From Myxococcota bacterium (GTDB taxonomy: Bacteria > Myxococcota > Myxococcia > Myxococcales > Myxococcaceae), in the NCBI GenBank assembly GCA_048498275.1, contig JBEHYH010000001.1:4876-68875 (forward strand): a DNA stretch of 64,000 nucleotides, written 5' to 3'. How positions within the stretch are numbered: position 1 is the stretch's first letter; the number at the start of each line of letters is the position of its first letter. Below the pieces are notes generated by a model that saw only the letters and a list, made by a program, of their open reading frames with translations, had not been told where the DNA came from and made no database searches. Shown one piece after another: positions 1-64,000 of this stretch. The position numbers were made by a program, and so were the translations under genes.

Positions 1-633
1 GCCGACGAGTTCGACAAGCGCAAGCTCGCGCCCGAGACCTCGCCCATCGGCTCCGACGCGGCGGCGTATTCGCGCTTCCAGCTCGCTGAATACGTGTTCG
101 CCGAATTTGATCGCCTGAAGATCGGCGGCACCGGAAAGGCGCTCGCGAATTCGTTCACCGCGAAGAAAGACTCCGTGAAGAAGGTGAACGCCGCGTACGA
201 CACCGTCGTCAAATACAAGCGCGCCGAATGGACGCTCGCGGCCTTCTACCGCAAGGGCTACACGCTCGAGCGCTTCGCCCAGACCATTCTCGACACGCCG
301 GTGCCGTCGGAGATCAAGCGCATGGGTGAAGAGGCGATCGTCACCTACCAGGACGCGCTCGCTGCGCAGACCGTCGCCCTGGAAGACAAGGCGGTCGAGA
401 CCTACACCGCGGCGTGGATCGAATCGAAGCGCCTGCGCGTCTCCAATGAGTGGACCAAGAAGACCCTCGAGTCGCTCAACCGATTCCGCCCGAAGGAATA
501 CCCGATGCTGAAGGAGCCCAAGTCGCTCATCAGCGATTCGCTCGCGCTGCCCGATGGCGCGGTCGGTACGGTCGAAGGCAACGAGAAGGCGCAGCGCGCG
601 GTGCAGAAGCTCACGTCGGAGGACGACAAGTGA
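1..633 (+). CDS. Envelope-associated helical protein, C-terminal part (5' end outside window)
   Basis: Frame 1 is open from base 1 to TGA 631-633 and GC3-rich. The stop overlaps the GTG start of the next gene (GTGA). First gene of a co-directional envelope operon. Confidence 0.6.
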   Translation, partial: ADEFDKRKLAPETSPIGSDAAAYSRFQLAEYVFAEFDRLKIGGTGKALANSFTAKKDSVKKVNAAYDTVVKYKRAEWTLAAFYRKGYTLERFAQTILDTPVPSEIKRMGEEAIVTYQDALAAQTVALEDKAVETYTAAWIESKRLRVSNEWTKKTLESLNRFRPKEYPMLKEPKSLISDSLALPDGAVGTVEGNEKAQRAVQKLTSEDDK

Positions 634-2417
634 GCCGCCTCCGCATCGCGCTCGTCGCCGCGCTCTTCGCCACCGCGTGCGTCACCACGCCCGAGGTGAA
701 GCCCGACACCGACTCGATCCCCGATGGTGGTGTGCCGGCGGAGACCGCCGACATTCCGTACGAGGCGAAACCGAAGACCGACGTCGAAGTGACGAAGGGC
801 GAGTCGACGCCTTCGCGGCCGGCGCCGGCGAAGGAAGAAGTCGCGCCCGAACCCGTGAAGTCGAACTTCAGCGCGTCGGCGCAATCGCGCTTCAAGGAAG
901 GCGTCGCCGCGCTCGCGCGCAATGAAACGTCGGCGGCGAAGTCGGCGTTTCAAGACGTCATCGCGAGCGACAGCAAGGCCGCCTACGCGTGGACGAACCT
1001 CGGCGTCATCGCCGAACGCGAGAACGATCTCTCCGGGGCGGAGAAGGCGTACCGCAAGGCGATCAACATCGACCCTACGCAAGACACCGCGTGGGACTTC
1101 CTCACGCGGCTCGTGTGCCGCCAGAAGCGCTGCCCGATCATCGAGCAGGAGCTGCGCATGGCCATCACGAAGGACGCGAGCAACATCGCTCCGCGCAACG
1201 CGCTCGTGTACGCGCTCATCGCGCAAGACAAGCGCGACGCCGCGGCGACCGAGGCGAAGAAGGTGCTCAAGGCCGACGAGCGCAACGTGCGCGCGATGCA
1301 ACTGCTGGCGAACGTGTACTTGAAGGAATCGAAGGTCGAGCTCGCGCGCCTGGTGCTCGAGAACGCGCGCACCATCGACTCCAACGACGCGGCGACGCAC
1401 AACGCGCTGGGCCTCGTGTTCCTGCAGCTCAAACAACGGCCGCAGGCGCTCGAAGCCTTCCGCCAGGCGACGCTGCTCAAGCCCGACTTCGCGGAAGCGC
1501 GGAACAACTTCGGAGCGATGCTGGTCGAGGGCAACGACTACGAATCAGCGGTGAGAGAGCTCGAGGCCGCCGTCGCCGCGCAGCCCGACTTCATTCTGGC
1601 GCACCTGAACCTCGGCAACGCGTACCGCGGACTCCAGCAGCCGCAGAAGGCGATCTACGAGTACGAGAAGGTGCAGAAGGCGCGCCCCGACCTCGCCGAC
1701 GTGAGCTTCAACCTCGGTGTCACGTACCTCGATCAAGAAGTCACCGGCATCGAGCCGACCGACCGCTTCAAGAAGGCCATCTCGTACTTCAACGAATACC
1801 GGGTCAAGGGCGGCAAGGACCCGAGCGTCGAGCAGTACGTGAAGGACGCCAACAAGGGCATCGAGAAGGAAGAGCGCCGCAAGGAGCGCGAGAAGAAGGA
1901 CCTGCTCAAGAAGGCCGCCGACGCGAAGAAGGCCGAAGAAGACGCGAAGCAGAAGGCCATCGACGACGAGAAGAATCGCGTCGCGAACGAAGCGAAGGCC
2001 AGGGCTGACGCGGAGGCCAAAGCGAAAGCCGACGCCGAGAATGCCGCCAGGCAGGCCGCGATGGACGAAGCCGCGAAGAAGAAGGCCGAAGCGGACGCCG
2101 CGAAGAGAGCGGCCGCCGAGGAAGCGCAGCGCAAGAAAGACGAAGCCGCGGCCGCGAAGAAGGCCGCCGCAGAAGACGCCGCCAACGCGAAGAAAGCCGC
2201 GGCCGAAGAGGCGAAGCGGCAGAAAGAAGAAGCCGCCGCCGCCAGGAAGGCCGCCGCCGAAGAAGCGAAACGGAAGAAGGAAGAAGAAGCCGCGGCGAAG
2301 AAGGCCGCTGCCGAAGCTGCCAGGAAAGGCGGGGCCTCGAAGTTGGGTGACGATGACGAGCCCACGCCTTCGCCCAGGAAGCCGGCCTCGGGTAAGGTCG
2401 CGGACGACGACAAATGA
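630..2417 (+). CDS. TPR-repeat lipoprotein with K/A/E-rich C-terminal tail
   Basis: GTG 630 gives VSRLRIALVAALFATAC (lipoprotein signal and lipobox). Several TPR-like units (AYAWTNLGVIAEREND.., ATHNALGLVFLQLKQ.., AHLNLGNAYRGLQQ..). Last ~190 aa are Lys/Ala/Glu low complexity. Confidence 0.8.
   Translation: MSRLRIALVAALFATACVTTPEVKPDTDSIPDGGVPAETADIPYEAKPKTDVEVTKGESTPSRPAPAKEEVAPEPVKSNFSASAQSRFKEGVAALARNETSAAKSAFQDVIASDSKAAYAWTNLGVIAERENDLSGAEKAYRKAINIDPTQDTAWDFLTRLVCRQKRCPIIEQELRMAITKDASNIAPRNALVYALIAQDKRDAAATEAKKVLKADERNVRAMQLLANVYLKESKVELARLVLENARTIDSNDAATHNALGLVFLQLKQRPQALEAFRQATLLKPDFAEARNNFGAMLVEGNDYESAVRELEAAVAAQPDFILAHLNLGNAYRGLQQPQKAIYEYEKVQKARPDLADVSFNLGVTYLDQEVTGIEPTDRFKKAISYFNEYRVKGGKDPSVEQYVKDANKGIEKEERRKEREKKDLLKKAADAKKAEEDAKQKAIDDEKNRVANEAKARADAEAKAKADAENAARQAAMDEAAKKKAEADAAKRAAAEEAQRKKDEAAAAKKAAAEDAANAKKAAAEEAKRQKEEAAAARKAAAEEAKRKKEEEAAAKKAAAEAARKGGASKLGDDDEPTPSPRKPASGKVADDDK
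1850..2340 (+). repeat. Low-complexity K/A/E coding repeat
   Basis: Reiterated AAKKAAAEEAKRKKEEAAAA units; DNA-level GCCGCCGAAGAAGCGAA(A/G)CGG(A/C)AGAA... repeats. Confidence 0.8.
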
Positions 2418-2674
2418 TGCGCGCCCTGCTCTTCCTCTCGTTGATTTCGACGGCCGCCTTCGCGCAAGACGCGAGCAGCGGCACCACCACGTCGACGAGC
2501 ACCGCGAAAAAGAAGAAGGTCATCCGCCTCGACGCCATCACCGTCGAAGGCCGAATCCAGAAGCCGCAGGCTTTCTACATTCTCCAGCGCAGCACCCTGA
2601 ACTTCGACGAACTCAACCGTGAGGAATCGTTCGTTCCCAAGGTCGAGAAGACGACGGAGAAGGATGCGTTTTAG
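2414..2674 (+). CDS. Small secreted protein (86 aa)
   Basis: ATGA overlap with the upstream stop. N-terminal MMRALLFLSLISTAAFAQ signal peptide. Position matches the small F-type component of Glt/Nfs-like operons (inference). Confidence 0.65.
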   Translation: MMRALLFLSLISTAAFAQDASSGTTTSTSTAKKKKVIRLDAITVEGRIQKPQAFYILQRSTLNFDELNREESFVPKVEKTTEKDAF

Positions 2675-2729
2675 CCGTCAGTCGCGCTAAGGAACCGGCC
2701 CTCGATTGCCGGTGTCTTCAAGGAACGTC

Positions 2730-4043
2730 ATGGCTCAAGGGCAGGCTTCAGCGCAGAAGATTCTCCGGGTCGCGCTGATTCAAGGCAGCAAGATCACCGA
2801 AGACCGCACGATGAAGCGGGCCGGCAACGTGTCGATCGGCCAGAGCCCGACCAACACCATCGTCGTGCCGGTGAGCAACCTCCCGGCCAGCACCACGCTC
2901 TTCGAGAACACCGCGGGCCAGTATTCGCTCGTCTTCACGCGCACCATGGAGGGCAAGGTCACCTCCAACGGCCAGCAGCTCACGCTGCTCGATTCGATCG
3001 AGCGCGGGCTGGCGAAGGCGCGGGGCGATCAGTTCGTTCTGCCACTCAACGAGTCGTCGCAGGGCCGCGTGGTGTTCGGCGAAGTCTCGGTGCTCTTCCA
3101 GTTCGTGCCCGCGCCGGCCGCAGCGCCGAAGCCTGAACTCCCCCCTGAGATTCGCGGCAGCCTGCTGCGGCAGATCGACCAGTTCTTCTTCATGATCCTG
3201 GCGGCGTCGCTCTTCATTCACTTCTCGGGTGCGACGTTCATCGCCTGCCAACCGGTGCCTGAAGAGCGTGAACTCTCGCTCGACGAGCTGCCCGACCGCT
3301 TCGTCAAGACCATGATGCCGGAGGCCAAGCCGCCTCCGCCGAAGGAAGAGCCGAGCGACAAGGGCGACAAGCCCGAAGAGAAGCCGACGGAGCAGGCGCA
3401 GAAGAAAGGCGAGAAACCTCCGACCGGCGACAAGGCCGCGATGCAGAAGGCGGTCGCGAAGGCCGGCCTCGTGAAGCTGCTCGGCGCGGGTTCGGGTGGC
3501 GCGATCGAAGACGTGCTCGGCAGCTCGAACGGCGTCGGCGATGTCGCGTCGGCGCTCTCGGGTGCGAGCGGCGTCGGCGTGGCGACGGCTGATGCGCTCG
3601 CGGCGGGCGGCCCTCGCGGCGGCACGGCGGGTTCCGCGGCGGGCATCGGCGACCTCGGCACCAGCGGCGGCGGCAACGTGGGCCTCGCTGAAAAAGGGAC
3701 GGCGACGGTCAAGGCCTCGATGCAGATGCAGGCGCCCGACGTCGAATCGACCGACGTCGATCGCGAGAAGCTCGCGGCGTACGTGCGCGCGCGCAAAGGC
3801 GCGATTCAGCAATGCTACGAGAAGGAGCTCAAGCGCAACCCGAGCCTCAAGGGCAAGGTGGTCGTGCGCTTCTCCATCACCACCTCGGGCCGCACCGGTG
3901 ACATCGACATCGAAGAGAACACCACCGGCAACGAAGCGGTCGCCTCGTGCATCAAGACCACGATTCGCGGCTGGGTCTTCCCCTTCAAGCCTGAGTCTGA
4001 CGTGCCGGTGGCGTACCCGTTCGTGTTCGCGCCCGCTTCGTGA
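2730..4043 (+). CDS. Membrane-anchored TonB-C-like protein (AgmX/PglI-type C-terminal domain)
   Basis: ATG 2730 preceded by AAGGAA. One TM helix (FFFMILAASLFIHFSGATFIA), then a Pro/Lys/Glu linker. C-terminus ...QQCYEKELKRNPSLKGKVVVRFSI..SG..I..N...ASCI...I..W.FP resembles TonB-C/AgmX-PglI domains. Confidence 0.75.
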   Translation: MAQGQASAQKILRVALIQGSKITEDRTMKRAGNVSIGQSPTNTIVVPVSNLPASTTLFENTAGQYSLVFTRTMEGKVTSNGQQLTLLDSIERGLAKARGDQFVLPLNESSQGRVVFGEVSVLFQFVPAPAAAPKPELPPEIRGSLLRQIDQFFFMILAASLFIHFSGATFIACQPVPEERELSLDELPDRFVKTMMPEAKPPPPKEEPSDKGDKPEEKPTEQAQKKGEKPPTGDKAAMQKAVAKAGLVKLLGAGSGGAIEDVLGSSNGVGDVASALSGASGVGVATADALAAGGPRGGTAGSAAGIGDLGTSGGGNVGLAEKGTATVKASMQMQAPDVESTDVDREKLAAYVRARKGAIQQCYEKELKRNPSLKGKVVVRFSITTSGRTGDIDIEENTTGNEAVASCIKTTIRGWVFPFKPESDVPVAYPFVFAPAS

Positions 4044-4204
4044 CGGGAGAATGCGCGGCGGTTGGCGCTCCCGACGCCTGAAATCACCGACTTCGTGAAT
4101 TTCAGGAGCTGGTCCGGGCACATATCTGGCGTGGCGCCTTGCGTTGACTTACATGGTAACCGCTGGGTAGTTTCCCTTCTCTTCCCGCGAGGTTGGGACT
4201 TTCG

Positions 4205-4744
4205 ATGATCAGCCGTGCCCTCATTCTTGTCGTCGTCTCAGCGGTCGCGCTGGCGCAGGCGCCGGCAGGTGACGCTCCGCCTCCGACCGAGGCCTCGAAG
4301 GTGCCCGACGCGCAGAAGGTCAAAGACAGCGCCGCGGCGGTCTCGCGCATGGGCGGAGCGCTCAAGGACGTGCTCGCCAAGCTCGAAGAAGCGCGCGCCA
4401 CCAAGGACGTCGTGAAGCTCAACTGCGTCAACGAGAAGCTCACGCAGATCAAGGGTCTGTTGCGCATCTCGCAGGCGTCAGACACCGCGCTGCAGGAAGC
4501 CGTCGCGCGCAAAGAGACGTCGTCTGCCGAGCACGAATACATGAAGGTCAGCATCGCGCGCTCGAAGGTCGAACAACTGCGCGCCGAGGCCGAGCAGTGC
4601 ATCGGCCAGCTCGCGTTCCGCACCGATGAGAACCTCTCGGTCGACGTCACCGTTCCCGATGATCTCCCGGCCGGCGATCCCACCACGATTCCACCGCCTC
4701 CGTGGATCGACTCGCGGCCGCCCGCGGCAAGCCCCACCAACTGA
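4205..4744 (+). CDS. Secreted coiled-coil protein with Pro-rich C-terminus, unknown function
   Basis: ATG 4205 gives MISRALILVVVSAVALAQA (signal peptide). GC3-rich frame; sits between the TonB-like and beta-barrel genes. Confidence 0.6.
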   Translation: MISRALILVVVSAVALAQAPAGDAPPPTEASKVPDAQKVKDSAAAVSRMGGALKDVLAKLEEARATKDVVKLNCVNEKLTQIKGLLRISQASDTALQEAVARKETSSAEHEYMKVSIARSKVEQLRAEAEQCIGQLAFRTDENLSVDVTVPDDLPAGDPTTIPPPPWIDSRPPAASPTN

Positions 4745-4750
4745 TCTGTC

Positions 4751-6028
4751 ATGAAACGGGAGTGGGCTTTCAGCGTGCGATGGTTCGCGGTGCTCTGTGC
4801 GGCAGTGGCCGCGCCCGCGTTCGCGCAGGCCATCGCGCCCTCGCCCGGCTTCAAGATCGGTGACGGCGCCATTCACCCCTTCGCGCAGATCGACGCGCGG
4901 TACGACTCGTTCGTCGGCTACTTCAACCAGATCACGCCGGGCGTGCTCTCGCCCACCGGCGACCTGATTCTGCACTTCCGCCCGGGCGTGCGTTTCAACC
5001 TCGACAACGACAACACCTTCATCGGCTTCAACGGCAGCGGCGAGTACCTGCTGTACACCGGCGTGATGAACCCGGGCTCGCGCGCGCTCTCGCGCTTTCA
5101 GGCCTCGGTGGCGCTCGACACGGCGTTCAACAAGCAGGGCGCGGTGGAGTTCAAGCTGGGTGATTCGTTGCTCCGCAGCGATCGCACGCAGAACCCGGCG
5201 CTCGGTATCGGCGCCATCTCGCTCTACAACAACGTCTACTTCCAGATGCCGATTCACCCCGGCGGCAAGGCCCTGGAGATCACGCCGAAGGTCGCGTGGG
5301 GCGTGGAGTTCTTCCAGAAGCTGGTGACGGGCCTGGCGCCCTTCTGCCCTGACACCGAGCCGCAGTGCGACCCGGCGCGCTCGAACTACAGCAACCTCAA
5401 TTTCGGCGCGGCGGCGAAGTGGAAGTTCTTCCCCAAGACGGCGCTGATGCTCGACGTGAACGCCGACTGGCGCGCGTATTTCTCCGACCCGACCAACAAC
5501 AAGATCATCTTCCACGCGCTGGCGGGGCTCGCGGGTCTGCTCTCGCCGAAGATCTCCGTCACGCTGCTCGGTGGTTACGGCGGCGACTTCACCAACGGCT
5601 CGATTCACACCTTCATCGGCAACGCGGAGTTCGCGTACACCTTCTCGCCGACCGCGCGCGTCGCGGTGGGTTACGCGCGCAACGTCTCGCCGGTACCGGT
5701 GGTGGGCACCATCATCGATGACCGCGGCTATCTCCGCGGCGGCGTGGGCTTCTTGAGCAACCGCCTCACCATCAACGGGCAGTTCTCGGTCGACTACCTC
5801 ACGTTCCTGTCCGCTCCGGCGACGGGCACCACGACGCCGAACCCCTCGCGTCACGACGTGTTGCTCTCGTTCAACCTCACGCCCACCTTCACGGTCGTCT
5901 CGTGGTTCGACGTCGGCCTGAGCTACACGCTGTCGTACCGCACGTCGTCGAACACGACCGGCGCGGCGACGGTGGGCCTCAACTACCTGCGCCACGAGGC
6001 GATGCTGCGCCTCGACTTCCACTACTGA
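4751..6028 (+). CDS. Outer-membrane beta-barrel protein
   Basis: Signal peptide ...AAVAAPAFAQA. Alternating hydrophobic beta-strand pattern with many Y/G/N/T. Ends in an aromatic terminal strand ...AMLRLDFHY. Confidence 0.7.
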   Translation: MKREWAFSVRWFAVLCAAVAAPAFAQAIAPSPGFKIGDGAIHPFAQIDARYDSFVGYFNQITPGVLSPTGDLILHFRPGVRFNLDNDNTFIGFNGSGEYLLYTGVMNPGSRALSRFQASVALDTAFNKQGAVEFKLGDSLLRSDRTQNPALGIGAISLYNNVYFQMPIHPGGKALEITPKVAWGVEFFQKLVTGLAPFCPDTEPQCDPARSNYSNLNFGAAAKWKFFPKTALMLDVNADWRAYFSDPTNNKIIFHALAGLAGLLSPKISVTLLGGYGGDFTNGSIHTFIGNAEFAYTFSPTARVAVGYARNVSPVPVVGTIIDDRGYLRGGVGFLSNRLTINGQFSVDYLTFLSAPATGTTTPNPSRHDVLLSFNLTPTFTVVSWFDVGLSYTLSYRTSSNTTGAATVGLNYLRHEAMLRLDFHY

Positions 6029-6615
6029 TGCGCGCGTACGCGTTGCTCGCGTTGTCGTTGGCGGCCTGCGTTCACCCGCGCGGCCTCACCGAGGGAGACG
6101 GCGGCCAGACCGAGAAGCCGGTGGCGTCGAACTCGCTCGCCGCGAACGATCTGCTCGAGGTCCGCGTGACGGGCGAGGCCGACCTGTCGGGGGTGTACCG
6201 GGTCGACCCCGATGGGCTCCTCGACTTCCCGCTGTGCGGCAAGGTGCAGGTGGGCGGCAAGACCGCCAGTGGCGCCGCGCACGCCATCACCGAGTGTCTC
6301 AAGCAGGGCTTCGTTCGCCGGCCGCAGGTGACGGCGCTGGTGAAGGAATTCAATTCGAAGAAGGTGTTCGTCTTCGGAGAGGTCACCAAGCCCGGCTCGT
6401 TCCCCTACGAAGAGGGCATGACCATCGTGCATGTCATCTCGCAGGCGGGTGGGCTCACGCGCACGGCGTCGAAGAACAACGTCAACGTGACCCGCGTGGT
6501 CGACGGGAAGGAAGAGAAGATTCCCGTGAAGGTCGAAGACATCGTCATCGGCCGCGAGAAGAACTTCGTGCTCAAGCCCGGCGACATCATCTTCGTGCCA
6601 GAGAGCTTTCTCTGA
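6028..6615 (+). CDS. Polysaccharide-export lipoprotein, Wza-like (Poly_export + SLBB-like)
   Basis: ATGA overlap with the upstream stop. MRAYALLALSLAAC lipobox. Motifs LLEVRV.GE.DLSG.Y.V.PDG...PL.GKV.V.G.T and FV.GEV..PG.....EGMT...I.QAGG match Wza-family periplasmic domains. Confidence 0.75.
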   Translation: MRAYALLALSLAACVHPRGLTEGDGGQTEKPVASNSLAANDLLEVRVTGEADLSGVYRVDPDGLLDFPLCGKVQVGGKTASGAAHAITECLKQGFVRRPQVTALVKEFNSKKVFVFGEVTKPGSFPYEEGMTIVHVISQAGGLTRTASKNNVNVTRVVDGKEEKIPVKVEDIVIGREKNFVLKPGDIIFVPESFL

Positions 6616-6851
6616 ACGCCGCGCGCCCTCCGCGGGCGACGATTCAGGTGCACGTCGACACGACCGCTGAAGAACTCGCGGCGGTCTACAACTTCACGAA
6701 GCGCGGCGGAGGCGAGTCATATTTTCGCGGGTGACGGGCGGCGCGTGCCACCGCGGTTCAATTCGCTCGCGTCGTTCCGCCCGCACGGCGTGAGCCGAAG
6801 CACCGCGAAGAAGACGCGCTCCACCATCACCGCGTTCTTTCAAGGCTGGAG

Positions 6852-7361
6852 TCACTCCGCGAGGAGCTTCTCGATCTGCTCGAGCCACTCGCCGAGCACG
6901 CCTTCTTCGAAGCCCTCGTGCACGAAGCGAACGGCGCCCTTCTTGTCGAGGAGCACCGTCGTCGGCATCGCCTTCACGCGAAGCACGGCTTCACTGCGCG
7001 TCGCGTTCGGGTCGAGCAACACCGGGAGGTCGACCTTGTACTTCGCGAGGAACGGCCCGATGGGCTCGGTCGTGGCGTCGGTGTTGATCGCGTAGACCTT
7101 GAGACCCTTCGCTTCGTACTGCTTCGCGATGTCGTTGATCAGCGGGAGCGAGTCGCGGCACGGGTCACACCACTCGGCCCAGACATCGAGCATCACCACG
7201 TGACCGCGATCTTGAGCGCTGTTCCACGCGTCACCGCCGCCGTAGCGCGGCAACTGCAGACGCAGCGCTTCGGTCGAAAACCCGGAGCGATTCGACGCCG
7301 AAACGAGCTCGGGCTTCGCCGGCGCGCAGCCCGCGAGCAGCACCAGCAGCGCCCACTTCAC
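6852..7361 (-). CDS. TlpA/redoxin-family thiol:disulfide oxidoreductase lipoprotein
   Basis: MKWALLVLLAGC lipobox. Thioredoxin-fold active site WAEWCDPC. Confidence 0.85.
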   Translation of the reverse strand: MKWALLVLLAGCAPAKPELVSASNRSGFSTEALRLQLPRYGGGDAWNSAQDRGHVVMLDVWAEWCDPCRDSLPLINDIAKQYEAKGLKVYAINTDATTEPIGPFLAKYKVDLPVLLDPNATRSEAVLRVKAMPTTVLLDKKGAVRFVHEGFEEGVLGEWLEQIEKLLAE

Positions 7362-8806
7362 GACGCGCCTCCGAGCCGCTTCAGGAGCGAATCGATGAAC
7401 CCTCCGAAGCTGCCGTTCGACATCACCAGAATCACGTCACCCGGCTTCGCGCCGCCGGCGACTTCATCGAGCATCGCCGCGACGCTCGTATCGGCACGCG
7501 AGGGGACGCCGCGCGCGGTGAGCTCCTGCGCGAGGCGCGGTACGTCGAGCTCTTCACCCGCGGGGATCTTGTCGTGCCGTTCGGGGACCTTGATCGACGC
7601 GCGCGCGGCGCCCTCGAACGACACCGCGTATTCGTGCTGATGAATGTTGCGGCGTGAGGTGTTGGAGCGAGGCTCGAACACCGCCCATACCCGGCGGCCG
7701 GCATAGCGGGCGGCGACGGCGGCGATGGTTTCCTTCACCGCGGTCGGGTGGTGCGCGAAGTCGTCGATGACGAGAATGCCATTGGGTTCGCCGCGCACTT
7801 CCTGCCGGCGCTTCACACCCTCGAAGCTCGCGAAGCCGCTCTTCAACTCATCGAACGTGAGGCCCACGGCCAGGCCCGCCGCGAACACCCCCAGCGCGTT
7901 CTCGACGTTGTGCGTGCCCGCCATCGGCAGCAGCACTTCACCGAGCGACCGGCCGTCATGAATGACGTCGAAGCGCGCGCCTTCACCGCCGAGCTTCAGG
8001 TTCCGCGCGTGGAGGTCGCCTTCTTTCGCGCCGTACGTGATGACGCGCGCCTTGCCCTGCTTCGCGATGCGCACCGCGTTCGGCCACGCCGCGCTCACCG
8101 CGATGGTTCCGTCAGCGGGCACGAGCTGCACCAGCTTCTCGAACGCCGCCTCGTAGTGCGGGAGGTCGCGATAGATGTCGGCGTGATCGAACTCCACGCT
8201 GGTGAGGATCAGCGTCTTCGGCTGGTAGTGGAGAAACTTCGGGCCCTTGTCGAAATACGCCGTGTCGTACTCGTCACCTTCGACGACGAAGTGCGGGCCT
8301 TTCCCGAGCCGGTAGTTGCCCGAGTAGTTCTTCGTCACGCCGCCCACGAGGAAGGTCGGATCTTTCCCGGCGGCGGCGAGCACGTGGCCCATCATCGACG
8401 AGGTCGTGGTCTTGCCGTGCGTGCCCGCGACGACGATCGAGTGACGCTGCTTCAGAAATAGCGAACCCAACGCCGCGGGGAAGCTCATCTGCGGAATCTT
8501 GCGCGCGCGAACTTCAGTCGCTTCGGCATTCACGCGGCGGATGACGTTGCCGATGATGACGAGGTCAGGCTTCGCCGCATCGAGGTTCGACGGCGCGTAC
8601 GGCGTCAACGTCTTGATGCCCCACTTCGCGAGCATGTCGCTCATCGGCGGGTACACGTTTTCGTCGCTGCCAGACACCTCGTAGCCTGCGGCCTTCAACA
8701 TGCCGGCGAAGCTGCCCATGCCGGTGCCGCCGACTCCGACGAGGTGAATGTGTTTGGGAAAGGCAGGATCGACGGTGTCGAGAATGAGGCCGTTGTCGTC
8801 AGACAT
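7358..8806 (-). CDS. mpl: UDP-N-acetylmuramate:L-alanyl-gamma-D-glutamyl-meso-diaminopimelate ligase (murein peptide ligase)
   Basis: Mur-ligase layout: HLVGVGGTGMGSFAGMLKAAGYEVSGSD N-terminus, P-loop AGTHGKTTT, length 482 aa. Adjacent to ldcA. Confidence 0.85.
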   Translation of the reverse strand: MSDDNGLILDTVDPAFPKHIHLVGVGGTGMGSFAGMLKAAGYEVSGSDENVYPPMSDMLAKWGIKTLTPYAPSNLDAAKPDLVIIGNVIRRVNAEATEVRARKIPQMSFPAALGSLFLKQRHSIVVAGTHGKTTTSSMMGHVLAAAGKDPTFLVGGVTKNYSGNYRLGKGPHFVVEGDEYDTAYFDKGPKFLHYQPKTLILTSVEFDHADIYRDLPHYEAAFEKLVQLVPADGTIAVSAAWPNAVRIAKQGKARVITYGAKEGDLHARNLKLGGEGARFDVIHDGRSLGEVLLPMAGTHNVENALGVFAAGLAVGLTFDELKSGFASFEGVKRRQEVRGEPNGILVIDDFAHHPTAVKETIAAVAARYAGRRVWAVFEPRSNTSRRNIHQHEYAVSFEGAARASIKVPERHDKIPAGEELDVPRLAQELTARGVPSRADTSVAAMLDEVAGGAKPGDVILVMSNGSFGGFIDSLLKRLGGAS

Positions 8807-8824
8807 GCGCGCGGCACCCTCTCA

Positions 8825-9832
8825 TCACAAGCCGAGCGCGTCGAGAACCGCGTCATGCAACCGCGGGCGGAACTCGCGGATCTTCACGTTCGCCCGCCCG
8901 AGCGCGACGCGGTTGGTGAGCAACGCGACGACGAGCTGGCGATCGAAGTCGAGCCACACGCTGGTGCCGGTGAACCCGAGGTGACCGATGGCGCCGAGTG
9001 GACCGCGACCGAGCCGTTGACCGCATGACGCGCCTTCCAATGACGGCGTGTCGAAGCCGAGCGCGCGCGTGCTGCCGGGCGTCGTCTCGTCGCGCCTCCA
9101 CGGGATCGGCGGTGTGAAGCGCCCTTCGAGCACTGCTTGACCGAAACGCGCGACGTCGAGCGCCGTGCCGAAGAGCCCGGCGTGACCACTCACACCGTCC
9201 ATCACGAAGGCGTTGTCGTCATCGACCTCGGCGAGCGCGGTCGGGTGCTCGGCGACGTTCCACAGGCCTTCCTGACCGGGGGCGGGTTCTCGTGGCCGCG
9301 TCGCGCCGGTGCGCGCGAACTCGGCGGGCAGCGGCAGTTTCTTCGAGATGCGCCGATAGCCCGCGGAGAGGCCCAACGGCTTCGCGATGCGCGTCTCGAA
9401 CAATTCATCGAGCGGCGTCGAGGTGAACTTCTCGAGAATCGCGCCGAGCAGAATGAAGCCGAGATCGCTGTAGATCGCCTGCCCGTGATGCTTCGGCTCC
9501 GCGGCGAGCACGCCATCGAGCGGCTTCAGGCCCGGCCTGGCGAAGAACGGAATGAACGCCGGCAAGCCGCTGCGGTGGAACATCAAATCGGCGATCGAAG
9601 CGTCGACCTTCGCGGTCGGGAAAAACGCACGCACGCGCGCGTCGATGGGCAACTTCGTGTCCAACACCAGCGCGGTGGTGCTCATCACCTTCGTCACCGA
9701 CGCGAGGTCGAACACGCACATCGATGACGCGTTGCCGGTCGAGATGACGTGCTGACCGCGATGAAAGACCTCCACGCGCCCGAGGGGGAATACGCCGTCG
9801 GTCACGCCGCGCTGGAGCACGTCGGCGATCAC
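8825..9832 (-). CDS. Serine hydrolase, beta-lactamase/PBP-like fold
   Basis: S-x-x-K active-site motif (FDLASVTKVMSTT). ~335 aa, with a 4-nt overlap with the upstream ldcA. Confidence 0.75.
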   Translation of the reverse strand: MIADVLQRGVTDGVFPLGRVEVFHRGQHVISTGNASSMCVFDLASVTKVMSTTALVLDTKLPIDARVRAFFPTAKVDASIADLMFHRSGLPAFIPFFARPGLKPLDGVLAAEPKHHGQAIYSDLGFILLGAILEKFTSTPLDELFETRIAKPLGLSAGYRRISKKLPLPAEFARTGATRPREPAPGQEGLWNVAEHPTALAEVDDDNAFVMDGVSGHAGLFGTALDVARFGQAVLEGRFTPPIPWRRDETTPGSTRALGFDTPSLEGASCGQRLGRGPLGAIGHLGFTGTSVWLDFDRQLVVALLTNRVALGRANVKIREFRPRLHDAVLDALGL

Positions 9833-10698
9833 ACGAACTCCAGGGTCTTCGCCGTCGCGTCGAGCCGCACTTCGGCGCCGAGCATCACCGGTTGATTCAC
9901 CACGCCATGCCCGATGTCGAAGCCCGCGGCGCAGGGCACGCCGAGCTCCGCCGCGAGCTCGTCGAGCACGTCACCGCTCGTGTACGGAGCGTCTTTCTCT
10001 TCGCAGCCGGTGAACTCACCGAACACGATGCCCGCGACGCCGTGGAGCTGCCCCGCCAACTTCAGGTGCTGCCACATGCGATCGAGCCGGTAGGGGCGCT
10101 CGCCGACGTCTTCGATGAGCAGCACCGCGCCATGGAGCGAAGGAAGAAACGGCGTGCCGATGAGCCGCGTCAGCACCGAGAAATTGCCGCCGATCAACGG
10201 GCCGTGCGCGAAGCCGGTCTTCACCGTTCGCGTGCCCGAAAGCGGAGCCACCGCCCTGCCCTCCAGCGTCGCGAACATGCGCTCGACGACCTCCGCCGGC
10301 TGCTTGCCCAACTGCGTCAGCACCGGCGCGTGCAGCGACTGCCAACCGTGCTTCTGCGCCGCGAGGTGCAGCGCGGTGATGTCTGAAAACCCCGCGATGA
10401 TCTTCGGCGTCGTGAAGTTCAACGGGAGCAACCGCATCGCTCCGTAACCGCCGCGCGCCGCGAAGACGCCGCGAATCGAATGGTCATCGAGCGCGCGCTG
10501 CAACTGTGAACCACGCGACGCGTCGGTGCCGGCGAGGTAGCGATGGGCTTCGAACAGCGTGTCGTCGAACACCGGCGTGTACCGGCTGGCCAGCACCGCG
10601 AGCCCTTTGTCGAACGATTCACGGTCGAACGGCCCGGCGGGCGCCACGACGGCGACCCGGTCACCCTGACGCAACGGAGGCGGAGCGAGAAAACGCAC
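9829..10698 (-). CDS. ldcA: LD-carboxypeptidase (peptidase S66, muramoyltetrapeptide carboxypeptidase)
   Basis: GDRVAVVAPAG..., AARGGYGAMRLL and the nucleophile motif GFSDITALH are typical of LdcA. Confidence 0.8.
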   Translation of the reverse strand: MRFLAPPPLRQGDRVAVVAPAGPFDRESFDKGLAVLASRYTPVFDDTLFEAHRYLAGTDASRGSQLQRALDDHSIRGVFAARGGYGAMRLLPLNFTTPKIIAGFSDITALHLAAQKHGWQSLHAPVLTQLGKQPAEVVERMFATLEGRAVAPLSGTRTVKTGFAHGPLIGGNFSVLTRLIGTPFLPSLHGAVLLIEDVGERPYRLDRMWQHLKLAGQLHGVAGIVFGEFTGCEEKDAPYTSGDVLDELAAELGVPCAAGFDIGHGVVNQPVMLGAEVRLDATAKTLEFV

Positions 10699-10721
10699 GG
10701 AGGTGTTTGTACAGTGTGCGC

Positions 10722-11438
10722 GTGCCGTCAGCAGCGCCGAAGAAGTGGCTGTCGAAAATCCCCTGGGGGCTGTTCATCGTCCTCACCGTCTACGCGGCGG
10801 GCGTCGCCCTCTACGTGTGGACGAACTACTACGACTCGCCCGAATACAAGGGCGCGCAGACGTGGCTGCTGGCGCGCGACCTGCTCGGCCGCGACGGGTG
10901 CCGTTCATGCAGCGAGAAAGATCTCAATCTCGCGTTCGATCTGCTCCTCGAAACCGCGCGCTACATTCCGTACTCCCCCACGCCGGTCGAAGAGTTGGAA
11001 TCGCTGCGCTACCGCTTCGAAGAACGGCACTTCAAGCTGACGAAGGAGCGCGTGGTCGCAGCGGAGATGATGTCTGCGAAGAAGCACGCCATCGACGTGG
11101 AGAAGAAGCCGTGGCTGGTGTTCGGAACGGAACACAAGGGGTGGACGCCAGAGCGCATTCTCGGTGGGCCTCGACGCGCGGTGCTCTGGAGCATTCCCGG
11201 CGCGGTCTTCATCATCGTCTTTTGGCTCTACACCTTGTTCAGCCGCAAGCGCGCGCTCGCCGACAAGCACGAGGCGCAGCTCAAAGACGTGGAGAAGGAA
11301 GTCGAGGAACTCGGCGATTTCCGCCGCGGGCTCCCGGAGGCGCGCTCGAGCATTCCGCCGTCGAAGCCTCCGCCGCCGCGCACCACACGAAGCGGTGTCA
11401 CCACCACCGGTCGCGCGGTCAAGCGGAAGCCGCAGTGA
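10722..11438 (+). CDS. Two-TM membrane protein, unknown function
   Basis: GTG 10722 (or 10716) avoids overlapping ldcA. TM segments WGLFIVLTVYAAGVALYVW and VLWSIPGAVFIIVFWLYTLF. Basic/Pro-rich tail. Confidence 0.55.
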   Translation: MPSAAPKKWLSKIPWGLFIVLTVYAAGVALYVWTNYYDSPEYKGAQTWLLARDLLGRDGCRSCSEKDLNLAFDLLLETARYIPYSPTPVEELESLRYRFEERHFKLTKERVVAAEMMSAKKHAIDVEKKPWLVFGTEHKGWTPERILGGPRRAVLWSIPGAVFIIVFWLYTLFSRKRALADKHEAQLKDVEKEVEELGDFRRGLPEARSSIPPSKPPPPRTTRSGVTTTGRAVKRKPQ

Positions 11439-11510
11439 CGGCTGAAGTTCGCAGCGCTCGCCAGGCCAGACGTGCGGCCTCACCCCGACCTCTCCCGTGA
11501 GAGCGAGACC

Positions 11511-12608
11511 TCAGGAAGCTGAAAACACTGCTGCATAGAAACCATCGGTGCCGTGTCGATGCGGCGTCAGCTCCAGCGACTTCATGAGCGTGAGTTCCGC
11601 GTGCGTCGCGAGCGCATGCGCGACGACGTCTTCGTTCTCTTCCGGCGTCAGCGTGCAAGTGGCGTAGACGAGCGTTCCTCCCGGCGCGAGATGCCGCAGC
11701 GCGAGCGCGATGAGTTCTCTCTGCACGCGCGCGTTTTCGTGAACCGCCTCCTCCCGAATTCGCCAGCGCAGATCAGGCCCGCGCCGGAGCGCTCCCAATT
11801 CGCTGCAGGGCGCGTCGATGAGCAGCTTCTTCACGCGCAACCCGGCCGGCGGCTTCGCGCCATGAATCAACACGCGCGCGTTCGCTTTCGCGGCCCGCGT
11901 TCGCAGCCGATCGAGCTTCGAGAGATCGATGTCGGTCGCGTGCACCGTCGCGCCGAGCGCCGCGAGCTGCAGTGATTTGCCACCGGCTCCCGCGCAGAGG
12001 TCGAGCACTTCGTCACCGGGTTGAACGTCGAGCAGTTCACCCAGCAACTGACTGCCTTCGTCTTGCACTTCGAACGCGCCGGCAAACCCAGGCCCGAGCC
12101 CGAGCAGATTCGGCCGCGGAGTCACCACACGCAACGCCTGCCGTGCGAGCACACCGGGAACTGTTTCAACTCCCGCGTCACGCAGACGTGCCGCGAGTTC
12201 ATCGCGCGAGCCACGCGCACGCAGCGTCACCGGTCCCGGGCGATTCAACGCGTCAGCGAGCGCCGGAGCTCCAGCCCCGAACCGCGCGTCGAAGCGATCC
12301 CCGATCCAATCAGGGAACGAGTAGCGCTCACGCCAACTCGATGGCGGCTCTGAATCAGGGAGCGCGATGAGCGACTGCAGAAGATCTCCGCGAAGCCGTC
12401 GCCGCCAGAGACCGACGCCGAAGATCGCCTCCGCGCTCGCCTGACGTTGCTCGGCGGTGAACTCCCGATGCGCGCGCAGAAAATGATCGAGCACGCGTTC
12501 AGCCGCTGCACCACCAAGCACTTCGGCGAAGGGCGCCTCGAAGAGTGGTTCGATTCCCTTCAGAGCGCTCCACGGGATGGAGCCCAGCCGCGCTTCAGAC
12601 TCACTCAT
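11511..12608 (-). CDS. RsmB/NOP2/Sun-family SAM-dependent RNA (cytosine-C5) methyltransferase
   Basis: SAM motif DLCAGAGGKS and the two catalytic Cys motifs (IDAPCSELG, YATCTLTPEENE). Confidence 0.85.
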   Translation of the reverse strand: MSESEARLGSIPWSALKGIEPLFEAPFAEVLGGAAAERVLDHFLRAHREFTAEQRQASAEAIFGVGLWRRRLRGDLLQSLIALPDSEPPSSWRERYSFPDWIGDRFDARFGAGAPALADALNRPGPVTLRARGSRDELAARLRDAGVETVPGVLARQALRVVTPRPNLLGLGPGFAGAFEVQDEGSQLLGELLDVQPGDEVLDLCAGAGGKSLQLAALGATVHATDIDLSKLDRLRTRAAKANARVLIHGAKPPAGLRVKKLLIDAPCSELGALRRGPDLRWRIREEAVHENARVQRELIALALRHLAPGGTLVYATCTLTPEENEDVVAHALATHAELTLMKSLELTPHRHGTDGFYAAVFSAS

Positions 12609-13191
12609 TCAACGCCCGGCGCAGATTTGCGCGTGCCGCAGCGTCGAACCGCGCGTGAAAAAACTCAGACAGGAAGATTCGCGGAGCCTCGAGCAGCTTC
12701 TTCAGAAACCGCCGCCGATTGAAGTCGAACACCAGCTTCGGAACGTGCGCGTATTCCTTCGCGATGCCGGCGTTGTACGCATCGAACGCGGCGGGTTCGC
12801 TCCCGAGAATGGCCATGTCGGCGTCGAGAAAATGCCGCGCGTCATCGTCGAGCACTTCGTCATCGAGCTTGCCATGTCGCGCGGTGAGTTCGATGAGCCG
12901 CCGCACGTACGGCACATCGATGCCGGCATTCGGGATGAACTGCGCGATGGCAGACGCCGCCAACTCCGCGCTCTTCGCTTCGTTGTCGGAGCGACCGGCT
13001 TCGTAGATCGCGTCATGAAACAGGGCCGCCAGCTCGACCTCGCGCGGGTGCTTCCACGAGGGCACCGACGCCAGATGACGGAAGACCTCCTGAACATGCG
13101 TCCACGAGTGGTAGGCGCGTGGCGGGCGCCCGTAGGCCGCCTCCGCCGAGCGCACCAGCGCGTCAGGGAGCGTGTTCGTCAGTGTTGACAT
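12601..13191 (-). CDS. HD-domain metal-dependent phosphohydrolase-like protein
   Basis: YHSWTHV ... ALFHDAIY (H...HD signature). 196 aa, 8-nt overlap with the downstream gene. Confidence 0.65.
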   Translation of the reverse strand: MSTLTNTLPDALVRSAEAAYGRPPRAYHSWTHVQEVFRHLASVPSWKHPREVELAALFHDAIYEAGRSDNEAKSAELAASAIAQFIPNAGIDVPYVRRLIELTARHGKLDDEVLDDDARHFLDADMAILGSEPAAFDAYNAGIAKEYAHVPKLVFDFNRRRFLKKLLEAPRIFLSEFFHARFDAAARANLRRALNE

Positions 13192-13238
13192 GGTCGGGCG
13201 TCCCCACGTAATAGCCGCGCCGTCAGACAGCGGAATAT

Positions 13239-13311
13239 TCCTTGATAGCTCAGCTGGTAGAGCAGGCGACTGTTAATCGCCGGGTCGTAGGTTCGAGTCC
13301 TACTCAGGGAG
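13239..13311 (+). tRNA. tRNA-Asn: tRNA-Asn (anticodon GTT)
   Basis: Cloverleaf read by eye. Acceptor TCCTTGA/TCAGGGA (one G-U pair), D-arm AGCTCAGCTGGTAGAGC, anticodon loop CTGTTAA, T-arm GTAGGTTCGAGTCCTAC, discriminator G. CCA not encoded. Confidence 0.9.
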
Positions 13312-14802
13312 CAGAGATTGACGACCCAACGAACCGCTTAACACCGGCGCGTTGGGTCTCTCTTTTTCCGGCTCAGCGCTCTCGTCCCAGAAGCCCTTCG
13401 GCAGCTCGTAGAGCTGGATGAGCGCCTGACCGGCCTTCGGATTGTTCGCGTCGGGTCGCCACTCGACGACGTCGACGACCTCTCGCAAGAGCTGCCGGAG
13501 TTCGAGCGCCGCGTTGGCCTTGCGTGCCGCCGCGAAGAGTTGCGGCAGCCGTTGGTAGCTCTCGGCCACAACCTCCGCGTCCATCATCTTGTGCGTCAGC
13601 GCGTCTCGCTTCGTCTTTAGCTCGAGCAATTCCTCCTGGAGCTTCGCTTGTTCCCCCTCCTTGTCGCGAAGCCGCGCCGACAACGACTTCGCGCCGCCTC
13701 CCTCAGCGATCGAATCCACCAGGCCGTTGATGACTTTCCCAAGCTGCTGCATGGCCGACGTGACCTTCTTCGTCTCCTCATTGATGGCAGTGAGCTGATC
13801 GTCACGACCTTCGTTGGCTTCGCGAACGGCTTCCCTCAAGGCCTTCGCGTCGATGGACAGCTGAGAAATCTGGTCGAGCACAAAGTTCTCGGCGGCAGAC
13901 GCGGGAATGTCCTTCGTCTTGCACGCGACCTGCGCCGTTCGATGCTTGAGGGTGCAGCGGTAATAGAAATGCGCTCCGTTTCTGCCGGTGCCCATGGTTC
14001 TCGTCATCATCGAGCCACAGCTGCCGCAGCGAAGCAGTCCCTCGAGCAACATCACCCTCTCGTTGGAGCCGCGTCGTTTGGGAGGCGAGTCAGTGTTGAT
14101 CGCCAGCTTCGCTCGAACCTTCGCAAAGAGCTGCGCATCGATCAGCGGCGGCCAGTTGCAGTCGATGACTTCACCGCTCTCAAGCCTACGCTTCGCGATG
14201 TAGCCCTCGTCGCGTAACGTGTTCAAAACCGTCTGCGTCGCGAAAGGAGCCTTCTCTCGTTTGATACCCCTCTGCGCCAGGTACTTCGCCACAGCGCGGG
14301 CAGACCCGAGCTCGAGGAATTTCTCGAAGACGTCCTTGCGGAGGATCTCGGCTTTCTTCTCATCGACCAGCAGCGTGGTCTTGTTCGTATCGTGCGCTCG
14401 GTAGCCGAAAGGCACACGCCCACCGAACCAGAGCCCCTGAACCATGCGCGACTGAATCTTCTCTTTCGTCCGCTCCGACGTTCGCTCGCGCTCCAGCTCC
14501 GCGAAGACCAGCGTGATCTTCAACATCGCTCGACCAGTGGCGCTGGCGGTCTCGAATTTGTCGTCGAGCGCGAAGAACTCGACCTCGCGCTCCTCGAAGA
14601 TGCTCCACAGTTCGTAGAAGTCGATCAGGCTGCGTGTGATGCGATCGATCTTCACCACGACCACGGCATCGAGTTTTCCGGCGCGAACATCGGCGAGGAG
14701 TTGCTGAAGCGCCGGCCGATCGGTGTTCTTCCCGCTCTTCCCCTCTTCGCGGTACTCCGCCGCCAGAATCCATTCTCGACTGCCCGTCGCTTTCGCCTGC
14801 AA
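13300..14802 (-). CDS. Large serine recombinase (resolvase domain + recombinase domain + zinc ribbon + coiled coil); N-terminus appears disrupted
   Basis: DRPALQQLL..GKLDAVVVVKIDRITRS, ..FAELERERTSERTK.., GG..PFGYR, and Cys cluster LRCGSCGS...YYRC. The catalytic VRTSRES segment lies upstream of the first usable start (see finding). The stop lies inside tRNA-Asn. Confidence 0.8.
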   Translation of the reverse strand: MQAKATGSREWILAAEYREEGKSGKNTDRPALQQLLADVRAGKLDAVVVVKIDRITRSLIDFYELWSIFEEREVEFFALDDKFETASATGRAMLKITLVFAELERERTSERTKEKIQSRMVQGLWFGGRVPFGYRAHDTNKTTLLVDEKKAEILRKDVFEKFLELGSARAVAKYLAQRGIKREKAPFATQTVLNTLRDEGYIAKRRLESGEVIDCNWPPLIDAQLFAKVRAKLAINTDSPPKRRGSNERVMLLEGLLRCGSCGSMMTRTMGTGRNGAHFYYRCTLKHRTAQVACKTKDIPASAAENFVLDQISQLSIDAKALREAVREANEGRDDQLTAINEETKKVTSAMQQLGKVINGLVDSIAEGGGAKSLSARLRDKEGEQAKLQEELLELKTKRDALTHKMMDAEVVAESYQRLPQLFAAARKANAALELRQLLREVVDVVEWRPDANNPKAGQALIQLYELPKGFWDESAEPEKERPNAPVLSGSLGRQSLLPE

Positions 14803-15166
14803 CGTCTCGTAGTCGATGCGTTGCCCGAAGCGGACGTTCTTCAGCCTGGACTCCCGGCTGGTTCGAACCCTTCTTCATCGTCTTCATTATCGACATCTAC
14901 AGCCGCGTCAGTTTTCTCGCCATCTACGAGCCGAAGAACAAGTCGTCCCAACGCGAGCTTCGCCGACCCAAGACGCTCCTCCGCCGTCGGCCTGAACGTG
15001 GGGCTCGCCGAATTCGGCTTCAACGTCCCGGTCGGCACAATGCCGCCAGTGATCGGAAACGTCGTCTGTGCCGAACGGCCGGGCATACGACGACAAGTAC
15101 CGAGGCCACCAACTGCCGATAGCGGAGCGCTTCGTGCACAAACGAACCGAGCGCTCCGCCGGGGAT

Positions 15167-15460
15167 TCAGTCGTCGGACATTGGATTGTCGATATTTCGT
15201 ACCCTGTTGCGCTTCTCGAAGTGCTCTTCGACGACAGACTGAATAACGGCCAGACGGCGACGCAACACCCTAATGTGCGCGACGCACTCAGCAAGCATCA
15301 CCGTGACATCGCTGAATCCGTCGAGAACCGGAATCGAGGGGAAGCCCTTTATCGACTCCATTGCTCTTGTCAGCGCCGAGTTGGTTCTAAATATCTGCGC
15401 CGTCCACGGATGCATGGGCGACCCATTGTTTTTCTTCTGCGAGGGTTTGCGTGTTGGCAT
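15167..15460 (-). CDS. Hypothetical protein (97 aa)
   Basis: ATG 15460 preceded by GGAGAAAGA. Protein-like composition, unlike the overlapping plus-strand ORF. No recognisable motif. Confidence 0.4.
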   Translation of the reverse strand: MPTRKPSQKKNNGSPMHPWTAQIFRTNSALTRAMESIKGFPSIPVLDGFSDVTVMLAECVAHIRVLRRRLAVIQSVVEEHFEKRNRVRNIDNPMSDD

Positions 15461-15787
15461 TCTTTCTCCAGCGGCGGCCACGAACGGTTCGCGACCTTCA
15501 ATTCCGCCAGCCATAGGTACAGCCCCTCAAAACTCGACAAAGCGGAGCAATCACGCGGCTTCTGGCTACTTCGCTCCGATCGACTCAGAGCTTCCGTGCC
15601 ACGAGGGGTGAGGGTTGGCGTGTATGGAGAAAAAAAAAGACCAGAAGCCCTACGCGCCTCAATCCAATCTGTACCCACCCACTACGTCGCGCGAAATCGC
15701 CTTAGTGGTGCGCAGAGAGACTTCAGGAGTGTCACCAGATCGCTGGGTTACTTACACCCTCCACTACAACGACCCTCACCCCTGGCC

Positions 15788-16909
15788 CTACCGGAGCTTC
15801 ACTTCGCCAATACACCTGACAAACCTCCGACCATGACTTCGCGTCAGTTTAATTCCTGAGAGTCTATGCAGCGCTTTCCCGAAGGAAGTCATGCTGACCG
15901 GTTTCACTTCCCCTCGAAAACCGCTCCGATACCAGTGATACAATCCCTTGCGGCCATAGCGAGTGTTCTTCGACAGGCTGTTTAAAAACTGAATGATGTC
16001 CTTGTACCTGTGTGGAGCAAACCGAGCCGACGGGAACGGGTTCAGACGCTTGGGGCGCGGCGGCACCCATCGCGTTGCCGTTCGGAGATGTTCGCGAACC
16101 CTTTCAACACCGACCTTCATCAAAAAATCATCCGGACCCAATTTCTCACCGACGATCAGCACGGGAGTTGGTGCAAGAAAAACAATCGCACCAGCCGCCT
16201 CCAAAGCAGTGGCGATGAGCGTTTGGCCGCCTCTGACATTCTTGTTAGTAGCGACGTCATTATCCAGCATGACGAAGACTCTGCGTTCCTTCCACGAGAC
16301 GTACTGCTTTAAGACTGGATGAAGCTCGATGCGCTTCTGCTCTCTCTTGAGCGCCGCGTCGTGACCTCCGCCTGTTGAACCGGCAAGACTAATCGACGGA
16401 ATTCCTGCGACGGTCAGTGCCAATGCCTTAACGGGGCCTTCAACAATAACCAGCGGCAGCGTGACATCAGCAGCAACGGTCTCCATCAACATCGGCGGAA
16501 TGAACGGACGAGTGCCGCGACCCGCGGGGTACGCGAATTTCATGCCTTTCATTGGCTGGTCGAGGCGCACACACATGTAATTGTCGCCAGGCACTTCGAA
16601 CCAAATGCCCAACCCGTCCTCGTTGTTGATTCTCCTTTTCCACCCGAGCACCCGCTTGATTTCGTAGGAGTTCAGACTGCGCCATCCGAGTCTCAAAGCG
16701 ATATCGGCGGGCACCCCGCGAGTGGCCAGGTATTCACGATGGTTCCTGTTCAGCGTTGGCGGCGTAGCGAATGGCGCGGACAATGTGGCCGACAACAGCT
16801 GCGTCTCGGGTGGGTTGCGGGCGTCAGTCCGAAGAATGAGGTCTTCGCTGCGGGAGTGGGTTGATTTTTCAAACTGAGGAACGGGCATGAAGTTGTGGGG
16901 GGGGGCCAT
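15788..16909 (-). CDS. Toprim-like (DUF3854-type) protein, putative primase/replication-associated
   Basis: HREYLATRGV..., acidic Toprim-like core LVIVEGPVKALAL and VFVMLDNDVATN, then ..GPDDFL. The start is ambiguous (ATG 16909 or 16888) with a C9 run between the two. Confidence 0.6.
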   Translation of the reverse strand: MAPPHNFMPVPQFEKSTHSRSEDLILRTDARNPPETQLLSATLSAPFATPPTLNRNHREYLATRGVPADIALRLGWRSLNSYEIKRVLGWKRRINNEDGLGIWFEVPGDNYMCVRLDQPMKGMKFAYPAGRGTRPFIPPMLMETVAADVTLPLVIVEGPVKALALTVAGIPSISLAGSTGGGHDAALKREQKRIELHPVLKQYVSWKERRVFVMLDNDVATNKNVRGGQTLIATALEAAGAIVFLAPTPVLIVGEKLGPDDFLMKVGVERVREHLRTATRWVPPRPKRLNPFPSARFAPHRYKDIIQFLNSLSKNTRYGRKGLYHWYRSGFRGEVKPVSMTSFGKALHRLSGIKLTRSHGRRFVRCIGEVKLR

Positions 16910-16975
16910 GAGAAGCCGCCATTACTGGCCGACAACTTCTGGAATACCGGAGCGATCCCTAGCAATTTCCAGTTT

Positions 16976-17710
16976 TCACTCCGCCTCTGGCAAAGCAACC
17001 GAGGAACTGGGCTCTGCAACACGCAGGCGCTTCAAGCTCGCGAGCAGCATCCTCGACGCAACCTTCGCCTTCAACTTCCGCCAAGCGTCTTCGCGATCCT
17101 TCAGTGGAATCCGTCTCGGTGACGGTTTCTCGCTGTTGGCATTCGACTTTCTCGAAGAATTCAACGGCAGATCTTCGCCAGGTAGTCGCTGCCCCACGAG
17201 GACCATCACGGCTTCCATCTGTCGATAGGTCATCTCTCGACCCATCAACTCAATGACTGAGAGCATCGATGTCATCGCCAACTGATGTGCTTCGTCCCAC
17301 CAACGGTCGTCTTCGCCGCGAGGGTTGGTGGCGAGCAACAGCTGCGCCTGCGACATCAACATCTGCTGCTGCGCAGACGCTTCAATGAAGTTAGATAGCT
17401 CGGCAAAGAACTTCAGCGCTCCATTGAGCGACGTGGAGTATTTCTCTGGGATAGCACGGGTGAAGTCAGCCACTGGGGCGGCCTGGTAGCGCTGCTTCGG
17501 AGTTGCTGGCCGCGGCTCGTTACGGAGCCAGTGCTTCACCGTTCCCATGACCTGCGCCATGGTGAGCCCCGCGTGGGTCGCCGCTACCAGTGCCTGAATC
17601 TGCTCGGCGCTGTAACCCTCACCTTCCAGAAACCTGAATGCGTGCTTCTCGTCTTCAAAATGGAAGGCTGCTTTTGCATTGGCGTAGTTCGGCTGCCTGG
17701 GGCTCCCCAT
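16976..17710 (-). CDS. Hypothetical protein (244 aa)
   Basis: ATG 17710 preceded by GGAGGAG. Coherent ORF divergent from the next gene. No recognised domain. Confidence 0.5.
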   Translation of the reverse strand: MGSPRQPNYANAKAAFHFEDEKHAFRFLEGEGYSAEQIQALVAATHAGLTMAQVMGTVKHWLRNEPRPATPKQRYQAAPVADFTRAIPEKYSTSLNGALKFFAELSNFIEASAQQQMLMSQAQLLLATNPRGEDDRWWDEAHQLAMTSMLSVIELMGREMTYRQMEAVMVLVGQRLPGEDLPLNSSRKSNANSEKPSPRRIPLKDREDAWRKLKAKVASRMLLASLKRLRVAEPSSSVALPEAE

Positions 17711-17772
17711 TTTCAGTTCTCCTCCAAACAAAATGCTTCCCACTGGAGATGAGGCAGGTGGACCATTTGACG

Positions 17773-18636
17773 ATGGTCTCGCGCACTGAAGCTCAAAACA
17801 CCGCGTCTCGAACTAACGGAGCTGCTTCTTTTGGCCCGACAAGTCTCGTCGGCAAACAAGCGGCGTCGCTCAACTCGGTGAAGCACGGCCTGGGAAGCAA
17901 GACGCCCCTGCTGTTGCCGGGTGAAGATCCCGATGATTGGGAGAGCTTCATGGGTGAGTGGTTCGCGACGCTCGCTCCGATCTCCATTCCCGAAGGCACC
18001 ATCGTCGCGCAGCTTGGTGACCTCGCATGGAAGTTGGAGCGCCTCGCCCGCATCGAGCACGGCAACGCACTCAAAAAGCTGGAGGAAGCTGTCATGCAAA
18101 CACCAACCGCAAGGACGCTCGTGGCGACACAAAAAGTACGAGTCGCTGTTGATGGTCTGCTCCGTGCCGTCAATGAGAGTCAGCCGCCGACGAGCACCGA
18201 CGGTCTTGAGCCCTTTCTTGATGGACTCGGCGAGCTGTACCACTACGTGAAGGAAATCGAGGGCGTCCCAGCTTCGCTGCTCGCGAAGATGAGCAACGAG
18301 CTGAAGAAGCTCGCTGACTCGAACGACGCAGGCGCGTTGACGTCCGCGTTCCTCGAAATCGGAAAATGCGCTCGAGAACTCGCCAGCTTTCTTGCTTCTG
18401 AAGAAGAGCGTCTGAATGAAGAGCAAAAGACCCAGCGCGAGAGGCTCTCTGCGGAACAGCTCCTGACTCCAGACCCCGAGCAGAGGAAATTCGACCGCTA
18501 CCGGGAGACCATCGAAAAAGCGATGTCGAGAGAGTTTGGACTGCTGAATCAGATGAGAGAACAACGACCAGACGTACCTGCCGGAGCCGGCCAAGACCCG
18601 CAGGAGGTGCGCGTACGGCTGCGACTCGTGAAATAA
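17773..18636 (+). CDS. Hypothetical helical protein with N-terminal N-x-x-K-H-G-L motif
   Basis: ATG 17773 (alternative 17749). N-terminus ..ASRTNGAASFGPTS..GK..SLNSVKHGL resembles a motif I recall from orphan mobile-element proteins. Followed by an intrinsic terminator. Confidence 0.55.
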   Translation: MVSRTEAQNTASRTNGAASFGPTSLVGKQAASLNSVKHGLGSKTPLLLPGEDPDDWESFMGEWFATLAPISIPEGTIVAQLGDLAWKLERLARIEHGNALKKLEEAVMQTPTARTLVATQKVRVAVDGLLRAVNESQPPTSTDGLEPFLDGLGELYHYVKEIEGVPASLLAKMSNELKKLADSNDAGALTSAFLEIGKCARELASFLASEEERLNEEQKTQRERLSAEQLLTPDPEQRKFDRYRETIEKAMSREFGLLNQMREQRPDVPAGAGQDPQEVRVRLRLVK

Positions 18637-18750
18637 ACTCTTGGGTTCGTTCTGCATGACACCTCGCTAATGAAAAGGGGTATCCAACGTTGAATCGACC
18701 ACCGCCCAAGGGAGACAGTGGGTGGTAAATCTCGGGTAGATTTAAGAAGC

Positions 18751-18783
18751 GCCCACCCCCGTAGGGGTGGGCTTCATTTTTTT
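18751..18783 (+). terminator. Rho-independent terminator
   Basis: Perfect 9-bp GC stem GCCCACCCC / GGGGTGGGC with a 4-nt loop, followed by TTCATTTTTTT. Confidence 0.75.
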
Positions 18784-18910
18784 GGGGCGTACTTTGGAAT
18801 CGCGCTCCGGCAGACCGCATCAGCACAGTGCGAAGAACGCCCACGCTCTCGCGTGAGGGGTTCTGGCGTGTGCTTCAAGCTGTCGACTACGTCTCCAAAT
18901 AGCTCAATCG

Positions 18911-19915
18911 CTACTGATGACTGAACTCCTGGACCGCAGTTCCGTTGATCACGACGAGTTTCGGAGAAGGGGTTTCCATTGAGAGGTCAGTAGGAATAGT
19001 CCCCTCAGCCAGCCCACGCAGTCCTTCTGTCAAATCCGTGGCAGGAGAACTTGATGAGGCCTGAAGCGAACACCTGCGGCGCACAGATTCGACTCGACGT
19101 CGCACGGCTGAGAGCGTTAACCAGAGGGCATCAATCGCCCCGTAAACATCAGTCAACGCGGTATTGAGGTCGCTATCGAATCCCGTGACAGGCTCGAGCT
19201 CGAGGGGACTCACCAGTCTATTGAGCAACGAGAGCTGAACTTCTTTTACGTCCGCGAAGACACGGCTCAATTCGATGAGTTGTCGAACATTGCCTTTAGG
19301 ATTTGAGGACCCATGCCCGACTTCGCCAAACGACACCACTGGCGGCTCCGAAACCACCGCGTTGCTCAACGTCGAATCATTGGTGGTGGACCCGATGACA
19401 ACGTTCCCGTCGTCCCGAGAGATGGTCTTCTTCGGGTACAACTCCGACTTCAACTGTTTCGGCGAAATCCCCGAATCGGCGATTCGATCCAACCATGCAG
19501 CTGCGGCTTCGTTGGTCATGCCTCGCTTAGAAGCAAGATGCACGAGATGCGCCCGCTCGACGCGACCCTTTGACCTTGAGCTGATGGACTCCAACTGAGA
19601 ACGCGTGAATCTCGCGTTAATCTTGATGTAGCTGTACACCCAGGTCTTCCCACGCTGCAGCTTTGCGCGGATAAACAGAAGCCCCTTCTTCTTGTATTTG
19701 TCTTTGATTTTCTGAAACTCGGCTCCGAGTTCAAAACAAAACAGGAGATGCGCACCTTCGGAGCGAGCAATCAGCCCCTCGATTTCGAGAGCCTTCTCAG
19801 TGAGTTCCGCTTCGGCGACGGCAGTCAGGTTCTTATCTGAGCGCTTCGTCCGTACGGATTGCGACGACGCTCCGACGTTTGAATCCTTTAATTTTACGAC
19901 GGTATTTCGAGCCAT
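18911..19915 (-). CDS. Hypothetical protein (~334 aa)
   Basis: Long ORF of island-like composition. ATG 19915 (MARNTVV...) or an upstream start at 19969. No recognised domain. Confidence 0.5.
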   Translation of the reverse strand: MARNTVVKLKDSNVGASSQSVRTKRSDKNLTAVAEAELTEKALEIEGLIARSEGAHLLFCFELGAEFQKIKDKYKKKGLLFIRAKLQRGKTWVYSYIKINARFTRSQLESISSRSKGRVERAHLVHLASKRGMTNEAAAAWLDRIADSGISPKQLKSELYPKKTISRDDGNVVIGSTTNDSTLSNAVVSEPPVVSFGEVGHGSSNPKGNVRQLIELSRVFADVKEVQLSLLNRLVSPLELEPVTGFDSDLNTALTDVYGAIDALWLTLSAVRRRVESVRRRCSLQASSSSPATDLTEGLRGLAEGTIPTDLSMETPSPKLVVINGTAVQEFSHQ

Positions 19916-20390
19916 TGAGTTCCCGAACTGCGATTGCGAGGTAACTTTCAGGCACACAGATCCCACCAAAATCAGGAACCATGTCTACTGAAAGCCACCT
20001 GAACAAGAGCAACCGCACGGCTCAGGAGCCCAACACCTGCTGATTGCTAAGCCCGATGGGCCAGCAGGTGATCGCTCAACTACAGCGAACCGCCCACGAA
20101 TAAACGAGCGCAGTGTCGTGCCGCAACTAATTTTCCAAACGCCTAGAATTCCTAGAGCACTCGACTCCTACTTGGCCGCCAACAAGGGGACGATTGACAG
20201 CGTCGGACAATTGCGAGGATAAGTCGCGTGCCGCGTCTCATTGCGCGGGACCTCGTTAGACCGATCCATGCTCGGTCAGGCAGTCGAGGCGAAGGGGAAC
20301 ACGCTTCCTCGATGAATGTTTGGTTCTCCGTTCACCCTGCAGTCGGGCTCTCGGAGCATGGATCTGTGCGCTCGACTTGAGGGTTGAACC

Positions 20391-20918
20391 GTGACGACCA
20401 GCAGCAATTTCAAGAAGCAGATCAGAGAGCGCCAACGCAAAACCGGCGAGAGCTACCAAGAAGCTCGCCGTCAGCTCTTGGCTGCAGCAAAACACCAAGA
20501 ACAACAACATCGAGCAGTACTCATCGAGATCTTCAGCGAATCCATGAGCCGAACAATGGTTCAACAAGCTGATCACATAAGCGCACAGATAATGGCCGCG
20601 AGCGGAGAGTTGTTGGTGCGCTCCGGTATCTGGCCCGAAGGAACGATGCCTCGCCTGAGAGCCACACTGACATCATTGCTTCCCCCTTCGTCGAATAATG
20701 ACCCCGCGTTGACCAACGGCAAGTGGCGTCAGATCACTCCTCAAGAACAGTGGGTACTCTTCGGCCCTCGACACAACCCAAACGATGAACTCTCCCAGTT
20801 CTCTGGAGGGCGATTCGTCCGAAAGGTGCGTTGGCGCGAGCTCTCCACAGAGCGCTGGGAGCCACTGACACCGCATCAGTACGAAGCATTTTCCTGGGAG
20901 GGCGACGGAAATGACTGA
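20391..20918 (+). CDS. Hypothetical protein (175 aa)
   Basis: GTG start. 8-nt overlap with the next gene suggests co-translation. No recognised domain. Confidence 0.5.
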   Translation: MTTSSNFKKQIRERQRKTGESYQEARRQLLAAAKHQEQQHRAVLIEIFSESMSRTMVQQADHISAQIMAASGELLVRSGIWPEGTMPRLRATLTSLLPPSSNNDPALTNGKWRQITPQEQWVLFGPRHNPNDELSQFSGGRFVRKVRWRELSTERWEPLTPHQYEAFSWEGDGND

Positions 20919-21603
20919 GCTCGCTGATTCTCATGTGGCGTTGGTGCTGCGAGAGGTGGCGCGGTTTCTCCACGTTGCCGGCGGGAGTCTCACGGCGCAG
21001 CTCTCCACGAAAACCTCGACATTCACGGTCACGCCCAGCTCGCCTTCGTGGACGTGGACCAGCCAAATCGCATTCGGGGGCGGGCATGAGGTGTGGGCGT
21101 CGCCTGCCGAATCAGCCGCCCTCCGCCCAAACAACACGCCTCCTCCGATGCGATCATCGCACTGGCAGACGAAGGACATCATTGAAAAGTACCGAGGCAT
21201 CTCGCTCTTCATCAATCAGCAGCGCTGGCGATGGGTTCAACTCGGATTCGATGTCGAAACCGCGATGTGGCTGCGGCTCATGAATCTCCGAATCGCGCAC
21301 GAACGTTGGCACACGCAGTACTGGGCCGAGCTGCTGCTGACAGAGTTCCCCGGCGAGAAGTACATGGGCAGAACCCGAATCAAGGACATGCCGTTGTTCC
21401 TGGAGGAGTTCCTTCGCGTGTTCGCCGGGCTGAGGTCGGAGGTTCAAGTCGTCAAAGCAACCGCTGCTCGCGAGCGCGTGGCGATCGCACTGCCTCTCGA
21501 CACTGCTTGGACCCAAGCACAGGAGGTAGAATTCGCTGTGCGAGTCATTGAGGAGCTGCCGCAACGTCGCGCGGTCATGCTCTTCGAGCAGACAGAAGAC
21601 TGA
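20911..21603 (+). CDS. Hypothetical protein (230 aa)
   Basis: ATG start overlapping the upstream gene. Followed by two GC-rich hairpins. Confidence 0.5.
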   Translation: MTELADSHVALVLREVARFLHVAGGSLTAQLSTKTSTFTVTPSSPSWTWTSQIAFGGGHEVWASPAESAALRPNNTPPPMRSSHWQTKDIIEKYRGISLFINQQRWRWVQLGFDVETAMWLRLMNLRIAHERWHTQYWAELLLTEFPGEKYMGRTRIKDMPLFLEEFLRVFAGLRSEVQVVKATAARERVAIALPLDTAWTQAQEVEFAVRVIEELPQRRAVMLFEQTED

Positions 21604-21615
21604 CTTGGAAATTGC

Positions 21616-21684
21616 GGCGGCGCTCTGGGCATAAGAATCTGGAGCGCCGCCTGGCCCTCCGCACGGGCCGCTCAAGACCCGTGC
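21616..21684 (+). terminator. Two tandem GC-rich hairpins (terminator-like, no T-run)
   Basis: GGCGGCGCTC (21616-21625) pairs with GAGCGCCGCC (21642-21651). GCACGGG pairs with CCCGTGC (21661-21684). Located directly after stop 21603. Confidence 0.4.
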
Positions 21685-21706
21685 CCGCGGAGACGAACAT
21701 GGCCGA

Positions 21707-22180
21707 GTGCCGTTCAAGGCGTGTGACGAGTTGACGTGGTTCGAGAAGACGATGGCGCAGTTGTCGGTCTCGGTCATCGTCGAGCAGTGAAAGAACGAGG
21801 AGTCGCCGCTGGCGAAGAGCCGCGAGACGCCGGCGCTGCTGAAGCGCTTCAACGATGAAAGCTGGGACTTCATCGACATGCAGTTCGAAATCACGAAGCC
21901 GACGCTCGCCTCGCGATACGGGTCCGTCGCTCTGTACGCCGAGGAGTGCGGCAACCCATCTCAGGTCGCAGCGGTGCTTGAGGCGTACCTGAAGAGATTC
22001 AACCTGACAGGCGTGCTGACGTTCTCGTGGGCGTACACTTGCTCGAAGATGCGCAGCGACAACTTCGGGGGTGGTGCCGCGGTCGTCACGGCTGAAGGTT
22101 CGAAGTTCATCGACGCGCAGGACTGGGCGTCAGACCTCGCCGCCAAGTTCATGGCCACCACTCAGTTACCAGCACCTTGA
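21707..22180 (+). pseudogene. Hypothetical gene interrupted by an in-frame TGA (21788-21790)
   Basis: The GC3-rich coding signal is continuous in one frame from GTG 21707 through TGA 21788 to TGA 22178-22180. The ORF track shows only the part after ATG 21878. Confidence 0.5.
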
Positions 22181-22184
22181 GGCG

Positions 22185-22637
22185 CTACTGCCGTCGGCGA
22201 ATCCTCGGTGGCACAGCGTGAGCAGTGCGTTCCTTGGGCTTCAAGAGTGGGTACGCGGCGAGCGCTTCGACGACGGGGTCTGCAACGGAGCGTAGAACCA
22301 ACTCTTTCAGCAGCTGCTCGAGTTGCTCGCACCGCGCTTCAATCTCAAAAACTCGAGCCTGGTTCTCGTTGTCGATGGCCTTGTGCAGTTTCGCGTGCTC
22401 TTCCTCTGAAGGACACAGCAGCAAATTCTCTGGCTCATTGTTGTGGGGGTCGCGATCTCGATGATGCACGAGCAACCCGTGCGTCAGTCGAACTCCCACT
22501 CTCGTGCTGACCAACAGCCGATGTTCGAGCACCCAGTCATCACCCAGGCGGACTTCCCAGTAGCCAGATTTGTTCTTGCGTCGTTCGCGCCGCGCCGGGT
22601 TGGCCATGCACCGCACCCTAGTTCGAGGGTACGACAT
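22185..22637 (-). CDS. HNH endonuclease
   Basis: ..LLVHHRDRDPHNNEPENLLLC...EEHAKLH (H-N-H core). Alternative start at ATG 22607. Confidence 0.8.
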   Translation of the reverse strand: MSYPRTRVRCMANPARRERRKNKSGYWEVRLGDDWVLEHRLLVSTRVGVRLTHGLLVHHRDRDPHNNEPENLLLCPSEEEHAKLHKAIDNENQARVFEIEARCEQLEQLLKELVLRSVADPVVEALAAYPLLKPKERTAHAVPPRIRRRQ

Positions 22638-22807
22638 GTAAGCCGGGCAGACAGAAACGACTGAGTTTCGTCGACAACGGAGGCTTCAATCCGTTCGACG
22701 GCATCGGCCTTCGCCGCTTGTGCGTTTGCGAGACCGCCGTCTTCCACATCATCATCAACATCAACTGCGTCGCGTCGACGCAAAGGCACTCGTCTGTGAA
22801 TGCTGCC

Positions 22808-23677
22808 ATGAAGAACATCATCAACGTGCTGGCCACTGGCGGCACGCACCTCGGCGACCTCTGCTTCTGGTCGCTCTCTGACGCGGTCATCTCCCGCGCG
22901 GAGTTGGAGAAAAAGTGGGCCGACACCGGCCTCGCCAACAACCTGCTCCCCGAACCGCCTACCGTGTCGAAGGCCTTCAAGCTGGCTTTGCGCGAGACTC
23001 AGGTGGGCCTCTCCGACACGCTCATTCGCCCTGTCATCGACGACGAGGCCAGCGTCATCTTCGCGGTGGTGCGCGAGAAGAAGCTCGACGAAGGCTTCCT
23101 CGAGTACACGCAGGAAGCGAAGGTGGTGCTGGACCTGCTCCACGGCACCGTTCGTACCGACAACCCGTCTCACGCGCTCGTCAACGCGGTGCAGGCGCGT
23201 TTCTCCGAGCTGAAGGACACGCACACCGCCGACGACATTCGTCGCACGGTGACGCGCACGTTGCAGAGTTTTCAGGCGGTACTGCTGCGCGAGAACGGCG
23301 GCGTTTGGTGGGTGCCCGCGCCGTACGCGGAGCCACTGCGGAAGTTGCAGGTGTGCATCGAAAGCATCGGCACCAGTAAGGTGTACCTGCTGCCTGTGCA
23401 TGACTCGGCAGATGCGCATCGCACACTCGGCGACGCGGCCGTCAAGTCGCTTGAAACCGAACTCGCGACGCTCAAGCAGGAAGTCGAAGCATTCGTCGCT
23501 AACCCACCAGAACGTAAGTCAACTCTTGTGCGTCGGTTCGATGCCTTCGATGAACTGCGCAACCGCGCCGAGCTGTACCGCGACATTCTCTCGATACGCG
23601 TAACCGACCTGGACTCGACGCTGAACGCGTTGTCGTCGTCTATGGAAACGCTGTTGTCCTCGAAGTCTGAGGACTGA
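22808..23677 (+). CDS. Uncharacterised protein preceding the MoxR/vWA pair (289 aa)
   Basis: ATG 22808 (MKNIINVLATGG...). Mixed alpha/beta N-terminal part and a coiled-coil C-terminus. No catalytic motif recognised. Confidence 0.6.
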   Translation: MKNIINVLATGGTHLGDLCFWSLSDAVISRAELEKKWADTGLANNLLPEPPTVSKAFKLALRETQVGLSDTLIRPVIDDEASVIFAVVREKKLDEGFLEYTQEAKVVLDLLHGTVRTDNPSHALVNAVQARFSELKDTHTADDIRRTVTRTLQSFQAVLLRENGGVWWVPAPYAEPLRKLQVCIESIGTSKVYLLPVHDSADAHRTLGDAAVKSLETELATLKQEVEAFVANPPERKSTLVRRFDAFDELRNRAELYRDILSIRVTDLDSTLNALSSSMETLLSSKSED

Positions 23678-23678
23678 A

Positions 23679-24266
23679 CTACTCAATCAAAAGATGAAGC
23701 CTGAGCGTTTGCTTGCCAGCCCGCATCTTGAACGATTTCAGTTCAGCCTTCAGACCGTTTCGAGCTCGCGTCGATGCTTTCGCGAAACTCTCTTCGCTGA
23801 ACCCGGGAGCAACAATCAGCGCTCCAATCTGCTCGACCCGCTGTTCTTTGTGACGGCAGTCGATTCGACGAAGAGCATCGAAGTCAGCACGCCACGCTGC
23901 GAACTGCTTGGCTGCGTTGTAGTTATCGAACGCGACTTTCAACTCAAGAAAGTTCCAAGACCTAGCGACGTCGTTTGGCTGCGACAGAAACGGTGACGCC
24001 CACAAGTCGATCCGCTTGGGAGGAACCCCGCGGAGTTCAGCGCAATATTCGAGTCCGACATCACCCGGTTCATCGCCGATCCATCGTTCGTAGTTCCACG
24101 GCGAACGGCGGAGCAGCGCCGCCATCTCGAACTTCAACCAGTCCTCGAAGCCATTCTCCATTGAACAAATGTGGCCGACGCGACCATCGACCTGCTCCAT
24201 CGACTTCAGGTGGTCGATGGCGCTTTGAACCCATAGAGGAATGGTCAACCGTTGTTGCTTCGCCAT
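23679..24266 (-). CDS. PD-(D/E)XK-fold nuclease-like protein (orphan)
   Basis: ..PKRIDLWASPF...(18 aa)...NFLELKVAF fits the D...E-x-K restriction-endonuclease-fold signature. 195 aa, on the strand opposite its neighbours. Confidence 0.5.
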   Translation of the reverse strand: MAKQQRLTIPLWVQSAIDHLKSMEQVDGRVGHICSMENGFEDWLKFEMAALLRRSPWNYERWIGDEPGDVGLEYCAELRGVPPKRIDLWASPFLSQPNDVARSWNFLELKVAFDNYNAAKQFAAWRADFDALRRIDCRHKEQRVEQIGALIVAPGFSEESFAKASTRARNGLKAELKSFKMRAGKQTLRLHLLIE

Positions 24267-24325
24267 AGCGCAACTCTACCGAGTTGAGGCTGGGCGTGGT
24301 CGTCCACTCATTTCCAGGAACATCC

Positions 24326-25468
24326 ATGCACATCAAATTCACCGCTCTGCGGAGTGATCTGTCGTCGTGTTTTCCCGAGCGCCAACACGTCATCGACGGT
24401 GCGCTCGCTGCTGTGCTTGCGAGAGAGCACGTGTTGTTGCTCGGCCCTCCAGGTACTGCAAAGTCGGCGCTGGTACGCGCCATCGCAAGTGCGTTCGGGG
24501 GCAGCTACTTCGAGCGACTGCTGACGAAGTTCTCAACGCCGGAGGAGTTGTTCGGCCCGGTGTCGCTGAAGGGGCTTGAGGCTGACAAGTTCTCGCGCAT
24601 CACGAAGGGCATGTTGCCGGAAGTGGAGTTCGCCTTCGTCGATGAGGTCTTCAAGGCCAACAGCGCGATTCTGAACTCGTTCCTCACGTTAGTGAATGAG
24701 CGTCTCTTCCACAACGACTCGACGCCGATGCAGGTGCCGCTGGTGTCGATGTTCGGCGCGTCGAATGAGCTGCCTGAAGGTCGCGAGCTGGAGGCCCTCT
24801 TCGACCGCTTCGCGCTGCGCTTCGACGTGCAGTACCTCCTGCGGCCCCAGCATCTGAAGGACGTGCTGACGTCGCCGGAACCGAAGCTGGTGTCGCGGTT
24901 GGACATGAAGACGCTCCGCACGGCGCAGGCAGAGGTCGCGAAGGTGAAGGTCACCGACGCCACCGTCGAAGCGCTCATCGCCATTCGTGACGCGGCGAAG
25001 GCCGAGGGCATCATCGTCAGCGACAGGCGTTGGAAGAAGTCGCTGCGACTCGTGCAGGCCGCCGCGTGGTTGGCGGGCGAGAAGCAGACCTCGCCTGAAG
25101 ACCTCACGCTGCTGACGGACGCGCTGTGGCGCGAGCCGAAGGAGCGCTCCAAGGTGGCGAAGCTGGTGGGTCGACTCGCGGACCCGGTGGCGACGCAGGC
25201 CACGGAGATTCTCGATGCTGCGCGAGAGACGGCCGCCAAGGTGACGTCACTCAAGACGGGCGACCGGAAGACGTACCTCGCGCAGGCCGCACAGTCGCTC
25301 GAGGAGTTCCGCGCCCAGCAGGCGAAGCTGACGAAGCTGGAGAAGAACGCCGGCCAACGGGCGAAGGCCGTCATCGCTGATGCCGTCGCAGAGGTGACGT
25401 CGCTGCACGCCGAGTTGGCCCGTACGGTCAGCAACGGCCTTGGCCTGGGCATGAGGGCCGTGAAGTGA
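24326..25468 (+). CDS. AAA+ ATPase, MoxR/CobS-like
   Basis: ATG 24326 after AGGAAC. Walker A LLLGPPGTAKS, Walker B FAFVDEVFKAN, sensor ..FGASNELPE. Helical C-terminal region. Confidence 0.8.
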   Translation: MHIKFTALRSDLSSCFPERQHVIDGALAAVLAREHVLLLGPPGTAKSALVRAIASAFGGSYFERLLTKFSTPEELFGPVSLKGLEADKFSRITKGMLPEVEFAFVDEVFKANSAILNSFLTLVNERLFHNDSTPMQVPLVSMFGASNELPEGRELEALFDRFALRFDVQYLLRPQHLKDVLTSPEPKLVSRLDMKTLRTAQAEVAKVKVTDATVEALIAIRDAAKAEGIIVSDRRWKKSLRLVQAAAWLAGEKQTSPEDLTLLTDALWREPKERSKVAKLVGRLADPVATQATEILDAARETAAKVTSLKTGDRKTYLAQAAQSLEEFRAQQAKLTKLEKNAGQRAKAVIADAVAEVTSLHAELARTVSNGLGLGMRAVK

Positions 25469-26724
25469 AGCGGTTCCTCTTCGACGTGCCGCGGTGGCAC
25501 GTCTTCCTTCACCGCGAGGCCCGCGGACTCCCACCCGTCGAAGACAACGACTCACCGCACCTCAAGCTGGAGGACGAGCTGTTCGACCGCCTCTACGCGG
25601 GCGGCAGCGAACGAATCGATGTCGCCGATGCCACCGACTGGAAAGCGTGGGCCGAGAAGCTGCACTCGATGTGCACCGAGCTCCCGACCTTCTCGCGGCT
25701 GGCCCAGGAGTGCCTCGGTGATGCCGATGCTTCGGCACTCGCCGTCGAGAAGCTGTTGGAGACGTTGAAACCGCACATGCAGCAGAAAGCCCAGGACGTG
25801 CAGCCGCCGACACTGCGACGGGCCGTCACCAGCGCGTGCGACAAAGCGTCGGTCGCCATCGAAGTGCACCGTGAAGCCAGTGAAGGTCTCGCCGGCGTCG
25901 GCTTCGGAAGCAGCACGCACCTCGGCGACAAGAAGTCTGGCAGCCCTGCCCAGCGTCTCTCGTCACGCCTGAAGAACGATGACCGGCTCCGTCGCATCGC
26001 GCTGCTGGCGGGCAAGCTGAAGCGCATCGCGCTTACGAAGCAGAAGGCGAAGGTGCGGCACGGTGCTGACGAAGTCACCGACGTCGAACTCGGCTCCAGC
26101 GTCTCCCGATTGTTGCCGTCGGAGCTGATGAAGCTGGCGCACCCGAAGCTGCGGCTCCCGCTGCTGGCGTCACTCACTGAAGGCAAGGCCATGCAGTACC
26201 GCCTCGAAGGCAACGCGTCGCTGGGCCGTGGCCCGCTGGTGGTGTGTCTCGACAAGTCCGGCAGCATGGATGGCGAGCGAGACATCTGGGCCACGGCTGT
26301 GGCGCTGGCGCTTCTCGAGGTCGCGCAACGTCAACGACGCGCCTTCGCGATGTTGGCCTTCGACGGCATCGTCAAACACGAGGCTGTTGTCGACCCCGGC
26401 GGGCAGCTCCCCGAAGACGCGCTCTTCGTGGCGTGCACCGGTGGCACCAACATCACCGGCGTCATTCACCGCGCACTCGAGGTCATCGAAGAGAGCCACG
26501 GCGCGATGAAGAAGGCCGACATTGTGCTGGTGACAGACGGTGGCAGCGACACGTCAGCCGCCCCCGCCGTCAAGCATCGCGCGGCGGAGTTGGGCGTCAC
26601 CATCTTCGGGCTGGGCATCGGAGTTGAAACAGCCTTGCTGATGCACTGGTGCGACGAAGCGCACGCCGTCACCCGCCTCGACACGGCTGACGAGGCCGTG
26701 GCTGAGAGCGTCTTTACCCTCTGA
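25465..26724 (+). CDS. von Willebrand factor A (vWA) domain protein, CobT/ViaA-like
   Basis: GTGA overlap with the AAA+ gene. C-terminal vWA with MIDAS motif VCLDKSGSM, ..GGTNI.. and ..IVLVTDG. Confidence 0.8.
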   Translation: MKRFLFDVPRWHVFLHREARGLPPVEDNDSPHLKLEDELFDRLYAGGSERIDVADATDWKAWAEKLHSMCTELPTFSRLAQECLGDADASALAVEKLLETLKPHMQQKAQDVQPPTLRRAVTSACDKASVAIEVHREASEGLAGVGFGSSTHLGDKKSGSPAQRLSSRLKNDDRLRRIALLAGKLKRIALTKQKAKVRHGADEVTDVELGSSVSRLLPSELMKLAHPKLRLPLLASLTEGKAMQYRLEGNASLGRGPLVVCLDKSGSMDGERDIWATAVALALLEVAQRQRRAFAMLAFDGIVKHEAVVDPGGQLPEDALFVACTGGTNITGVIHRALEVIEESHGAMKKADIVLVTDGGSDTSAAPAVKHRAAELGVTIFGLGIGVETALLMHWCDEAHAVTRLDTADEAVAESVFTL

Positions 26725-26907
26725 CTCGAAGGCCACCATGAATTGGAAGCAAGTCGCCTCGGCCATCCTCAGCGCCGTCGCGTGGTTCCTGGAGAATTAT
26801 CCGACGCGCAGAAAGCGCTGACCCACCACAACACGCAGCACCGGCACGGCCCTCGTCACGCATCTCGCGTGGCGGGGGCTTTGTCGTTTCAACGCAAGGA
26901 GAAGTAC

Positions 26908-27711
26908 ATGGATGAAGTTTCGAAGAAGAAGCTGTACGCGCTGCTGTCGGCCCCGTTTCCGGAGTCGTGCATCCAGCGAACCGAGGGCAAGCAGACGGGC
27001 CGTGGCTACGACACCACCGGCATCGCGTACCAATTCATCGTCAACCGCCTCAACGAGGTGCTGGGAATCGGCGGCTTTCGCGTGCACCGCGAGGTGACGG
27101 TGAAGCCAATTCAGCGCGGCAACGGGAAGGCAGCGTTCGAGGCCATCTGTGACCTGACGCTGGAACTGGGCGCGTGGGTCGACGGGTGCTTCAAGACCTT
27201 CGCCGAGGCCGTGGCGGATGGTGGCCACGTCTCCAACAGCGAGAGCGACGCACGCAAGGGCGCGTACACGAATGCCTTCAAGAAGGCGGCAGCGTTCCAC
27301 GGCGTCGGCAAGCAGGCCTATGAGGGCACGCTGGACGACGACAACCTCCCCGAGGACGCGCCACACTCGGTGCCCGCGACTCGCGCCGCGTCGACTTCGA
27401 GTCAGCCGGTGATGACAGTGGTGAAGGCTCCGCTGCCGACGCCGCCTGCAGAGGCACCGCCCGCGGGCTACGTGAAGTCTCCGCCGCCGGTGCAGCAGGA
27501 GCGCAACCGACTTTCCTCGAAGCAGCTGGCGGCCATCTGGAGCATCGCGCGGAAGCAGAGCTTCGAGACGTCGACCTTCCGCAACCAGGTGAAGCAGCGC
27601 TTCGGGGCACAGCTGGAGTTCCTCACCCGTCAGCAGGCGTCGCAGCTCATCGACTCGCTCAACGCGCAGCTGAACTCCGCTGAAGCGCCGTCGCAGGAAG
27701 GTGCTGCGTGA
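26908..27711 (+). CDS. Rad52/Rad22-family single-strand annealing protein
   Basis: AAGGAGAAG RBS before ATG 26908. GYDTTGIAYQFIVNRLNEVLGIGGF...DARKGAYTNAFKKAAAFHGVGKQAY matches the Rad52-type SSAP core. Low-complexity Pro-rich middle region. Confidence 0.75.
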   Translation: MDEVSKKKLYALLSAPFPESCIQRTEGKQTGRGYDTTGIAYQFIVNRLNEVLGIGGFRVHREVTVKPIQRGNGKAAFEAICDLTLELGAWVDGCFKTFAEAVADGGHVSNSESDARKGAYTNAFKKAAAFHGVGKQAYEGTLDDDNLPEDAPHSVPATRAASTSSQPVMTVVKAPLPTPPAEAPPAGYVKSPPPVQQERNRLSSKQLAAIWSIARKQSFETSTFRNQVKQRFGAQLEFLTRQQASQLIDSLNAQLNSAEAPSQEGAA

Positions 27712-28511
27712 CGGCCCGCGAGACAGACGGGCTCTTCGTCTCCATCTCGCAGCTGAAGCTGTGGCAGCAGTGCCCGAAGAAGCACGAGTACCGCTACGTG
27801 CGCGGCGTGGAGCCGGAGTTTGTGCCGATGGCGCTGGCCTTTGGCTCAGCGTTCCACGCCGCGCTTGCGCTGCACTACGAGGCGCTGCTGCGCGGTGAAG
27901 TCGCTCCTGAATCCGAAGTGAAGGAGCGATTCATCGACACGCTCAACATCGCGAAGCGCGGGCCGGTGCCGCTGCAACACGACGAGGAAGAAGACGGCCC
28001 CTTCGAATTAGTCGAGGCGAAGGGCCTTCAGATGCTCGACGTCACCCTCGGGCACCCGTCAGCGCGGCCGGAGAAGGTGCTGGCCGTCGAGAGGAAGTTC
28101 ATCGTGCCGCTTCACGACGTCGAGACCGGCGAAGTCCTCGACGTGCAACTGCTGGGCGTCATCGACCTCGTCGTCGAAGAAGACGGTCACCGCGTGCTGG
28201 TGGAACACAAGACGAGCGCGAAGAAGTACTCGATGGACCAGCTCAACTTCGACACGCAGCTCTCCGCATACAGCTTCGCGGCGGAGATGATGCAGTGGGG
28301 AGAAGTCGGGCTGCGCTTCTCGGTGACGACGAAGACGAAGTCACCGCAGGTGCAGCTCGAAGATGTCCGTCGTGATGAAGGCGACATGACGGACTTTCTT
28401 CGCGTGGCAGCGGGCGTGTTGAAGGCCGTCGATGCGGGCATCAGCTTCCCGGTGCGCGGCTGGAGCTGCCGCACGTGCCCGTACCGCAAGCGCTGCGAGG
28501 CCGAGCGATGA
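27708..28511 (+). CDS. PD-(D/E)XK exonuclease, Cas4/RecB-like with Cys cluster
   Basis: 4-nt overlap with the SSAP gene. GVIDLVVEE...VEHKTS (D-E-K core), QL.AY motif, and four Cys (WQQC...CRTCPYRKRC) as in Cas4/AddB Fe-S nucleases. Confidence 0.8.
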   Translation: MTARETDGLFVSISQLKLWQQCPKKHEYRYVRGVEPEFVPMALAFGSAFHAALALHYEALLRGEVAPESEVKERFIDTLNIAKRGPVPLQHDEEEDGPFELVEAKGLQMLDVTLGHPSARPEKVLAVERKFIVPLHDVETGEVLDVQLLGVIDLVVEEDGHRVLVEHKTSAKKYSMDQLNFDTQLSAYSFAAEMMQWGEVGLRFSVTTKTKSPQVQLEDVRRDEGDMTDFLRVAAGVLKAVDAGISFPVRGWSCRTCPYRKRCEAER

Positions 28512-28852
28512 GTCGACGCAAACGGCGCACGGATTTTCCGGTCAACCGGAAAACTCAGCGACCTGGCATCAGCCTCGCTGACGAGTTGGACACCATCAGC
28601 AATGCAATGGAGGCGACCGCTGTGTTGGTTGAACTCGCTCCTCTCGACCACTCTCACGAGGCCACCGCTGAACGTCATTCGCGCCTCGTATCCGCGCTGA
28701 TTGCGTTGACTGGCGACCGCGTAAAGTTGCTCCGTCGCGTCATCGTCGGAACGCTCGACGCAACGATGCTGATCGCGCGACACAACACGCGCGATGAGAC
28801 GCCTGACGCGGCAGAAGACAACGATGTCCTGCTTCAGTCGCGAAAGAGGTAG
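28508..28852 (+). CDS. Hypothetical protein (114 aa)
   Basis: ATGA overlap with the exonuclease stop. Basic N-terminus. Confidence 0.45.
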   Translation: MSRRKRRTDFPVNRKTQRPGISLADELDTISNAMEATAVLVELAPLDHSHEATAERHSRLVSALIALTGDRVKLLRRVIVGTLDATMLIARHNTRDETPDAAEDNDVLLQSRKR

Positions 28853-28853
28853 C

Positions 28854-29123
28854 TCAACTCGTCGGAGTTGCCTTCGGTCTGCCCGGTCCGCGCTTCTTCA
28901 ACCGGGCAGGCCGAAGCAGCTCCATCGGCTCAACCTTCAGCGCCTTCGACAGCGCCCACAGCGAGAGCAGCGTCAGGTTTGCGAGCCCTGCTTCGATCTC
29001 TCTGTATCTACGGTCCGAAACACCGGCCAGACCTGCGGCTTGATGCTGATTCAAGCCGAGTCGCTCCCGATGGAGCCGGGCGTTGGCAGCGACGTAGTGC
29101 CGGATGTCCACGCCTGCGGGCAT
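28854..29123 (-). CDS. XRE-family HTH transcriptional regulator (repressor-like)
   Basis: ..LHRERLGLNQHQAAGLAGVSDRRYREIEAG..N.TL..L..L..AL is a classic Cro/C1 HTH. Divergent from the next gene. Confidence 0.85.
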   Translation of the reverse strand: MPAGVDIRHYVAANARLHRERLGLNQHQAAGLAGVSDRRYREIEAGLANLTLLSLWALSKALKVEPMELLRPARLKKRGPGRPKATPTS

Positions 29124-29237
29124 GGCGCCTCGGTAGCCGCCGTGGACCGACGCATATAGACCGACTAAACATCCTATTCATGAGCAACTCAGGAACGCGC
29201 CGTTTGGGTCACGCGGTGCACTTCTCGGGAGCGCGAC
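29124..29237. promoter_or_regulatory. Divergent promoter/operator region of the XRE switch
   Basis: 114-bp A/T-richer spacer between divergent genes. Direct repeat GACCGAC-N7-GACCGAC at 29145-29165. Confidence 0.45.
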
Positions 29238-29921
29238 TTGTCTGACCGCTCTCCCGAACGTAGCTACCAAGCCGACTCCGAAACTCGGCGGCAGCGAAAA
29301 GGCCGCGCCCCCGATGCCACCACCATCAACGGTCTGGTCGAACACTTCGGCGCAGATCTCGGCGCGGTTACACGTCTGGTGCGGCAGGTACTGGGCGAAC
29401 CGCAGCTCACGCCTGACGACGGGTTTCTGCTCACCGATCAACAACGTGAAGACGTTCTGGTGACCATCGCGCTGAACACAGCAGCGTGCGCCCAATGCCA
29501 ACTCCCATTTGGTCCGTATGGACCTGACAGCGAGCAATGCCAGTGCGGTCGCAGACTCGGTCGATGTCCTCAATGCCGTCGCTTCACCTCGTTCCGTCTG
29601 ACGAAGAAGCATCTGTTGGCTCGTGATGACTTCGAGTGCGAGCGCTGCGGAGCGGAAGTCGCGACGTGCAGCTACGGCAAGACCGATGGCTGCGAAGGGT
29701 GGGCACCGAAGACGCACGCTGGGTGGCAGGCGCACTGTCTCGTTTGTGAGCACGATGACCAGCGCATCGCCGCCGAAGAACGTTCCATCGCCCGTGCAGA
29801 GGCGTTCGGCAGTGCGTTTGGGCAGCGACTCTCGAGCGAGTTGCGCTCCTCGGGCACGTATCAACACGTGATGGGTCGCGTTGAAAACGGAGCGTTCGAC
29901 CTGACCACGAGGAAGAAATGA
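29238..29921 (+). CDS. Cys-rich (multi zinc-ribbon-like) protein, unknown function
   Basis: TTG start. CAQC..., CQC...CPQC, CERC..., CLVC pairs spaced as in zinc ribbons. Confidence 0.5.
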   Translation: MSDRSPERSYQADSETRRQRKGRAPDATTINGLVEHFGADLGAVTRLVRQVLGEPQLTPDDGFLLTDQQREDVLVTIALNTAACAQCQLPFGPYGPDSEQCQCGRRLGRCPQCRRFTSFRLTKKHLLARDDFECERCGAEVATCSYGKTDGCEGWAPKTHAGWQAHCLVCEHDDQRIAAEERSIARAEAFGSAFGQRLSSELRSSGTYQHVMGRVENGAFDLTTRKK

Positions 29922-30109
29922 GCGGCTCAGTGGCCGTTCGTGTCGTTGTCGAAGGTGGTCGAGAGATCAACGGCATTTACCTCCCGCGAGTTCCCGTTCG
30001 CGGAGATGCGATCAACATCCAGAGCATCGGCGAAGTCACCGTGAAGCGCGTGGTTCTCGACGCAGTCGTGAGCACGATTCACGTCTCGAAACCCAAGCCC
30101 ACGCGTTGA
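29918..30109 (+). CDS. Small hypothetical protein (63 aa)
   Basis: ATGA overlap with the upstream stop. Beta-rich sequence. Confidence 0.4.
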   Translation: MSGSVAVRVVVEGGREINGIYLPRVPVRGDAINIQSIGEVTVKRVVLDAVVSTIHVSKPKPTR

Positions 30110-30179
30110 GCTCAAGGTCTTCAGTTCTCAGCCCATCCCCCCGGGCCACGCAGCGAATCACCATCCAAAGGAGCAACAC

Positions 30180-30944
30180 ATGAAGCTCGTTTTCGTGAGC
30201 GCACTCGTCGTCGCGCTGGCGGGTTGTTCATCCGCTTCACAAGGAGAACCCGGGCCGCAAGGACCGAAGGGCGATGTCGGTCCAGTCGGCCCGCAAGGCG
30301 CGAAGGGAGACAAAGGCGACACCGGTGAACGCGGTGCTCAAGGCGTCGCAGGTCAGCAGGGGCCGGCTGGTATTCAAGGACCGCAAGGGCTCACCGGCGC
30401 GATCGGTCCTGCTGGAGCCACCGGCACTCAGGGTCCAGTTGGAGCCCAAGGAGCGCAAGGTATTCAAGGCGTCGCTGGACCAGCTGGCGCAGCCGGCGCG
30501 ACAGGTCCTCAAGGGCCTGCCGGTCTGAATGCACAGCGTGCGTTCAACTCCAGTGGCGCTGCCGTTGGGTCGGTGTTGTTCGACCACAACGAAAACATGA
30601 AGGTCTGGGTTGATGCATGGGGCTGCTTCAGTGATGTAAGCGACAGCGGCATCCTGTTCGCGACCAACGATGTATTGGTCTACTACGCGGATTCTGCGTG
30701 CTCAGGTCCTGCCTACTACCGGGGCATCACCATGAGCTTCAACTCGTATCGCTGCCTCGCCGGGAAGTTCAACAAGACCTACCGAGTTACTCGGTTTGCG
30801 TCTGCCGCTTCCGGAGTTTCCACGCAGTACGCATGGAATGGCAGCAACTGCACGATGGTCGCGCAAGGAAACACGAACTATCCGATGGAAGAAGTGTTGA
30901 ACTACAACGCAACTACTTCGGAGACTCGGATCGGCGAACAGTAG
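30180..30944 (+). CDS. Collagen-triple-helix-repeat lipoprotein with Cys-containing globular C-terminal domain
   Basis: MKLVFVSALVVALAGC lipobox. 31 uninterrupted G-X-Y triplets (30243-30524). C-terminal ~140 aa with 6 Cys. Confidence 0.8.
   Translation: MKLVFVSALVVALAGCSSASQGEPGPQGPKGDVGPVGPQGAKGDKGDTGERGAQGVAGQQGPAGIQGPQGLTGAIGPAGATGTQGPVGAQGAQGIQGVAGPAGAAGATGPQGPAGLNAQRAFNSSGAAVGSVLFDHNENMKVWVDAWGCFSDVSDSGILFATNDVLVYYADSACSGPAYYRGITMSFNSYRCLAGKFNKTYRVTRFASAASGVSTQYAWNGSNCTMVAQGNTNYPMEEVLNYNATTSETRIGEQ
30243..30524 (+). repeat. Collagen-like (G-X-Y)31 coding repeat
   Basis: GEP GPQ GPK GDV ... GPQ GPA G, read directly from the translation. Confidence 0.9.
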
Positions 30945-31043
30945 CGGCAAACGAGGCGGCAAAGACGTTCCGTGTCCTCCTCGGGCGAAGTCAACAAGAG
31001 AGAAGCTCATTCGGTTTACCCTCCCAGATTCGGCGCTCACGCT

Positions 31044-31628
31044 ATGAATGCCGACGTGCGACCGCTTTCTCGCTCGGAGAACATGGCCCGCATCAAGGGC
31101 ACCGACACGTTACCAGAGGTGACGTTGCGCAAGCTCCTGTGGGCGGCAGGCATTCGATACCGAACGAACTTCCGCACTCCAGGCGGAAAGGCTGACATCG
31201 CGCTGCCGTCCAAGCGCTTCGCGGTCTTCGTTGATGGGTGCTTTTGGCACGGGTGCCCAGAGCATTATGTGAAGCCGCGAAGCCGGAGTTCCTACTGGGA
31301 CGCCAAGCTCACTGAAAATGTCGAACGCGATCGACGACAGACACAAAAGCTCCTCGACGAAGACTGGAACTTCATCAGGGTCTGGGAGCACGAAGTCTCC
31401 GAAGACGCGCCTGAAGTCGCACAACGCGTTCTGAATCAGCTCAAGAGCGGAAGGCCCGCCACCTGGCCTCGGTGGCGGGTCGCTGTCGTCGAGTTCATTG
31501 ACCCCTTCGGCGAACGCGAGCGACGTCATCTCAAAAACCTTCTAGGGAACGCTGGACGGATAGAGGAGGGGCCACGCATCACTCTCAAAATCGGACGCGT
31601 CAAACGCTCGTCAACCGACACAACGTAG
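31044..31628 (+). CDS. vsr: Very-short-patch repair endonuclease
   Basis: SRSENMARIKGTDT.PE..LR..L...G.RYR, PG.ADI, FVDGCFWHGC, YW..K...N..RD and W.FIRVWEHE match E. coli Vsr. Carries a ~50-aa C-terminal extension. Confidence 0.85.
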   Translation: MNADVRPLSRSENMARIKGTDTLPEVTLRKLLWAAGIRYRTNFRTPGGKADIALPSKRFAVFVDGCFWHGCPEHYVKPRSRSSYWDAKLTENVERDRRQTQKLLDEDWNFIRVWEHEVSEDAPEVAQRVLNQLKSGRPATWPRWRVAVVEFIDPFGERERRHLKNLLGNAGRIEEGPRITLKIGRVKRSSTDTT

Positions 31629-31745
31629 ACCTGGCGGTCAAAGTGTCGCTTGGAGTATAAACCACGACCGACGATCCCACGAAGCTCACCAAACATGCCT
31701 TCTCCGTCTGAAATGCCAGCGCACACACATTCAAAAAAGGACGCG

Positions 31746-32756
31746 ATGAGTCATCGATTCGACTTCATCGACTTGTTCGCCGGCATAGGAGGATTCCATC
31801 GTGCGCTCGCGAAGGCAGGAGGCCGTTGCGTCTTCGCTTCCGAATGGGACCCATGGGCGCAACAAACCTACGAAGCCAATTTCGGTATCGTGCCAGCCGG
31901 CGACATTACAAAAGTCGAACCGGATTCGATTCCCTCACACGACATCCTCTGCGGTGGCTTTCCATGTCAGCCGTTTAGTATCGCAGGGGTTTCGAAAGCA
32001 AATGCGCTTGGGCGCAGCCATGGATTCGAGCACGCAACGCAGGGAACGCTATTCTTTAACGTGGCAAAAATTATCGCCCGCCAAAGGCCACGCGCATTCA
32101 TCTTAGAGAACGTGAAGAACCTGAAAAGTCACGACAAGGGTCGTACGTTTCAAGTCATTTCAAACACATTGACCGAGCTGGGCTACCACTTTGACCATCG
32201 CATTCTCGATGCCCGTCACTGGGTGCCACAACACAGAGAACGAGTATTTATCGTCGGCTTTCGAGATAGCGCTGACTTCGCCCGCTATAAATGGCCGACT
32301 CTACCTAAGAAACAACTGCGGTTCAGCGACATTCTCGAAGAACACGTCCCACCCAAATACACCCTTTCCGATAAGCTGTGGGACTACTTACAGAGGTACG
32401 CCGCCAAGCATAAAGCTGCTGGCAATGGTTTCGGGTACGGACTCGTCGATTTGAATGGTGTATCGCGCACTTTGAGTGCTCGATACTACAAGGATGGGTC
32501 TGAGATACTGATACCGCAACGAGGTAAAAACCCGCGCAGAATGACGCCTCGCGAATGTGCGCGATTGATGGGCTATCCAGATAAAATGAACATCGTATGC
32601 AGCGACACGCGTGCCTACAAACAGTTCGGAAACTCAGTGGTTGTCCCGGTTGTCTCGGCATTGGCCCAAAGTGTCGTTGCGGCGATGACTAGGCCTTCTC
32701 GCGGGATAAAATCACCGCATCAACACGAGCTTTTCTCGTCCTCGAGGGCTGCATAA
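31746..32756 (+). CDS. dcm: DNA (cytosine-5)-methyltransferase
   Basis: Motif I DLFAGIGGF, motif IV GGFPCQPFS, motif VI ENVKNL, motif VIII QHRERVFIVG, motif X GNSVVVPV. AAGGA RBS before ATG 31746 (alternative ATG 31695). Confidence 0.9.
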   Translation: MSHRFDFIDLFAGIGGFHRALAKAGGRCVFASEWDPWAQQTYEANFGIVPAGDITKVEPDSIPSHDILCGGFPCQPFSIAGVSKANALGRSHGFEHATQGTLFFNVAKIIARQRPRAFILENVKNLKSHDKGRTFQVISNTLTELGYHFDHRILDARHWVPQHRERVFIVGFRDSADFARYKWPTLPKKQLRFSDILEEHVPPKYTLSDKLWDYLQRYAAKHKAAGNGFGYGLVDLNGVSRTLSARYYKDGSEILIPQRGKNPRRMTPRECARLMGYPDKMNIVCSDTRAYKQFGNSVVVPVVSALAQSVVAAMTRPSRGIKSPHQHELFSSSRAA

Positions 32757-32778
32757 GCGCACAGAAGGGGCGGGGACG

Positions 32779-34671
32779 ATGCGGGGTAAGGACAGAGCGA
32801 CATGGGCACTAGATCAACGCGGGAAAGCCGTAGTTCTACGCCACGGACGCTCGACGATACGCGTTGACCCAATAAAAATCTGGGAAGCGCAATTTGAAGA
32901 TCGAACTAAAATCGATGGTCTAGTCGTCACAAGGCCATCGAGTGATTTACCGCAGCTTGACTTCTCTCGCTTTCCGCTTGACGTGTCGCTCAAGGCTCAG
33001 GGTTCCCTCAATGCTGGCTTCTCTCTAGCTTGGGCAACTCTCGACTCGGAGATTGACATCCGCGATTCTCAAATCGTCGAAAATCGGCGATGGTTTATGC
33101 TCGACCGAGAGACGCTCGATTCTACAATATCGTCCTTAGCTACGCGCTCAATCATCTGCCCAGGTCCAATAACATTGGGTCAACTCGTGTGGCTACGAGC
33201 CAACCAGAACGGAGCCACCAAGGTCATCGACGCGACTACCAATGCGGATCCGCTGCTAGCGCTGCAACAACCAAAGGCGACAAGAACGCTACACAAAACG
33301 ACGCTTTTCCCTTACCAATCCGTTGGCGTCGCTTTTCTAAACCGCGTCGCGAAGGAATCAATCGGGTGCATTCTCGCCGACGAAATGGGTTTAGGAAAAA
33401 CGATACAACTCATTGGACTATTGACCGATGAGAATAAGCGTGGGGCAACAACAAGCCTCATCGTGTGTCCCGCGACTATCTTGGAAAACTGGCGACGAGA
33501 GCTTGAAGAGTTCGCGCCGCAGCTAAAGCTATTTACTCACATCGGAACGGACCGCCCGGGAACCGCCAAGCACTTTCACGGTTTCGATATCATTCTGACG
33601 ACATTCGAAACCGCCGTTCGCGACGAGCCCATGTTGGCGAATGTGCGCTGGAATATTTTGATTGTCGATGAGGCGCAGTATCTCAAGACACCAACCGCCC
33701 AGCGCACGCTCTCAATCAAAAGACTCTCTCGCCGAGTTACTGTAGCAGCAACAGGCACTCCTGTTGAGAACAGGTTAACCGACTTATGGTCAATTGCGGA
33801 CCTAGTGCTACCGGGGCTCCTCGGTTCTCAGCGTAGCTTTGAGTCTGAATTCGACGACACCAAGCAAGACGCGGAGAGACTCGCACCCATTGTTGCTCCG
33901 CTCATGCTTCGTCGGAGAGTCGCAGAGGTTGCAACAGATCTGCCCCCTCGAATTGACATCCCGCAGCCGATCGTTATGACACAGCGGCTTGCTGTTCAAT
34001 ACGACGCGATTCGAACCGCGGTATTCGAAGAATACGGGAACCGCGCGACTCTCGTTTCCCTAGGAAAGTTGCGACAGTTCTGCGCTCACCCCAAACTCGT
34101 CGACATCGATTGGTCCGATCTCGCCGTAGGAATGCCAAAATATCAAAGATTGACTGAGATTCTCGAAGAACTCTTCTCTTCCAATGAAAAGGCGCTAATC
34201 TTCTGCTCCTTTACTGAGATGATCGATATCATGATGGGGGACCTGTCGCGTCGATTTCCGAACGCACACCGTGGATTCATCGATGGTCGGGTGGACATTT
34301 CAATGCGACAACCAATCGTCGATAACTTCACACGCCACAACGGGTTTGGCTTTCTTATCCTCAATCCCAGGGCAGCCGGCGTCGGCCTAAACATCACAAC
34401 GGCAAATCATGTAATCCACTACACACCAGAGTGGAATCCTGCCGTCGAAGATCAAGCCTCAGCGCGAGCTTACAGGCGAAAGCAAACAAAACCCGTTACC
34501 ATTCACCATCTATTTTTTGCGAGTTCCGTTGAGGAAGTGATGACAGCTCGGCTGTTGGCCAAACGACAGCTGTCGACTGGGGCCGCTGTCGGCAATCAAG
34601 GCTCCGCGGACGCCAGCGATATCGCTCGGGCACTTGCGACATCTCCTTTGGCACATGGAACATTCGAATGA
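32779..34671 (+). CDS. SNF2-family SF2 ATPase/translocase
   Basis: LADEMGLGKT (motif I), DEAQYLK (motif II), TGTPVEN (motif III). C-terminal helicase motifs ..AAGVGLN.T.ANHVIHY.PEWNPA.EDQA..RA.R. ~190-aa unknown N-terminal region. Confidence 0.85.
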   Translation: MRGKDRATWALDQRGKAVVLRHGRSTIRVDPIKIWEAQFEDRTKIDGLVVTRPSSDLPQLDFSRFPLDVSLKAQGSLNAGFSLAWATLDSEIDIRDSQIVENRRWFMLDRETLDSTISSLATRSIICPGPITLGQLVWLRANQNGATKVIDATTNADPLLALQQPKATRTLHKTTLFPYQSVGVAFLNRVAKESIGCILADEMGLGKTIQLIGLLTDENKRGATTSLIVCPATILENWRRELEEFAPQLKLFTHIGTDRPGTAKHFHGFDIILTTFETAVRDEPMLANVRWNILIVDEAQYLKTPTAQRTLSIKRLSRRVTVAATGTPVENRLTDLWSIADLVLPGLLGSQRSFESEFDDTKQDAERLAPIVAPLMLRRRVAEVATDLPPRIDIPQPIVMTQRLAVQYDAIRTAVFEEYGNRATLVSLGKLRQFCAHPKLVDIDWSDLAVGMPKYQRLTEILEELFSSNEKALIFCSFTEMIDIMMGDLSRRFPNAHRGFIDGRVDISMRQPIVDNFTRHNGFGFLILNPRAAGVGLNITTANHVIHYTPEWNPAVEDQASARAYRRKQTKPVTIHHLFFASSVEEVMTARLLAKRQLSTGAAVGNQGSADASDIARALATSPLAHGTFE

Positions 34672-35105
34672 CACTCGAATCCACGCGCATAATCAAAACC
34701 CTCAGCGCGAACGATGTCGGCGAAACAGGCTCACATCAAGCCGGCATTCTGGTACCGAAATCTCCAGAGATCCTCAGCTATTTCCCCAAGCTAGACCATC
34801 ACTTAAAGAATCCACGAAATACGCTCACTTTCTTTGAGCCGAATGCCATTACAAAATGGGATTTCGAATTCATCTACTACAACAACAAGTTTTTTGATGG
34901 AACCCGGAACGAGTATCGACTCACCGGAATGACAAAGTATCTCCGGGCAACAAACGCAAAGCGCGACGATGCTTTGGAATTCTATCGGGACGCTGATGGT
35001 CGCCGAACCATATGCCTGCGGCGTGCGGAAGCACAGACACACGACGACGACGGGACATTACGAATCAGTGGCGGTTGGAAAATCATTCGACTCTCCGGGA
35101 GATGA
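34668..35105 (+). CDS. Stand-alone B3-like DNA-binding protein (EcoRII N-terminal effector-domain-like)
   Basis: ATGA overlap on both sides. KTLSANDVGETGSHQAGILVPK resembles the EcoRII-N/B3 pseudobarrel signature. 145 aa. Confidence 0.55.
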   Translation: MTLESTRIIKTLSANDVGETGSHQAGILVPKSPEILSYFPKLDHHLKNPRNTLTFFEPNAITKWDFEFIYYNNKFFDGTRNEYRLTGMTKYLRATNAKRDDALEFYRDADGRRTICLRRAEAQTHDDDGTLRISGGWKIIRLSGR

Positions 35106-36739
35106 AATTGGCCAAAAAAGCGACCGACAAATACGTAGAATGTGCTCCTGATCCGGAACGAGTCGTCGAGGGCTTGCGGGACACAGGATATCAGCTGGAA
35201 ACGGCAGTGGCCGATATCGTCGACAACAGCATCGCTGCGACAGCAAAGCGTATCGACGTGAACATGAACATGGACCCTAAAGGGAACGTGCTTGTGTCTA
35301 TTGCCGACAATGGAATCGGCATGAGTCGAGACGGACTAATCAATGCGCTGAGATACGGATCCAAAAGACGCGCAGACCCATCCAGTCTAGGAAAATTTGG
35401 TCTCGGATTAAAAACCGCCTCGACGGCTTTCTCACGTCGAATAGTACTCATTTCGCGCGAAAAGAAATCTGGAGCGGTGCTTCGCGCGGTCTGGGACTTA
35501 GATGTCGTCGCGGATAAGCACGACTGGTTAATAGAGATAGACGACGCCAGGAAAGAAGAGATTTTAATTCTCGATCAGACTGCCGAAGGCGGCACAGGCA
35601 CGGTCGTCATATGGGATCGCGTTGATCGACTCCTCTCTGAATACAAAAACCAAAACGGCGTTCCCGCCCGAAAAGCCCTGACGCGTCACGTCGATGGACT
35701 GCGACAGCATCTGGCTATGACTTATCAGCGATTCTTGGACCCCAAAGACAAGCGAGCTCCAACAATCAAACTGCGATTGCAAGGCGAAGCAGTTGAACCA
35801 TGGGACCCGTTTTGTTTATCGGAAACGAAGGAGCCGATTGAAAACAAAACAATCCCTCTGGAGCTACCCGACGGCACAAAAACATCATTTTCGATTAGGG
35901 CTTTTGTGTTGCCTCGAAAAGAGGACTTCACCGATCAGGATGCAGCAAAGCTCGCGCGGATACAAAACGATATGCAAGGTATATATGTCTACCGTGAGAA
36001 TCGAATGATCCACGGCCCAGACTGGATGGACATGTACCGAAAAGAACCTCACGTCACATTGTGTCGCGTCGAGCTTTCATTCGACCACAAATCCGACGAA
36101 GCGTTCCAGGTCGATATCAAGAAATCGCGAATTCTACTCGCGAACGAGCTCTACGAATGGCTCCGAGACAAATTCCTCCCTGGCCCACGACGCGAGGCTG
36201 AATCTCGGTCTCGAAAAGGCCAAGCGGCCAGAGCCAGTGGGCTTGGAGCGCTGCTACACACCGCATCAAACAATGCAATTCACAGCAAAGCGGATGCTCT
36301 GCAAACTGCCAAGTTGCAAGAGTACAGCGCTAAGACTGGTGAGGCCACGATCCAGAATCGCGGCGGCAAAGCGAAAATAAAAATCAAATTGGTTGATTCC
36401 GTAACCCCCGGTCAGGTTCATGTTCAAACTGTCCCTGAAATCATAAACGGGCTACTTTTCGAGCCCGCCTACATCAAGGGGGCGAACGGCGAGAGCAATC
36501 AAGGCGTCCAAATTGCCAGCAGTCATCCTTACTACCATAAGGTTTACCTTCCCAATCGCTCGTCTGGCGTCACCATTCAGGGCTTGGATTCCTTACTTTG
36601 GGCTTTGGGTGCTGCCGAACTCGGATGTGTCAGTGACGAAACCAAACGAAAGTTTGAAGAAATGCGTTTCGAGGTCTCGAGACTACTACGACAGCTCGTC
36701 GATGACATGCCCGACCCGATCGATGACGCCGAGCAATGA
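35102..36739 (+). CDS. GHKL-superfamily ATPase (HATPase_c_3 / MORC-like)
   Basis: Bergerat-fold motifs: N-box AVADIVDNSIAA, G1 ADNGIGMS, G2 LGKFGLGLKTAS. 545 aa with a long C-terminal region. Confidence 0.8.
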   Translation: MKLAKKATDKYVECAPDPERVVEGLRDTGYQLETAVADIVDNSIAATAKRIDVNMNMDPKGNVLVSIADNGIGMSRDGLINALRYGSKRRADPSSLGKFGLGLKTASTAFSRRIVLISREKKSGAVLRAVWDLDVVADKHDWLIEIDDARKEEILILDQTAEGGTGTVVIWDRVDRLLSEYKNQNGVPARKALTRHVDGLRQHLAMTYQRFLDPKDKRAPTIKLRLQGEAVEPWDPFCLSETKEPIENKTIPLELPDGTKTSFSIRAFVLPRKEDFTDQDAAKLARIQNDMQGIYVYRENRMIHGPDWMDMYRKEPHVTLCRVELSFDHKSDEAFQVDIKKSRILLANELYEWLRDKFLPGPRREAESRSRKGQAARASGLGALLHTASNNAIHSKADALQTAKLQEYSAKTGEATIQNRGGKAKIKIKLVDSVTPGQVHVQTVPEIINGLLFEPAYIKGANGESNQGVQIASSHPYYHKVYLPNRSSGVTIQGLDSLLWALGAAELGCVSDETKRKFEEMRFEVSRLLRQLVDDMPDPIDDAEQ

Positions 36740-37650
36740 TTGACGAAAGAGCACTAGAGCAGCGCCTGTGCGGCCGTTTTGGTTTGGCGATCAGCGCCGG
36801 TCGCCGTGGCCACGGCCTAGATGAGTGTGTGTACTTTCGAGTGGTCGGTCACGGTATCGACAAACCAAATGGTTTCGCAATCGAACTGACCGGAGAATGG
36901 CGCTCACTTGAAGCCAAGTTCGTTCCGGATTCGTTTGCACGATCGCTGATGCAGACTGTCGCAGCATCTACCGAACTGCGACGTAGAGAATTTCTCTCTC
37001 TGTCAGATGCTTTTCAGAGCACGGGGATTCGCAGTTCAGTACGGATTGACGACCGTCCGATTAACGCGAGAGATACCTTGACGCAGCCTTGGTCGAAGTT
37101 CCAACTCGCTTGCCATCGACTTACCGACAAATCGGATGAACAGCGCGATGCGGAGGAACTTGGCGGAGCATGCTTGGCACTAGTTCTTTCGCTACTCCCG
37201 ATCGAGGAGTTGGTTTCACTGCCGTCGGAAGAGTTTCTCGAGCTTGAGCCGGGCACCAACCAAATAGACGGGTTGCCAGAGGGAGCGGTAACCAAAATAA
37301 CTGTTAATCGGTATGAACGCCGACCAGCCAATCGCGCGGCAGCTATCGCGGCCCACGGGACGCAGTGTGCAGCGTGCGGTTTTGACTTCTTTAGATTCTA
37401 CGGAGATCTGGGAGACGGCTTTATTGAAATACACCATCGAACGCCAGTATCGCTGATAGGGCCCAACTACATCATCGACCCAGTACGCGACTTAGTGCCG
37501 TTGTGCGCGAACTGCCACCAGATGGTGCATCGAAGATCTCCGCCGGTTGAACCAGAACAATTGAGAGAACTCTTGCTCGCGCGTCAAAAGTTCCCCAAGA
37601 CAACCGCATCTGGCAGTCCCGATGACGAGACCGCAGGGCGTCTGGAGTAG
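36736..37650 (+). CDS. HNH endonuclease with uncharacterised N-terminal domain
   Basis: ATGA overlap with the upstream stop. C-terminal ..NRYERR...R..A....G..C.ACGFDF...FIEIHHRTPVS...DLVPLCANCHQMVHR (HNH, McrA-like). Confidence 0.8.
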   Translation: MIDERALEQRLCGRFGLAISAGRRGHGLDECVYFRVVGHGIDKPNGFAIELTGEWRSLEAKFVPDSFARSLMQTVAASTELRRREFLSLSDAFQSTGIRSSVRIDDRPINARDTLTQPWSKFQLACHRLTDKSDEQRDAEELGGACLALVLSLLPIEELVSLPSEEFLELEPGTNQIDGLPEGAVTKITVNRYERRPANRAAAIAAHGTQCAACGFDFFRFYGDLGDGFIEIHHRTPVSLIGPNYIIDPVRDLVPLCANCHQMVHRRSPPVEPEQLRELLLARQKFPKTTASGSPDDETAGRLE

Positions 37651-37776
37651 TTCTCGCGTGGATTCCACTTAACAAAGTCGTCTGCCGCTCAATGGTCAGC
37701 CATCAAAAACGAAAGAGGCGTTAAGCTTGCAGCTGTCAGGAACAAGGTAGGAGCTTCCGACATGCACTGCTTCACG

Positions 37777-39582
37777 CTACCTATGCTGTTCTTGATGAAG
37801 TTCAATACCAAGGAACCGCAGTTCGCCATCGAGGTTAAACCGAGGCGTCCACACCGCATCAACAGAACCTACTGGCACCACATCGGGATCCGTTGCGCTG
37901 AACACGAACTGAACAGGATCTTCCAATCTGCTCGACATTTTGTGGAACTGCGCAACATACGCACTTAAGTCTGCTGAACTCAGTTCGTGCTGACGGGGGG
38001 CATCGAGAATGAGCAGCTTCGGGTGGTTGCCATTCATGGCAAGTGAGGCTTCGACCAACGCTGCGTGGTAAGACAGGATAAATCGCGTGCGAGTACTGCC
38101 GCTTGGAGACGACTTGGAGGTGAAGGGCTCTCCATTCACAACAAGCCGCAATTCCTCATCGAACTCGATCTCCGTCGGCAAATTTGGCGTATTGAGTACG
38201 CCGCACCATTTCACAAAGCTAGTCGCCAGATGCTGCCGAGCATCGAGTAGTCGGCTCGTTTCCCTACGAGCTCCGCGTGTTGGGCGAAGTTCATCGACCG
38301 AATCTCTCGCTCGCGCTTCTTTGGTAAGAAGCACTTCAAGTTGCTTCTGCTCACGTGCAATTCGCTCGAGGCGATCGAGACGAACGTGGATATCGGACAA
38401 TTCTCGGGTCGCAAGTTGTAGAAAACTGACGATTCCACCACCTCCGCGCTGCTCAAGCTCTTGGCTCTTCGCCTCGCTTGCTTCATGAACAAGGCGCTCT
38501 GCTGCGGCTAGTTGGTCGGTTAACACAACAAGCACTCTTTCCACCTCACCGCTACCTACTTCGAAGTCCTTAAGCTGGTCTTTTAGATAGAGAACCCGCC
38601 TGCCAAACGAGTCTTCATTCCTGAAGAACTGGCAGGATTGGTTTCCACAGAGCTTTCGGAAAATGTCAGCGGCAACTTCGTTCTGCTCTAGAGCACTGAG
38701 CTCGGTGCCCATCTCGGCGCGGTAGTCACCCAGTTGTTTTTTTCGTTTCTTGGCACTCGCCAACTTGAGAGCAAGCTCATCTCTCTGTTGCGCACTTTCA
38801 CGGACGCGAACGTCAAGCGCTGATTCTGACTGAAGCATCGTCTGAATAGTAGATTGCGCACGGGCGATCTCAGGCTCCAGCACGGCCTTACGCTCTTGCA
38901 GGCGCTCGACGGCATCGTCTCCACGATCCTCGCCCAGCTCACGCCTGAGCGCCTCAAGACCTCGGCGCTTGAATGCGATCTGCTCTTGTATGCCAGCCTG
39001 CTCCGTCTTCGCCTCTCTGTATTTACCCTTGTCTACTGGTCGGTATTTCGCAGGAAGATCCAATAACCAACGAAGAACTTCCTCGCGTTGATCTCTCACG
39101 AATTTGTGGGTTTCGAACGGCACATATTCGGAAGCCCAACCAACATCCTGATCGACCAAGAACATTGGTCCCACAACGCTCATGTACGGAGGAACTTGCT
39201 CGCCCGATACCGATGAAAGCGTTCGTAGCGCGATACCAATCTTTGGTAGCAGCCATGACGAAAAGTCACTTTCATTGGAAAATGAAACAACATGACCCTT
39301 TTGGTCGCTCACAGCAACGACGAGACCCGATTCAAACTGACGTACAATTCTGTACTCTGTTGCGTCCGCCACGATTTCAACGACGACAGCGCTGCACTTC
39401 TCGCGAACCAGCGGTGGAAGTTCGACCGGATGACCAAGACCGTAGACAAGCGCCTTCAGGAGCGGCGTCTTCCCAGCACCGTTTCGTCCAAGAAGGAGCG
39501 TGCTGGCCCTACCAAACGACAATGAGCCGCTAGTCCAACCGACTTCACCACGAGGTAGCAACTCCAGCGAACGCAGCGTCAT
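37777..39582 (-). CDS. SMC/Rad50-like ABC ATPase (ABC-3C-type ATPase component)
   Basis: N-terminal Walker A LLLGRNGAGKT, ~300-aa coiled coil, C-terminal signature-like SPSGST and Walker B KLLILDAP. 4-nt overlap with the upstream gene. Confidence 0.8.
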   Translation of the reverse strand: MTLRSLELLPRGEVGWTSGSLSFGRASTLLLGRNGAGKTPLLKALVYGLGHPVELPPLVREKCSAVVVEIVADATEYRIVRQFESGLVVAVSDQKGHVVSFSNESDFSSWLLPKIGIALRTLSSVSGEQVPPYMSVVGPMFLVDQDVGWASEYVPFETHKFVRDQREEVLRWLLDLPAKYRPVDKGKYREAKTEQAGIQEQIAFKRRGLEALRRELGEDRGDDAVERLQERKAVLEPEIARAQSTIQTMLQSESALDVRVRESAQQRDELALKLASAKKRKKQLGDYRAEMGTELSALEQNEVAADIFRKLCGNQSCQFFRNEDSFGRRVLYLKDQLKDFEVGSGEVERVLVVLTDQLAAAERLVHEASEAKSQELEQRGGGGIVSFLQLATRELSDIHVRLDRLERIAREQKQLEVLLTKEARARDSVDELRPTRGARRETSRLLDARQHLATSFVKWCGVLNTPNLPTEIEFDEELRLVVNGEPFTSKSSPSGSTRTRFILSYHAALVEASLAMNGNHPKLLILDAPRQHELSSADLSAYVAQFHKMSSRLEDPVQFVFSATDPDVVPVGSVDAVWTPRFNLDGELRFLGIELHQEQHR

Positions 39583-40058
39583 AAGAGCTCCAAGCCACCT
39601 TGGTCTACTGCGCGATAGGCTCGCTCAAGCTCACGAACAAGGACCCCAGATTCATCAGCAGAGAGAGTCAGCTTCCTCACAAGCGTTTTCCCTGAGTCAG
39701 CGATATAGATGGTTCTCGTTGGCGCTTCTTTCACGATGGCCAGACCTACGTTCTCCAGGAACACCAGTGCCTCCGCGCAACGCCTCCGCAGAGGAACAGA
39801 CCATTGAATGTCAGTGCGTACAAACCGAAGGTCCGCGAACTTTCTCATGAGAGTCCCAAGCGCCCAAGTTGCGACGTCGGAGGTCGGTACCCCGTTACGA
39901 CGAGCCTTGGCGATCACCAAGATTGTCAACGCGAGCAGGGGAGCATGGAACAGCCCTTCAACACCAGCACTTGCAGCTCGCGACAGCCCCTGCATGTTCA
40001 GCCGAAGTTGAACGTTTGCAGTTGTAGCCTCCGCAGTAATCTCTTCGAGAGTTCTCAC
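39579..40058 (-). CDS. Small helical protein, position of the ABC-3C middle component
   Basis: 159 aa with no catalytic motif. 4-nt overlaps with both neighbours, implying translational coupling. Confidence 0.6.
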   Translation of the reverse strand: MRTLEEITAEATTANVQLRLNMQGLSRAASAGVEGLFHAPLLALTILVIAKARRNGVPTSDVATWALGTLMRKFADLRFVRTDIQWSVPLRRRCAEALVFLENVGLAIVKEAPTRTIYIADSGKTLVRKLTLSADESGVLVRELERAYRAVDQGGLELL

Positions 40059-41254
40059 GATTCAGCCTCAACGGCGACAGCCAGCATTAGGCCAAAGACT
40101 AAATCCTTCGTGAGTGGCTCGCTCGACGTTAATATTGTGCTGTACTTGGTGGCGAGATTGGAAGCCTCCTGTCCGAGTCCATCGAACGATAGATGACCAT
40201 CGGAATGAACCTTCAGTGCACTTGCGCACGAATTTTTAAGCGATATCTGGTCGAGGGCGTTGACAACATGTCGTTGGCGCACCCACCACGCATCCCATGC
40301 CGTCTTGAGTTGACATAGCTCCGGTATGACCGATTCCGAAACCTTACTTCTCCTGCAGAGGCGATGGAGCCGAGAGAGCGCTACGACGCCTTCTCTTCCC
40401 GACACCTGTAACTCACGATAGCCTTCGGAAGAGAGGCTCAAGATGCGAAGCACATCTTCGAGAACAAGCCCCTTTGAACTCCTCAGTTCACTATTCGACG
40501 CCGGCAGCTCCGGAAGTTTCCGGTGCGACTTCTCGCGAACGACCGCAACAAGCTCTGCGCCAATCTTCTGCGTCTCTGACTGAGTGAGATCAACCTCCGA
40601 CATCTGATAGATACGCCCGCCAAGAAGAACGCGACAATCGTTTATGTTCGCAATTTTTCCGAACGCATCTTGCACATAGAGCCGCCTGAGAAATTCGAAT
40701 ATGTGGTCCGACTTTATCGACGGAAACGCTGCCGGTAGCACAGCGACCAGTTCATTGAACGAGTCCGCTGGAGCGCCAACAAGTGCGACAGAATCACTGA
40801 CAGATCGCACCGCATCCAGCAAATCAGTGAACTCTTTCGTCACGCCGGCATCGGTAACGAACACGAAGTGTTCACATCGCGCACCGAACTTTTGTACGTG
40901 ATCAAAAAGACGCCCAAAAATTGAGTCAGCGTCAGCTATCGGTGCCGCTACGGCACTCTTGGACTTCCCCTTTCGAGTTCTGACGCCGAAAAACTCGTTG
41001 ACCCTCCAAGGCCCTTGCGCCCCACCCCGGGTCTTAACTTGGTGAAAACGATAGGCCGATACCCCAGCGGACTCGATCACGTAGTCGTCGTGCCATTCAC
41101 AATAGACGCACGCGACCTTGGTATCATCTAGAACTTCAAGCGCCCCAGCTGCCGCCTGATGATACTGGAATTCGAACGCGTTCCCCGTACCTGCACCCAC
41201 CTGCTCACGCGGCTCAACCTCGTGAAGACCTACCCCTCCCTCTTGGTTGGTCAC
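40055..41254 (-). CDS. DUF4297/Cap4-nuclease-like PD-(D/E)XK effector with helical C-terminal domain (ABC-3C effector position)
   Basis: GTG 41254 after GGAG. GNAFEFQYHQ...VYCEWHDDYVIE...YRFHQVKT matches my recollection of the DUF4297 dsDNA-nuclease signature. Confidence 0.65.
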   Translation of the reverse strand: MTNQEGGVGLHEVEPREQVGAGTGNAFEFQYHQAAAGALEVLDDTKVACVYCEWHDDYVIESAGVSAYRFHQVKTRGGAQGPWRVNEFFGVRTRKGKSKSAVAAPIADADSIFGRLFDHVQKFGARCEHFVFVTDAGVTKEFTDLLDAVRSVSDSVALVGAPADSFNELVAVLPAAFPSIKSDHIFEFLRRLYVQDAFGKIANINDCRVLLGGRIYQMSEVDLTQSETQKIGAELVAVVREKSHRKLPELPASNSELRSSKGLVLEDVLRILSLSSEGYRELQVSGREGVVALSRLHRLCRRSKVSESVIPELCQLKTAWDAWWVRQRHVVNALDQISLKNSCASALKVHSDGHLSFDGLGQEASNLATKYSTILTSSEPLTKDLVFGLMLAVAVEAES

Positions 41255-41352
41255 GCGACCCGCTCCATGTCGACGGTCTTTCTCAACTGAGTGCTCGTTG
41301 AGGCTACTTTCTATACAAGTTCACTGAAAGTACCGCGCTGTATCCGCTTCGC

Positions 41353-41805
41353 CTAGAGGGGAGCAACTTCACGATCGTGAAGCCGCAGCGGCGGCAATGA
41401 CGCCTCCAGTCGTTTGAATGCCGACTGCTTCAGCTTCTGGGTGTTCATCCGAGAAATCGCCAGCAGCCTCCGCAGTGACAGCGCCCGGAGCCGCCCTGCG
41501 TCGGTCTCGCGCTCAACGACGAGCAATGCTCTCACAGGGAGCCGACGCACGACGGTGACGTAGTGACAAACCTCAATACGGCTGACGCCGAACTGCTTAC
41601 CCACCGTGGCGTACGACGCACCCGGCACATTCAGCGCCTTTTCATATCGTCTCGCTCGCTCAATCGGGTTCGGCGGCGGCGTCAGCGATCGACGATGACG
41701 CTCGCTCTCGTGTTCCAATCCGAGAAGCAACCAACTCCACTGCATCATCGCTTGGAAGGTCATCCGTCGCGCAACGGTTCGTGGAGCGTCTATATTGGGG
41801 AGCAA
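41353..41805 (-). CDS. HTH protein (ParB/KorB-type HTH-like), unknown function
   Basis: ..IERARRYEKAL...GASYATVGKQFGVSRIEVCHYVTVVRRLP resembles the ParB-family HTH segment. Start uncertain. Confidence 0.45.
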   Translation of the reverse strand: MLPNIDAPRTVARRMTFQAMMQWSWLLLGLEHESERHRRSLTPPPNPIERARRYEKALNVPGASYATVGKQFGVSRIEVCHYVTVVRRLPVRALLVVERETDAGRLRALSLRRLLAISRMNTQKLKQSAFKRLEASLPPLRLHDREVAPL

Positions 41806-41856
41806 GCGATGAAAGCCTCGGTTCTGCCGGGGCTTTTTCGTTGCGGGTCGTGGACT

Positions 41857-42408
41857 TCAGCACGCTCCACCATGCGGCGATTCACGCGACGACGCACGCC
41901 CGCGCCAGTACTTGATGGCCCGCGACAGAGGCCGGTCAGTCGGTACGGCTGCAATTGCATCCTCTGGCCAGTCTGGTCCAGCCCAGGCGGCTTTCTCGAC
42001 CGCTTCGAGAAACATCAAGAACGCGAGAATGGCGTGAATCTGCGCGTCGGTGAAGTCGCGCAGCCGGTCTTTGCCGCGAGCGCTCAGTTTGCCCCCGGGC
42101 GGTGATAGCTCGGCAATGACGCTATCGGGGAAGCAGTCGAGGCGCGTTTTCGCCTCCATCGACCGCAGCATCATGGCCGGAAGGTAGTAGCGAAAGCCGG
42201 CCGCCGTGAGCAGCGCTGGGCTGGGATTTCCGCTCAGGTCAGCGACGCTCACGTCAGGCCACCGCTTGCCGATGAATCGCCCGATGGTCTCTTTGCACTC
42301 GCTGCAATGGTCATTGCGCAGTTCATGGTCACTGGGAGGTTCTCCGACCGGAAACGCTCCCTCGATCGCCTCAACCGCCGCGCGTCTCAATGTTTCTAGC
42401 CTGCTCAT
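41857..42408 (-). CDS. Hypothetical protein (183 aa)
   Basis: Clean ORF with an ATG start. HCSEC motif. No recognised domain. Confidence 0.5.
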   Translation of the reverse strand: MSRLETLRRAAVEAIEGAFPVGEPPSDHELRNDHCSECKETIGRFIGKRWPDVSVADLSGNPSPALLTAAGFRYYLPAMMLRSMEAKTRLDCFPDSVIAELSPPGGKLSARGKDRLRDFTDAQIHAILAFLMFLEAVEKAAWAGPDWPEDAIAAVPTDRPLSRAIKYWRGRASSRESPHGGAC

Positions 42409-42433
42409 TCGGCCCCCTGTCGATGCACGACTT

Positions 42434-42762
42434 TTACGCCACCAACTGCATTCCCATCACGACGGTTCTCACTTCGTCCACAGAGGTCGAACAGCGCGCC
42501 TGCGACTCTTGCACCGGCTCGACGCGGGAGAGTGCTGCGTCACCGAGCTCGCTGAAGCGAGCCAGACCAAGCTCTCCACGCTCTCGCAGCAGCTCCGGGT
42601 GTTGCACGCCGAGCGCATCGTGAAGCGCCGCCGTCACGGCAAGCACATCCACTACTCGTCGCGGACAACCATGTGCGCGAGCTCATTCGGGCCGCGCTGG
42701 TTCACGCCGGTGAGCCCGCCGTCATCCCCTCGCAACATCAGAGAAAGAAGAGGGCGTCATGA
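42434..42762 (+). pseudogene. ArsR/SmtB-family metalloregulator remnant (no start codon, 1-nt frameshift near 42659)
   Basis: ..TARLRLLHRLDAGECCVTELAEASQTKLSTLSQQLRVLHAERIVKRRRHGKHIHYS, then the frame shifts to ADNHVRELIRAALVHAGEP...*. No ATG/GTG/TTG is available after 42408 in the first frame. Confidence 0.55.
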
Positions 42763-42920
42763 CCCACACAACGCATCCGAAGCACGACCACGTTCACGGT
42801 GTCGACTGCGGCCACGTCGCCGTCCGTCATGGCGGCCACGTGGACTACCTCGTCGCCGGGCAGCTGCATCACCCTCACGCCGGGCACTGCGACGACCACG
42901 GCGCGCTCGCGGCGGCCTGA
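42759..42920 (+). CDS. His-rich 53-aa protein (putative metal-binding)
   Basis: ATGA overlap with the ArsR-remnant stop. MTHTTHPKHDHVHGVDCGHVAVRHGGHVDYLVAGQLHHPHAGHCDDHGALAAA has 14 His and 2 Cys. Below the size cutoff of the ORF track. Confidence 0.55.
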   Translation: MTHTTHPKHDHVHGVDCGHVAVRHGGHVDYLVAGQLHHPHAGHCDDHGALAAA

Positions 42921-43081
42921 GACGCGTCCACGTCCGCCGTGCGAACGCACTGATTCGCAGCGGAGCTGGCGAAGGGTGGGCGGCGCGACTCCGTTTGGCC
43001 AGATTGAGGCTTTGAAAACGGTCGGTTCAGGCGGTCGACGAGGAGCAGCGAAACAATGACTCGGATCGCTCGACGTTCTGT

Positions 43082-43411
43082 TCATTTCGGCGGGTGTTTA
43101 CGGTCGAGGTAGTCGCCGAGCGCGTCGAGTCGATCGCCGAAGAACGCGGCGAACTCGTCGACCCAGTTCACGACCTTGCGCAGCGGCCGCGGCCGGAGGC
43201 GGTAGCGCCGATTCCGCCCGTCCTTCCGGACCGCGACGAGCCGCGCTTCTTCGAGCACGCGGAGATGTTGTGAGACCGCGCCGAACGTCATGTCGAACGG
43301 CTTGCCGAGCTCGCTCGCTGAACATTCACCGCGCTTGAGCCGCACCAGCATCGCGCGGCGCGCCGGGTGGGCGATCGCGTGGAAGACGTCATTCTCTTGA
43401 ATCGGCCGCAT
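43082..43411 (-). CDS. ArsR-family winged-helix transcriptional regulator
   Basis: FHAIAHPARRAMLVRL..GE.SASEL......TFGAVSQHLRVLEEARLV...KDGR.R.Y.L. Confidence 0.85.
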   Translation of the reverse strand: MRPIQENDVFHAIAHPARRAMLVRLKRGECSASELGKPFDMTFGAVSQHLRVLEEARLVAVRKDGRNRRYRLRPRPLRKVVNWVDEFAAFFGDRLDALGDYLDRKHPPK

Positions 43412-43919
43412 GCGCGCTCCACTCCGGGTACTCGTCGCGAATCGCTTCGAAGCGCTGCAGCCAGTTCGGCAACGGCCGGCGTTCGAGTTGTGCCTCGAGA
43501 CGATCGAGAAAGGCGTGCGTGCCGGGCAGGAAGCCGCGCGCGGTGTGCCGGGTCATGCGGCGGTAGGTGACGGTGAGGTGCGTGGCGGCGCCCTGCTCCA
43601 CCAGCTCGTATCTGAAGATCGCGCGTTCACCCTGCGGCATCCCGGGCACCGGAGCGACGTTCCATTCGTACTCGAGGAGCCGCGGTGGCTCCCACGCGAG
43701 GATCTTGCCCGTCGAGTGATACGCGCCGGCGCCGGAGACGAGTTCAATCTCGCCACCGACTCGCGGATCGATCTTCACCAGCGAACACATCAACCACTCG
43801 CGCAGCCCTTCAGGCGTGGAGATCGCTTCCCACACGCGCGTCGGCGCGTGCGGATAGACGCGATGGAAGGTGAGCGTCGAGAACTCACCGTCGTCGACGA
43901 GCGTGCCCTTACGTCGCAT
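43389..43919 (-). CDS. SRPBCC/AHSA1-family protein
   Basis: ATG 43919 (MRRKGTL...). ..FHRVYPHAPTRVWEAISTPEGLREWL.....D.RVGG...L is typical of Aha1/START-like proteins paired with ArsR regulators. Confidence 0.7.
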   Translation of the reverse strand: MRRKGTLVDDGEFSTLTFHRVYPHAPTRVWEAISTPEGLREWLMCSLVKIDPRVGGEIELVSGAGAYHSTGKILAWEPPRLLEYEWNVAPVPGMPQGERAIFRYELVEQGAATHLTVTYRRMTRHTARGFLPGTHAFLDRLEAQLERRPLPNWLQRFEAIRDEYPEWSAHAADSRE

Positions 43920-44457
43920 ACGTGACGACCACATTCCCGCAGCGGAACGCGCGCTGGTCGATGAGCGTGAGCTCGCTGGGCTTCGTGAAGATGGTGCGGC
44001 CACTCCCGAGGGCGACCGGCACGATCACGAACTGGTATTCGTCGACGAGGCCTGCGGCGCCGAGTTGAGCTGCAATCTCGCCGCTCCCGAGAATGGTCAG
44101 CGCCTTCGCCTTGCCCTTCTTGAGCGCGCGCACCGCCTTCACCACGTCGCCCTTCAACAGCTCGGTGTTCTTCCACGTCGGCTCGATGGTGCGCGACGCG
44201 ACGTACTTCTTCGCCGCGTTCATGCCCTTCGCGACGTCGGGCATCTGACGCGCGGCCATCGGCGTGGGCCAGAAGGCCTCCATCAGCTCGTACGTCTTGC
44301 GACCGAAGAGCAGCGCGCCGCCGGAGCTCGCATTCTGCCCGACCCACTCGGCGAACTCGTCGTCTTCGCGGCCCGCGTGCGCCCAGTCGATGCCACCGTG
44401 CGCGTCAGCGAAATAGCCGTCGATGGAGATCGATTCGAACACCCGGAGCTTCGTCAT
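43909..44457 (-). CDS. Dihydrofolate-reductase-family protein (RibD C-terminal domain-like)
   Basis: MTKLRVFESISIDGY.A...G..DW......DE.......... LLFGRKTYE.M..FWP... Confidence 0.75.
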   Translation of the reverse strand: MTKLRVFESISIDGYFADAHGGIDWAHAGREDDEFAEWVGQNASSGGALLFGRKTYELMEAFWPTPMAARQMPDVAKGMNAAKKYVASRTIEPTWKNTELLKGDVVKAVRALKKGKAKALTILGSGEIAAQLGAAGLVDEYQFVIVPVALGSGRTIFTKPSELTLIDQRAFRCGNVVVTYAT

Positions 44458-44490
44458 GAAGCCGACGATAGTTTAGTTAAAACTAAACCA

Positions 44491-46395
44491 TCAAGTGCGC
44501 GGGCCGTATTTCTTCGTGAAGAACGGCTCCATCGCCGCGAGCAGGCCGTCGACATCTGCGAACTCCGGCACGGAGATGCGGCAGATCTGCACGTTGTCCT
44601 TCTTCTGCGCGTCTTTCACCGCCTGCGACAACGAGCCCTGCGTCGATTCCTGCGGGTTGATCACGTAGAACCAATCGGGCTTGCCGCCGCCGGTCGACTG
44701 CCCGTAGCTCACGCGGCTCTTCACCAGCTTCGGCGCCGCGTTCATCAGGAACTCGACGAACTCATCGACGAGATCGGCGTGCGTGGTCGGAGCCGCCGGC
44801 AAATAGAATGACAACAAACCGCACTCGAGGCCCAGCGACGCTTCGGCTTCATTCATCGCGTAGAGCGTGACCTCGCGACCGCGAGCCGCGAGCGCCGCAC
44901 GCAACCCCTTCGCGAGCTGCGCCGTGTGCTTCGCGATGATCGCCATGCGCGGGCGCAGATCTGAGAGGCCCGATTCGAGCTCCACCAACTGCGCCGGGCG
45001 CGCGAACGAATCCGCATCGCGACCGCGCGCACGCGCGCGCTGCACGATGTCTCGCGCGAGCGTGTTGTCGCCGCACGCGACGACTCCGAGCGTCGACTTG
45101 CCCTTCGTGAAGTACTTCGAGCCGCTCTTCACCAGCAGCACCGGCCAGCCCCTCGCCGCGTCGAGTTGGAACACCGGGAACAGCGGCGCGAGCGTGGTGT
45201 CGACGAGCACCGGCACGGTCGTGCCGTATTGCTTCTCGTACTCGCGCACGCCCGCGAAGAGCTTGCCGAAGTCGTGCACCTGCAGCTCCGGGTTGGTGGG
45301 CGTCTCGAGGAACAGCACCGCAGGCGCGCCGGCGAGACGCTGCAGCCCCGCGAGCATGCGATCGACCAGCGTGACCGCGCGGCCCTGCTCATCGGTGCCG
45401 AACACCGGCAACGGCGCCGGCTTCAGCGCGCTCGACGACGTGAGCACTTCAGAGATGAGCTGCCCGGTGCCGCCGTAACCGTTCTGCGCGTAGAAGAACG
45501 TCACCGGCTTCGGCCCGAGCACGTCGGCCGCCGCCGCGAACACCGCCGCTTCTGCTGCGAGACCGGTGCAGAAATAGAGCGCCTCGGAGATCTCCGGAAA
45601 CAACGCGCGCAACTTCGCGTCACACGCTTCAGGCGTCGACGTCGCGTGTGCAGGCGTCGGGAGCCCGACAGTGCGCGCCACTGCATCCAACGCGTCCGAC
45701 GCGATCAACGCCGACACCGTGCGCTTGCGAATGAGCTGCACCTTCACCGCGTCGATGCGCGCGCCTTCACGCAACAGCAACACGCCACCGCCGGGCACCG
45801 GGTAGCAGACCGCGTCGGCCGACTGTGAGTTGAGCTGGCCTTCGAACGGCGCGTCGAGCACGTGTACCGAAATCGCGTCGCTCACCGGCACCGGCCCGAC
45901 GTGACGCTCGTGGAGCTCCACACCCTTGCTGCGCAGCGCGGTCTTCTCGGCCTCAGAAATCGGCAGCGCACCGACCGCGAACACGTGCACCGGCAACGTG
46001 CGGCCCGGCGCTTCGATGACGCTCAGCCACGGCTTGGTGACCGACGCGAACGAGAAGACATGCGCCGCTCCGGTGCGCGCCTTGAGCAGCAGCTCGAAGA
46101 CGGTCGACAGCGGCTGACCGAGGCGCGCGTAGTCGTACGGCAAGCCGACGCGAGCGAGCGCTTCGCGAATCGCTTCAGCCGACGTCGCGTTCTCCGCGAC
46201 GAGCTGAGCGACCGCCGCGTCGAGTCGTGCTCCGAACTGCGCTTCAGAATCGAAGCGGAACAGATCGTACGTCGTCGACCGCGGCTCCCAGTCGTCGGGC
46301 ATCGCACCGGTGACGCTGAGCATGCGCTTCAAGACTTCAGCGAGGTTCGAAGCAAACGACGGAGACGGGACGAACGGAGTTTGGGGCTGCGCCAT
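44491..46395 (-). CDS. PLP-dependent enzyme with Cys/Met-metabolism (trans-sulfuration) type core and long N-terminal extension
   Basis: ..LFLETPTNPELQVHD..., VLVDTTLAP..., LLVKSGSKYFTKGKSTLG (PLP-Lys context). Start ATG 46395 (or GTG 46434). Confidence 0.55.
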   Translation of the reverse strand: MAQPQTPFVPSPSFASNLAEVLKRMLSVTGAMPDDWEPRSTTYDLFRFDSEAQFGARLDAAVAQLVAENATSAEAIREALARVGLPYDYARLGQPLSTVFELLLKARTGAAHVFSFASVTKPWLSVIEAPGRTLPVHVFAVGALPISEAEKTALRSKGVELHERHVGPVPVSDAISVHVLDAPFEGQLNSQSADAVCYPVPGGGVLLLREGARIDAVKVQLIRKRTVSALIASDALDAVARTVGLPTPAHATSTPEACDAKLRALFPEISEALYFCTGLAAEAAVFAAAADVLGPKPVTFFYAQNGYGGTGQLISEVLTSSSALKPAPLPVFGTDEQGRAVTLVDRMLAGLQRLAGAPAVLFLETPTNPELQVHDFGKLFAGVREYEKQYGTTVPVLVDTTLAPLFPVFQLDAARGWPVLLVKSGSKYFTKGKSTLGVVACGDNTLARDIVQRARARGRDADSFARPAQLVELESGLSDLRPRMAIIAKHTAQLAKGLRAALAARGREVTLYAMNEAEASLGLECGLLSFYLPAAPTTHADLVDEFVEFLMNAAPKLVKSRVSYGQSTGGGKPDWFYVINPQESTQGSLSQAVKDAQKKDNVQICRISVPEFADVDGLLAAMEPFFTKKYGPRT

Positions 46396-46476
46396 GACGA
46401 ACGCGGCATACCGCGTTGTTCGCCGCGCTCGCACGCAAACGTCGCGCGGACGTCTGCGTGGGCTCGACTCAACGCG

Positions 46477-48093
46477 CTACTGGCAGGTGCCCGAACTCGT
46501 GTTGCAGACCAGCGTGCCCGCGGGGGCGAAGACGAGACAATCGGCGTCGACGTTGCACTGCACGCACATGCCCGCGATGAACGGATTCGACGTGTCACCA
46601 CAGACATGCTCGCCGTTGCCGAAACCGCTGCAGCTCGTGCCCGTCGGAGCCGGATCGAAGCGCGGAGTGGTCGGGCCGCCGCTCGCATCGCACGCGGGGT
46701 TCACCAGACACTCGCTGTTCGAAACCGGGAGGTCCGTCACGTCATCGGAGCTCGTAACCCCACCGCTGCCATTGCAGACGAGCTTCTGGCAATCGCCGGG
46801 AGTCTGCAGGCCCACAGGTGCCACTGAACTCTGGGGGTAGATGCACGCGCCGGTATCGGAACAATCAGTCGCGCCACACACGCCGGTGCCGCAGCTGGTC
46901 GTGCAGCAGTGCGTGCCTCCGTTGCCGCTCGGGCCGCATCGCCCGCTCGAACATTGCGCGCCATTGCCCTGACACTCTGCACCGGCGGCCAACGTCGGGA
47001 GGCACGCGTGGTTCGAGCAGTACGAGCCCGGCCCGCAGTCGGCGTTGCCGTTGCACGCCACGCAGCCGAGTGAAGCGCTGCATGCCGGCGTCGCGCCGGA
47101 ACACGTCTGCGGAGCGCCACCGCCGCACTGATTTCCCGCGCAGTCCCACGTCGGCGTGAAGACGTTGCCGTTGCAGCTCCCGCCCGCGGCGCCGCAATCA
47201 GACGGCGCGTTGCACTGCACGCAACCGGCGGCCGCGTTGCACAGCGGCGTGGCACCCGAGCAACTGTTCAACGCACCAGATTGGCAGTAGCCGTTCGAGC
47301 ACGTCGCCGACGCAGTGAAGGTGTTGCCGGTGCACGACGCCGGGGCGCATTGCGCGTCGCTGGTGCACTGCACGCAACCGAACGCCGCGTCGCATTCGAG
47401 CGGGCACATCTGCGGAGTCGACGGTTGGCACTGATTGTTCACGCAGCTCTCCGCGGGCGAGAACGAGCCAGAAGAACATGAAGGGCCCCGGCAGTCGTTC
47501 GGGCCGAGACAGCCGACGCAGTGGCCCTGGCCGTCGCACATCTGGCCTCCATTGGTCACGCAGGCGGTGCCGGGAGCTGCAGGCGTCGAACCGCAGCAGC
47601 TCGAGTCGCACGTCGGCGTGAGGCAGTCGTTGGTCAGCGCCGGGCAGTTGTTGAGGTCTTCACAGGTGACGCCGCCATCGATCGCGCAGTGCACGCCCGC
47701 GTCAGGCGCACCGGCGTCTTCTTCTCCAGTGCCGCCGCCGGTCGAACCGTCACCGCCGCCCGTCGCCGTTGTGCCGCCGCCGGTCGAACCGTCGCCACCG
47801 CCGACCACGCCATCGCCACCTCCGCCCGAGCCATCACCGCCGCCCGTCGTCGCTGCGCCGCCACCCGTCGAGCCATCTCCACCGCCAATCGCGGCCGCGC
47901 CGCCGCCTGACGAACCATCACCGCCACCGGTTGCCGCGGATCCACCGCCGACGGTTGCCGCACCTCCGCCGGTCGTGGCCGCGCCACCTCCCGACGAACC
48001 GGAACCGCCGCCGGTTTGCTGCGACCCTCCGTCTCCACACGCCGAAATGACCAACACCAACGACACAACCAGGAAACGATTGACGCTCAACAC
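46477..48093 (-). CDS. Cys-rich-repeat secreted lipoprotein with Gly-rich tandem-repeat linker
   Basis: GTG 48093 gives MLSVNRFLVVSLVLVISAC (lipobox). (GGGDGS[ST]GGGAAT)-like repeats, then at least four GCV.C....DC....C.GN.F.....C....C modules. Confidence 0.75.
   Translation of the reverse strand: MLSVNRFLVVSLVLVISACGDGGSQQTGGGSGSSGGGAATTGGGAATVGGGSAATGGGDGSSGGGAAAIGGGDGSTGGGAATTGGGDGSGGGGDGVVGGGDGSTGGGTTATGGGDGSTGGGTGEEDAGAPDAGVHCAIDGGVTCEDLNNCPALTNDCLTPTCDSSCCGSTPAAPGTACVTNGGQMCDGQGHCVGCLGPNDCRGPSCSSGSFSPAESCVNNQCQPSTPQMCPLECDAAFGCVQCTSDAQCAPASCTGNTFTASATCSNGYCQSGALNSCSGATPLCNAAAGCVQCNAPSDCGAAGGSCNGNVFTPTWDCAGNQCGGGAPQTCSGATPACSASLGCVACNGNADCGPGSYCSNHACLPTLAAGAECQGNGAQCSSGRCGPSGNGGTHCCTTSCGTGVCGATDCSDTGACIYPQSSVAPVGLQTPGDCQKLVCNGSGGVTSSDDVTDLPVSNSECLVNPACDASGGPTTPRFDPAPTGTSCSGFGNGEHVCGDTSNPFIAGMCVQCNVDADCLVFAPAGTLVCNTSSGTCQ
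47690..48010 (-). repeat. Imperfect tandem coding repeat (Gly-rich linker)
   Basis: Repeated ...CCGCCGCCGGTCGAACCGTC(A/G)CC... units on the plus strand encode TGGGDGS-type repeats. Confidence 0.8.
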
Positions 48094-48288
48094 GGCGATG
48101 ACACTCCGATGAAATGCGGAAACACCACGCCCCGTTGGCGCGGTTTGAACTTCGCTTTTTTCAATGACGACCCCGAAACACCTGCGCGGCTCATACGCCG
48201 AGCGAAGGAGCCGCGGCAAGACGCTCCGATGTGCGTGAACAGGAGATGTTGAGCGCGAGCGAGGTACCAAATCGCTACGCTCGCTCGC

Positions 48289-49557
48289 GTGTCGCGCCCG
48301 TTCTTCGCGTTGAACTACATGACCCGGTTTCGCTGCATCGCGGAGCGCTGCGAAGACACGTGTTGCGCGGGCATGCAGATTCCGCTGACCGCCGCTGATG
48401 AGAACCGGTTGAAGCGCACGGTCGATGAAGCCGAGTTCGCGGAGCTGGTGACGCCGATCGAGCAACCGGTGCACGGGTGTGCGTCGGTGCTGACGCGCAC
48501 GCCAGAAGGCGCGTGCCGGTCGCTCGATTCGAGCGGGCTGTGTTCGTTGGTGGTTCGCGCGGGCGATGACGTGCTGTCTGACGCATGCGCGCTGTTTCCG
48601 CGAGCCGTCGCGCAGACGCCGGAGCGCGTTGAACTCTCCGGCTCGCTCGCGTGCCCCGAAGCGGCGCGGCTGTGTCTGCTCGCGGATGATGGGCTCGAGT
48701 TCGTGTCGTCGTCGCCGAAGCTCATCTCGCGACTCACGCCCACAGAATTTCCGGCCGAGCGTGAGCCGTATGATTCGCTGGCGGAGCTCGTTCGCGAGTC
48801 CGCTGTGAAGATTTTTTGCGAACGCGCCTGGCCGGTGCGCACGCGGCTGATGCAGCTCGCTGAACTCGGAGCGCGCACCGAAGACTTCTTCTTTCGCGGC
48901 GGGCCTTCTGAAGTGCGTGAACGGTTGCTGCGCGAAATCGAACGCACTTCGTGGAGCGAAACGCACGACGCACTCGAGCGCACCGAGCCCAACGGCACGC
49001 TGGTCATTCAGATGCTGTTCTCGCTGATGACGGGTCTGCGCGGTCGTGGCACGGCGCGCTTCGGGCAACTGCTCGACGTGGTGACGTACACGTATCAAAC
49101 CGCGGCGCTCGAACTCGAACCGAGCCTCGGGGCAACTCCACAGCCGACGCTCTTGTGGAACGCGCTGTGGACTGCGCTGCGCATGAAGAGCGAACGCGCC
49201 GACCGCGTGTTCAGCGGGCGACTCGACGTGTTGCTCGAGCGGTACTGGATCAACGATCTCTATCGAGCGCCGTACACGCGATCGCCTTCACTCTCGGCGC
49301 ATGCGTTTCAGATGATCCTGCGCGGAGCGGTGCTTCGTTTTCTCGTGCTCGGTCACCCGGCCGTCGAGCAACTCTCAGCGAACGCGACTGCAGATCTGCG
49401 CACCTTCGACGCCGCCTTCATCGAGACGGTGCAGCTCTACGCGAAGCACATCGAGAAAGACGCCGACATGTTCACGATGCTCGCCGCGCACTTCTCGCTC
49501 GAGTCGCTGAAGACCGACGCGCTCGGTCGAGCGCGCATCTTCGCAATCGCGACGTGA
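48289..49557 (+). CDS. FliB/YkgJ-family Cys-cluster protein (flagellin lysine-N-methylase-like)
   Basis: N-terminal FRCIAERCEDTCCAG (C-x3-C-x3-CC) and a second cluster ..GACRSLD..GLCSL. Confidence 0.6.
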   Translation: MSRPFFALNYMTRFRCIAERCEDTCCAGMQIPLTAADENRLKRTVDEAEFAELVTPIEQPVHGCASVLTRTPEGACRSLDSSGLCSLVVRAGDDVLSDACALFPRAVAQTPERVELSGSLACPEAARLCLLADDGLEFVSSSPKLISRLTPTEFPAEREPYDSLAELVRESAVKIFCERAWPVRTRLMQLAELGARTEDFFFRGGPSEVRERLLREIERTSWSETHDALERTEPNGTLVIQMLFSLMTGLRGRGTARFGQLLDVVTYTYQTAALELEPSLGATPQPTLLWNALWTALRMKSERADRVFSGRLDVLLERYWINDLYRAPYTRSPSLSAHAFQMILRGAVLRFLVLGHPAVEQLSANATADLRTFDAAFIETVQLYAKHIEKDADMFTMLAAHFSLESLKTDALGRARIFAIAT

Positions 49558-49558
49558 C

Positions 49559-51427
49559 GTGCGGCGGCTAGGGTGCCGCGCCGTGACGCAAGAGACACCT
49601 GAACAAGCCGAAGCGAAGGCCCTCGCCGCCGAGAAGAAATGGCTCGACGAGGTCTACCAACCGAACGCGGTCGACTTGACGGTCCGCACCGTCATCACCG
49701 GCATGATCATCGGCGCGGTGATGTGCTTCGCGAATCTCTACGTGGTGCTGAAGACCGGTTGGTCCGTCGGTGTCACCATCACCGCGAGCATCATGGCGTG
49801 GAGTTTCTGGAGCGCGATCTCCGGCGTGCTCGGCCCGAAATGGAAACTCGGCATTCACGAGAACAACGCGATGGCGAGCGTCGCTTCAGCCGCGGGCTAC
49901 ATGACCGGAGGCGGCAACATGGCCGCCCTGCCCGCGTTGATCATCCTCACCGGTCAGCGCCCCGACACGTGGTTGTTGATGCTGTGGTTTCTCTGCATCA
50001 GCGCGCTCGGGGTGTTCGCGGCGATCCCCATCAAGCGGCAGTTGATCAATCGCGAAGCGCTCATCTTCCCCACCGGCACGGCGACGGCTGAAACGCTGCG
50101 CGCGCTCAACGCCGACACCGGCGCGGGCAAAGCACAGGCGCGCTTGCTGTTCGGTTCAGCCGCGCTCGCCGCCGTCGTCGCCTTCTTCCGCGACGCGAAA
50201 GCTGCGTGGCTCAAGTGGAACATCCCCAGCGAGTTTTCGCTGCCGATCGATTTTCACGGCAAGCCACTGCTCTCGTGGACACTCGGCTTTGAAGGCAGCG
50301 TGTTGATGCTCGGCGCGGGTTCGCTGATGTCGTGGCGCACCGGTTGGTCGCTGCTGCTCGGAGCGCTCATCACCTTCGGCATCGTCGCTCCCGAGATGGT
50401 CGCTGAAGGTGTCATCGCCGAGGTCAGCTTCAAGGTGATGGCGAAGTGGACGGTGTGGATGGGCGCGTCGGTGCTGGTGAGCTCGGGCCTGACGTCGTTC
50501 GCGTTTCAGTGGCGCAGCGTCGCCAAGAGCATGGCGTCGCTGAGCTCGTTGTTCGCGAAGAAGAAGAGCAGCGCCATCGACCCGCTCGAAGCCGTCGAAG
50601 CGCCGCAGTCGTGGTTCCCCATCGGCTTCCTGATCTTCGGCCCGCCGGTCGTGATCCTCGCGTGGATGATGTTCGACATTCCGTTCCGTGCGGGCATCGT
50701 CGCGTTGTTGCTCGCGGTGGTGATGGCGGTGATCGCCGCGCGCGTGACGGGCGAGACCGACGTGACGCCGACGAAGGCGCTCGGGCCGGTGACGCAGCTC
50801 ATCTTCGCGGGGATGCTCCCGGGCCAGCTCGCGCCGAACATCATGTCGGCGAACGTGACCGGCGGCGTCGGTCTGCACGCGGCCGACCTGCTCACCGCGC
50901 AGAAGGCCGGCTACCTCATCGGAGCGAACCCGCGGCGTCAGGTCATCGCGCAACTCTTCGGCGTGTTCGCAGGCGCGCTGGTCATCGTGCCGCTCTTCAA
51001 TCTGCTCGTGCCGACGCCCGAGACGCTCGGCGGCAAGGAGTTCCCCGCTCCGTCGGCGATGGTGTGGAAGAACGTGTCGGAGATGCTGGTGAAGGGCATC
51101 GACGCGCTCCACCCGACCGCGCGGTGGGCGGCGCTCATCGGTTGCATCGTCGGCATCACGCTCGCGGTGCTCGAAGTGAAGGTTCCGAAGCACCTGAAGA
51201 AGTACGTGCCCTCGCCTTCGGGCCTCGGCATCGCGATGGTGTTGCCCGCGTGGAACGCGATCATGATGTGCATTGGCGCGGGCATCGCGGAGCTCATCCG
51301 CCGTCGCAAAGGTGAGAAGGAAGGCGACGCGATCGTGATGCCCATCGGTTCAGGTTTCGTCGCAGGCGAGAGCTTGATGGGCGTGCTGATCAAGGTGCTC
51401 ATCGCGATCGGCGTCATGGCGAAGTAG
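49559..51427 (+). CDS. OPT-family oligopeptide transporter
   Basis: ~15 predicted TM segments. ..LTVRTVITGMIIGAVMCFANLYVVLKTGWSVG.TITASI.. and ..ITGETDVTPTK.. resemble OPT-family motifs. Confidence 0.8.
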   Translation: MRRLGCRAVTQETPEQAEAKALAAEKKWLDEVYQPNAVDLTVRTVITGMIIGAVMCFANLYVVLKTGWSVGVTITASIMAWSFWSAISGVLGPKWKLGIHENNAMASVASAAGYMTGGGNMAALPALIILTGQRPDTWLLMLWFLCISALGVFAAIPIKRQLINREALIFPTGTATAETLRALNADTGAGKAQARLLFGSAALAAVVAFFRDAKAAWLKWNIPSEFSLPIDFHGKPLLSWTLGFEGSVLMLGAGSLMSWRTGWSLLLGALITFGIVAPEMVAEGVIAEVSFKVMAKWTVWMGASVLVSSGLTSFAFQWRSVAKSMASLSSLFAKKKSSAIDPLEAVEAPQSWFPIGFLIFGPPVVILAWMMFDIPFRAGIVALLLAVVMAVIAARVTGETDVTPTKALGPVTQLIFAGMLPGQLAPNIMSANVTGGVGLHAADLLTAQKAGYLIGANPRRQVIAQLFGVFAGALVIVPLFNLLVPTPETLGGKEFPAPSAMVWKNVSEMLVKGIDALHPTARWAALIGCIVGITLAVLEVKVPKHLKKYVPSPSGLGIAMVLPAWNAIMMCIGAGIAELIRRRKGEKEGDAIVMPIGSGFVAGESLMGVLIKVLIAIGVMAK

Positions 51428-51809
51428 CGAACGGCTTGTAGTGACGATGAAGCGCCGCGAGCGAATTCATTCTTGGGCAGCGCTTCGACAAATCGGTCAG
51501 GTGGCCGGTACTTGTGGTCGCGCACGGAGTGCCAAATGAAACCTGGCGCGACGAACACCGCGTCCCGCGCAGGCACGAAGACCTCACCGCATCCGCCATA
51601 CTTCCCGCCTGGCGGACACAGTGAACGCCCATGAAGTCGATGGGCACCCACAGCGCGTTCAACAACCCACCGAGATGTTCCTTGAACATCTTGCTCACGC
51701 GCCCAGTGCGGAACGGGTGGCCGTTCTCGAGCCAGCCGACGGCGAGCAACGTGTCTTTCGCTTCGGGAAATCCGTACCGACACGGCTGGAGATCTTCGAA
51801 GTACGCCAC
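51414..51809 (-). pseudogene. Small conserved-looking protein with probable frameshift near 51600
   Basis: N-terminal MAYFEDLQPCRYGF...LLAVGWLENGHPFRTG... is in one frame. The protein-like continuation KYGGCGEVFVPARDAVFVAPGFIWHSVRDHKYRPPDRFVEAL is in another. Confidence 0.45.
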
Positions 51810-51868
51810 GAATGAAGTGACCCCGCGAACTCACCTCCGGTGAAGCGATCGTGGTCGAATGACGAACC

Positions 51869-52981
51869 GTGCCGAAGAAACGATCTGTCGCTGATGACCT
51901 TCGTGCTGCGAGCAAGCTGCTCATCGACGCGACGACGGAGACGACATCGGTCGTCGAGAAGATGCATCACACCATCGCGAGCAGTTCACTCGCCGCCCCG
52001 GTGCGCGCATTCAGCGGCGTCGTGTACTCGACCATTCGCGGAGTCACGCGTGCCGTCGGGCTCACCATCGACAAGGTGCTCGAACAGCTCGGGCCCGCAC
52101 TGGGCGAAAGCAATCCCAGCCCTGAAGCGATGGCGGTGCTCGCGGCGTTGAACGGCGTCATCGGCGACGCGCTCGCAGAAACCGGGAGCTCCCTCGCGCA
52201 GCCGATGGAGTTGCATCAGCGCGGCGCGCCGTCACGAAAGGTGCTGGTGATGATTCACGGCTCTTCGATGAACGACCTGCAGTGGCTGCGAAACGGTCAC
52301 GACCACGGCGCGCAGCTCGAACGCGAGTTCGGCTGGTCACCGCTCTACGTTCGCTACAACAGCGGGCTGCATGTCTCGGTGAACGGCCGCGAACTGTCAG
52401 CGCAACTCGAAGAACTCCTCGCGACGTCTCCAGAAATCGAAGAGCTCGCGATTCTCGGCTTCAGCATGGGCGGGCTCGTCGCGCGCAGCGCGTGTCACGT
52501 CGCCGAACTCGATGGCGCGCGGTGGAGAAAGAAGCTCACGAAGCTCATCTGCGTCGGCACGCCACATCACGGTTCACCCGTCGAGCGCGCCGGCAGTTGG
52601 TTTGAAACCGCGTTGGGCATCAGCCGTTACAGCGCTCCGCTCGCGAAGCTCGGCAAACTACGCAGCGCCGGAGTCACCGACCTCCGCTACGGCTTCGTCA
52701 TCGACGAACACTGGCAAGGCAAAGACCGCTTCGAGTTCGATGTCGATCGACGCGTCGCCGTGCCGCTCCCGCGTGGCGTTCGCTGCTTTGCCATCGCGGG
52801 CACCCAGAGCGAGAAGCCGGGCGCGCGACTCCGCAGCGATGGCCTGGTGCCGGTCGAGAGCGGTCTCGGCAAAGACCTCGGTTTTCCCGAGGCGCATCAG
52901 CGCATCGTGTACTCGGCGATGCACCTCGATCTGCTCAATCGCGCCGAGGTCTTCGATGCGCTCAAAGAATGGCTCGCGTGA
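51869..52981 (+). CDS. Alpha/beta-hydrolase (lipase/esterase-like, PGAP1/DUF676-type)
   Basis: VLVMIHGSSMN.. and nucleophile elbow ILGFSMGGLVA (G-x-S-x-G). ..GTPHHGSP.. Confidence 0.75.
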   Translation: MPKKRSVADDLRAASKLLIDATTETTSVVEKMHHTIASSSLAAPVRAFSGVVYSTIRGVTRAVGLTIDKVLEQLGPALGESNPSPEAMAVLAALNGVIGDALAETGSSLAQPMELHQRGAPSRKVLVMIHGSSMNDLQWLRNGHDHGAQLEREFGWSPLYVRYNSGLHVSVNGRELSAQLEELLATSPEIEELAILGFSMGGLVARSACHVAELDGARWRKKLTKLICVGTPHHGSPVERAGSWFETALGISRYSAPLAKLGKLRSAGVTDLRYGFVIDEHWQGKDRFEFDVDRRVAVPLPRGVRCFAIAGTQSEKPGARLRSDGLVPVESGLGKDLGFPEAHQRIVYSAMHLDLLNRAEVFDALKEWLA

Positions 52982-53439
52982 TCACACGCCGGTGAAGAGT
53001 TGAACGGCCATGAAGAACGCCACGCTCCCGGCGATGATCAACAAGATCAATCGCGAGGCGAGGAGATCGCTGTCGTTTCGAGTGATGGTTTTCATGCCCA
53101 TTCGCGACTGCATTTCGCGCGCCTGAGTACGCGAAGCGCTGCACGTGCACCCGATGACGAACACGTCGATTTGGCTCCATCGACGCGTTCATTTTGAGTG
53201 ACAAAGGGTGCCCCTCCGCGCCGGACAGGCGAAGAAAGTTCACCGATGTGCGCGGCGACCGGCGGAGCGATTCATCGTCGCTGCACCGCCGGAAACGCCT
53301 CCCGCACAGGGCCTGAAAACGGGCGTACCGGTCACATTCCCGCTGAGACGAATTTTTCAAAATCACCGTGCGCAGAACTTCGCTCGGGGATTTCGCGAGC
53401 TGCTTTTCGCTCCGGCTGCATGAGACACTGACCGGCTTC

Positions 53440-56400
53440 ATGCCGCTGACCAGACGCCTGCTGCTGTCGGCCATCGTCCTTTTCTCCGCGTGTGAACCCG
53501 TTCCCAAAGTCGTCGAGTCGGGCTTCATGATGGCCGACGATTCGTTCGCGTTCGCGAACTTCGCGTACGGCGAACCGCAGGCGTACGTCGACCCTCCGTC
53601 GATGATTCGGCTCTTCGGCGACGGCGTGTGCACGGGTGGAAATACAGAGCCGTGCATCCTCACGCCGATGGCGCAGGCGTGGATGTCGAACGCGAACACG
53701 TTGATGAACGGGGGGCGCTGCGAAGGGTTCGCGGTGAGTTCGACGTTGTTCTTCACGGGCGATTTGAAGGCGGCTGATTTCGGCGCCGACAACGTTCGCA
53801 AACTGAAGATCGCCGACAGCCCGGAACTGCAGCGCGAGCTCGCGTATTGGTTCTCTTCTCAGCTCGCGAACGAGACGGTGACGAAGCAGACCGAAGTGCA
53901 CTTCGCGAAAGACGTGTTGCCGTTCCTCGCGAAGGTGCTCGCGAAAGATTCGACCGAGCGCTACCGGCTCGGCATCGCGAAGAAGAGCGGCAGCGCGCTG
54001 GTCGGCGGGCACTCGCTCACGATGATCGGGTACTACGAAGATTCGAAAGAAGCCGGCGTGTATTGGCTGCGCGTCTACGACAGCAACAACCCCGACACCG
54101 AGCGCGCGGTTCGCATCGACACGAAGAAGAACGAGTGGTCGTACGAAGCGGCGCGCAACCCGAAGGAACGTTCGAGCCTCTACGTCGGCAACGACGCGAA
54201 TCAGAACCCGATGTTCTTCTCACCGGTGCGTTCGCGGCTCGGCGTGAAGGCGTGCCCGTTCTGTACGGAGAACTCCGGCGCGCAGGTGCTCACGCAAGGC
54301 GGCGTGCAGGCGATCGCCGATGACGGGTCAGGTGCTGCGGGGCTTCGCGATGGTCAGTTGGTCTCGACGAGCTCGAGCTCCGCGGGGTTCACGTTCTCGG
54401 GCCTCGATGAAGATGCGCCGGCCGTCGTCATCAATACGAAGGCGGCGACGAGGCTCGATGTGTCGCTCGCTCCGAGTGGTGAAGATCTCGGCGCGGTGAG
54501 CAGCATCGGCCCGGGCTTCGCGGTGACGCTCGATGGGCTCGCGTTGAAGACGGGCACCGACACGCTGCAACTGCGCGCGAGTGGTTCTGACGTCACGTTC
54601 AACAACGGCTCGCGCACGTCGTTCGGTCTCACGTCGGCGCTGCCGCGTTCGACCGGGTCGATTCAGGTGACCACGCGCATCGAAGGCGGTTCGAATTCGG
54701 TGAAGCAGAACATCGACCCGGCGAGCGGCGAGCTCACGCTCACCACCGCGGGCGCGATGGGTTCGACGGTGACGGTGATCGTCTCGGCGACTGACCTGAC
54801 CGGCGCGCAGAAGTCGGGGCAGCTCACCTTCAACGGCGGCGACGCGCAGACGCTCACCGTCGCGGGCAACGCGCTCGAGACCGGAGCCGCGCTGCAGGGT
54901 TCGCTCGTCACCGACGGCGACACGTCGACCGTTTCCGACAGTTGCGCGAATGGCACGAAAGACGGAACCGAGAGCGACATCGACTGCGGAGGCACCTGCG
55001 CGACGAAGTGTCCGCTTGCCGCGGCGTGCACGGCGACGACCGACTGCGCTTCGGGTTTCTGTCACGCGACCGCGAACGTCTGCGTCGAGAGCGCGTGCGT
55101 CGATGGGCAGCAGAACGCCGGCGAAACCGATGTCGATTGCGGCGGCGCGTGTAACGGCTGCGCTGATGGCAAACCGTGCACGCAGAACAGCGACTGCAGC
55201 TCCGGCGTGTGTGGAGGCACCACGTGTTCGACGAGCTTCTCCATCGGCGTCGCGGTGAGCGGTCTGCGCGGCACGCCCATCGTGCTCAGCAACAACGGCA
55301 CCGACACCATCAGCCCGAGCACCGACGGCAGCTACGCGTTCCCCACCCGCATCGTCGGCGCGTACGAGGTCACCATCGAACAGCAGCCGGCGAACGCGAC
55401 GTGCGTGTTGAGCGACGAGACCGGCATCGCGTCGGCGAGCTCGCTCGTCACCGTGACCTGCACGCCGAAGTTGTCGGTCGGAGGCACGCTGTCTGGTCTG
55501 CCCGCGGGCCAGAGCGTGACGCTGCACAGCTCCACCGGTGAAGACCTCGCGCTCGATGAAGACGGCGCCTACGTGTTCTCGCAGTTGTTCGGCGGCTCGT
55601 ACGAAGTGACCATCGCGACGCAGCCCGCGGAGGGAACCTGCACGATCGCCAACAGCAGCGCGTCGATCAGCGCAGACGTCACCGACGTCGACGTGACGTG
55701 TACATCGAACTTCTCCATCGCCGGCACCGTGAGTGGCTTGCCCGCGACCGAGACGGTCACGCTGCTCAACAACGGCATCGACCCGACGCTGGTGAGCGCG
55801 AACACCGGGTTCACCTTCCCCGAACGTGTCGTCGACTACGACGTGACGGTCGGCACGCAGCCCACCAATGCCCGCTGCGCCGTCGCGAATGGTTCGGGCA
55901 CGGCGAGCGCCGATGTCTCGAACGTCGCCGTCACGTGCATGGGTACGGTGACCATCGGCGGCAGCGTCACCGGCCTGCCGTCGGGCGATTCGTTCGACGT
56001 TCATGATTCGGCGAGCGGCACGAACGCGCACGTCACGGGCAACACCACGTTCACGATGCCGACCCCGCTGCTCGACTACCAACTGAGCATCATCAACCTG
56101 ACGTCGGCGAGCGGCGCGAGCTGCATCGTTCAGAACGGCACGGGGACTTCAGCGCTCGGCGCCGTGACCAACGTGCAGGTGCTCTGCGGCTACGCGGTGA
56201 GCGGCAACATCAGCGGCTACGGCAACACGCACCCGGCCGACCCGAACTACCTCTTCTCTTTGCAGCTCAATGGCACCGAGACGGTGACGCCCGCGGTTGG
56301 CGCCTCGACGTACAACTTCGCGACGCCGGTCAGCTCGTATTCCATCGCAGTGACGCAGCAGCCGCTCGACGGTTGGTGCACGGTGAGCGCGACGACGGGT

Positions 56401-57570
56401 ACCGCGAGCGCTCCGGTGAACGTCGATGTGAACTGCGCGCAGTCGGGCACGAGAGAGCGCTACCTCGCCGGCTCCGCGCCGTTCGAGAACGAGTTCAAGG
56501 CCGTCGCGCTCGGGCTGAACGGTTCCTCGATTCTCGTCGGCCGCAATCAGCTCTCGGCGACCGACGACTCGTGGCATCTGCAGAAGCTCACCGCCGCGGG
56601 CGCGAGCGACACCACGTTCGCCGACACGGGCACACTCGACTTCAACCCCGGTGACGGGCTCGGAGAATTCGCGACGGCAGTCGCTCCGAATTCGACCGGA
56701 GGGTTCGTCATCGGCGGCCGCTTCACCGGCGACGCCGGGTTCGACATCGGGCTGGTGAGCGTGAACGCAGCCGGAGATGTGCTCGCCACCGTCACCGACG
56801 ATCTCGCGGGCAGCGATGAAACGGTCGCGGGCGTCATCGCGCTCCCGAGCGGCTCGTTCATCGTCGCGGGTTCGACGAGCGCAGGCGCGACGTCAGACCT
56901 CTTCATCGCGAAGTACACGAGCGCCGGCGTTCGCGACGCGACGTTCGGAACCAACGGCGTCACCTTCTTCGGAGGCGTCGGCACCGAACACGCCGCCGCG
57001 CTCGTTCAAGATTCGAACGGCAAATTCATCGTCGTCGGCAGCGCAGGCAACGCCTCACTCGTGGTGCGCTTCGACGGCACCGGCGCATTCGAGACGAGCT
57101 TCAACCCCGACTTGAGTCTCGCCGGCCGCGCGAACGCACTCACCAGCGTCGCCGCGCTCGCGAACGGGCAGCTCCTCATCGGCGGCTGGCAGACCGCGGC
57201 CGACTCGACGCAAGACTTCGCCGTGGCGCGGCTCAACACCACCGGAGCGCTCGACACCACCTTCGGCACCAACGGCGTCTTCACGCAGAGCTTCGGCGCC
57301 GCCGCCGCTCAAGTGCGCGCGGTCGGCTTCAACGCTCGAGGCCGTCTGTATCTCGCGGGCATCAGCGGCAATGACGGCGTCATCGGCGCGCTCACCTCGA
57401 GCGGCGCAACCGACGTCGACTTCGCGACCACCGGCTTCGCGGTCGACAATCAATACGGCGTCACCACCTACAACGGGCTCGCCGTCGACGCGTTCGGTCA
57501 CGTGCAGCTCGCCGGTTCACTCGGCGACGTCACCTCGAGCGACTTCTCTTTCATCTGGTTCTTCCAATGA
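53440..57570 (+). CDS. Giant lipoprotein (1376 aa): Cys-peptidase-like N-domain, Cys-knot modules, five two-Cys beta modules, delta-60-repeat C-terminal region
   Basis: MPLTRRLLLSAIVLFSAC lipobox. Candidate triad NGGRCEGFAV / GGHSLTMIGYY / VYDSNNPD. 2x DG.E.D.DCGG.C..C. Five ~80-aa repeats ending V.V.C. Repeated D.TFG.NG motifs. Confidence 0.75.
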   Translation: MPLTRRLLLSAIVLFSACEPVPKVVESGFMMADDSFAFANFAYGEPQAYVDPPSMIRLFGDGVCTGGNTEPCILTPMAQAWMSNANTLMNGGRCEGFAVSSTLFFTGDLKAADFGADNVRKLKIADSPELQRELAYWFSSQLANETVTKQTEVHFAKDVLPFLAKVLAKDSTERYRLGIAKKSGSALVGGHSLTMIGYYEDSKEAGVYWLRVYDSNNPDTERAVRIDTKKNEWSYEAARNPKERSSLYVGNDANQNPMFFSPVRSRLGVKACPFCTENSGAQVLTQGGVQAIADDGSGAAGLRDGQLVSTSSSSAGFTFSGLDEDAPAVVINTKAATRLDVSLAPSGEDLGAVSSIGPGFAVTLDGLALKTGTDTLQLRASGSDVTFNNGSRTSFGLTSALPRSTGSIQVTTRIEGGSNSVKQNIDPASGELTLTTAGAMGSTVTVIVSATDLTGAQKSGQLTFNGGDAQTLTVAGNALETGAALQGSLVTDGDTSTVSDSCANGTKDGTESDIDCGGTCATKCPLAAACTATTDCASGFCHATANVCVESACVDGQQNAGETDVDCGGACNGCADGKPCTQNSDCSSGVCGGTTCSTSFSIGVAVSGLRGTPIVLSNNGTDTISPSTDGSYAFPTRIVGAYEVTIEQQPANATCVLSDETGIASASSLVTVTCTPKLSVGGTLSGLPAGQSVTLHSSTGEDLALDEDGAYVFSQLFGGSYEVTIATQPAEGTCTIANSSASISADVTDVDVTCTSNFSIAGTVSGLPATETVTLLNNGIDPTLVSANTGFTFPERVVDYDVTVGTQPTNARCAVANGSGTASADVSNVAVTCMGTVTIGGSVTGLPSGDSFDVHDSASGTNAHVTGNTTFTMPTPLLDYQLSIINLTSASGASCIVQNGTGTSALGAVTNVQVLCGYAVSGNISGYGNTHPADPNYLFSLQLNGTETVTPAVGASTYNFATPVSSYSIAVTQQPLDGWCTVSATTGTASAPVNVDVNCAQSGTRERYLAGSAPFENEFKAVALGLNGSSILVGRNQLSATDDSWHLQKLTAAGASDTTFADTGTLDFNPGDGLGEFATAVAPNSTGGFVIGGRFTGDAGFDIGLVSVNAAGDVLATVTDDLAGSDETVAGVIALPSGSFIVAGSTSAGATSDLFIAKYTSAGVRDATFGTNGVTFFGGVGTEHAAALVQDSNGKFIVVGSAGNASLVVRFDGTGAFETSFNPDLSLAGRANALTSVAALANGQLLIGGWQTAADSTQDFAVARLNTTGALDTTFGTNGVFTQSFGAAAAQVRAVGFNARGRLYLAGISGNDGVIGALTSSGATDVDFATTGFAVDNQYGVTTYNGLAVDAFGHVQLAGSLGDVTSSDFSFIWFFQ
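55229..56445 (+). repeat. Five tandem ~80-aa coding modules (Y.V.V..QP....C.V.N..G.....V..V.V.C)
   Basis: Read from the translation: ...AYEVTIEQQPANATCVLSD...VTVTC; ...SYEVTIATQPAEGTCTIAN...VDVTC; ...DYDVTVGTQPTNARCAVAN...VAVTC; and two more. Confidence 0.8.
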
Positions 57571-60500
57571 CGCGGAGCTTCCCCATGCGGATCTCGCCCC
57601 TCGCCGTGCTCGTGCTCGCTGCGTGCGGCAACACCGAGTACCAACCGCCTGTCTTCAACGCGTACGACCCGACGATTCAATGTCAGGCCGGCTTCGTGGG
57701 TTGGGACTTCTCGACCGGCGGTGCGTTCGGGCAAGACATCACCAGCGCGAAGATCAGCAACGAGCTGCAGATCGTCGAAGCGACATTCGGCGCGAGCTGC
57801 GGTCTCACCGACGGCAACTGGACCGACGTGTTCGCCGCCACCTGCAACGGCAACCTGAGCTGCAGCCGCAAGGTGTTGGAGACGGGCGACGTAAACCCCA
57901 AAACCGGCTGCGCGAAGTCGTTCACCGTGAAGTACCGCTGCGGTGATGAACCGGCCGTGTACCAGACCGACCTGCCCGCGGCCACGAGCACCGACGCCAC
58001 CACCGTCTCGCTCGCGTGCAACGACAAGATGACCATCAAGCGCGTCAGCTACGGCGCGAACTGCAAAGCGAGCCTCGCCAACAACTTCACGACGCCCATC
58101 GCTGATGCGTGCAACGGCCTGCGTCGCTGCAAGCTGCCCAAGGTCAGCGGCGGCTACTTCAGCGGCGACCTCGCGCCGAACTGCAACAAGAAGACCGAAG
58201 TGGTCTTCCTCTGCGGAGACGACCCGACCGAGAACACCACCACGTGGAACGACACCGACATCGGCGACTTCACCTGCCCTCCGCGGCAGACGGTGCTCGG
58301 CACGAACGACAGCATTCGCATTCTCAGCGCGACGTACGGCACCAACTGTGGCGGCGCGACCAACAACATCAAGTCGTGGGTCGAGGGCCCGTGCGCCGGC
58401 AGAGCCGCGTGCCTCACGACGCTCGCCCCGGTCGGCTTCGATCCATGCCCGAACGTGCGCAAAGACCTCGCGGTTCAATACACCTGCGGCAACGAAGGCA
58501 TCACGTACACGAAGAAGGTGCTCCAGCAGTCGCAGGCGCAGTTCACGCTTTACTGCGGCGACATCATTCACATCGCTGAAGCGAGCTACGGCAAGAACTG
58601 CAACGCCGCGAACGCGAACAACCTGAGGCCCTCGATCGCGGGGAGCTGTGAAGGCAAACGCTTCTGCGGGCCGGGCGCGCCCAACAACCTGATTCCCGAC
58701 CCTGCGGTCGGCTGCGTGAAGACCGCGAACCTCCGCTGGTCGTGCGGTGACGAGCCGGCCATCTTCTCGAAAGACTTCGCCGAGACCGACCTCATTCAGC
58801 TCGAGTGTCAGGTCGCGCGTCAGACGCCGGGCCCCGCGTCGGGCATTCGCATCGAGAAGGCGACGTTCGGGCAGAACTGCGACGCCGGCATCAGCAACAA
58901 CGCGTATACGCAGGCGACGCAGCAGTGCTTCGGCAAACCGCTCTGCAGCTTCGCGGCGAGCGCTGCGGGGGTGCCCGACCCGGCGTACGGCTGCCAGAAG
59001 GCGCTGTCGGTCGACTACACGTGCGGCGAAGACGTCGAAGTGCGGAACGCGACGGTGCCCGCGAATCAAGAGGGCACCGCGGCGCAACTGCTGTGCGGGC
59101 CGGCAATTCACGTGACGAGCGCGACGTGGGGCCTCAACGTGAACGCCTCGTTCGCCGGCAACGCGACCGATGACGTGCGCCAGACCTGCGAAGGCCATCT
59201 CAGCCGTTGCACGTACGTCGTCAAAGACCTCGTCGACCCGTCGTACGGCCAGCAGAAAGACTTCACCATCAAGTACACCTGCGGCCCCGACCCGAAGGTG
59301 TACAGCGCGTCGCTCGCGAAGCCGGCCGACAACCTCCCGCTCACCTTCGAGTGTCCCACGCCGACGACGCCGTATGTCGACAAGGCGTGCGTGCCCGAGC
59401 GTTGCTACGACAACCAGCGGCGCGATCAGCGGTTGCAGTGCGTGAACGACAACTCGCTGCCGAACCTCGGCGTCATCACCGCTTCGGCCTTCACCGCGAC
59501 GGGCGCCAACGGCTACGTGCTGCGCGCCCTCGCCGAGAATCAGGCCTACAACCTCGCGCTGCGAATACAACGGGCTGACCGCTCGGTCGTGGCGGTGAAC
59601 TATTCGGCAGACGCGGGCACGGTGGTGCCGGTGAGCCCGGCGGCCATCTGGGTGAGCGACCAGTTCACGCACATCCCCGGGACGCCGTACGCCCTCGGCC
59701 TCGAAACGGTGCCCGCCTACCGCTGTCTCATCGGCACGACGTCGATCAAGGCCATCAACGCCACGCAGTATGCCGCCGACATCAACAACGCAGTCATCTC
59801 ACCCAGCTGTTTCGGGTCGCGCATCTCGTCATGGCGCGACGCCGCCCGCCGCGTGCGGTGGACAGAGGCCGACTTCCGCCGGTCGTACACGATGGACGAG
59901 ACGAAGCATGAGGTGCGCGTCTCGTTCGACCCCGAAGGCCGCGCCATCGCGTGGCGCTACAACGGCGGCGCGGGCGATCAGCACCTCGTGCCGAACCCCA
60001 TCGGCATGTTCTACGACCCGACGCGGCTGTGGGCCGATTTCTATTCGTACTACTCGCAGACCGAGCTCAAGACGACACACCCGTCGGTCGGTGGCTTCGG
60101 TTCGATGGGGTACACGTTCTTCACCAACCACACGCTCGAGGTCCTCGCGCAGGAGGCGACCCTGCGCGACACGATGGTGACCATTCCCCTGTTCGACCCG
60201 GGCGAGACCTCGATCGATCTCGATTTCGTGTGGTCGATGCAGAACGACTCGCCGGGCAAGAACCCGTTCTCGCCCACCGGCACTCCGGTGTCGTCGGCGG
60301 TGCAGACCCTGGCGCAGCGCCACTTCGGCGCCACCGTCGAGTTCGCGCTCGATTCTGCGTACCAGAGCCGTGCGTCGGGTTCGCAGTGGGTGAACGCGGT
60401 CGACACGCAGATCGTCAATCGCTCGACGACGCAACCTGACACGCAGCTCTCTGGCGGGCTCGCCACCGGCAAGTCGGAACACATTCGCGTGAGCTTCACC

Positions 60501-62321
60501 AACACGCTCCGCGACCGCCTGTGGAAGCCGTGGAACGGCGCGATCGGCAGCTCGAGCAACTACGGGTGGAATGGCACCACCGGCCACGAAGCCGACATGA
60601 CGCTGCTGCGCGTACGCGTGTGCCTCAACGCCGATGGCTTCAGCGCGCCTCCGTACAGCGCGAACCAGTACCCGAGCGGCGTCACCGTGCAGCGCGGAGG
60701 CGAATACTGGGACCTCGCGCCGACCCGACAATGCGCGGTCTCCCCGCAGGTGTTGATCGTCAAACGCGATCGACTCCTCCACTCGTCACCCGTCACGAAG
60801 AATCAGGACAGCAGCGAGACCGGCAATTCGAACGACCAGGGTGACTCGAACGCCAGCACCAAGAACGACAACGGCAGCGAGACCGGCTGCGGCACCGACG
60901 CGGGCTCCACGACCTGCGGGTCGACCGACAAGAGCACGCTGGTCAGCGGCGGTCAGGGCGGCCGCAGCTTGATGGACAATCAGACCTTCACCCAGGGAGG
61001 CAACGACACCGCGGGCAACGGCAGCGTCACCGTCGGCGCGCGCACCGAGCTGCTCGGCTTCAACGTCATCAACAGCGACGCCGACAACACGCCGTCAGCC
61101 AAGCCGTTGAACCTCGGTTGGCAGTCGTTCGATTCCATCGCGCCCAAGCCCAACTGGGGCAACATCTACAAGCGACTGAAGCAGGCGTATTCCGGCACCA
61201 GCGCTGCTTCGCCGTTCAAGCCGGAGATTGGCGAATGGTCGAAGCGGCCGAAGTACCCGGGCATAGGCATCGGCTTCGCGTACACATACCTGTGGTCGAT
61301 CGGCCCGGTGCCGGTGATGCTCGAATTCAAGTTCGGCATCCACGCCGGTCTCGGCGGGCCCGCGAGCTTCACGATGCGGCGTCTGCCCTCGTCGTCCTCC
61401 GACCCCGTCGACTACCCGTGCATCAGCAACACCAGCGCGAAATGTCTGATCCTCTCGAGCGAGCAACAGCAGCAGGAAATCGCGCGCACCAACTGCCGCG
61501 TTCGTGGTGGGCGACTGGTGGAGCTCGATTCGCAGGCCGCAGTGACCGCAGCACAGACGCGCGCCGCTTCGGCCAATGAAGAGTTCTGGGTGGGTGGGCA
61601 GCTCGCGTACGGGTTCGCCGATTCGCGCTGCGCGTTGCCCGGCGCCGACCTGAACCTGTGCGCCAACGCGAGCAACACCTTCTTCGAGTGGACTGATTCG
61701 CAGACTCCGTTCGCGTCGATGAACGGCAGATCGAGCCAGCTGGTGATGACCGGCATCGACGCGGGGAGCTGGGGCGGCGTGCAGGGCGACCTCACCGGCC
61801 TCACCACCGCGGTGCCCTCCCCCGCGCAGGTCGCCTTCCGCGCGAGCAACCGGCGCCTGACGACCTATGCGCAGAGCACGGCCAAGAAGCTCAGGTATCT
61901 CTGCGAGTACGACCCGGCACCCGCAGCCTACGGTTACACGTACACGCTGACGGCGGGCCTCGACATGGGCGTCGGGTTCGGGTTCTCGGTGTGCGTACCG
62001 AGCAGCGAACTGGGCGTGTGTCTGGTCGCCGCGATCGACCTCATGCAGATGTCGATCGACTACAACCACGCCGTCACGAAGTGGACGCTGCTCGACAGCC
62101 CGAATGGCCGCCGCATCGGCACGCGCACGAACACGAACAACAACGCGTACTGGGAGACTCGGTTCCTGACCGGTGAGATCTCAGCCGAGCTCCACACGTT
62201 CTTCATCAACCTGAAGTGGACCATCGTCCGCTTCAACGGCATCCAGACGTTGATCGGCAACGGCACCGATCTCCGGGTCAAACTCTACGAAGCCAACTTC
62301 CCCTCGCGGAGCAACCAATGA
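57567..62321 (+). CDS. Giant lipoprotein (1584 aa) with six SUEL/rhamnose-binding-lectin-like modules and a C-type-lectin-like insert
   Basis: ATGA overlap with the upstream stop. MRISPLAVLVLAAC lipobox. Six modules I...A.[YFW]G.NC....C.G...C.....DP..GC.K...V.Y.CG. Near the C-terminus ..C...GG.LVELDS......EFWVGG...FFEWTD. Confidence 0.75.
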   Translation: MTRSFPMRISPLAVLVLAACGNTEYQPPVFNAYDPTIQCQAGFVGWDFSTGGAFGQDITSAKISNELQIVEATFGASCGLTDGNWTDVFAATCNGNLSCSRKVLETGDVNPKTGCAKSFTVKYRCGDEPAVYQTDLPAATSTDATTVSLACNDKMTIKRVSYGANCKASLANNFTTPIADACNGLRRCKLPKVSGGYFSGDLAPNCNKKTEVVFLCGDDPTENTTTWNDTDIGDFTCPPRQTVLGTNDSIRILSATYGTNCGGATNNIKSWVEGPCAGRAACLTTLAPVGFDPCPNVRKDLAVQYTCGNEGITYTKKVLQQSQAQFTLYCGDIIHIAEASYGKNCNAANANNLRPSIAGSCEGKRFCGPGAPNNLIPDPAVGCVKTANLRWSCGDEPAIFSKDFAETDLIQLECQVARQTPGPASGIRIEKATFGQNCDAGISNNAYTQATQQCFGKPLCSFAASAAGVPDPAYGCQKALSVDYTCGEDVEVRNATVPANQEGTAAQLLCGPAIHVTSATWGLNVNASFAGNATDDVRQTCEGHLSRCTYVVKDLVDPSYGQQKDFTIKYTCGPDPKVYSASLAKPADNLPLTFECPTPTTPYVDKACVPERCYDNQRRDQRLQCVNDNSLPNLGVITASAFTATGANGYVLRALAENQAYNLALRIQRADRSVVAVNYSADAGTVVPVSPAAIWVSDQFTHIPGTPYALGLETVPAYRCLIGTTSIKAINATQYAADINNAVISPSCFGSRISSWRDAARRVRWTEADFRRSYTMDETKHEVRVSFDPEGRAIAWRYNGGAGDQHLVPNPIGMFYDPTRLWADFYSYYSQTELKTTHPSVGGFGSMGYTFFTNHTLEVLAQEATLRDTMVTIPLFDPGETSIDLDFVWSMQNDSPGKNPFSPTGTPVSSAVQTLAQRHFGATVEFALDSAYQSRASGSQWVNAVDTQIVNRSTTQPDTQLSGGLATGKSEHIRVSFTNTLRDRLWKPWNGAIGSSSNYGWNGTTGHEADMTLLRVRVCLNADGFSAPPYSANQYPSGVTVQRGGEYWDLAPTRQCAVSPQVLIVKRDRLLHSSPVTKNQDSSETGNSNDQGDSNASTKNDNGSETGCGTDAGSTTCGSTDKSTLVSGGQGGRSLMDNQTFTQGGNDTAGNGSVTVGARTELLGFNVINSDADNTPSAKPLNLGWQSFDSIAPKPNWGNIYKRLKQAYSGTSAASPFKPEIGEWSKRPKYPGIGIGFAYTYLWSIGPVPVMLEFKFGIHAGLGGPASFTMRRLPSSSSDPVDYPCISNTSAKCLILSSEQQQQEIARTNCRVRGGRLVELDSQAAVTAAQTRAASANEEFWVGGQLAYGFADSRCALPGADLNLCANASNTFFEWTDSQTPFASMNGRSSQLVMTGIDAGSWGGVQGDLTGLTTAVPSPAQVAFRASNRRLTTYAQSTAKKLRYLCEYDPAPAAYGYTYTLTAGLDMGVGFGFSVCVPSSELGVCLVAAIDLMQMSIDYNHAVTKWTLLDSPNGRRIGTRTNTNNNAYWETRFLTGEISAELHTFFINLKWTIVRFNGIQTLIGNGTDLRVKLYEANFPSRSNQ
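57750..59300 (+). repeat. Six tandem SUEL-lectin-like coding modules (~85-95 aa each)
   Basis: IVEATFGASCG..KYRCGDEP; IKRVSYGANCK..VFLCGDDP; IRILSATYGTNCG..QYTCGNEG; IHIAEASYGKNCN..RWSCGDEP; IRIEKATFGQNCD..DYTCGEDV; IHVTSATWGLNVN..KYTCGPDP. Confidence 0.8.
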
Positions 62322-64000
62322 AGCGCGCGCTTCTGGCAGCAGCGATCGTCACTCTCGGCGCGTTCGCCTTCTGGCTTTCACGTGATGAGAACACCAACAC
62401 GCCGCCGGCGACCGATGTCGCGACGACCGGCACCTCGAACGTCAACACCGCGAGTGAGGCGTGCCGCTTCGAGGTGGGCAACGAGCGCGCGTGGCGCGTG
62501 CGCGAGAAGTCGACGGTGAAGCTCGACGCGGTGGCGATCGGGATCACCGGCGCTCCCGACGGGGTACCAGATTCGATCATCGAGACCACGGCGACGCTGC
62601 AGGCGAAGGTGCTCTCGGTGCAGCCCGACAAGAGCGCGGTGTTGCTGGCGAAGTACGCCGACGTCAACGACGCCACGAAGCAGCAACTCGGCGAAAGCAT
62701 CGAGGCGCCCTTTCTCGTTCGCGTCGCGAGTGACTGTTCGCTCAACGGCTACGCGCGCCTCAAGGGCAACGCGGTGCTGCCCGCGCGTTCGCAGCAGGCG
62801 CTGATGCAGGAGCTGTGGTTCGCCGTGCCGGTCACGCCGAGCACCGTGGAGGTCGAAGACGGCGCCGGGCGCTATTCAGCGAACGTCGCGGCAGATGCCA
62901 TGGGCGCACGCCGTCGCATGCTCAATTACATCTCGCAGTGGCAGACCGCGATGGGCACGAAGGGCGCGCTGGTCATCGACGATGCGCTCCTCACCGTCGA
63001 GCGTGATGAAGGCACGTGGTTCCGTTCGATGCGCGGGCACACGGTGCTCTCGGGCCAGGCGCTCGCGCGCGCTGAACGCACGCTCGAAGTCGACGCGCAG
63101 CCTTCACTCGACGGTCTGCTCGATGGCGCACCACACGACGCCGACGCATACGTCTGGGAAGACCTGCTGCCGGTCGCGTACACACAAGACGCGAAACCGC
63201 TGAGCGCGGCAGAACGACGTGAACGCGAGCAGCTCGCCAGGCTGTCGTTGGAAGATGCGTTCGAGCGCTTCGCCACGCGCGTCGAAGCGGGCACGGGCTT
63301 CAATCAGCAGTGGCCCTTGCTGCGCGACTACCTCGAGGCGCGGCCTGATCAGATTCCCGTCGTCGCGGAGGCGTTGGAGAGCGGCGACATCCCCTCAGAT
63401 GCGCAGCCGGCGGTCTTTCTCGCGCTCGGAAAGACGCGCGCACCTGAAGCCCGTGATGCGCTGCTCGGCATCAATCGCAACGACAAGGGGCTCCCGCTGC
63501 ATCGCGTGCAGTCGGCGCTGCTGCTCGCCGATCGCAACGACACGCCGCCCATCTACGCGAAGGAACTTCGTGCCGCGACGCAGACGCTGTCGCGCTCGAA
63601 TTCGTCGGACAACGAGCGCCTCTACGGTCGCAACGCGGTGCTGGCGCTCACCGTGTTCGCCGCGCGGCAAGGCGACCGTGACGAATCGATCCGCGCCGAA
63701 GCGCATGAAGCGGTGGCCGAAATGCTGAAGCGTGGCAACACCAGCACCGAGCTCTCACCGGCGTTCGGCGCGATGGGCAACCTCGGCGACGTGTCGATGC
63801 TCCCGGAGATCCGCATGTGGTCGCAGCACGATGACGCGAACGTGCGCGCCGCGGTGCCGATGGCGCTGCGTCGCCTCACCGTCGAACAGGAAACGCCGCT
63901 CGTGCAGGAATGGATGGGCCGCGAGAAAGACCCCACAGTGCGGCGCGAACTCTGGTCACTGCTCTACCGTCAGCTCGCCGACGAGCAGCGCGACCTCCCG
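62318..64000 (+). CDS. Signal-anchored protein with beta-rich N-region and HEAT/ARM-like C-terminal repeats (3' end outside window)
   Basis: ATGA overlap with the upstream stop. Absent from the ORF track because it has no stop in the window. I translated it manually to base 64000 with no stop. MKRALLAAAIVTLGAFAFWL anchor; ..DANVRAAVPMAL.., ..DPTVRREL.. HEAT-like helices. Confidence 0.7.
   Translation, partial: MKRALLAAAIVTLGAFAFWLSRDENTNTPPATDVATTGTSNVNTASEACRFEVGNERAWRVREKSTVKLDAVAIGITGAPDGVPDSIIETTATLQAKVLSVQPDKSAVLLAKYADVNDATKQQLGESIEAPFLVRVASDCSLNGYARLKGNAVLPARSQQALMQELWFAVPVTPSTVEVEDGAGRYSANVAADAMGARRRMLNYISQWQTAMGTKGALVIDDALLTVERDEGTWFRSMRGHTVLSGQALARAERTLEVDAQPSLDGLLDGAPHDADAYVWEDLLPVAYTQDAKPLSAAERREREQLARLSLEDAFERFATRVEAGTGFNQQWPLLRDYLEARPDQIPVVAEALESGDIPSDAQPAVFLALGKTRAPEARDALLGINRNDKGLPLHRVQSALLLADRNDTPPIYAKELRAATQTLSRSNSSDNERLYGRNAVLALTVFAARQGDRDESIRAEAHEAVAEMLKRGNTSTELSPAFGAMGNLGDVSMLPEIRMWSQHDDANVRAAVPMALRRLTVEQETPLVQEWMGREKDPTVRRELWSLLYRQLADEQRDLP

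What the first reader, a model, noticed from the sequence alone, without database searches (positions are those of the whole stretch)
13239..42408. ~29-kb island at tRNA-Asn that uses a serine rather than tyrosine recombinase and lacks structural or transfer genes
Right after an intact tRNA-Asn(GTT), the composition drops visibly: A/T-rich runs appear and third codon positions are no longer G/C-saturated. Gene content also switches to a recombinase, a Toprim protein, HNH, phage-type recombination genes, an XRE switch and defence operons. Host-like composition returns around 42400-43100. The recombinase stop (13300-13302) and its last four codons (..LLPE) lie inside the tRNA 3' acceptor segment, so the element appears to supply the 3' end of the tRNA. 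tRNA-targeting islands typically encode tyrosine integrases, so a large serine recombinase here is less usual. I saw no capsid, terminase, tail, relaxase or T4SS genes. It is therefore a satellite-like or decayed element acting mainly as a carrier of defence cargo.
Basis: partly seen in the sequence, partly recalled or inferred. Interest (0 to 1): 0.6.

Follow-up and report, generated by a model that had tools for sequence, protein, structure and literature searches.

The report
Dead tRNA-Asn island, serine integrase
A 28.5-kb foreign island carrying anti-phage defence genes sits at the only tRNA-Asn gene of a myxobacterial genome; its serine integrase is broken here, but it belongs to a widespread group of serine integrases that always insert at the end of tRNA-Asn, a target type the literature assigns to tyrosine integrases.

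Summary
An intact tRNA-Asn(GTT) lies at 13239-13312. GC and GC3 drop after it. A large serine recombinase (LSR) gene ends ..LLPE* inside the tRNA.

I add four points:
1. The right end is mapped to 41777-41803, so the island is about 28.5 kb. There an LSR-type P arm (GTTCG-N17-GGAGC) abuts a terminator. The same architecture bounds related elements in G368 (13.4 kb, 21-bp direct repeat), G202 and G010.
2. The LSR is a pseudogene. An 83-bp deletion at 14826|14825 removes the catalytic-serine segment and shifts the frame, so the island cannot move by its own enzyme.
3. The LSR belongs to a clade in which at least 17 loci (7 genomes, 10 metagenome contigs) have tRNA-Asn overlapping the gene's 3' end. 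No member has a stop codon of its own. GTTCG lies 5 bp closer to the centre in the tRNA T-loop (B arm) than in the P and P' arms, as the published LSR att model predicts.
4. The cargo is an intact Lamassu system, a Vsr-Dcm-SNF2-EcoRII_N-GHKL-HNH operon and a MoxR-VWA pair. No capsid, terminase, relaxase or T4SS gene was detected.

The element supplies only the last 5-7 nt of the tRNA and a new terminator. The 'XRE switch' was not confirmed. This specimen is decayed. The tRNA-targeting LSR clade is the interesting part.

The parts
13239..13312 (+). tRNA-Asn(GTT), the only tRNA-Asn gene of the genome; host target (B arm of attL)
   Evidence: ARAGORN. Only copy in the genome. Sequence almost invariant in 12 genus relatives, with or without the element.
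13291..13334 (+). attL: GTTCG (tRNA T-loop) - N12 - GGAGC - N17 - CGAAC, a 44-bp span; crossover core GGGAGCA at 13307-13313
   Evidence: The 44-bp span is conserved in 13 of 17 related loci and is 43 bp in two more. The core is shared with attR.
13323..13369 (+). Element-encoded hairpin terminator for the tRNA, embedded antisense in the recombinase C-terminal codons
   Evidence: Fold -30.8 kcal/mol, z -4.59. Compensatory stem changes relative to G010.
13300..14887 (-). Large serine recombinase pseudogene. True ATG at 14887. An 83-bp deletion at 14826|14825 removes the catalytic Ser segment and shifts the frame. The remaining open frame is 13300-14802.
   Evidence: Pfam Resolvase matched only from profile position 27. 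Homologs are 542-592 aa with YARVST. tblastn shows two frames. DNA alignment to the intact L058 copy.
15788..16909 (-). DUF3854 (Toprim-like) protein, candidate replication function
   Evidence: Pfam PF12965, E 7.9e-14.
17638..18636 (+). Conserved backbone protein of unknown function, all-helical; homolog present in the intact G368 element
   Evidence: tblastx to L054. 7705 relatives, no Pfam family. AF2 pLDDT 85.5, helical, no PDB match.
18911..19969 (-). Unknown 352-aa protein; language-model look-alikes are mostly phage hypothetical proteins (lead only)
   Evidence: No Pfam, PHROG or NCBIfam hit.
22185..22637 (-). HNH_3 endonuclease
   Evidence: Pfam and PHROG HNH families.
22718..23677 (+). 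DUF6744 protein
   Evidence: Pfam PF20529, E 6.5e-30.
24284..26724 (+). bpMoxR AAA+ ATPase (24284-25468) and VWA protein (25465-26724); host-like GC3
   Evidence: Pfam. GC3 0.82-0.84.
26743..28511 (+). Rad52-like annealase (26743-27711) and PD-(D/E)XK exonuclease (27708-28511): backbone recombination module shared with the G368 element
   Evidence: Pfam. 45-64% aa identity to L054.
30180..30944 (+). Collagen-repeat protein; the only structural-like hit (PHROG tail-fibre families, largely through the Gly-X-Y repeats)
   Evidence: Pfam Collagen. phrog_5073, E 2.8e-34.
30972..37650 (+). Methylation-linked defence operon: Vsr, Dcm (DrmMII-like), SNF2 helicase (ZorD/DpdE-like), EcoRII-N domain protein, GHKL ATPase (MzaB-like), HNH nuclease
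   Evidence: Pfam. PADLOC. GC3 0.54-0.56 (Vsr 0.68).
37777..41254 (-). Lamassu system: LmuA (Cap4-nuclease type, 40055-41254), LmuC (39579-40058), LmuB (37777-39582)
   Evidence: PADLOC full-length hits: LmuB E 1.8e-118, LmuC 2e-20, LmuA 8.3e-74.
41353..41805 (-). attR-adjacent HTH protein (probable start ATG 41763). The frame is open and in phase with the recombinase C-terminus across the core.
   Evidence: 40% identity to the YdaS-like protein next to attR in G368. 51% identity to the G010 copy. Homolog next to attR in G202.
41777..41803 (+). attR P arm plus core: GTTCG-N17-GGAGC
   Evidence: Pattern search: 0.42 expected per window by chance. Same architecture in G368, G202 and G010.
41812..41842 (+). 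Hairpin terminator right of the core (B' arm by the att model). Identical in G010, absent from 21 other genus members, so the boundary is uncertain by 40 bp.
   Evidence: Fold -27.4 kcal/mol, z -3.45. Pattern search. Homology with G010 ends at 41842.

Best explanation
The region is an immobilised 28.5-kb integrative island. It runs from the crossover at 13307-13313 to the one at 41797-41803. It was inserted at the extreme 3' end of the host's only tRNA-Asn gene by a large serine recombinase.

Inferred integration mechanism:
- The enzyme recognises an attB whose left half-site is the tRNA T-arm and acceptor end, with GTTCG of the T-loop 12 nt from GGAGC.
- The attP has the form GTTCG-N17-GGAGC-N17-CGAAC.
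- Strand exchange occurs within GGAGC(A/C)A.
- Integration keeps the tRNA intact. It replaces the tRNA trailer with an element-encoded terminator that lies antisense inside the recombinase C-terminal codons.
- The recombinase gene has no stop codon of its own. In the integrated state it ends at an antisense stop inside the tRNA.

Shown for this copy:
- An 83-bp deletion has removed the catalytic serine segment of the recombinase.
- attL and attR are still recognisable, so the island could move only with a related enzyme supplied in trans.

Backbone and cargo:
- The backbone comprises the LSR, a Toprim-like protein, a conserved helical protein, a Rad52-like annealase with a PD-(D/E)XK exonuclease, and an HTH gene next to attR. 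This backbone is shared with small elements of the same family that also lack capsid and conjugation genes.
- The low-GC right third is defence cargo: Lamassu and a Dcm/Vsr-linked multi-enzyme operon. By HMM coverage these look intact.
For: Island status:
- Left-flank synteny up to the tRNA holds across the genus, while the downstream DNA differs in every relative.
- GC and GC3 break at the tRNA.

LSR clade and tRNA-Asn:
- Seven genomes in three families and ten metagenome contigs have tRNA-Asn convergent with the LSR 3' end.
- In 15 loci the ORF stop lies 13-42 nt inside the tRNA, and the GTTCG..CGAAC span is 43-44 bp.
- The conserved protein tail WLPxxDSNxGxxD is the antisense reading of the tRNA.

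att sites:
- G368 has a 21-bp direct repeat bounding a 13.4-kb element.
- P arms with GTTCG-N17-GGAGC followed by a terminator are found in the window, G202 and G010.
- The chance expectation for this pattern is 0.42 per 64 kb on both strands.
- The 5-bp shift of the motif between the B and P arms matches the published LSR attB/attP model (PMC3783163).

Pseudogene.

Cargo.

Backbone shared with G368.

No other LSR of this family was found in the assembly at E <= 1e-60.
Against: - No empty attB was found in a close relative, so the crossover position is inferred from att architecture and from one 21-bp repeat in another genus.
- The terminator right of the core should be host DNA. It is nevertheless 31/31 identical in G010 and absent from 21 other genus members. 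This is unexpected for a host-derived B' arm.
- The B' arms carry no recognisable CGAAC motif.
- The assembly is an 86%-complete MAG in 698 contigs. An assembly error at the 83-bp deletion, or an intact helper LSR on missing DNA, cannot be excluded.
- No recombination activity has been shown for any member of the clade.
Confidence: 0.8

Rival explanations
1. It is a decayed prophage. A temperate phage with a serine integrase integrated at tRNA-Asn and later lost its capsid, terminase and tail genes. The recombination module, HNH genes and a tail-fibre-like collagen protein are what is left.
For: - Rad52-like annealase plus exonuclease, HNH genes and MoxR/VWA are common in phages.
- The collagen-repeat protein hits PHROG tail-fibre families.
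- Look-alikes of the 352-aa protein are mostly viral.
Against: - No capsid, portal, terminase, tail or lysis gene was found by Pfam, PHROGs or NCBIfam.
- The intact element of G368, bounded by a direct repeat, is only 13.4 kb. It carries a DUF3987 primase/helicase-like gene, Rad52, an exonuclease and DUF932, but no structural gene.
- No relative of this LSR was found in 2.9 million IMG/VR viral contigs.
- The closest phage integrases are below 30% identity.
- The tail-fibre hits rest largely on Gly-X-Y repeats.
Confidence: 0.12
2. The recombinase and the tRNA are neighbours for reasons other than integration. The LSR could be a vertically inherited or resolvase-type gene, and the island could be a composite of unrelated insertions at a generally variable locus.
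For: - The region downstream of tRNA-Asn is variable in all genus relatives.
- LSR identity between G000 and G010 (64%) is similar to that of flanking host proteins.
- The island has three compositional blocks.
Against: - The LSR is absent at this site in at least 9 genus relatives.
- The same LSR-tRNA-Asn overlap recurs across three families and in metagenomes at 47-63% identity.
- A 21-bp repeat bounds the G368 element.
- Homologous HTH genes sit at the far end next to a P-arm motif in four elements.
Confidence: 0.05

Closest known systems
Large serine integrases of phages and ICEs (A118/LI, Bxb1, phiC31, TP901-1, SPbeta SprA, phi105 Int)
   Same: - Domain set Resolvase + Recombinase + Zn-ribbon.
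- Short att core.
- Dyad-symmetric attP of about 49 bp and attB of about 39 bp.
- Outer motif shifted 5 bp inward in the attB half-site, as in the LI integrase model (PMC3783163).
   Different: - Sequence identity to phage LSRs is below 30%.
- The target is the 3' end of a tRNA gene. Known LSR targets are protein-coding genes or intergenic sites. Hudson et al. state that serine-family integrases are not known to target tDNAs (PMC4383910). The Durrant et al. LSR survey does not mention tRNA.
- The int ORF has no stop of its own and ends inside the tRNA.
tRNA-targeting genomic islands with tyrosine integrases (Islander/TIGER type; P4-like and Mx8-like integrases)
   Same: - The island abuts a tRNA gene and restores it.
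- The integrase gene lies next to the tRNA.
- The cargo consists of accessory and defence genes.
   Different: - The recombinase family is different.
- There is no long tRNA-fragment repeat at the far end: the core is 7 bp here and 6-21 bp in relatives.
- The crossover is at the acceptor/CCA end, not in the anticodon or T-loop.
Integration-dependent gene truncation in cluster G mycobacteriophages (BPs, Brujita; from my own knowledge, Broussard et al. 2013, not checked here)
   Same: attP lies inside an open reading frame, so the integrated and excised forms encode different protein C-termini.
   Different: - In those phages a tyrosine integrase is used and it is the repressor gene that is cut.
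- Here the recombinase ORF itself runs across attP into an HTH gene.
- No functional evidence exists here.
Defence islands carrying Lamassu and methylation-linked systems
   Same: - Complete LmuA/LmuC/LmuB with full-length PADLOC matches.
- A Dcm/Vsr-linked operon with SNF2, GHKL and HNH proteins.
- The related G010 island carries a Gabija-like pair instead.
   Different: The six-gene Dcm operon matches no single PADLOC system. Its function as one unit is inferred from gene order only.

Membership tests
Large serine recombinase (serine integrase) | N-terminal Resolvase catalytic domain with the nucleophile serine | tested here: not met
   The window copy lacks the YARVST segment because of an 83-bp deletion and frameshift. 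Homologs have it. The window gene is therefore a pseudogene of this family.
Large serine recombinase (serine integrase) | Recombinase domain and zinc-ribbon domain C-terminal to the catalytic domain | tested here: met
   PF07508 E 1.4e-10 and PF13408 E 1.5e-13.
Large serine recombinase (serine integrase) | Short att sites with dyad symmetry, and a ZD motif 5 bp closer to the centre in attB than in attP | tested here: met
   GTTCG-N12-GGAGC in the B arm versus GTTCG-N17-GGAGC in the P arm and GGAGC-N17-CGAAC in the P' arm, in the window, G368 and G202. The model is from PMC3783163. Binding was not tested.
Large serine recombinase (serine integrase) | Catalyses attP x attB recombination | not testable with these tools
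Integrative genomic island | Present at a conserved site in some relatives and absent in others | tested here: met
   The left flank plus tRNA is conserved in the genus. The LSR is present at the site in G000 and G010 only, among about 11 relatives with readable downstream DNA.
Integrative genomic island | Deviating base composition | tested here: met
Integrative genomic island | Empty attB in a close relative that matches the joined flanks | tested here: inconclusive
   The right flank is not syntenic with tRNA-Asn in any relative searched.
Prophage | Capsid, portal, terminase and tail genes | tested here: not met
   None found by Pfam, PHROGs or NCBIfam. Only a collagen-repeat protein hits tail-fibre PHROGs. 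Only one of the unknown proteins was folded: the conserved 332-aa protein at 17638-18636, which is all-helical.
ICE / IME | Relaxase, coupling protein, T4SS | tested here: not met
   No such Pfam or NCBIfam hit in any ORF tested. oriT cannot be tested with these tools.
Phage satellite (PICI/P4-like) | Integrase, replication module, regulator, and genes that hijack helper packaging | tested here: inconclusive
   The first three are present in the family: LSR, DUF3854 or DUF3987, and an HTH gene. No packaging-related gene was recognised, and no helper is known.
Lamassu defence system | LmuA effector, LmuB SMC-like ATPase, LmuC | tested here: met
   PADLOC: LmuB residues 1-592 of a 588-position model, LmuC 4-151 of 159, LmuA 10-398 of 388. 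Cap4_nuclease domain.

The most novel reading that the evidence does not exclude
The island is a dead member of an undescribed clade of large serine integrases that use the 3' end of tRNA-Asn as attB. The universal T-loop GTTCG would serve as the zinc-ribbon-domain motif of the B half-site. The integrase ORF is open across attP. In the excised circle it would therefore read in frame into the HTH gene that ends up next to attR. This would give an Int-HTH fusion about 135-150 aa longer. Integration would cut the ORF, terminate Int at an antisense stop in the tRNA, and release the HTH gene as a separate unit. That would give the element a built-in readout of its integrated or excised state, perhaps controlling directionality.
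Probability: 0.35. Interest if true: 0.75.

Novelty: new variant of a known kind. Interest (0 to 1): 0.6.

Why it matters
Why the clade matters:
- Reference work on tRNA-borne islands states that only tyrosine integrases are known to target tRNA genes (PMC4383910). Because of this, the Islander tool restricts itself to tyrosine integrases.
- A coherent serine-integrase clade with a fixed tRNA-Asn attB would mean that such islands are being missed or mis-bounded.
- It would also show how a dimer-symmetric LSR site can be built on the intrinsic symmetry of a tRNA 3' end.
- Serine integrases are prized genome-engineering tools. An attB inside a nearly universal bacterial tRNA sequence could be of practical use.
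- The open-ended int ORF suggests a possible integration-state switch.

Why this specimen matters less: for the genome in hand the result is more ordinary. It is a fixed defence island with an inactivated integrase.

Tried and rejected
1. I looked for a tRNA-fragment direct repeat at the far end, as for tyrosine-type islands. None was found in the window or the genome. The shared core is only 7 bp.

2. I tried to define an empty site by synteny:
   - 15-18 kb downstream of tRNA-Asn in nine genus relatives shares nothing with the window's right flank or with the rest of G000.
   - The right flank maps elsewhere in relatives.
   - The G368 right flank is a multicopy gene, and its best ortholog has no adjacent tRNA.

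3. That frame is the out-of-frame reading of the leader MKTMKKGSNQ.., and the real motif is deleted.

4. I searched for fused Int-HTH proteins:
   - None was found among longer proteins.
   - The 710- and 670-aa family members P0021 and P0035 have unrelated extensions.

5. I searched for hidden structural genes:
   - PHROGs and NCBIfam gave nothing for the unknown ORFs.
   - The fold of the conserved 332-aa protein is a helical bundle with no PDB match.

6. The IMG/VR scan found no relatives.

7. The genome-contig scan with a single protein returned only the query's own locus.

9. I did not try read mapping for excised circles.


Full report
**Observation**

ARAGORN finds one tRNA in the window, tRNA-Asn(GTT) at 13239-13312 on the + strand. 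It is the only tRNA-Asn among 48 tRNAs in the 6.37-Mb, 698-contig assembly, which has 65.8% GC.

GC is 0.64-0.67 up to 13 kb. It falls to 0.50-0.61 between 14 and 42 kb and returns to about 0.65 from 42 kb on.

GC3 separates three blocks:
- 13.3-24.3 kb: 0.59-0.81.
- 24.3-28.5 kb: 0.82-0.84, which is host-like.
- 31.6-41.3 kb: 0.53-0.56.
- Flanking host genes: 0.77-0.85.

The minus-strand ORF 13300-14802 carries Resolvase, Recombinase and Zn_ribbon_recom domains. It ends ..SLLPE with TAG at 13300-13302, inside the tRNA.

**Host and site**

A relative that carries the same kind of element is titled 'uncultured Archangium sp.', so the host is a myxobacterium.

The left flank plus the tRNA is syntenic in the whole genus, with DNA identity about 70%. 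The DNA downstream of the tRNA is different in every relative examined. None of it matches the window's right flank or anything else in G000. No empty site could be aligned.

The tRNA itself is nearly invariant whether or not the element is present. Only the trailers differ.

**The recombinase is broken**

- Pfam matches the Resolvase profile only from position 27.
- The G010 homolog is 553 aa and 64% identical. It also ends ..LPE in tRNA-Asn and has a complete N-terminus with YARVST.
- Twenty-one homologs of 542-592 aa all carry this motif.
- The window encodes the leader MKTMKKGSNQPGVQAEERPLR in another frame, starting at ATG 14887. The sequence QRIDYET.. follows in the frame of the long ORF.
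- A DNA alignment with the intact metagenomic copy L058 shows an 83-bp deletion between short TTCG repeats, with its junction at 14826|14825. It removes the codons for VGAYARVSTTNQ...SRIR and shifts the frame.
- No second LSR of this family is present in the assembly at E <= 1e-60.

The island is therefore fixed unless a helper enzyme acts in trans.

**A tRNA-Asn-specific LSR clade**

- A profile of the family found close members in seven genomes of three families of the order. All seven have tRNA-Asn(GTT) convergent with and overlapping the gene's 3' end.
- Ten of fourteen metagenome loci with enough sequence show the same arrangement, down to 32-37% identity.
- In 15 loci the ORF has no stop before the tRNA. 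It ends 42 nt inside the tRNA (TAA opposite the anticodon loop) or 13-15 nt inside (TAG). The conserved protein tail WLPxxDSNxGxxD is simply the antisense reading of the tRNA.
- The distance from the T-loop GTTCG to an inverted CGAAC in the element is 44 bp in 13 loci and 43 bp in two.
- Most element-bearing tRNAs carry an encoded CCA that element-free relatives of the window lack.

**The right end**

In G368 a 21-bp direct repeat bounds a 13.4-kb element. The repeat comprises the last 11 nt of the tRNA plus 10 nt of trailer, and the far copy is followed by a terminator. Left of that copy lies GTTCG, 17 nt before GGAGC. In the tRNA the same motif lies 12 nt before GGAGC.

The pattern GTTCG-N17-GGAGC occurs in the window at 41777-41803, followed by a terminator hairpin. 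By chance 0.42 such sites are expected per window. This one lies at the compositional boundary and on the correct strand.

The same architecture is found 5.2 kb from the tRNA in G202, next to a truncated LSR. It is also found on another contig of G010.

In all four elements the gene just inside this site is a homologous HTH protein.

The deduced sites are:
- attP: GTTCG-N17-GGAGC-N17-CGAAC, 49 bp.
- attL: 44 bp.

The 5-bp inward shift of the outer motif in the B half-site is what the LI integrase model predicts for attB versus attP (PMC3783163).

The identity between attL and attR in the window is only GGGAGCA, which explains why repeat searches failed. The island is thus about 28.5 kb. The element contributes only the last few nucleotides of the tRNA and a new terminator.

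One oddity remains. The 31-nt terminator right of the core is identical in G010 and absent from 21 other genus members. The boundary could therefore lie 40 bp further right.

**Open reading frame across attP**

The LSR has no stop of its own. In the window, G368 and G202 the HTH gene's frame is open from the core and in phase with the LSR's ..WLP codons. A Met lies about 14-16 codons downstream of the core in each. In the excised circle the LSR ORF would therefore continue into the HTH gene.

This is a deduction from sequence only. No fused protein was found in the protein database.

**Content**

Backbone:
- DUF3854 (Toprim-like).
- A conserved all-helical protein with thousands of uncharacterised relatives.
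- HNH and DUF6744.
- MoxR-VWA.
- Rad52-like annealase plus PD-(D/E)XK exonuclease.

The annealase, the exonuclease and the helical protein are shared with the G368 element. That element also has a DUF3987 protein, DUF932 and a YdaS-like HTH gene, but no structural or transfer genes.

Cargo:
- A complete Lamassu system.
- A Vsr-Dcm-SNF2-EcoRII_N-GHKL-HNH operon.
- For comparison, the G010 island carries a Gabija-like pair instead.

The only structural-like hit is a collagen-repeat protein.

**Literature**

- Hudson et al. state that only tyrosine-family integrases are known to target tDNAs (PMC4383910).
- Surveys of mycobacterial prophages and of proviruses report RNA targets for tyrosine integrases.
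- The large LSR survey by Durrant et al. does not mention tRNA.
- I found no paper describing this clade. The TIGER database could not be queried.

**Verdict**

This is a real island with a serine-type integrase. This copy is dead. Its lasting interest is the tRNA-Asn-targeting LSR clade it reveals.

Noticed in passing
L015:2127-5362 (G010 island at tRNA-Asn): The related island in G010 carries an AAA_15/AAA_21 ATPase (618 aa) followed by a UvrD-like helicase (503 aa). This is a Gabija-like pair, in place of the window's defence cargo.
   Followed up: partly
window 41812-41842 and L096:1470-1500: A 31-nt hairpin terminator is identical in G000 and G010 and absent from 21 other genus members, although the att model places it in host DNA. 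The 8 nt between the core and the hairpin differ between the two genomes.
   Followed up: partly
window 17638-18636 (+): This protein belongs to a very large uncharacterised family: 7705 representatives at E <= 0.001 and no Pfam model. The conserved N-terminal motif is NGxxSxGPxxxxGKxxSSxNxxxHGL. The confident AF2 model is an all-helical bundle with no PDB match.
   Followed up: partly
L029 (G288:C3), L042 (G300:C17), L047 (G078:C89): More distant myxobacterial LSRs also sit next to tRNA genes. One is about 110 bp from tRNA-Asp (preceded by tRNA-Val). Others are next to tRNA-Asn. Targeting of tRNA genes by LSRs may therefore be broader in this phylum.
   Followed up: no
L056 (G351) and L057 (G202): Two genomes keep only the C-terminal ~270 aa of the LSR next to tRNA-Asn. 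In G202 the whole remnant between attL and attR is 5.2 kb. Decay of these elements in place appears common.
   Followed up: partly
window 30180-30944 (+): A collagen-repeat protein lies between the backbone and the defence operons. Its strong PHROG tail-fibre hits are probably driven by the Gly-X-Y repeats.
   Followed up: partly
window 47727-48016: A stretch of about 290 bp in the right flank matches dozens to hundreds of places in every relative's genome at about 70% identity. It is presumably a repeated protein domain of a multigene family.
   Followed up: no
window 34668-35105 / 35012-36739: The EcoRII-N domain ORF overlaps the listed start of the GHKL ATPase ORF by 94 nt. The true start of the ATPase is probably further downstream.
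   Followed up: no

Follow-up and report, generated by a model that had tools for sequence, protein, structure and literature searches.

What kind of system is encoded by six consecutive genes in which a Vsr-Dcm pair is joined to two ATPases, a DNA reader and an HNH protein? The window analyzed here, a stretch of 64,000 nucleotides from a Myxococcota bacterium (contig JBEHYH010000001.1), carries at 31044-37650 on the + strand six intact co-directional open reading frames in the order Vsr, Dcm-type C5-methyltransferase, SNF2, EcoRII-N/B3, GHKL and HNH. A preliminary description made from the DNA letters had proposed exactly these genes and domains; the reading frames were found at the positions given there, and profile searches upheld all six domain assignments, each with a Pfam score above the gathering score. 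ATGA stop/start overlaps were read at 34668, where the B3 start overlaps the SNF2 stop, and at 35102 and 36736. They had been taken to imply stoichiometric co-translation; translational coupling is indicated by the overlaps, but stoichiometry is not proven by them.

The Vsr very-short-patch-repair endonuclease (194 aa, 31044-31628) matched Pfam Vsr with 3.9e-23 and NCBIfam TIGR00632 with 118 bits (cutoff 97.85), and it is 37% identical to Vsr of E. coli K-12. Vsr is the usual companion of Dcm and repairs T:G mismatches arising by deamination of 5-methylcytosine (5mC). In the window, vsr is located upstream of dcm, whereas related loci nearly always show dcm followed by vsr. For the C5-cytosine methyltransferase (336 aa, 31746-32756), the ATG at 31746 with AAGGA ahead of it was taken as the start; longer alternatives start at 31650 and 31695. 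The protein matched Pfam DNA_methylase (1.4e-90) and the NCBIfam Dcm subfamily PRK10458 (381 bits), and it is 49% identical to E. coli Dcm across the parts for catalysis and target recognition, the stretch between motifs VIII and IX among them. From homology, CCWGG is the predicted target of the methylase. This motif was only slightly depleted in the window (observed/expected 0.74), a ratio that says little about the target.

The stand-alone B3 DNA-binding protein (145 aa, 34668-35105) was identified as EcoRII-N-like by Pfam EcoRII-N (5.5e-17) and by PDB entries 3hqf (1e-9) and 1na6 (8e-9). All seven base-contacting residues of EcoRII-N are kept: N15, H23, Q24, Y71, R80, E82, and R84 correspond to EcoRII N28, H36, Q37, Y85, R94, E96, and R98, and they are conserved in nearly all B3 homologues that have a Dcm-like methyltransferase as partner. 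EcoRII-N no longer binds once the inner C carries a C5-methyl group, and 5mC on either strand suffices (PMC2770665). The 145-aa protein is therefore predicted, from its contact residues, to be a reader of unmethylated CCWGG. In all eight loci with a different C5-methyltransferase (34-36% identity), His occupies the position equivalent to EcoRII R94, and the C-arm loop is extended; this His is absent from B3 homologues whose cognate methyltransferase is Dcm-like. A B3 base-contact residue changes when the methylase type changes, and this co-variation of reader and methylase probably represents a single evolutionary event.

Conservation was analyzed in 49 informative loci, in which the MORC gene (the GHKL gene of the window) was flanked by 5 kb or more on either side; they came from Proteobacteria, Verrucomicrobia, Firmicutes, Actinobacteria, Bacteroidetes, Spirochaetes, and one archaeon. 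SNF2, HNH, and C5-methyltransferase genes accompanied MORC in 49/49 loci each, B3 in 42/49, and Vsr in 36/49. Gene junctions overlap or are shorter than 30 nt across taxa. An arrangement whose genes turn up as a group in dozens of unrelated genomes goes far beyond coincidence. Some related loci contain a 377-aa protein in place of B3. Identity values of MORC correlated with those of HNH at 0.85, of B3 at 0.79, of SNF2 at 0.65, and of the methyltransferase at 0.34. Judged by these sequence comparisons, SNF2, B3, MORC, and HNH are a tightly coupled four-gene core, conserved across phyla, whose members co-evolve among themselves more than with the methylase. Physical interaction of the four proteins is predicted, on the basis of gene linkage only.

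An EcoRII-C-type endonuclease gene adjoins dcm/vsr in 12 of 80 related loci, which ties the four-gene module to CCWGG systems; on Rhizobium plasmid pRspBT03a, such a gene (8e-70) lies beside both dcm-vsr and the module. The module might hence be an accessory to an EcoRII-type (EcoRII-C, PD-(D/E)XK) endonuclease that, for instance, processes or degrades the DNA once a first cut has been made, and the window copy a partial or inactive remnant that has lost the endonuclease. The 'HNH or EcoRII-like nucleases' listed among the operon contents by Iyer et al. 2008 (PMC2292703) would also fit. We regard this explanation as unlikely: the other 68 loci, the window among them, contain no EcoRII-C gene at E<=1e-3, none of the six window genes is disrupted and their catalytic residues are invariant, and HNH in every informative locus means that the module is never without a nuclease of its own. 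The analogy to EcoRII drawn in the preliminary description is supported by the seven base contacts, the identity to Dcm, and the EcoRII-C neighbors. Its statement that the PD-(D/E)XK half is 'replaced' by an HNH protein and ATPases is only partly right because some genomes add the four-gene module to a complete EcoRII-type system.

The SNF2-family ATPase/translocase (630 aa, 32779-34671) matched Pfam SNF2-rel_dom (3.2e-53) and Helicase_C (2.6e-17). Its motor region resembles ZorD (PADLOC 3e-124) and DpdE (1.7e-83), in both cases below the NCBIfam equivalog cutoffs; a Pfam search of the N-terminal region of about 170 aa (residues 1-174) gave no match. The GHKL protein (545 aa, 35102-36739) matched Pfam HATPase_c_3 (9e-28) and contains the MORC S5 motif GhXhhpXXRhl as GIYVYRENRMI (aa 293-303). 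In a profile comparison with the PDB, MORC2 (1.9e-9) ranked ahead of MutL (2e-5), and the top Foldseek matches of an AF2 model (pLDDT 68) were MORC3, MORC2, SMCHD1, and MORC4 (1e-15 to 1e-13). By motif, sequence, and modeled fold, the protein is a true prokaryotic MORC with a GHKL+S5 ATPase, as the earlier label 'MORC-like' had suggested. It shares the GHKL+S5 fold and the S5 motif with the ATPase modules of eukaryotic MORC2, MORC3, MORC4, and SMCHD1. Unlike eukaryotic MORCs, it lacks CW, coiled-coil, and chromatin-reader domains, and its gene shares an operon with those for a nuclease, a motor, and a DNA reader. Its C-terminal extension has a long helix (~362-401) followed by a beta-rich and helical region. 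Furthermore, its N-box (ADIVDN) shows an invariant Asp where eukaryotic MORCs and other GHKLs carry the catalytic Glu; ATP turnover may therefore be slow or have a regulatory role.

The HNH nuclease protein (304 aa, 36736-37650) consists of an alpha/beta N-domain (1-155), a linker, and a C-terminal McrA-type HNH domain (~195-270) matching Pfam HNH (1.1e-4, 22.8 bits vs. a cutoff of 21.4) and McrA (PDB 6ghc, 5e-4). Across 25 diverse homologues, C211, C214, H233, H234, C257, N259, C260, H261, and H265 do not vary. The AF2 model reached a pLDDT of 80 overall and of ~90 in the N-domain, for which the PDB yielded no significant fold match, the methyl-binding domain of McrA included; this domain is nearly confined to the ~280-aa family of the HNH protein.

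Eukaryotic MORCs are ATP-dependent DNA clamps and compactors. Since the GHKL protein is a bona fide MORC, and its Glu-to-Asp change fits a slow, switch-like ATPase, B3 could load the MORC clamp and the SNF2 motor at unmethylated sites so that foreign DNA is entrapped or compacted and not cut, as in eukaryotic MORC silencing, with HNH minor or nicking. There is little probability in our view that the locus works in this way, given the invariant catalytic His/Asn and zinc-binding Cys residues of HNH, its presence in every informative locus, and the protective methylase that is strictly linked, a feature typical of lethal nuclease activity.

The relation to McrA, the closest solved relative of the HNH domain, and the JGI annotation of homologues as '5-methylcytosine-specific restriction protein A' would suit a modification-dependent (Type IV, McrA-like) system. 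The stimulation of Vsr by MutL in E. coli (literature cited in PMC2292703) would suit a Vsr-partnered repair module in which a MutL-like GHKL, helicase, and nuclease process T:G mismatches, and which would not be classical restriction. Both appear very improbable. The HNH N-domain had no significant match among solved structures, McrA's methyl-binding domain included, and the only recognizable reader is EcoRII-N-like, a type whose binding is blocked by 5mC. A 5mC-dependent nuclease would be suicidal beside a cognate methylase linked in all informative loci, and Vsr is missing from 13 of the 49, so the four-gene module does not depend on it.

We consider it rather likely that the six genes specify an ATP-dependent restriction system belonging to the prokaryotic-MORC class, with methylation as protection and CCWGG as its predicted specificity. 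The methylase would mark the inner C of CCWGG in host DNA, and the B3 protein would bind only unmethylated sites, on incoming DNA. This binding would recruit or license the SNF2 subunit, which would then translocate along double-stranded DNA. Upon ATP binding, MORC would dimerize as a clamp that either traps or loops DNA or gates the nuclease; finally, the HNH subunit, attached via its family-specific N-domain, would cut. The system is real, well conserved, and widespread in bacteria; its restriction function we infer.

Operons combining MORC, SWI2/SNF2, an HNH or EcoRII-like nuclease, VP1/RAV(B3), Dcm, and Vsr were predicted to be restriction-modification systems by Iyer, Abhiman & Aravind 2008 (Biol Direct 3:8, PMC2292703), a prediction more exact than the preliminary description implied when it referred to comparative genomics. 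The component list of their type-2 prokaryotic MORC operons is the same as in the window and nothing essential differs; the S5 motif that defines the family is present in the window MORC, and the locus is, by sequence, a member of this computationally defined class. The literature search found no experimental study of any member of the MORC-SNF2-HNH family, in line with the earlier remark that no mechanism was described for the six-gene architecture. As the layout was predicted from genomes in 2008, the locus is a good experimental target and not a new kind of system. Added here to the class are CCWGG as its predicted specificity, the co-variation of reader and methylase, the 377-aa alternative to B3, and an HNH N-domain specific to the family.

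The EcoRII system (M.EcoRII/Dcm, Vsr, R.EcoRII) shares with the window a Dcm-type methylase, Vsr, and an EcoRII-N-like domain. However, the window lacks the EcoRII-C PD-(D/E)XK catalytic domain, cutting presumably being done by the HNH protein; B3 is a free protein and not an autoinhibitory N-terminal domain; and two ATPases are needed in the predicted mechanism, whereas EcoRII works without ATP. The nearest experimentally studied working analogues are CglI and NgoAVII, in which a B3-like domain recognizes the site, a C5-methylase protects the host, and cleavage needs DNA translocation by a separate SF2 helicase-like ATPase (PMC4267653, PMC4267654, PMC5737866, PMC5861437). They differ in that their B3 domain forms one protein with a nuclease of the PLD family, a DEAD-Z1 protein serves as motor, GHKL/MORC, HNH, and SNF2 are absent, and the target is GCCGC. 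Additionally, the window GHKL is related to MzaB of the candidate defense system Mza (PADLOC 7.9e-49; NCBIfam NF041932, 192 bits), both being part of the prokaryotic MORC radiation that is linked to methylases and SF2 helicases. Its score is far under the MzaB equivalog cutoff of 850, the helicase is SNF2 and not Z1-type, and PADLOC gave no match to MzaA, MzaC, MzaD, or MzaE among the other five window proteins.

The six-gene locus is located within a defense island, beside Lamassu, on an integrated element. As previously described, its G+C content is below that of the flanks (0.62-0.65), with 0.50-0.55 in five genes and 0.59 in Vsr, whose GC3 of 0.69 exceeds that of the five others. The low-G+C block extends to ~41300 and also contains the Lamassu system, on the opposite strand.

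The six genes of the operon were found in the window where the preliminary description had placed them, all on the + strand: vsr at 31044-31628 (Pfam Vsr, 3.9e-23), a C5-methyltransferase gene ending at 32756 with ATG 31746 as its best start (DNA_methylase, 1.4e-90), an SNF2 gene at 32779-34671 (SNF2-rel_dom, 3.2e-53), a gene at 34668-35105 encoding a stand-alone B3 protein of 145 aa (EcoRII-N, 5.5e-17, and no other domain), a GHKL ATPase gene at 35102-36739 (HATPase_c_3, 9e-28; HATPase_c, 9e-8), and a gene at 36736-37650 encoding an HNH protein (Pfam HNH above cutoff). Profile searches were run for the domain assignments; all of them exceeded Pfam's own cutoff, and PADLOC, NCBIfam and PDB sequence searches were concordant. 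The three ATGA stop/start overlaps were seen in the window sequence, and the G+C content of the operon (0.50-0.55 for five genes, 0.59 for vsr) was indeed lower than that of the flanks (0.62-0.65); the low-G+C block extends beyond the operon to about 41300. A scan of positions 30500-38000 yielded fewer promoter-like sites than were found in shuffled sequences, and terminator-like matches in the same region gave no usable operon signal. The GC3 of vsr is 0.69 as compared to 0.54-0.57 in the other five operon genes. Furthermore, vsr precedes dcm here, about 115 nt apart from it, and in nearly all related loci dcm comes first. The history of vsr may differ from that of the other operon genes.

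Systems of this kind had been said to be predicted by comparative genomics, and such a prediction was found in the type 2 MORC operons of Iyer et al. (2008; PMC2292703). These operons encode a SWI2/SNF2 helicase together with HNH or EcoRII-like nucleases, sometimes a VP1/RAV (= B3) protein, and in many cases cytosine methylases and Vsr; they were proposed to be restriction-modification (R-M) systems with the GHKL protein mediating DNA looping. SNF2, HNH, a separate VP1/RAV (B3) protein, cytosine methylase and Vsr are all present in the window, and, judged by its genes alone, the locus is a textbook member of this class. The finding is thus real and was correctly interpreted, but it is no new kind of system, since the operon class was described in 2008; its value is that of a tractable entry to an uncharacterised class. 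The preliminary description had known of no experimentally described mechanism, and our literature searches likewise turned up no experimental study of this architecture and no experimental report of restriction by it. PADLOC-DB v2 holds no model set for the system, which is matched in part by the MzaB model only, and a review of R-M biology from 2025 makes no mention of MORC or GHKL systems.

The GHKL ATPase is a true member of the prokaryotic MORC family. Its DNGIGM (DxGxG) and GKFGLGLK motifs were invariant among 17 MORC homologues, and residues 293-303 (GIYVYRENRMI) match the pattern GhXhhpXXRhl in the S5-fold domain, the motif that defines the MORC family (Iyer et al. 2008; PMC2292703). 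Within it G293, Y297, R298 and R301 were invariant in the homologue alignment. A profile of the 17 homologues retrieved human MORC2 (1.9e-9) from the PDB before MutL (2.2e-5). The AlphaFold model had a pLDDT of 68 with the highest confidence in the GHKL and S5 parts, and an S5-like alpha/beta domain was visible in it; Foldseek returned MORC3, MORC2, SMCHD1 and MORC4 first (1e-15 to 1e-13), with 4e-15 for MORC3 as compared to 2.6e-11 for MutL. Both profile and model place the protein nearer to MORCs than to MutL or other GHKL proteins. The N-box reads ADIVDN: where the catalytic Glu is normally found (E35 in MORC2, E29 in MutL) it has Asp38, invariant in the 17 homologues, and this Asp may lead to slow, switch-like ATP hydrolysis. 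The C-terminus had no Pfam match.

In the HNH protein C211, C214, H233, H234, C257, N259, C260, H261 and H265 were invariant across 25 diverse homologues; these are the zinc-binding and catalytic residues. The N-terminal alpha/beta domain (residues 1-155) was modelled confidently (pLDDT about 90). It had no Pfam match, and a Foldseek search of the PDB gave nothing significant (best E 0.04, YbjN/ARPC2-like noise). The domain is confined almost entirely to the family of HNH proteins of about 280 aa, and we infer that it is a system-specific adaptor domain. A McrA-type Type IV enzyme, defined by an N-terminal 5mC-binding domain and a C-terminal HNH without a cognate methylase, was rejected: no PDB fold matches the N-domain significantly, a cognate methyltransferase is always linked, and McrA (6ghc) aligns with the HNH region alone (residues 181-268). 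The motor region of the SNF2 protein is similar to ZorD and DpdE, far below their equivalog cutoffs, and its residues 1-174 had no Pfam match.

Relatives of the MORC protein number in the thousands. A scan of one genome per species yielded 80 related loci from Proteobacteria, Verrucomicrobia, Firmicutes, Actinobacteria, Bacteroidetes, Spirochaetes and one Methanomassiliicoccales archaeon. Co-occurrence was counted where the MORC gene had 5 kb or more of sequence on either side of it, a condition that left 49 loci. Conservation of the gene neighbourhood, on which the preliminary description had made its reading depend, was borne out: SNF2, HNH and C5-methylase genes accompanied MORC in all 49 loci, B3 in 42 and Vsr in 36, and the complete six-gene set was present in 30. 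The SNF2 gene adjoined the MORC gene in every one of the 49. The order of the core was always SNF2-B3-MORC-HNH or its circular permutation MORC-HNH-SNF2-B3, and its gene junctions were overlapping or shorter than 30 nt almost everywhere (at one locus, L018, SNF2 and B3 are separate genes with a 4-nt overlap), whereas the methylase and Vsr differed between loci in position and strand. For identity to the window proteins, correlations were strong within the four-protein core (0.61-0.85) and weak between core and methylase (0.09-0.47), and the core therefore fits a co-evolving complex able to exchange its methylase. The explanation that the module silences DNA without cleaving it is disfavoured, since the active site of HNH is invariant and the methylase obligatory. 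Eleven full-length matches were located on plasmids, among them conjugative Rhizobium plasmids with the NCBI names 'DEAD/DEAH box helicase', 'EcoRII N-terminal effector-binding domain-containing protein', 'ATP-binding protein' and 'HNH endonuclease'; the system was essentially absent from sequenced phages.

An EcoRII-C-type endonuclease gene was present beside dcm/vsr in 12 of the 80 loci (L003, L004, L007, L011, L020, L025, L026, L038, L039, L040, L044 and L069). On plasmid pRspBT03a of Rhizobium sp. BT03 (locus L082) such a gene, annotated 'type II restriction endonuclease' (8471-9688), adjoins dcm-vsr and the four-gene module. At these loci two different nucleases appear to have a common methylation mark. 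The module could then be an accessory dependent on the EcoRII-C enzyme; this is unlikely, because that enzyme is missing from most loci and the module always comes with a nuclease of its own. In the window, tblastn with an EcoRII-C enzyme as query revealed no such gene at E<=1e-3. EcoRII proper, a Type IIE enzyme, was rejected as well: its EcoRII-N domain has CCWGG base contacts in common with the window B3 protein, but it carries the PD-(D/E)XK domain EcoRII-C in the same polypeptide, whereas the B3 protein consists of EcoRII-N only.

In the EcoRII-N co-crystal the bases of CCTGG are read by N28, H36, Q37, Y85, R94, E96 and R98 (PMC2770665). A phmmer alignment placed N15, H23, Q24, Y71, R80, E82 and R84 of the window B3 protein at these positions, so that all seven base-contact residues are identical. 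Methylation of the inner cytosine at C5 on either strand abolishes EcoRII-N binding (PMC2770665). Furthermore, the window methyltransferase is 49% identical to Dcm of E. coli K-12, with strong similarity across the variable region that separates motifs VIII and IX. Taken jointly, the base contacts, the methyl-sensitivity of EcoRII-N and the similarity to Dcm lead us to predict CCWGG as the site that the system methylates and reads. The ratio of observed to expected CCWGG sites was 0.74 in the window and 0.81 in the operon, an effect too weak to bear on the predicted target. A 5mC-dependent system or a repair system is disfavoured, because the reader is methyl-sensitive, the cognate methylase is linked universally and Vsr is missing from a quarter of the loci.

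Eight loci from a gut-bacterial Lachnospiraceae clade (L051, L062, L063, L065, L070, L071, L074 and L076) carry a different C5-methyltransferase with 34-36% identity and a distinct variable region. At the position that corresponds to EcoRII R94 their B3 proteins carry His instead of Arg, and the C-arm loop is longer by 3-4 residues; this His was not found in any B3 homologue with a Dcm-like cognate methylase. The combination of B3 variant and different methyltransferase implies an altered target sequence. As the eight loci are probably one clade, they count as one co-variation event and not as eight. All 12 loci without B3, each from Firmicutes, encode a conserved protein of about 377 aa directly upstream of SNF2 (6916-8049 in the Butyrivibrio locus L041; homologues in L045, L046, L047, L050, L052, L053, L054, L060, L067, L068 and L078). 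This protein had neither a Pfam nor a PDB sequence match and looks like an alternative, unrelated occupant of the reader slot; the reader position therefore looks modular. The Butyrivibrio locus also encodes, downstream of vsr (14023-15033), a protein of 336 aa that has a NOV_C (DUF3883-like) domain (2.4e-18) and could be an additional linked nuclease or defence component.

Sequence comparison shows the parts list, intact catalytic motifs, a tight linkage that is conserved, and a reader that matches its methylase. With these parts, the operon would operate as a restriction system: Dcm-type methylation would protect the CCWGG sites of the host, and free B3 protein would bind unmethylated sites on incoming DNA and thereby license SNF2 translocation. 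The MORC ATPase would dimerise into a clamp, either to trap or loop the DNA or to gate the nuclease, the HNH protein would cut the DNA, and Vsr would limit C-to-T mutation at methylated sites. The more specific proposal that MORC is an ATP-gated clamp, loaded by B3 on unmethylated DNA and driven by SNF2, which entraps or loops DNA before HNH cleavage, we put forward tentatively and consider rather unlikely. If it were true, the apparently exchangeable reader slot (B3, the B3 variant or the unrelated 377-aa protein) would set specificity, and the operon would be a direct bacterial antecedent of eukaryotic MORC-mediated, methylation-linked silencing of invasive DNA. Prokaryotic MORC ATPases were reportedly proposed in 2008 to be ancestral to the eukaryotic MORC chromatin silencers.

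To our knowledge, a mechanism has not been described for any bacterial MORC system, and we know of no characterised restriction enzyme with such a division of labour among reader, motor, clamp ATPase and nuclease. The family is unusually tractable: the EcoRII-N domain, to which its reader is closely related, has a solved structure. Dcm-type CCWGG methylation is native to laboratory E. coli K-12; as this is the mark predicted here, self/non-self discrimination can be tested with dcm+ and dcm- hosts or DNA. Such a comparison would reveal how a clamp-type GHKL ATPase and an SNF2 translocase work together with a reader and a nuclease that are proteins of their own.

As an analogy, CglI/NgoAVII is the nearest experimentally studied working system, a class that the operon resembles and is no member of. 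There, a B3-like domain is fused to a PLD nuclease in the R subunit, a separate DEAD-Z1 translocase (the H/N subunit) is required, and cleavage depends on communication along the DNA (PMC4267653, PMC4267654, PMC5737866, PMC5861437); in contrast, the window system has a separate reader, an HNH nuclease, an SNF2 motor and an extra MORC protein, and no PLD domain. Mza (MzaABCDE), whose partners include a Z1 helicase, was rejected, as the MzaB match reached 192 bits as compared to a cutoff of 850 and the other five proteins had no PADLOC Mza match. DISARM comprises DrmA (helicase), DrmB (DUF1998) and DrmC/DrmE together with DrmMII and DrmD; the methyltransferase matched the DrmMII model (1.8e-140) and SNF2 matched DrmD weakly (1e-38; NCBIfam 74 bits vs 950), and DISARM was rejected with no DrmA, DrmB or DrmC match. 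Zorya type I, defined by a ZorD equivalog with an Mrr-like nuclease and ZorA, B and C, was rejected too: only the motor region matches ZorD (PADLOC 3e-124 over ZorD positions 428-886; NCBIfam 258 bits vs a cutoff of 1500), and ZorABC are absent.

The operon probably belongs to an integrated element, about 30 kb in size, with a tRNA-Asn gene (13239-13312, +) at its start, the probable left end. Abutting the tRNA gene is a gene for a large serine recombinase (13300-14802, -) that has Resolvase, Recombinase and Zn_ribbon_recom domains; no convincing pair of att-type direct repeats was found near this end, and housekeeping-type genes resume from about 43.9 kb. Cargo of the element includes DUF6744 (22718-23677), a bpMoxR AAA+ ATPase (24284-25468) and a VWA protein (25465-26724), and the MoxR-VWA pair may be another conflict system. 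They are followed by genes for a Rad52/22-like annealing protein (26905-27711) and a PD-(D/E)XK nuclease (27708-28511). Directly upstream of vsr, a predicted lipoprotein with collagen triple-helix repeats is encoded (30180-30944; Pfam Collagen, 9e-17), and its gene marks the boundary of the high-G+C and low-G+C parts of the island. The element further carries a complete Lamassu system (37777-41254, -) directly downstream of the operon. It shares the low-G+C block, is convergent with the HNH gene and consists of LmuB, an SMC-like ATPase (37777-39582, -; PADLOC 2e-118), LmuC (39579-40058, -; 2e-20) and LmuA with a Cap4/DUF4297 nuclease (40055-41254, -; 8e-74). Outside the island, six overlapping 84-nt copies with 62-77% identity form a tandem array of 21/42-nt periodicity (47726-47977), where the G+C content is very high.

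Follow-up and report, generated by a model that had tools for sequence, protein, structure and literature searches.

A Probable Type II (Short) Lamassu System of the Cap4-Nuclease Subtype on a Low-G+C Island of a Myxococcota Genome

Introduction

Type II (short) Lamassu, for which LmuACB, DdmABC, and ABC-3C are stated as synonyms, is a defense family whose trigger and mechanism were elucidated between 2022 and 2025. Anti-phage activity of type II members was demonstrated in 2021 (PMC8565338), palindromic DNA was reported to trigger DdmABC (PMC11707656), and three cryo-EM studies from 2025 dealt with stoichiometry, DNA-end sensing, and activation of LmuA as a tetramer. According to the cryo-EM and genetic work, an LmuA1-LmuB2-LmuC1 complex keeps LmuA monomeric, detects DNA ends or intermediates of replication, and then frees LmuA, which becomes a tetrameric nuclease and brings about cell death. 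Phage and plasmid protection as well as abortive infection have been shown for other Lamassu members.

Here we describe a three-gene locus found in a 64,000-nt stretch of DNA from a Myxococcota bacterium, the whole of which is referred to as the window. The locus is, with a probability of roughly 0.88, a complete type II (short) Lamassu anti-phage/anti-plasmid system of the Cap4-nuclease subtype that entered the genome by horizontal transfer as a self-contained cassette of three genes. It is an ordinary new example of an already known family. A first-pass annotation had called the operon an ABC-3C system composed of a nuclease effector, a small middle protein, and an ABC ATPase; this identity is correct under the newer names, with the small protein as middle component, while its remark that neither trigger nor mode of action has been characterized is outdated by the 2021 phage assays, the palindromic triggers, and the three cryo-EM studies.

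Locus Organization and Family Assignment

The operon is encoded on the minus strand in the order lmuA-lmuC-lmuB. LmuA (40055..41254, 399 aa, GTG start) is a Cap4-type PD-(D/E)xK dsDNA nuclease with a helical LmuA domain, LmuC (39579..40058, 159 aa, GTG start) is the middle component with a winged-helix-like fold, and LmuB (37777..39582, 601 aa, ATG start) is a short Rad50/SMC-like ABC ATPase that would act as the sensor. Adjacent genes overlap by 4 nt, namely GTGA at 40055-40058, where lmuA ends in GAA TCG TGA and lmuC begins with GTG AGA, and ATGA at 39579-39582, where lmuC ends in CTC TTA TGA and lmuB begins with ATG ACG. From these overlaps, lmuC is predicted to be translationally coupled on both sides, to lmuA and to lmuB. 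Both the three reading frames with their overlaps and the motifs quoted in the first-pass annotation (EWHDD, QVK, GRNGAGKT, PSGST, and LLILDA) were recovered at exact coordinates.

A PADLOC search, which that annotation had proposed, matched all three proteins over their full length. LmuA was retrieved by the LmuA model PDLC00242 (8.3e-74, 247 bits, residues 10-398), LmuC by PDLC00264 (2e-20, residues 3-148 of 159), and LmuB by PDLC00262 (1.8e-118, 395 bits, residues 1-592), values that lie far beyond chance and mark the frames as genuine. Numerous PADLOC models for other LmuA and LmuB subtypes also matched, more weakly.

Pfam contains models for ABC-3C middle-component (MC) and C-terminal-domain (CTD) families. 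The annotation had suggested searching against them, and no member of the lmuACB clade examined gave a match, neither the window proteins, 34 LmuC homologues, and 38 LmuA homologues at E ≤ 1 nor five distant clade members at E ≤ 0.1. Since assignment to ABC-3C by MC and CTD families (Krishnan et al. 2020) thus returns nothing, membership is judged from the PADLOC models together with the fold match and synteny.

The Nuclease Effector LmuA

The sole Pfam domain called in LmuA is Cap4_nuclease (PF14130, Cap4/DUF4297; 3e-16), which spans aa 20-144 (40823..41197, minus strand) and is present in all 38 LmuA homologues. The Cap4/DUF4297 nuclease identity proposed in the first-pass annotation is borne out by this match and by the nuclease fold of an AF2 model (pLDDT 90.7). 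Mapping from the sequence places the catalytic core E53-W-H-D56-D57 at 41084-41098 and Q72-V-K74 at 41033-41041, both on the minus strand. Q30, D57, F70, Q72, and K74 do not vary among 74 LmuA sequences, and positions 53 and 56 are each occupied by E or D; in the alignment with HamA, the nuclease core reads cEvtDD...FvQvK. The C-terminal domain (approximately aa 205-399; 40058..40642, minus strand) is all-helical, with helices H204-H397 in the AF2 model, and no Pfam family covers it. By analogy with characterized members, this domain would be the part sequestered by LmuB and LmuC and would mediate tetramerization once released.

Some of this evidence could also be read as a CBASS Cap4 or Hachiman HamA effector that happens to lie beside an unrelated ATPase, given that the Pfam domain takes its name from CBASS Cap4, that PADLOC HamA models match weakly (3e-6 to 9e-5), and that the top Foldseek match is HamA (8zue), followed by Cap4 structures. 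The Cap4, HamA, and Avs3 nucleases nevertheless align with the N-terminal LmuA domain alone (225-293 columns), whereas both domains align with solved LmuA from V. cholerae (9nxx, 9ny5, 9uxh, 9uxl) and Salmonella (9hr5, 9hqx) over 402-440 alignment columns at a probability of 0.91-1.00, and the C-terminal half aligns with LmuA structures only. Identity to these solved chains is 9-12%, and global TM-scores reach just 0.24-0.35 because the two LmuA domains sit at different angles. The LmuA profile reaches 247 bits and the HamA models 19-24 bits, Pfam finds no SAVED domain in LmuA, and neither a CD-NTase nor a HamB helicase is adjacent. Moreover, lmuA is apparently coupled translationally to lmuC and lmuB in a trio that is syntenic in 77 loci, which makes a CBASS or Hachiman origin of the effector extremely improbable.

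The Rad50-like ATPase LmuB

With 601 aa, LmuB falls in the short class, for which a mean length of 600 aa has been described, and a coiled coil splits its ABC head. Its sequence matches in the PDB are Bacillus LmuB (9ux7) and Rad50 ABC heads, the latter at E-values of 7.6e-4 to 3e-6. Sequence profiles of the LmuB clade run against the PDB likewise retrieved only the Bacillus type I LmuB and Rad50; V. cholerae and Salmonella LmuB were not retrieved. The Pfam, PADLOC, and PDB matches together agree with the earlier description of the third gene as a Rad50/SMC-like ABC ATPase.

The Walker A motif GRNGAGKT (39466..39489, minus strand, mapped from sequence), which conforms to the pattern Gx4GK[ST], carries K38, which is kept in 80 of the 81 aligned sequences, the remaining one having a gap; Q145 is conserved across the same alignment. 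Two further motifs on the minus strand were compared in the 81-sequence alignment. The ABC signature-like motif PSGST (38092..38106) is conserved at G495 (65/81), S496 (78/81), and T497 (71/81). The deviant Walker B LLILDA (37999..38016) retains D527 in 79/81 sequences and is followed at position 528 by Thr in 65/81 and Ala in 14/81, after which comes a conserved P-[KR]-Q-x-[ED]. LmuB thus has Ala in place of the catalytic Glu, which is absent as in the family as a whole. Lamassu systems are known for a deviant Walker B, the published short-Lamassu consensus being hhhhD[Q/S/T/E]; A528 lies outside this published set and extends it.

At the coiled-coil apex, which coincides with the midpoint of the protein, the motif CGNQSC (C312-x4-C317; 38632..38649, minus strand) is found. 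Both cysteines are invariant (81/81); no CxxC occurs at the apex, and a Cx4C stands there instead. By analogy with the literature, this Cx4C is probably a variant zinc hook. The zinc-hook CxxC varies among Lamassu from 0 to 1 or 2 copies and is not obligatory.

The Rad50 head matches, weak NCBIfam matches to RecF and SMC, and the proposed descent of Lamassu from SbcCD raise the question of whether LmuB is instead a housekeeping repair protein of the Rad50/SbcC/RecN/RecF type, with the Cap4-like nuclease replacing SbcD/Mre11 in a repair module. The NCBIfam scores are only 12-15 bits where the cut-offs are 172-567 (recF, 15.2 bits, cut-off 172; SMC_prok_B, 12.6 bits, cut-off 567), compared with 395 bits for the LmuB profile, so that LmuB stands apart from the housekeeping proteins RecF, RecN, and SbcC. 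A repair module is further disfavored by the missing Mre11/SbcD phosphoesterase, the short coiled coil, and the deviant Walker B, by a location in a low-G+C island and not in the core genome, and by a patchy spread over at least six phyla that includes viral contigs. Such a module has hardly any probability left beside Lamassu.

The Middle Component LmuC

At 159 positions, the PADLOC LmuC model equals in length both LmuC here and the clade median. An AF2 model (pLDDT 76) contains a helix-strand-strand wing at residues 88-119, in keeping with the winged helix reported for LmuC in the literature. When searched against the PDB with Foldseek, the model gave weak matches to winged helices of MukE, ScpB, MarR, and TubR, none of them significant (best E-value 0.05). 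No Pfam family covers LmuC.

Synteny, Distribution, and Genomic Setting

Conservation of the trio as a unit was found across related loci. In 77 of 80, lmuA lies upstream of lmuB on the same strand, and of the other three loci two lie at the end of a contig; counting the loci with room upstream, A-C-B order on one strand holds for 77/78. A middle ORF (median 159 aa) ending ≤60 nt from the lmuB start likewise occurs in 77/80. The hosts, drawn from at least six phyla, include Myxococcota, Acidobacteriota, Gamma- and Betaproteobacteria, Bacteroidota, and Bdellovibrionota, and 10 relatives reside on IMG/VR viral contigs.

The operon has a G+C content of 54% compared with ~65.5% in both flanks, which fits its position inside a low-G+C island at ~14-42 kb of the window that begins at a tRNA-Asn and a serine recombinase. 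This island is horizontally acquired and mobile. On its lmuB side, the operon is separated by a 126-bp convergent spacer (37651..37776) from the HNH gene of a restriction-like plus-strand operon of six genes (30972-37650) that encode Vsr, Dcm, an SNF2 helicase, an EcoRII-N protein, a GHKL ATPase, and HNH; the gap and the number of genes had been given correctly in the first-pass annotation. Another gene in the vicinity encodes DUF6714.

That annotation had also grouped the two operons into a compact defense islet, a reasonable description. A stronger form of this idea is that they constitute one integrated nine-gene system in which, for example, breaks made by the neighbor's restriction activity would trigger Lamassu. 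The tail-to-tail placement 126 bp apart within the same low-G+C island accords with it, as does the suggestion in the literature that Lamassu may escalate responses started by other systems such as pAgo. Convergent operons are, however, not co-transcribed, and homologues of the neighbors tested (the GHKL ATPase, HNH, a 150-aa ORF, and DUF6714) are absent within 6 kb of lmuACB in the 80 related loci. The two operons are therefore not co-conserved elsewhere, and the lmuACB trio moves alone, leaving a nine-gene system improbable.

Upstream of lmuA, a 98-bp minus-strand intergenic region (41255..41352) carries GGAG 9-12 nt before the GTG start and presumably contains the lmuA promoter and ribosome-binding region. 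No σ70 consensus was found in this region, and no terminator-like hairpin was detected in the 126-bp spacer. The lack of promoter-like and terminator-like signals around lmuACB, together with a related locus (L043) that retains lmuB only, could indicate a decayed or silenced remnant devoid of defense function. A σ70 scan is, however, uninformative in a non-enteric host of 65% G+C. The three frames are intact and, compared with homologues, complete in length; no catalytic or nucleotide-binding residue has been lost, and the predicted translational coupling is preserved. Decay or silencing is consequently a poor explanation for the locus, and an intact type II Lamassu cassette is the better one.

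Proposed Mechanism

By homology with the V. cholerae and Salmonella systems, we infer the stoichiometry, trigger, tetramerization, and abortive outcome for the present locus. Two LmuB protomers with folded short coiled coils and one LmuC would clamp one LmuA molecule by its C-terminal domain, and the clamped nuclease would be held monomeric and inactive. Replicating foreign DNA would yield free dsDNA ends or end-like/palindromic intermediates, and such an end would be bound by the LmuB head and the LmuC winged helix in an ATP-dependent step requiring Walker A K38; hydrolysis by LmuB is probably very slow because of its D-A Walker B. Released LmuA would then form a cyclic tetramer via its C-terminal domain and unite two Cap4 domains in one active site (D56/D57, Q72, K74), and sequence-nonspecific DNA cutting by this tetramer would abort the infection.

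Comparison with Known Systems

Oligomerization-driven activation is common to CBASS Cap4, Hachiman HamA, and Lamassu, and the first two share with LmuA the PD-(D/E)xK fold and the (D/E)xxDD...QxK motif. The lmuACB locus differs from both in lacking a SAVED sensor, a cyclic-nucleotide synthase, and a HamB helicase. Rad50-Mre11/SbcCD likewise combines an ABC head with an antiparallel coiled coil, a cysteine hook, and DNA-end recognition, and Lamassu is proposed to derive from SbcCD. By comparison, lmuACB has a much shorter coiled coil, neither an Mre11/SbcD phosphoesterase nor the Walker B catalytic Glu, and a location on a mobile island. In addition, the nuclease is released in published Lamassu systems, whereas it is tethered in Rad50-Mre11/SbcCD.

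The closest solved LmuB structure by sequence is that of the type I LmuAB system of Bacillus cellulasensis (9ux7/9ux8; E 6.7e-10 with the clade profile). That system follows the same sequestration and tetramer logic without LmuC and has a canonical CQYC zinc hook, where the present locus has LmuC and a Cx4C. The Lamassu type II of Janthinobacterium agaricidamnosum DSM 9628, which protects E. coli from phages (Payne et al. 2021, PADLOC; PMC8565338), is the three-gene LmuA/LmuC/LmuB system by which LmuC was defined. It would probably fall in the same clade as lmuACB here. Several Oxalobacteraceae relatives (Massilia, Duganella, Rugamonas, and Herbaspirillum) belong to this LmuB clade, at just 26-31% LmuB identity.

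V. cholerae DdmABC (LmuACB) and Salmonella enterica LmuACB share with the present locus the gene order of effector, middle component, and SMC-like ATPase, an LmuA built from an N-terminal Cap4 nuclease and a helical C-terminal domain, an LmuC of ~160 aa, and a ~600-aa LmuB whose Walker A is canonical and whose Walker B is deviant. In the present LmuB, the Walker B Asp is followed by Ala as opposed to the Gln described for LmuB proteins, and V. cholerae LmuB has no hook where this LmuB has the Cx4C apex. Because of these two features, ATPase behavior and dimerization of LmuB may differ from those of published systems. The lysine of the QxK motif in the Cap4 nuclease is K57 in V. cholerae and K68 in Salmonella, mutation of which abolishes defense, and the shared motif and the fold match point to K74 as its equivalent here.

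Operon Architecture and Family Assignment

Three minus-strand genes, lmuA (40055–41254, 399 aa, GTG start), lmuC (39579–40058, 159 aa, GTG start), and lmuB (37777–39582, 601 aa, ATG start), encode a nuclease effector, a small middle component, and a Rad50/SMC-like ABC ATPase, respectively. Reading of the ORFs confirmed the positions given in the first-pass annotation, the 126-bp spacing to the convergent plus-strand gene ending at 37650, and the 4-nt overlaps at both junctions, which are visible directly in the sequence as GTGA and ATGA and are typical of translational coupling. The motifs that it quoted are all present and were assigned coordinates. A promoter and terminator scan of the region returned nothing useful.

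End-to-end matches to PADLOC profiles were obtained for all three proteins: LmuA to PDLC00242 (8.3e-74, residues 10–398), LmuC to PDLC00264 (2e-20, profile positions 3–148 of 159), and LmuB to PDLC00262 (1.8e-118, residues 1–592). In the same search, numerous further subtype models of LmuA and LmuB gave matches that were weaker yet significant. The sole Pfam domain in LmuA is the Cap4 dsDNA endonuclease (PF14130, 3e-16, residues 20–144), in agreement with the DUF4297/Cap4-type nuclease proposed earlier, and the P-loop and SMC_N matches in LmuB were both sub-threshold. NCBIfam likewise yielded sub-threshold matches only, with RecF and SMC models scoring 12–15 bits against cut-offs of 172–567. 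Based on the full-length PADLOC matches, the Cap4 domain, and the low scores of housekeeping NCBIfam models, we assign the locus to the type II "short" Lamassu systems, Cap4-nuclease subtype, with a probability of about 0.88. A role in housekeeping Rad50/SbcC-type repair is ruled out by these scores, the operon partners, and the location within a genomic island.

Published papers treat type II Lamassu, LmuACB, DdmABC, and "ABC-3C" as synonyms; the first-pass assignment to ABC-3C was thus correct under an older name. Its accompanying statement that the trigger and mode of action are uncharacterized no longer holds, as the mechanism of the family is now structurally understood. Pfam searches for the ABC-3C MC and CTD families were negative, and neither LmuC nor the LmuA C-terminal domain has Pfam coverage, whether in the window proteins or in distant clade members. 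For LmuB, LmuC, and the LmuA C-terminal domain, the clade as a whole lacks both Pfam coverage and a solved structure.

The Nuclease Effector LmuA

An AlphaFold2 model of LmuA, built from a 38-sequence alignment, reached a mean pLDDT of 90.7. Foldseek comparison with the PDB matched this model to LmuA chains from Vibrio cholerae (9nxx, 9ny5, 9uxh, and 9uxl) and Salmonella (9hr5 and 9hqx), with 402–440 columns aligned at probabilities of 0.91–1.00, whereas the matches to HamA (8zue), Avs3 (8dgc), and CBASS Cap4 (6wam, 6vm6, and 7yib) were shorter, at ~225–293 columns. From these alignment spans, the N-terminal domain is a Cap4-type nuclease, and the helical C-terminal half finds its counterpart in the LmuA C-terminal domain alone. 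Global TM-scores against solved LmuA were low (0.24–0.35) and the rmsd high, which is expected given that the two LmuA domains rotate between states.

At the sequence level, LmuA shares 9–12% identity with the solved LmuA chains; a sequence search of the PDB returned zero matches, and the family profile retrieved HamA only (E 0.012). Across 74 sequences, Q30, D57, F70, Q72, and K74 are invariant, position 53 is Glu or Asp, and position 56 is Asp or Glu. The segment cEWHDDyViE...FhQvK aligns with cEvtDD...FvQvK of HamA. Despite the nuclease domain shared with CBASS and Hachiman, both of these systems are ruled out, the former because SAVED and CD-NTase domains are lacking, the latter because there is no HamB helicase, and both by the far stronger LmuA profile scores.

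LmuC and the ABC ATPase LmuB

The LmuC model (pLDDT 76, core >90) contains a helix-strand-strand wing. Foldseek gave weak winged-helix matches to MukE, ScpB, MarR, and TubR (E at least 0.05, probability up to 0.99), in agreement with a published remark that LmuC models match HTH-type regulators. Searched by sequence, LmuC gave only chance-level matches in the PDB (E at least 0.25).

The solved structure closest in sequence to LmuB is the Bacillus type I LmuB 9ux7 (6.7e-10 with the clade profile), followed by Rad50 heads. LmuB from V. cholerae and Salmonella was absent among the best 60 PDB matches of the clade profiles, even at E ≤10. In an alignment of 81 LmuB sequences, the Walker A residue K38 and Q145 are each kept in 80 and D527 in 79, while P529, Q531, and Q558 are each kept in 79–80. 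LmuB lacks the catalytic Glu of Walker B, a trait of all short Lamassu systems, for which the published set is D[Q/S/T/E]; the residue following the Walker B Asp is Thr in 65 of the 81 sequences and Ala in 14, and the window LmuB carries Ala, which lies outside that set. At the coiled-coil midpoint, all 81 sequences display a C-x4-C motif and never CxxC, with the apex of the window protein reading CGNQSC (38632–38649, minus strand). Published Lamassu surveys sought zinc hooks as CxxC by regular expressions and manual validation, a criterion by which this clade would probably count as hookless.

Proposed Mechanism

Cryo-EM studies of the V. cholerae and Salmonella systems revealed an LmuA1:LmuB2:LmuC1 complex in which the folded coiled coils of LmuB, together with LmuC, grip the LmuA C-terminal domain and keep the nuclease monomeric. 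The LmuB head and LmuC engage a dsDNA end, whose 5′ phosphate sits in a basic pocket; the DNA-end-binding residues are K55, R152, K174, and H180 in the V. cholerae/Salmonella LmuB. Ten minutes after infection, LmuB is found enriched in vivo at the replication origin of lambda, and palindromic DNA has been described as a trigger of DdmABC (PMC11707656). Activation is modulated by ATP binding and slow hydrolysis. Freed LmuA then assembles into a cyclic tetramer with one Cap4 active site, leading to non-specific DNA cutting and cell death.

Because the window proteins appear, from their alignments, to keep every residue class that this scheme requires, we assign the same mechanism to the trio by homology: LmuA would be sequestered, DNA ends would be sensed by LmuB, and LmuA, once released, would form a tetramer. 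Our confidence in these details is somewhat lower than in the family identity. That the trio is a dead remnant is unlikely, its reading frames and motifs being intact.

The Walker B and apex variants invite a further joint reading: provided that the proteins defend normally, the D-A LmuB would be naturally hydrolysis-dead and Cx4C would represent a distinct hook geometry. We regard this as improbable. The D-A Walker B marks an LmuB subclade of Myxococcota- and Acidobacteriota-type hosts, while Cx4C extends over a wider clade. If the joint reading were true, LmuA release would need no hydrolysis, the binding of ATP and the engagement of the heads being sufficient, a point that Li et al. explicitly leave open, and Cx4C would be a hook geometry scored as "no hook" by CxxC-based surveys.

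Distribution and Genomic Context

Scanning a single genome for each species identified 118 LmuB relatives, for which 80 loci were retrieved; ten further relatives were found in IMG/VR viral contigs. By tblastn, LmuA precedes LmuB in the same orientation in 77 of 80 loci, and a plus-strand middle ORF (median 159 aa) ends at most 60 nt from the lmuB start in 77/80. In two of the three loci lacking an upstream LmuA, LmuB is located at a contig end. The remaining one, from an Aquabacterium MAG (L043:6001–7827), is a full-length lmuB homologue without lmuA or lmuC whose upstream genes lie on the opposite strand, and it is either an orphan sensor or a rearrangement product. Hosts of the trio include Myxococcota, Acidobacteriota, Gamma- and Betaproteobacteria, Bacteroidota, and Bdellovibrionota, and the nearest named LmuB relative, in a Polyangiaceae MAG, shares 60% identity.

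The operon has a G+C content of 54%, compared with ~65.5% in both flanks. It sits at the distal end of a stretch of low G+C (~14–42 kb of the window), where G+C falls from 0.65 to 0.51–0.59. At the start of this stretch, a tRNA-Asn (GTT; 13239–13312, plus strand), the sole match of the Rfam scan, abuts the ORF of a large serine recombinase (13300–14802, minus strand; Resolvase, Recombinase, and Zn_ribbon_recom domains), with a 13-nt overlap. The two together probably represent the integration end of a ~28-kb island. No stretch of at least 13 nt from the tRNA-Asn region recurs elsewhere in the window as a direct repeat that could mark the far boundary. Near the recombinase end lies a gene for a DUF3854 protein (15788–16909, minus strand, 7.9e-14), a domain often present in primase/toprim-like proteins of mobile elements. 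Further inside the island, at 24284–28511 (plus strand), a MoxR-type AAA+ ATPase (bpMoxR, 3e-58) and a vWA protein form a pair resembling MoxR-vWA ternary conflict systems. Next come a Rad52/22-family annealing protein and a PD-(D/E)XK nuclease, which make up a recombination pair like those of phages.

The convergent neighbor is a plus-strand six-gene operon encoding Vsr (30972–31628), a Dcm-type C5 cytosine methylase (31650–32756; PADLOC DrmMII/MTase_II, ~1e-140), an SNF2 helicase resembling the helicase portion of ZorD and DpdE (32779–34671), a small EcoRII-N domain protein (34668–35105), a GHKL/HATPase_c_3 ATPase similar to MzaB (35012–36739, 9e-49), and an HNH protein (36736–37650). The operon has the appearance of a restriction module linked to methylation and equipped with a MORC-like ATPase. 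In PADLOC, its proteins hit components from several systems, without converging on any one of them. Just upstream of it is a gene for a 254-aa collagen triple-helix repeat protein (PF01391, 9e-17; 30180–30944, plus strand). On the other side, two small minus-strand genes lie upstream of lmuA (41353–42408), encoding a 150-aa ORF product with an HTH-looking segment and no family match (41353–41805) and a DUF6714 protein (41857–42408, 9e-15); both are absent near lmuACB in the 80 related loci.

Given its tail-to-tail position, the six-gene operon could be read as one functionally fused system with the trio. This is unlikely, as the neighbors are never co-conserved with it: the GHKL ATPase, HNH, 150-aa ORF, and DUF6714 genes recur beside the trio in 0/80 loci, although cross-talk between the two operons through DNA breaks may occur. 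It follows from the same pattern that the trio moves as an autonomous cassette.

Comparison with Characterized Lamassu Systems

Lamassu systems are present in ~15% of prokaryotic genomes. Proteins identical to those of the window are already in NCBI, on a 91-kb contig and without names, and the locus would be labeled by any routine PADLOC analysis. In 2021, protection of E. coli by a type II Lamassu from Janthinobacterium was demonstrated, and this system is probably a member of the same clade, based on the Oxalobacteraceae relatives among the loci and the 159-position PADLOC LmuC model. Beyond annotation, the significance of the locus is small: it is a divergent, probably soil-bacterial, addition to a structurally understood family. 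The analysis allows the region to be labeled as a Lamassu-Cap4 cassette within a mobile defense island, and the clade, lacking Pfam coverage and a solved structure, is a reasonable target for sampling Lamassu diversity. The D-A Walker B and Cx4C apex that it carries naturally also offer ready variants for testing the need for hydrolysis or a canonical zinc hook. Compared with characterized Lamassu systems, the window locus is distant in sequence, belongs to a clade without a Pfam family for LmuC or the LmuA C-terminal domain, and encodes an LmuB with a D-A Walker B and a Cx4C apex; these differences are quantitative.
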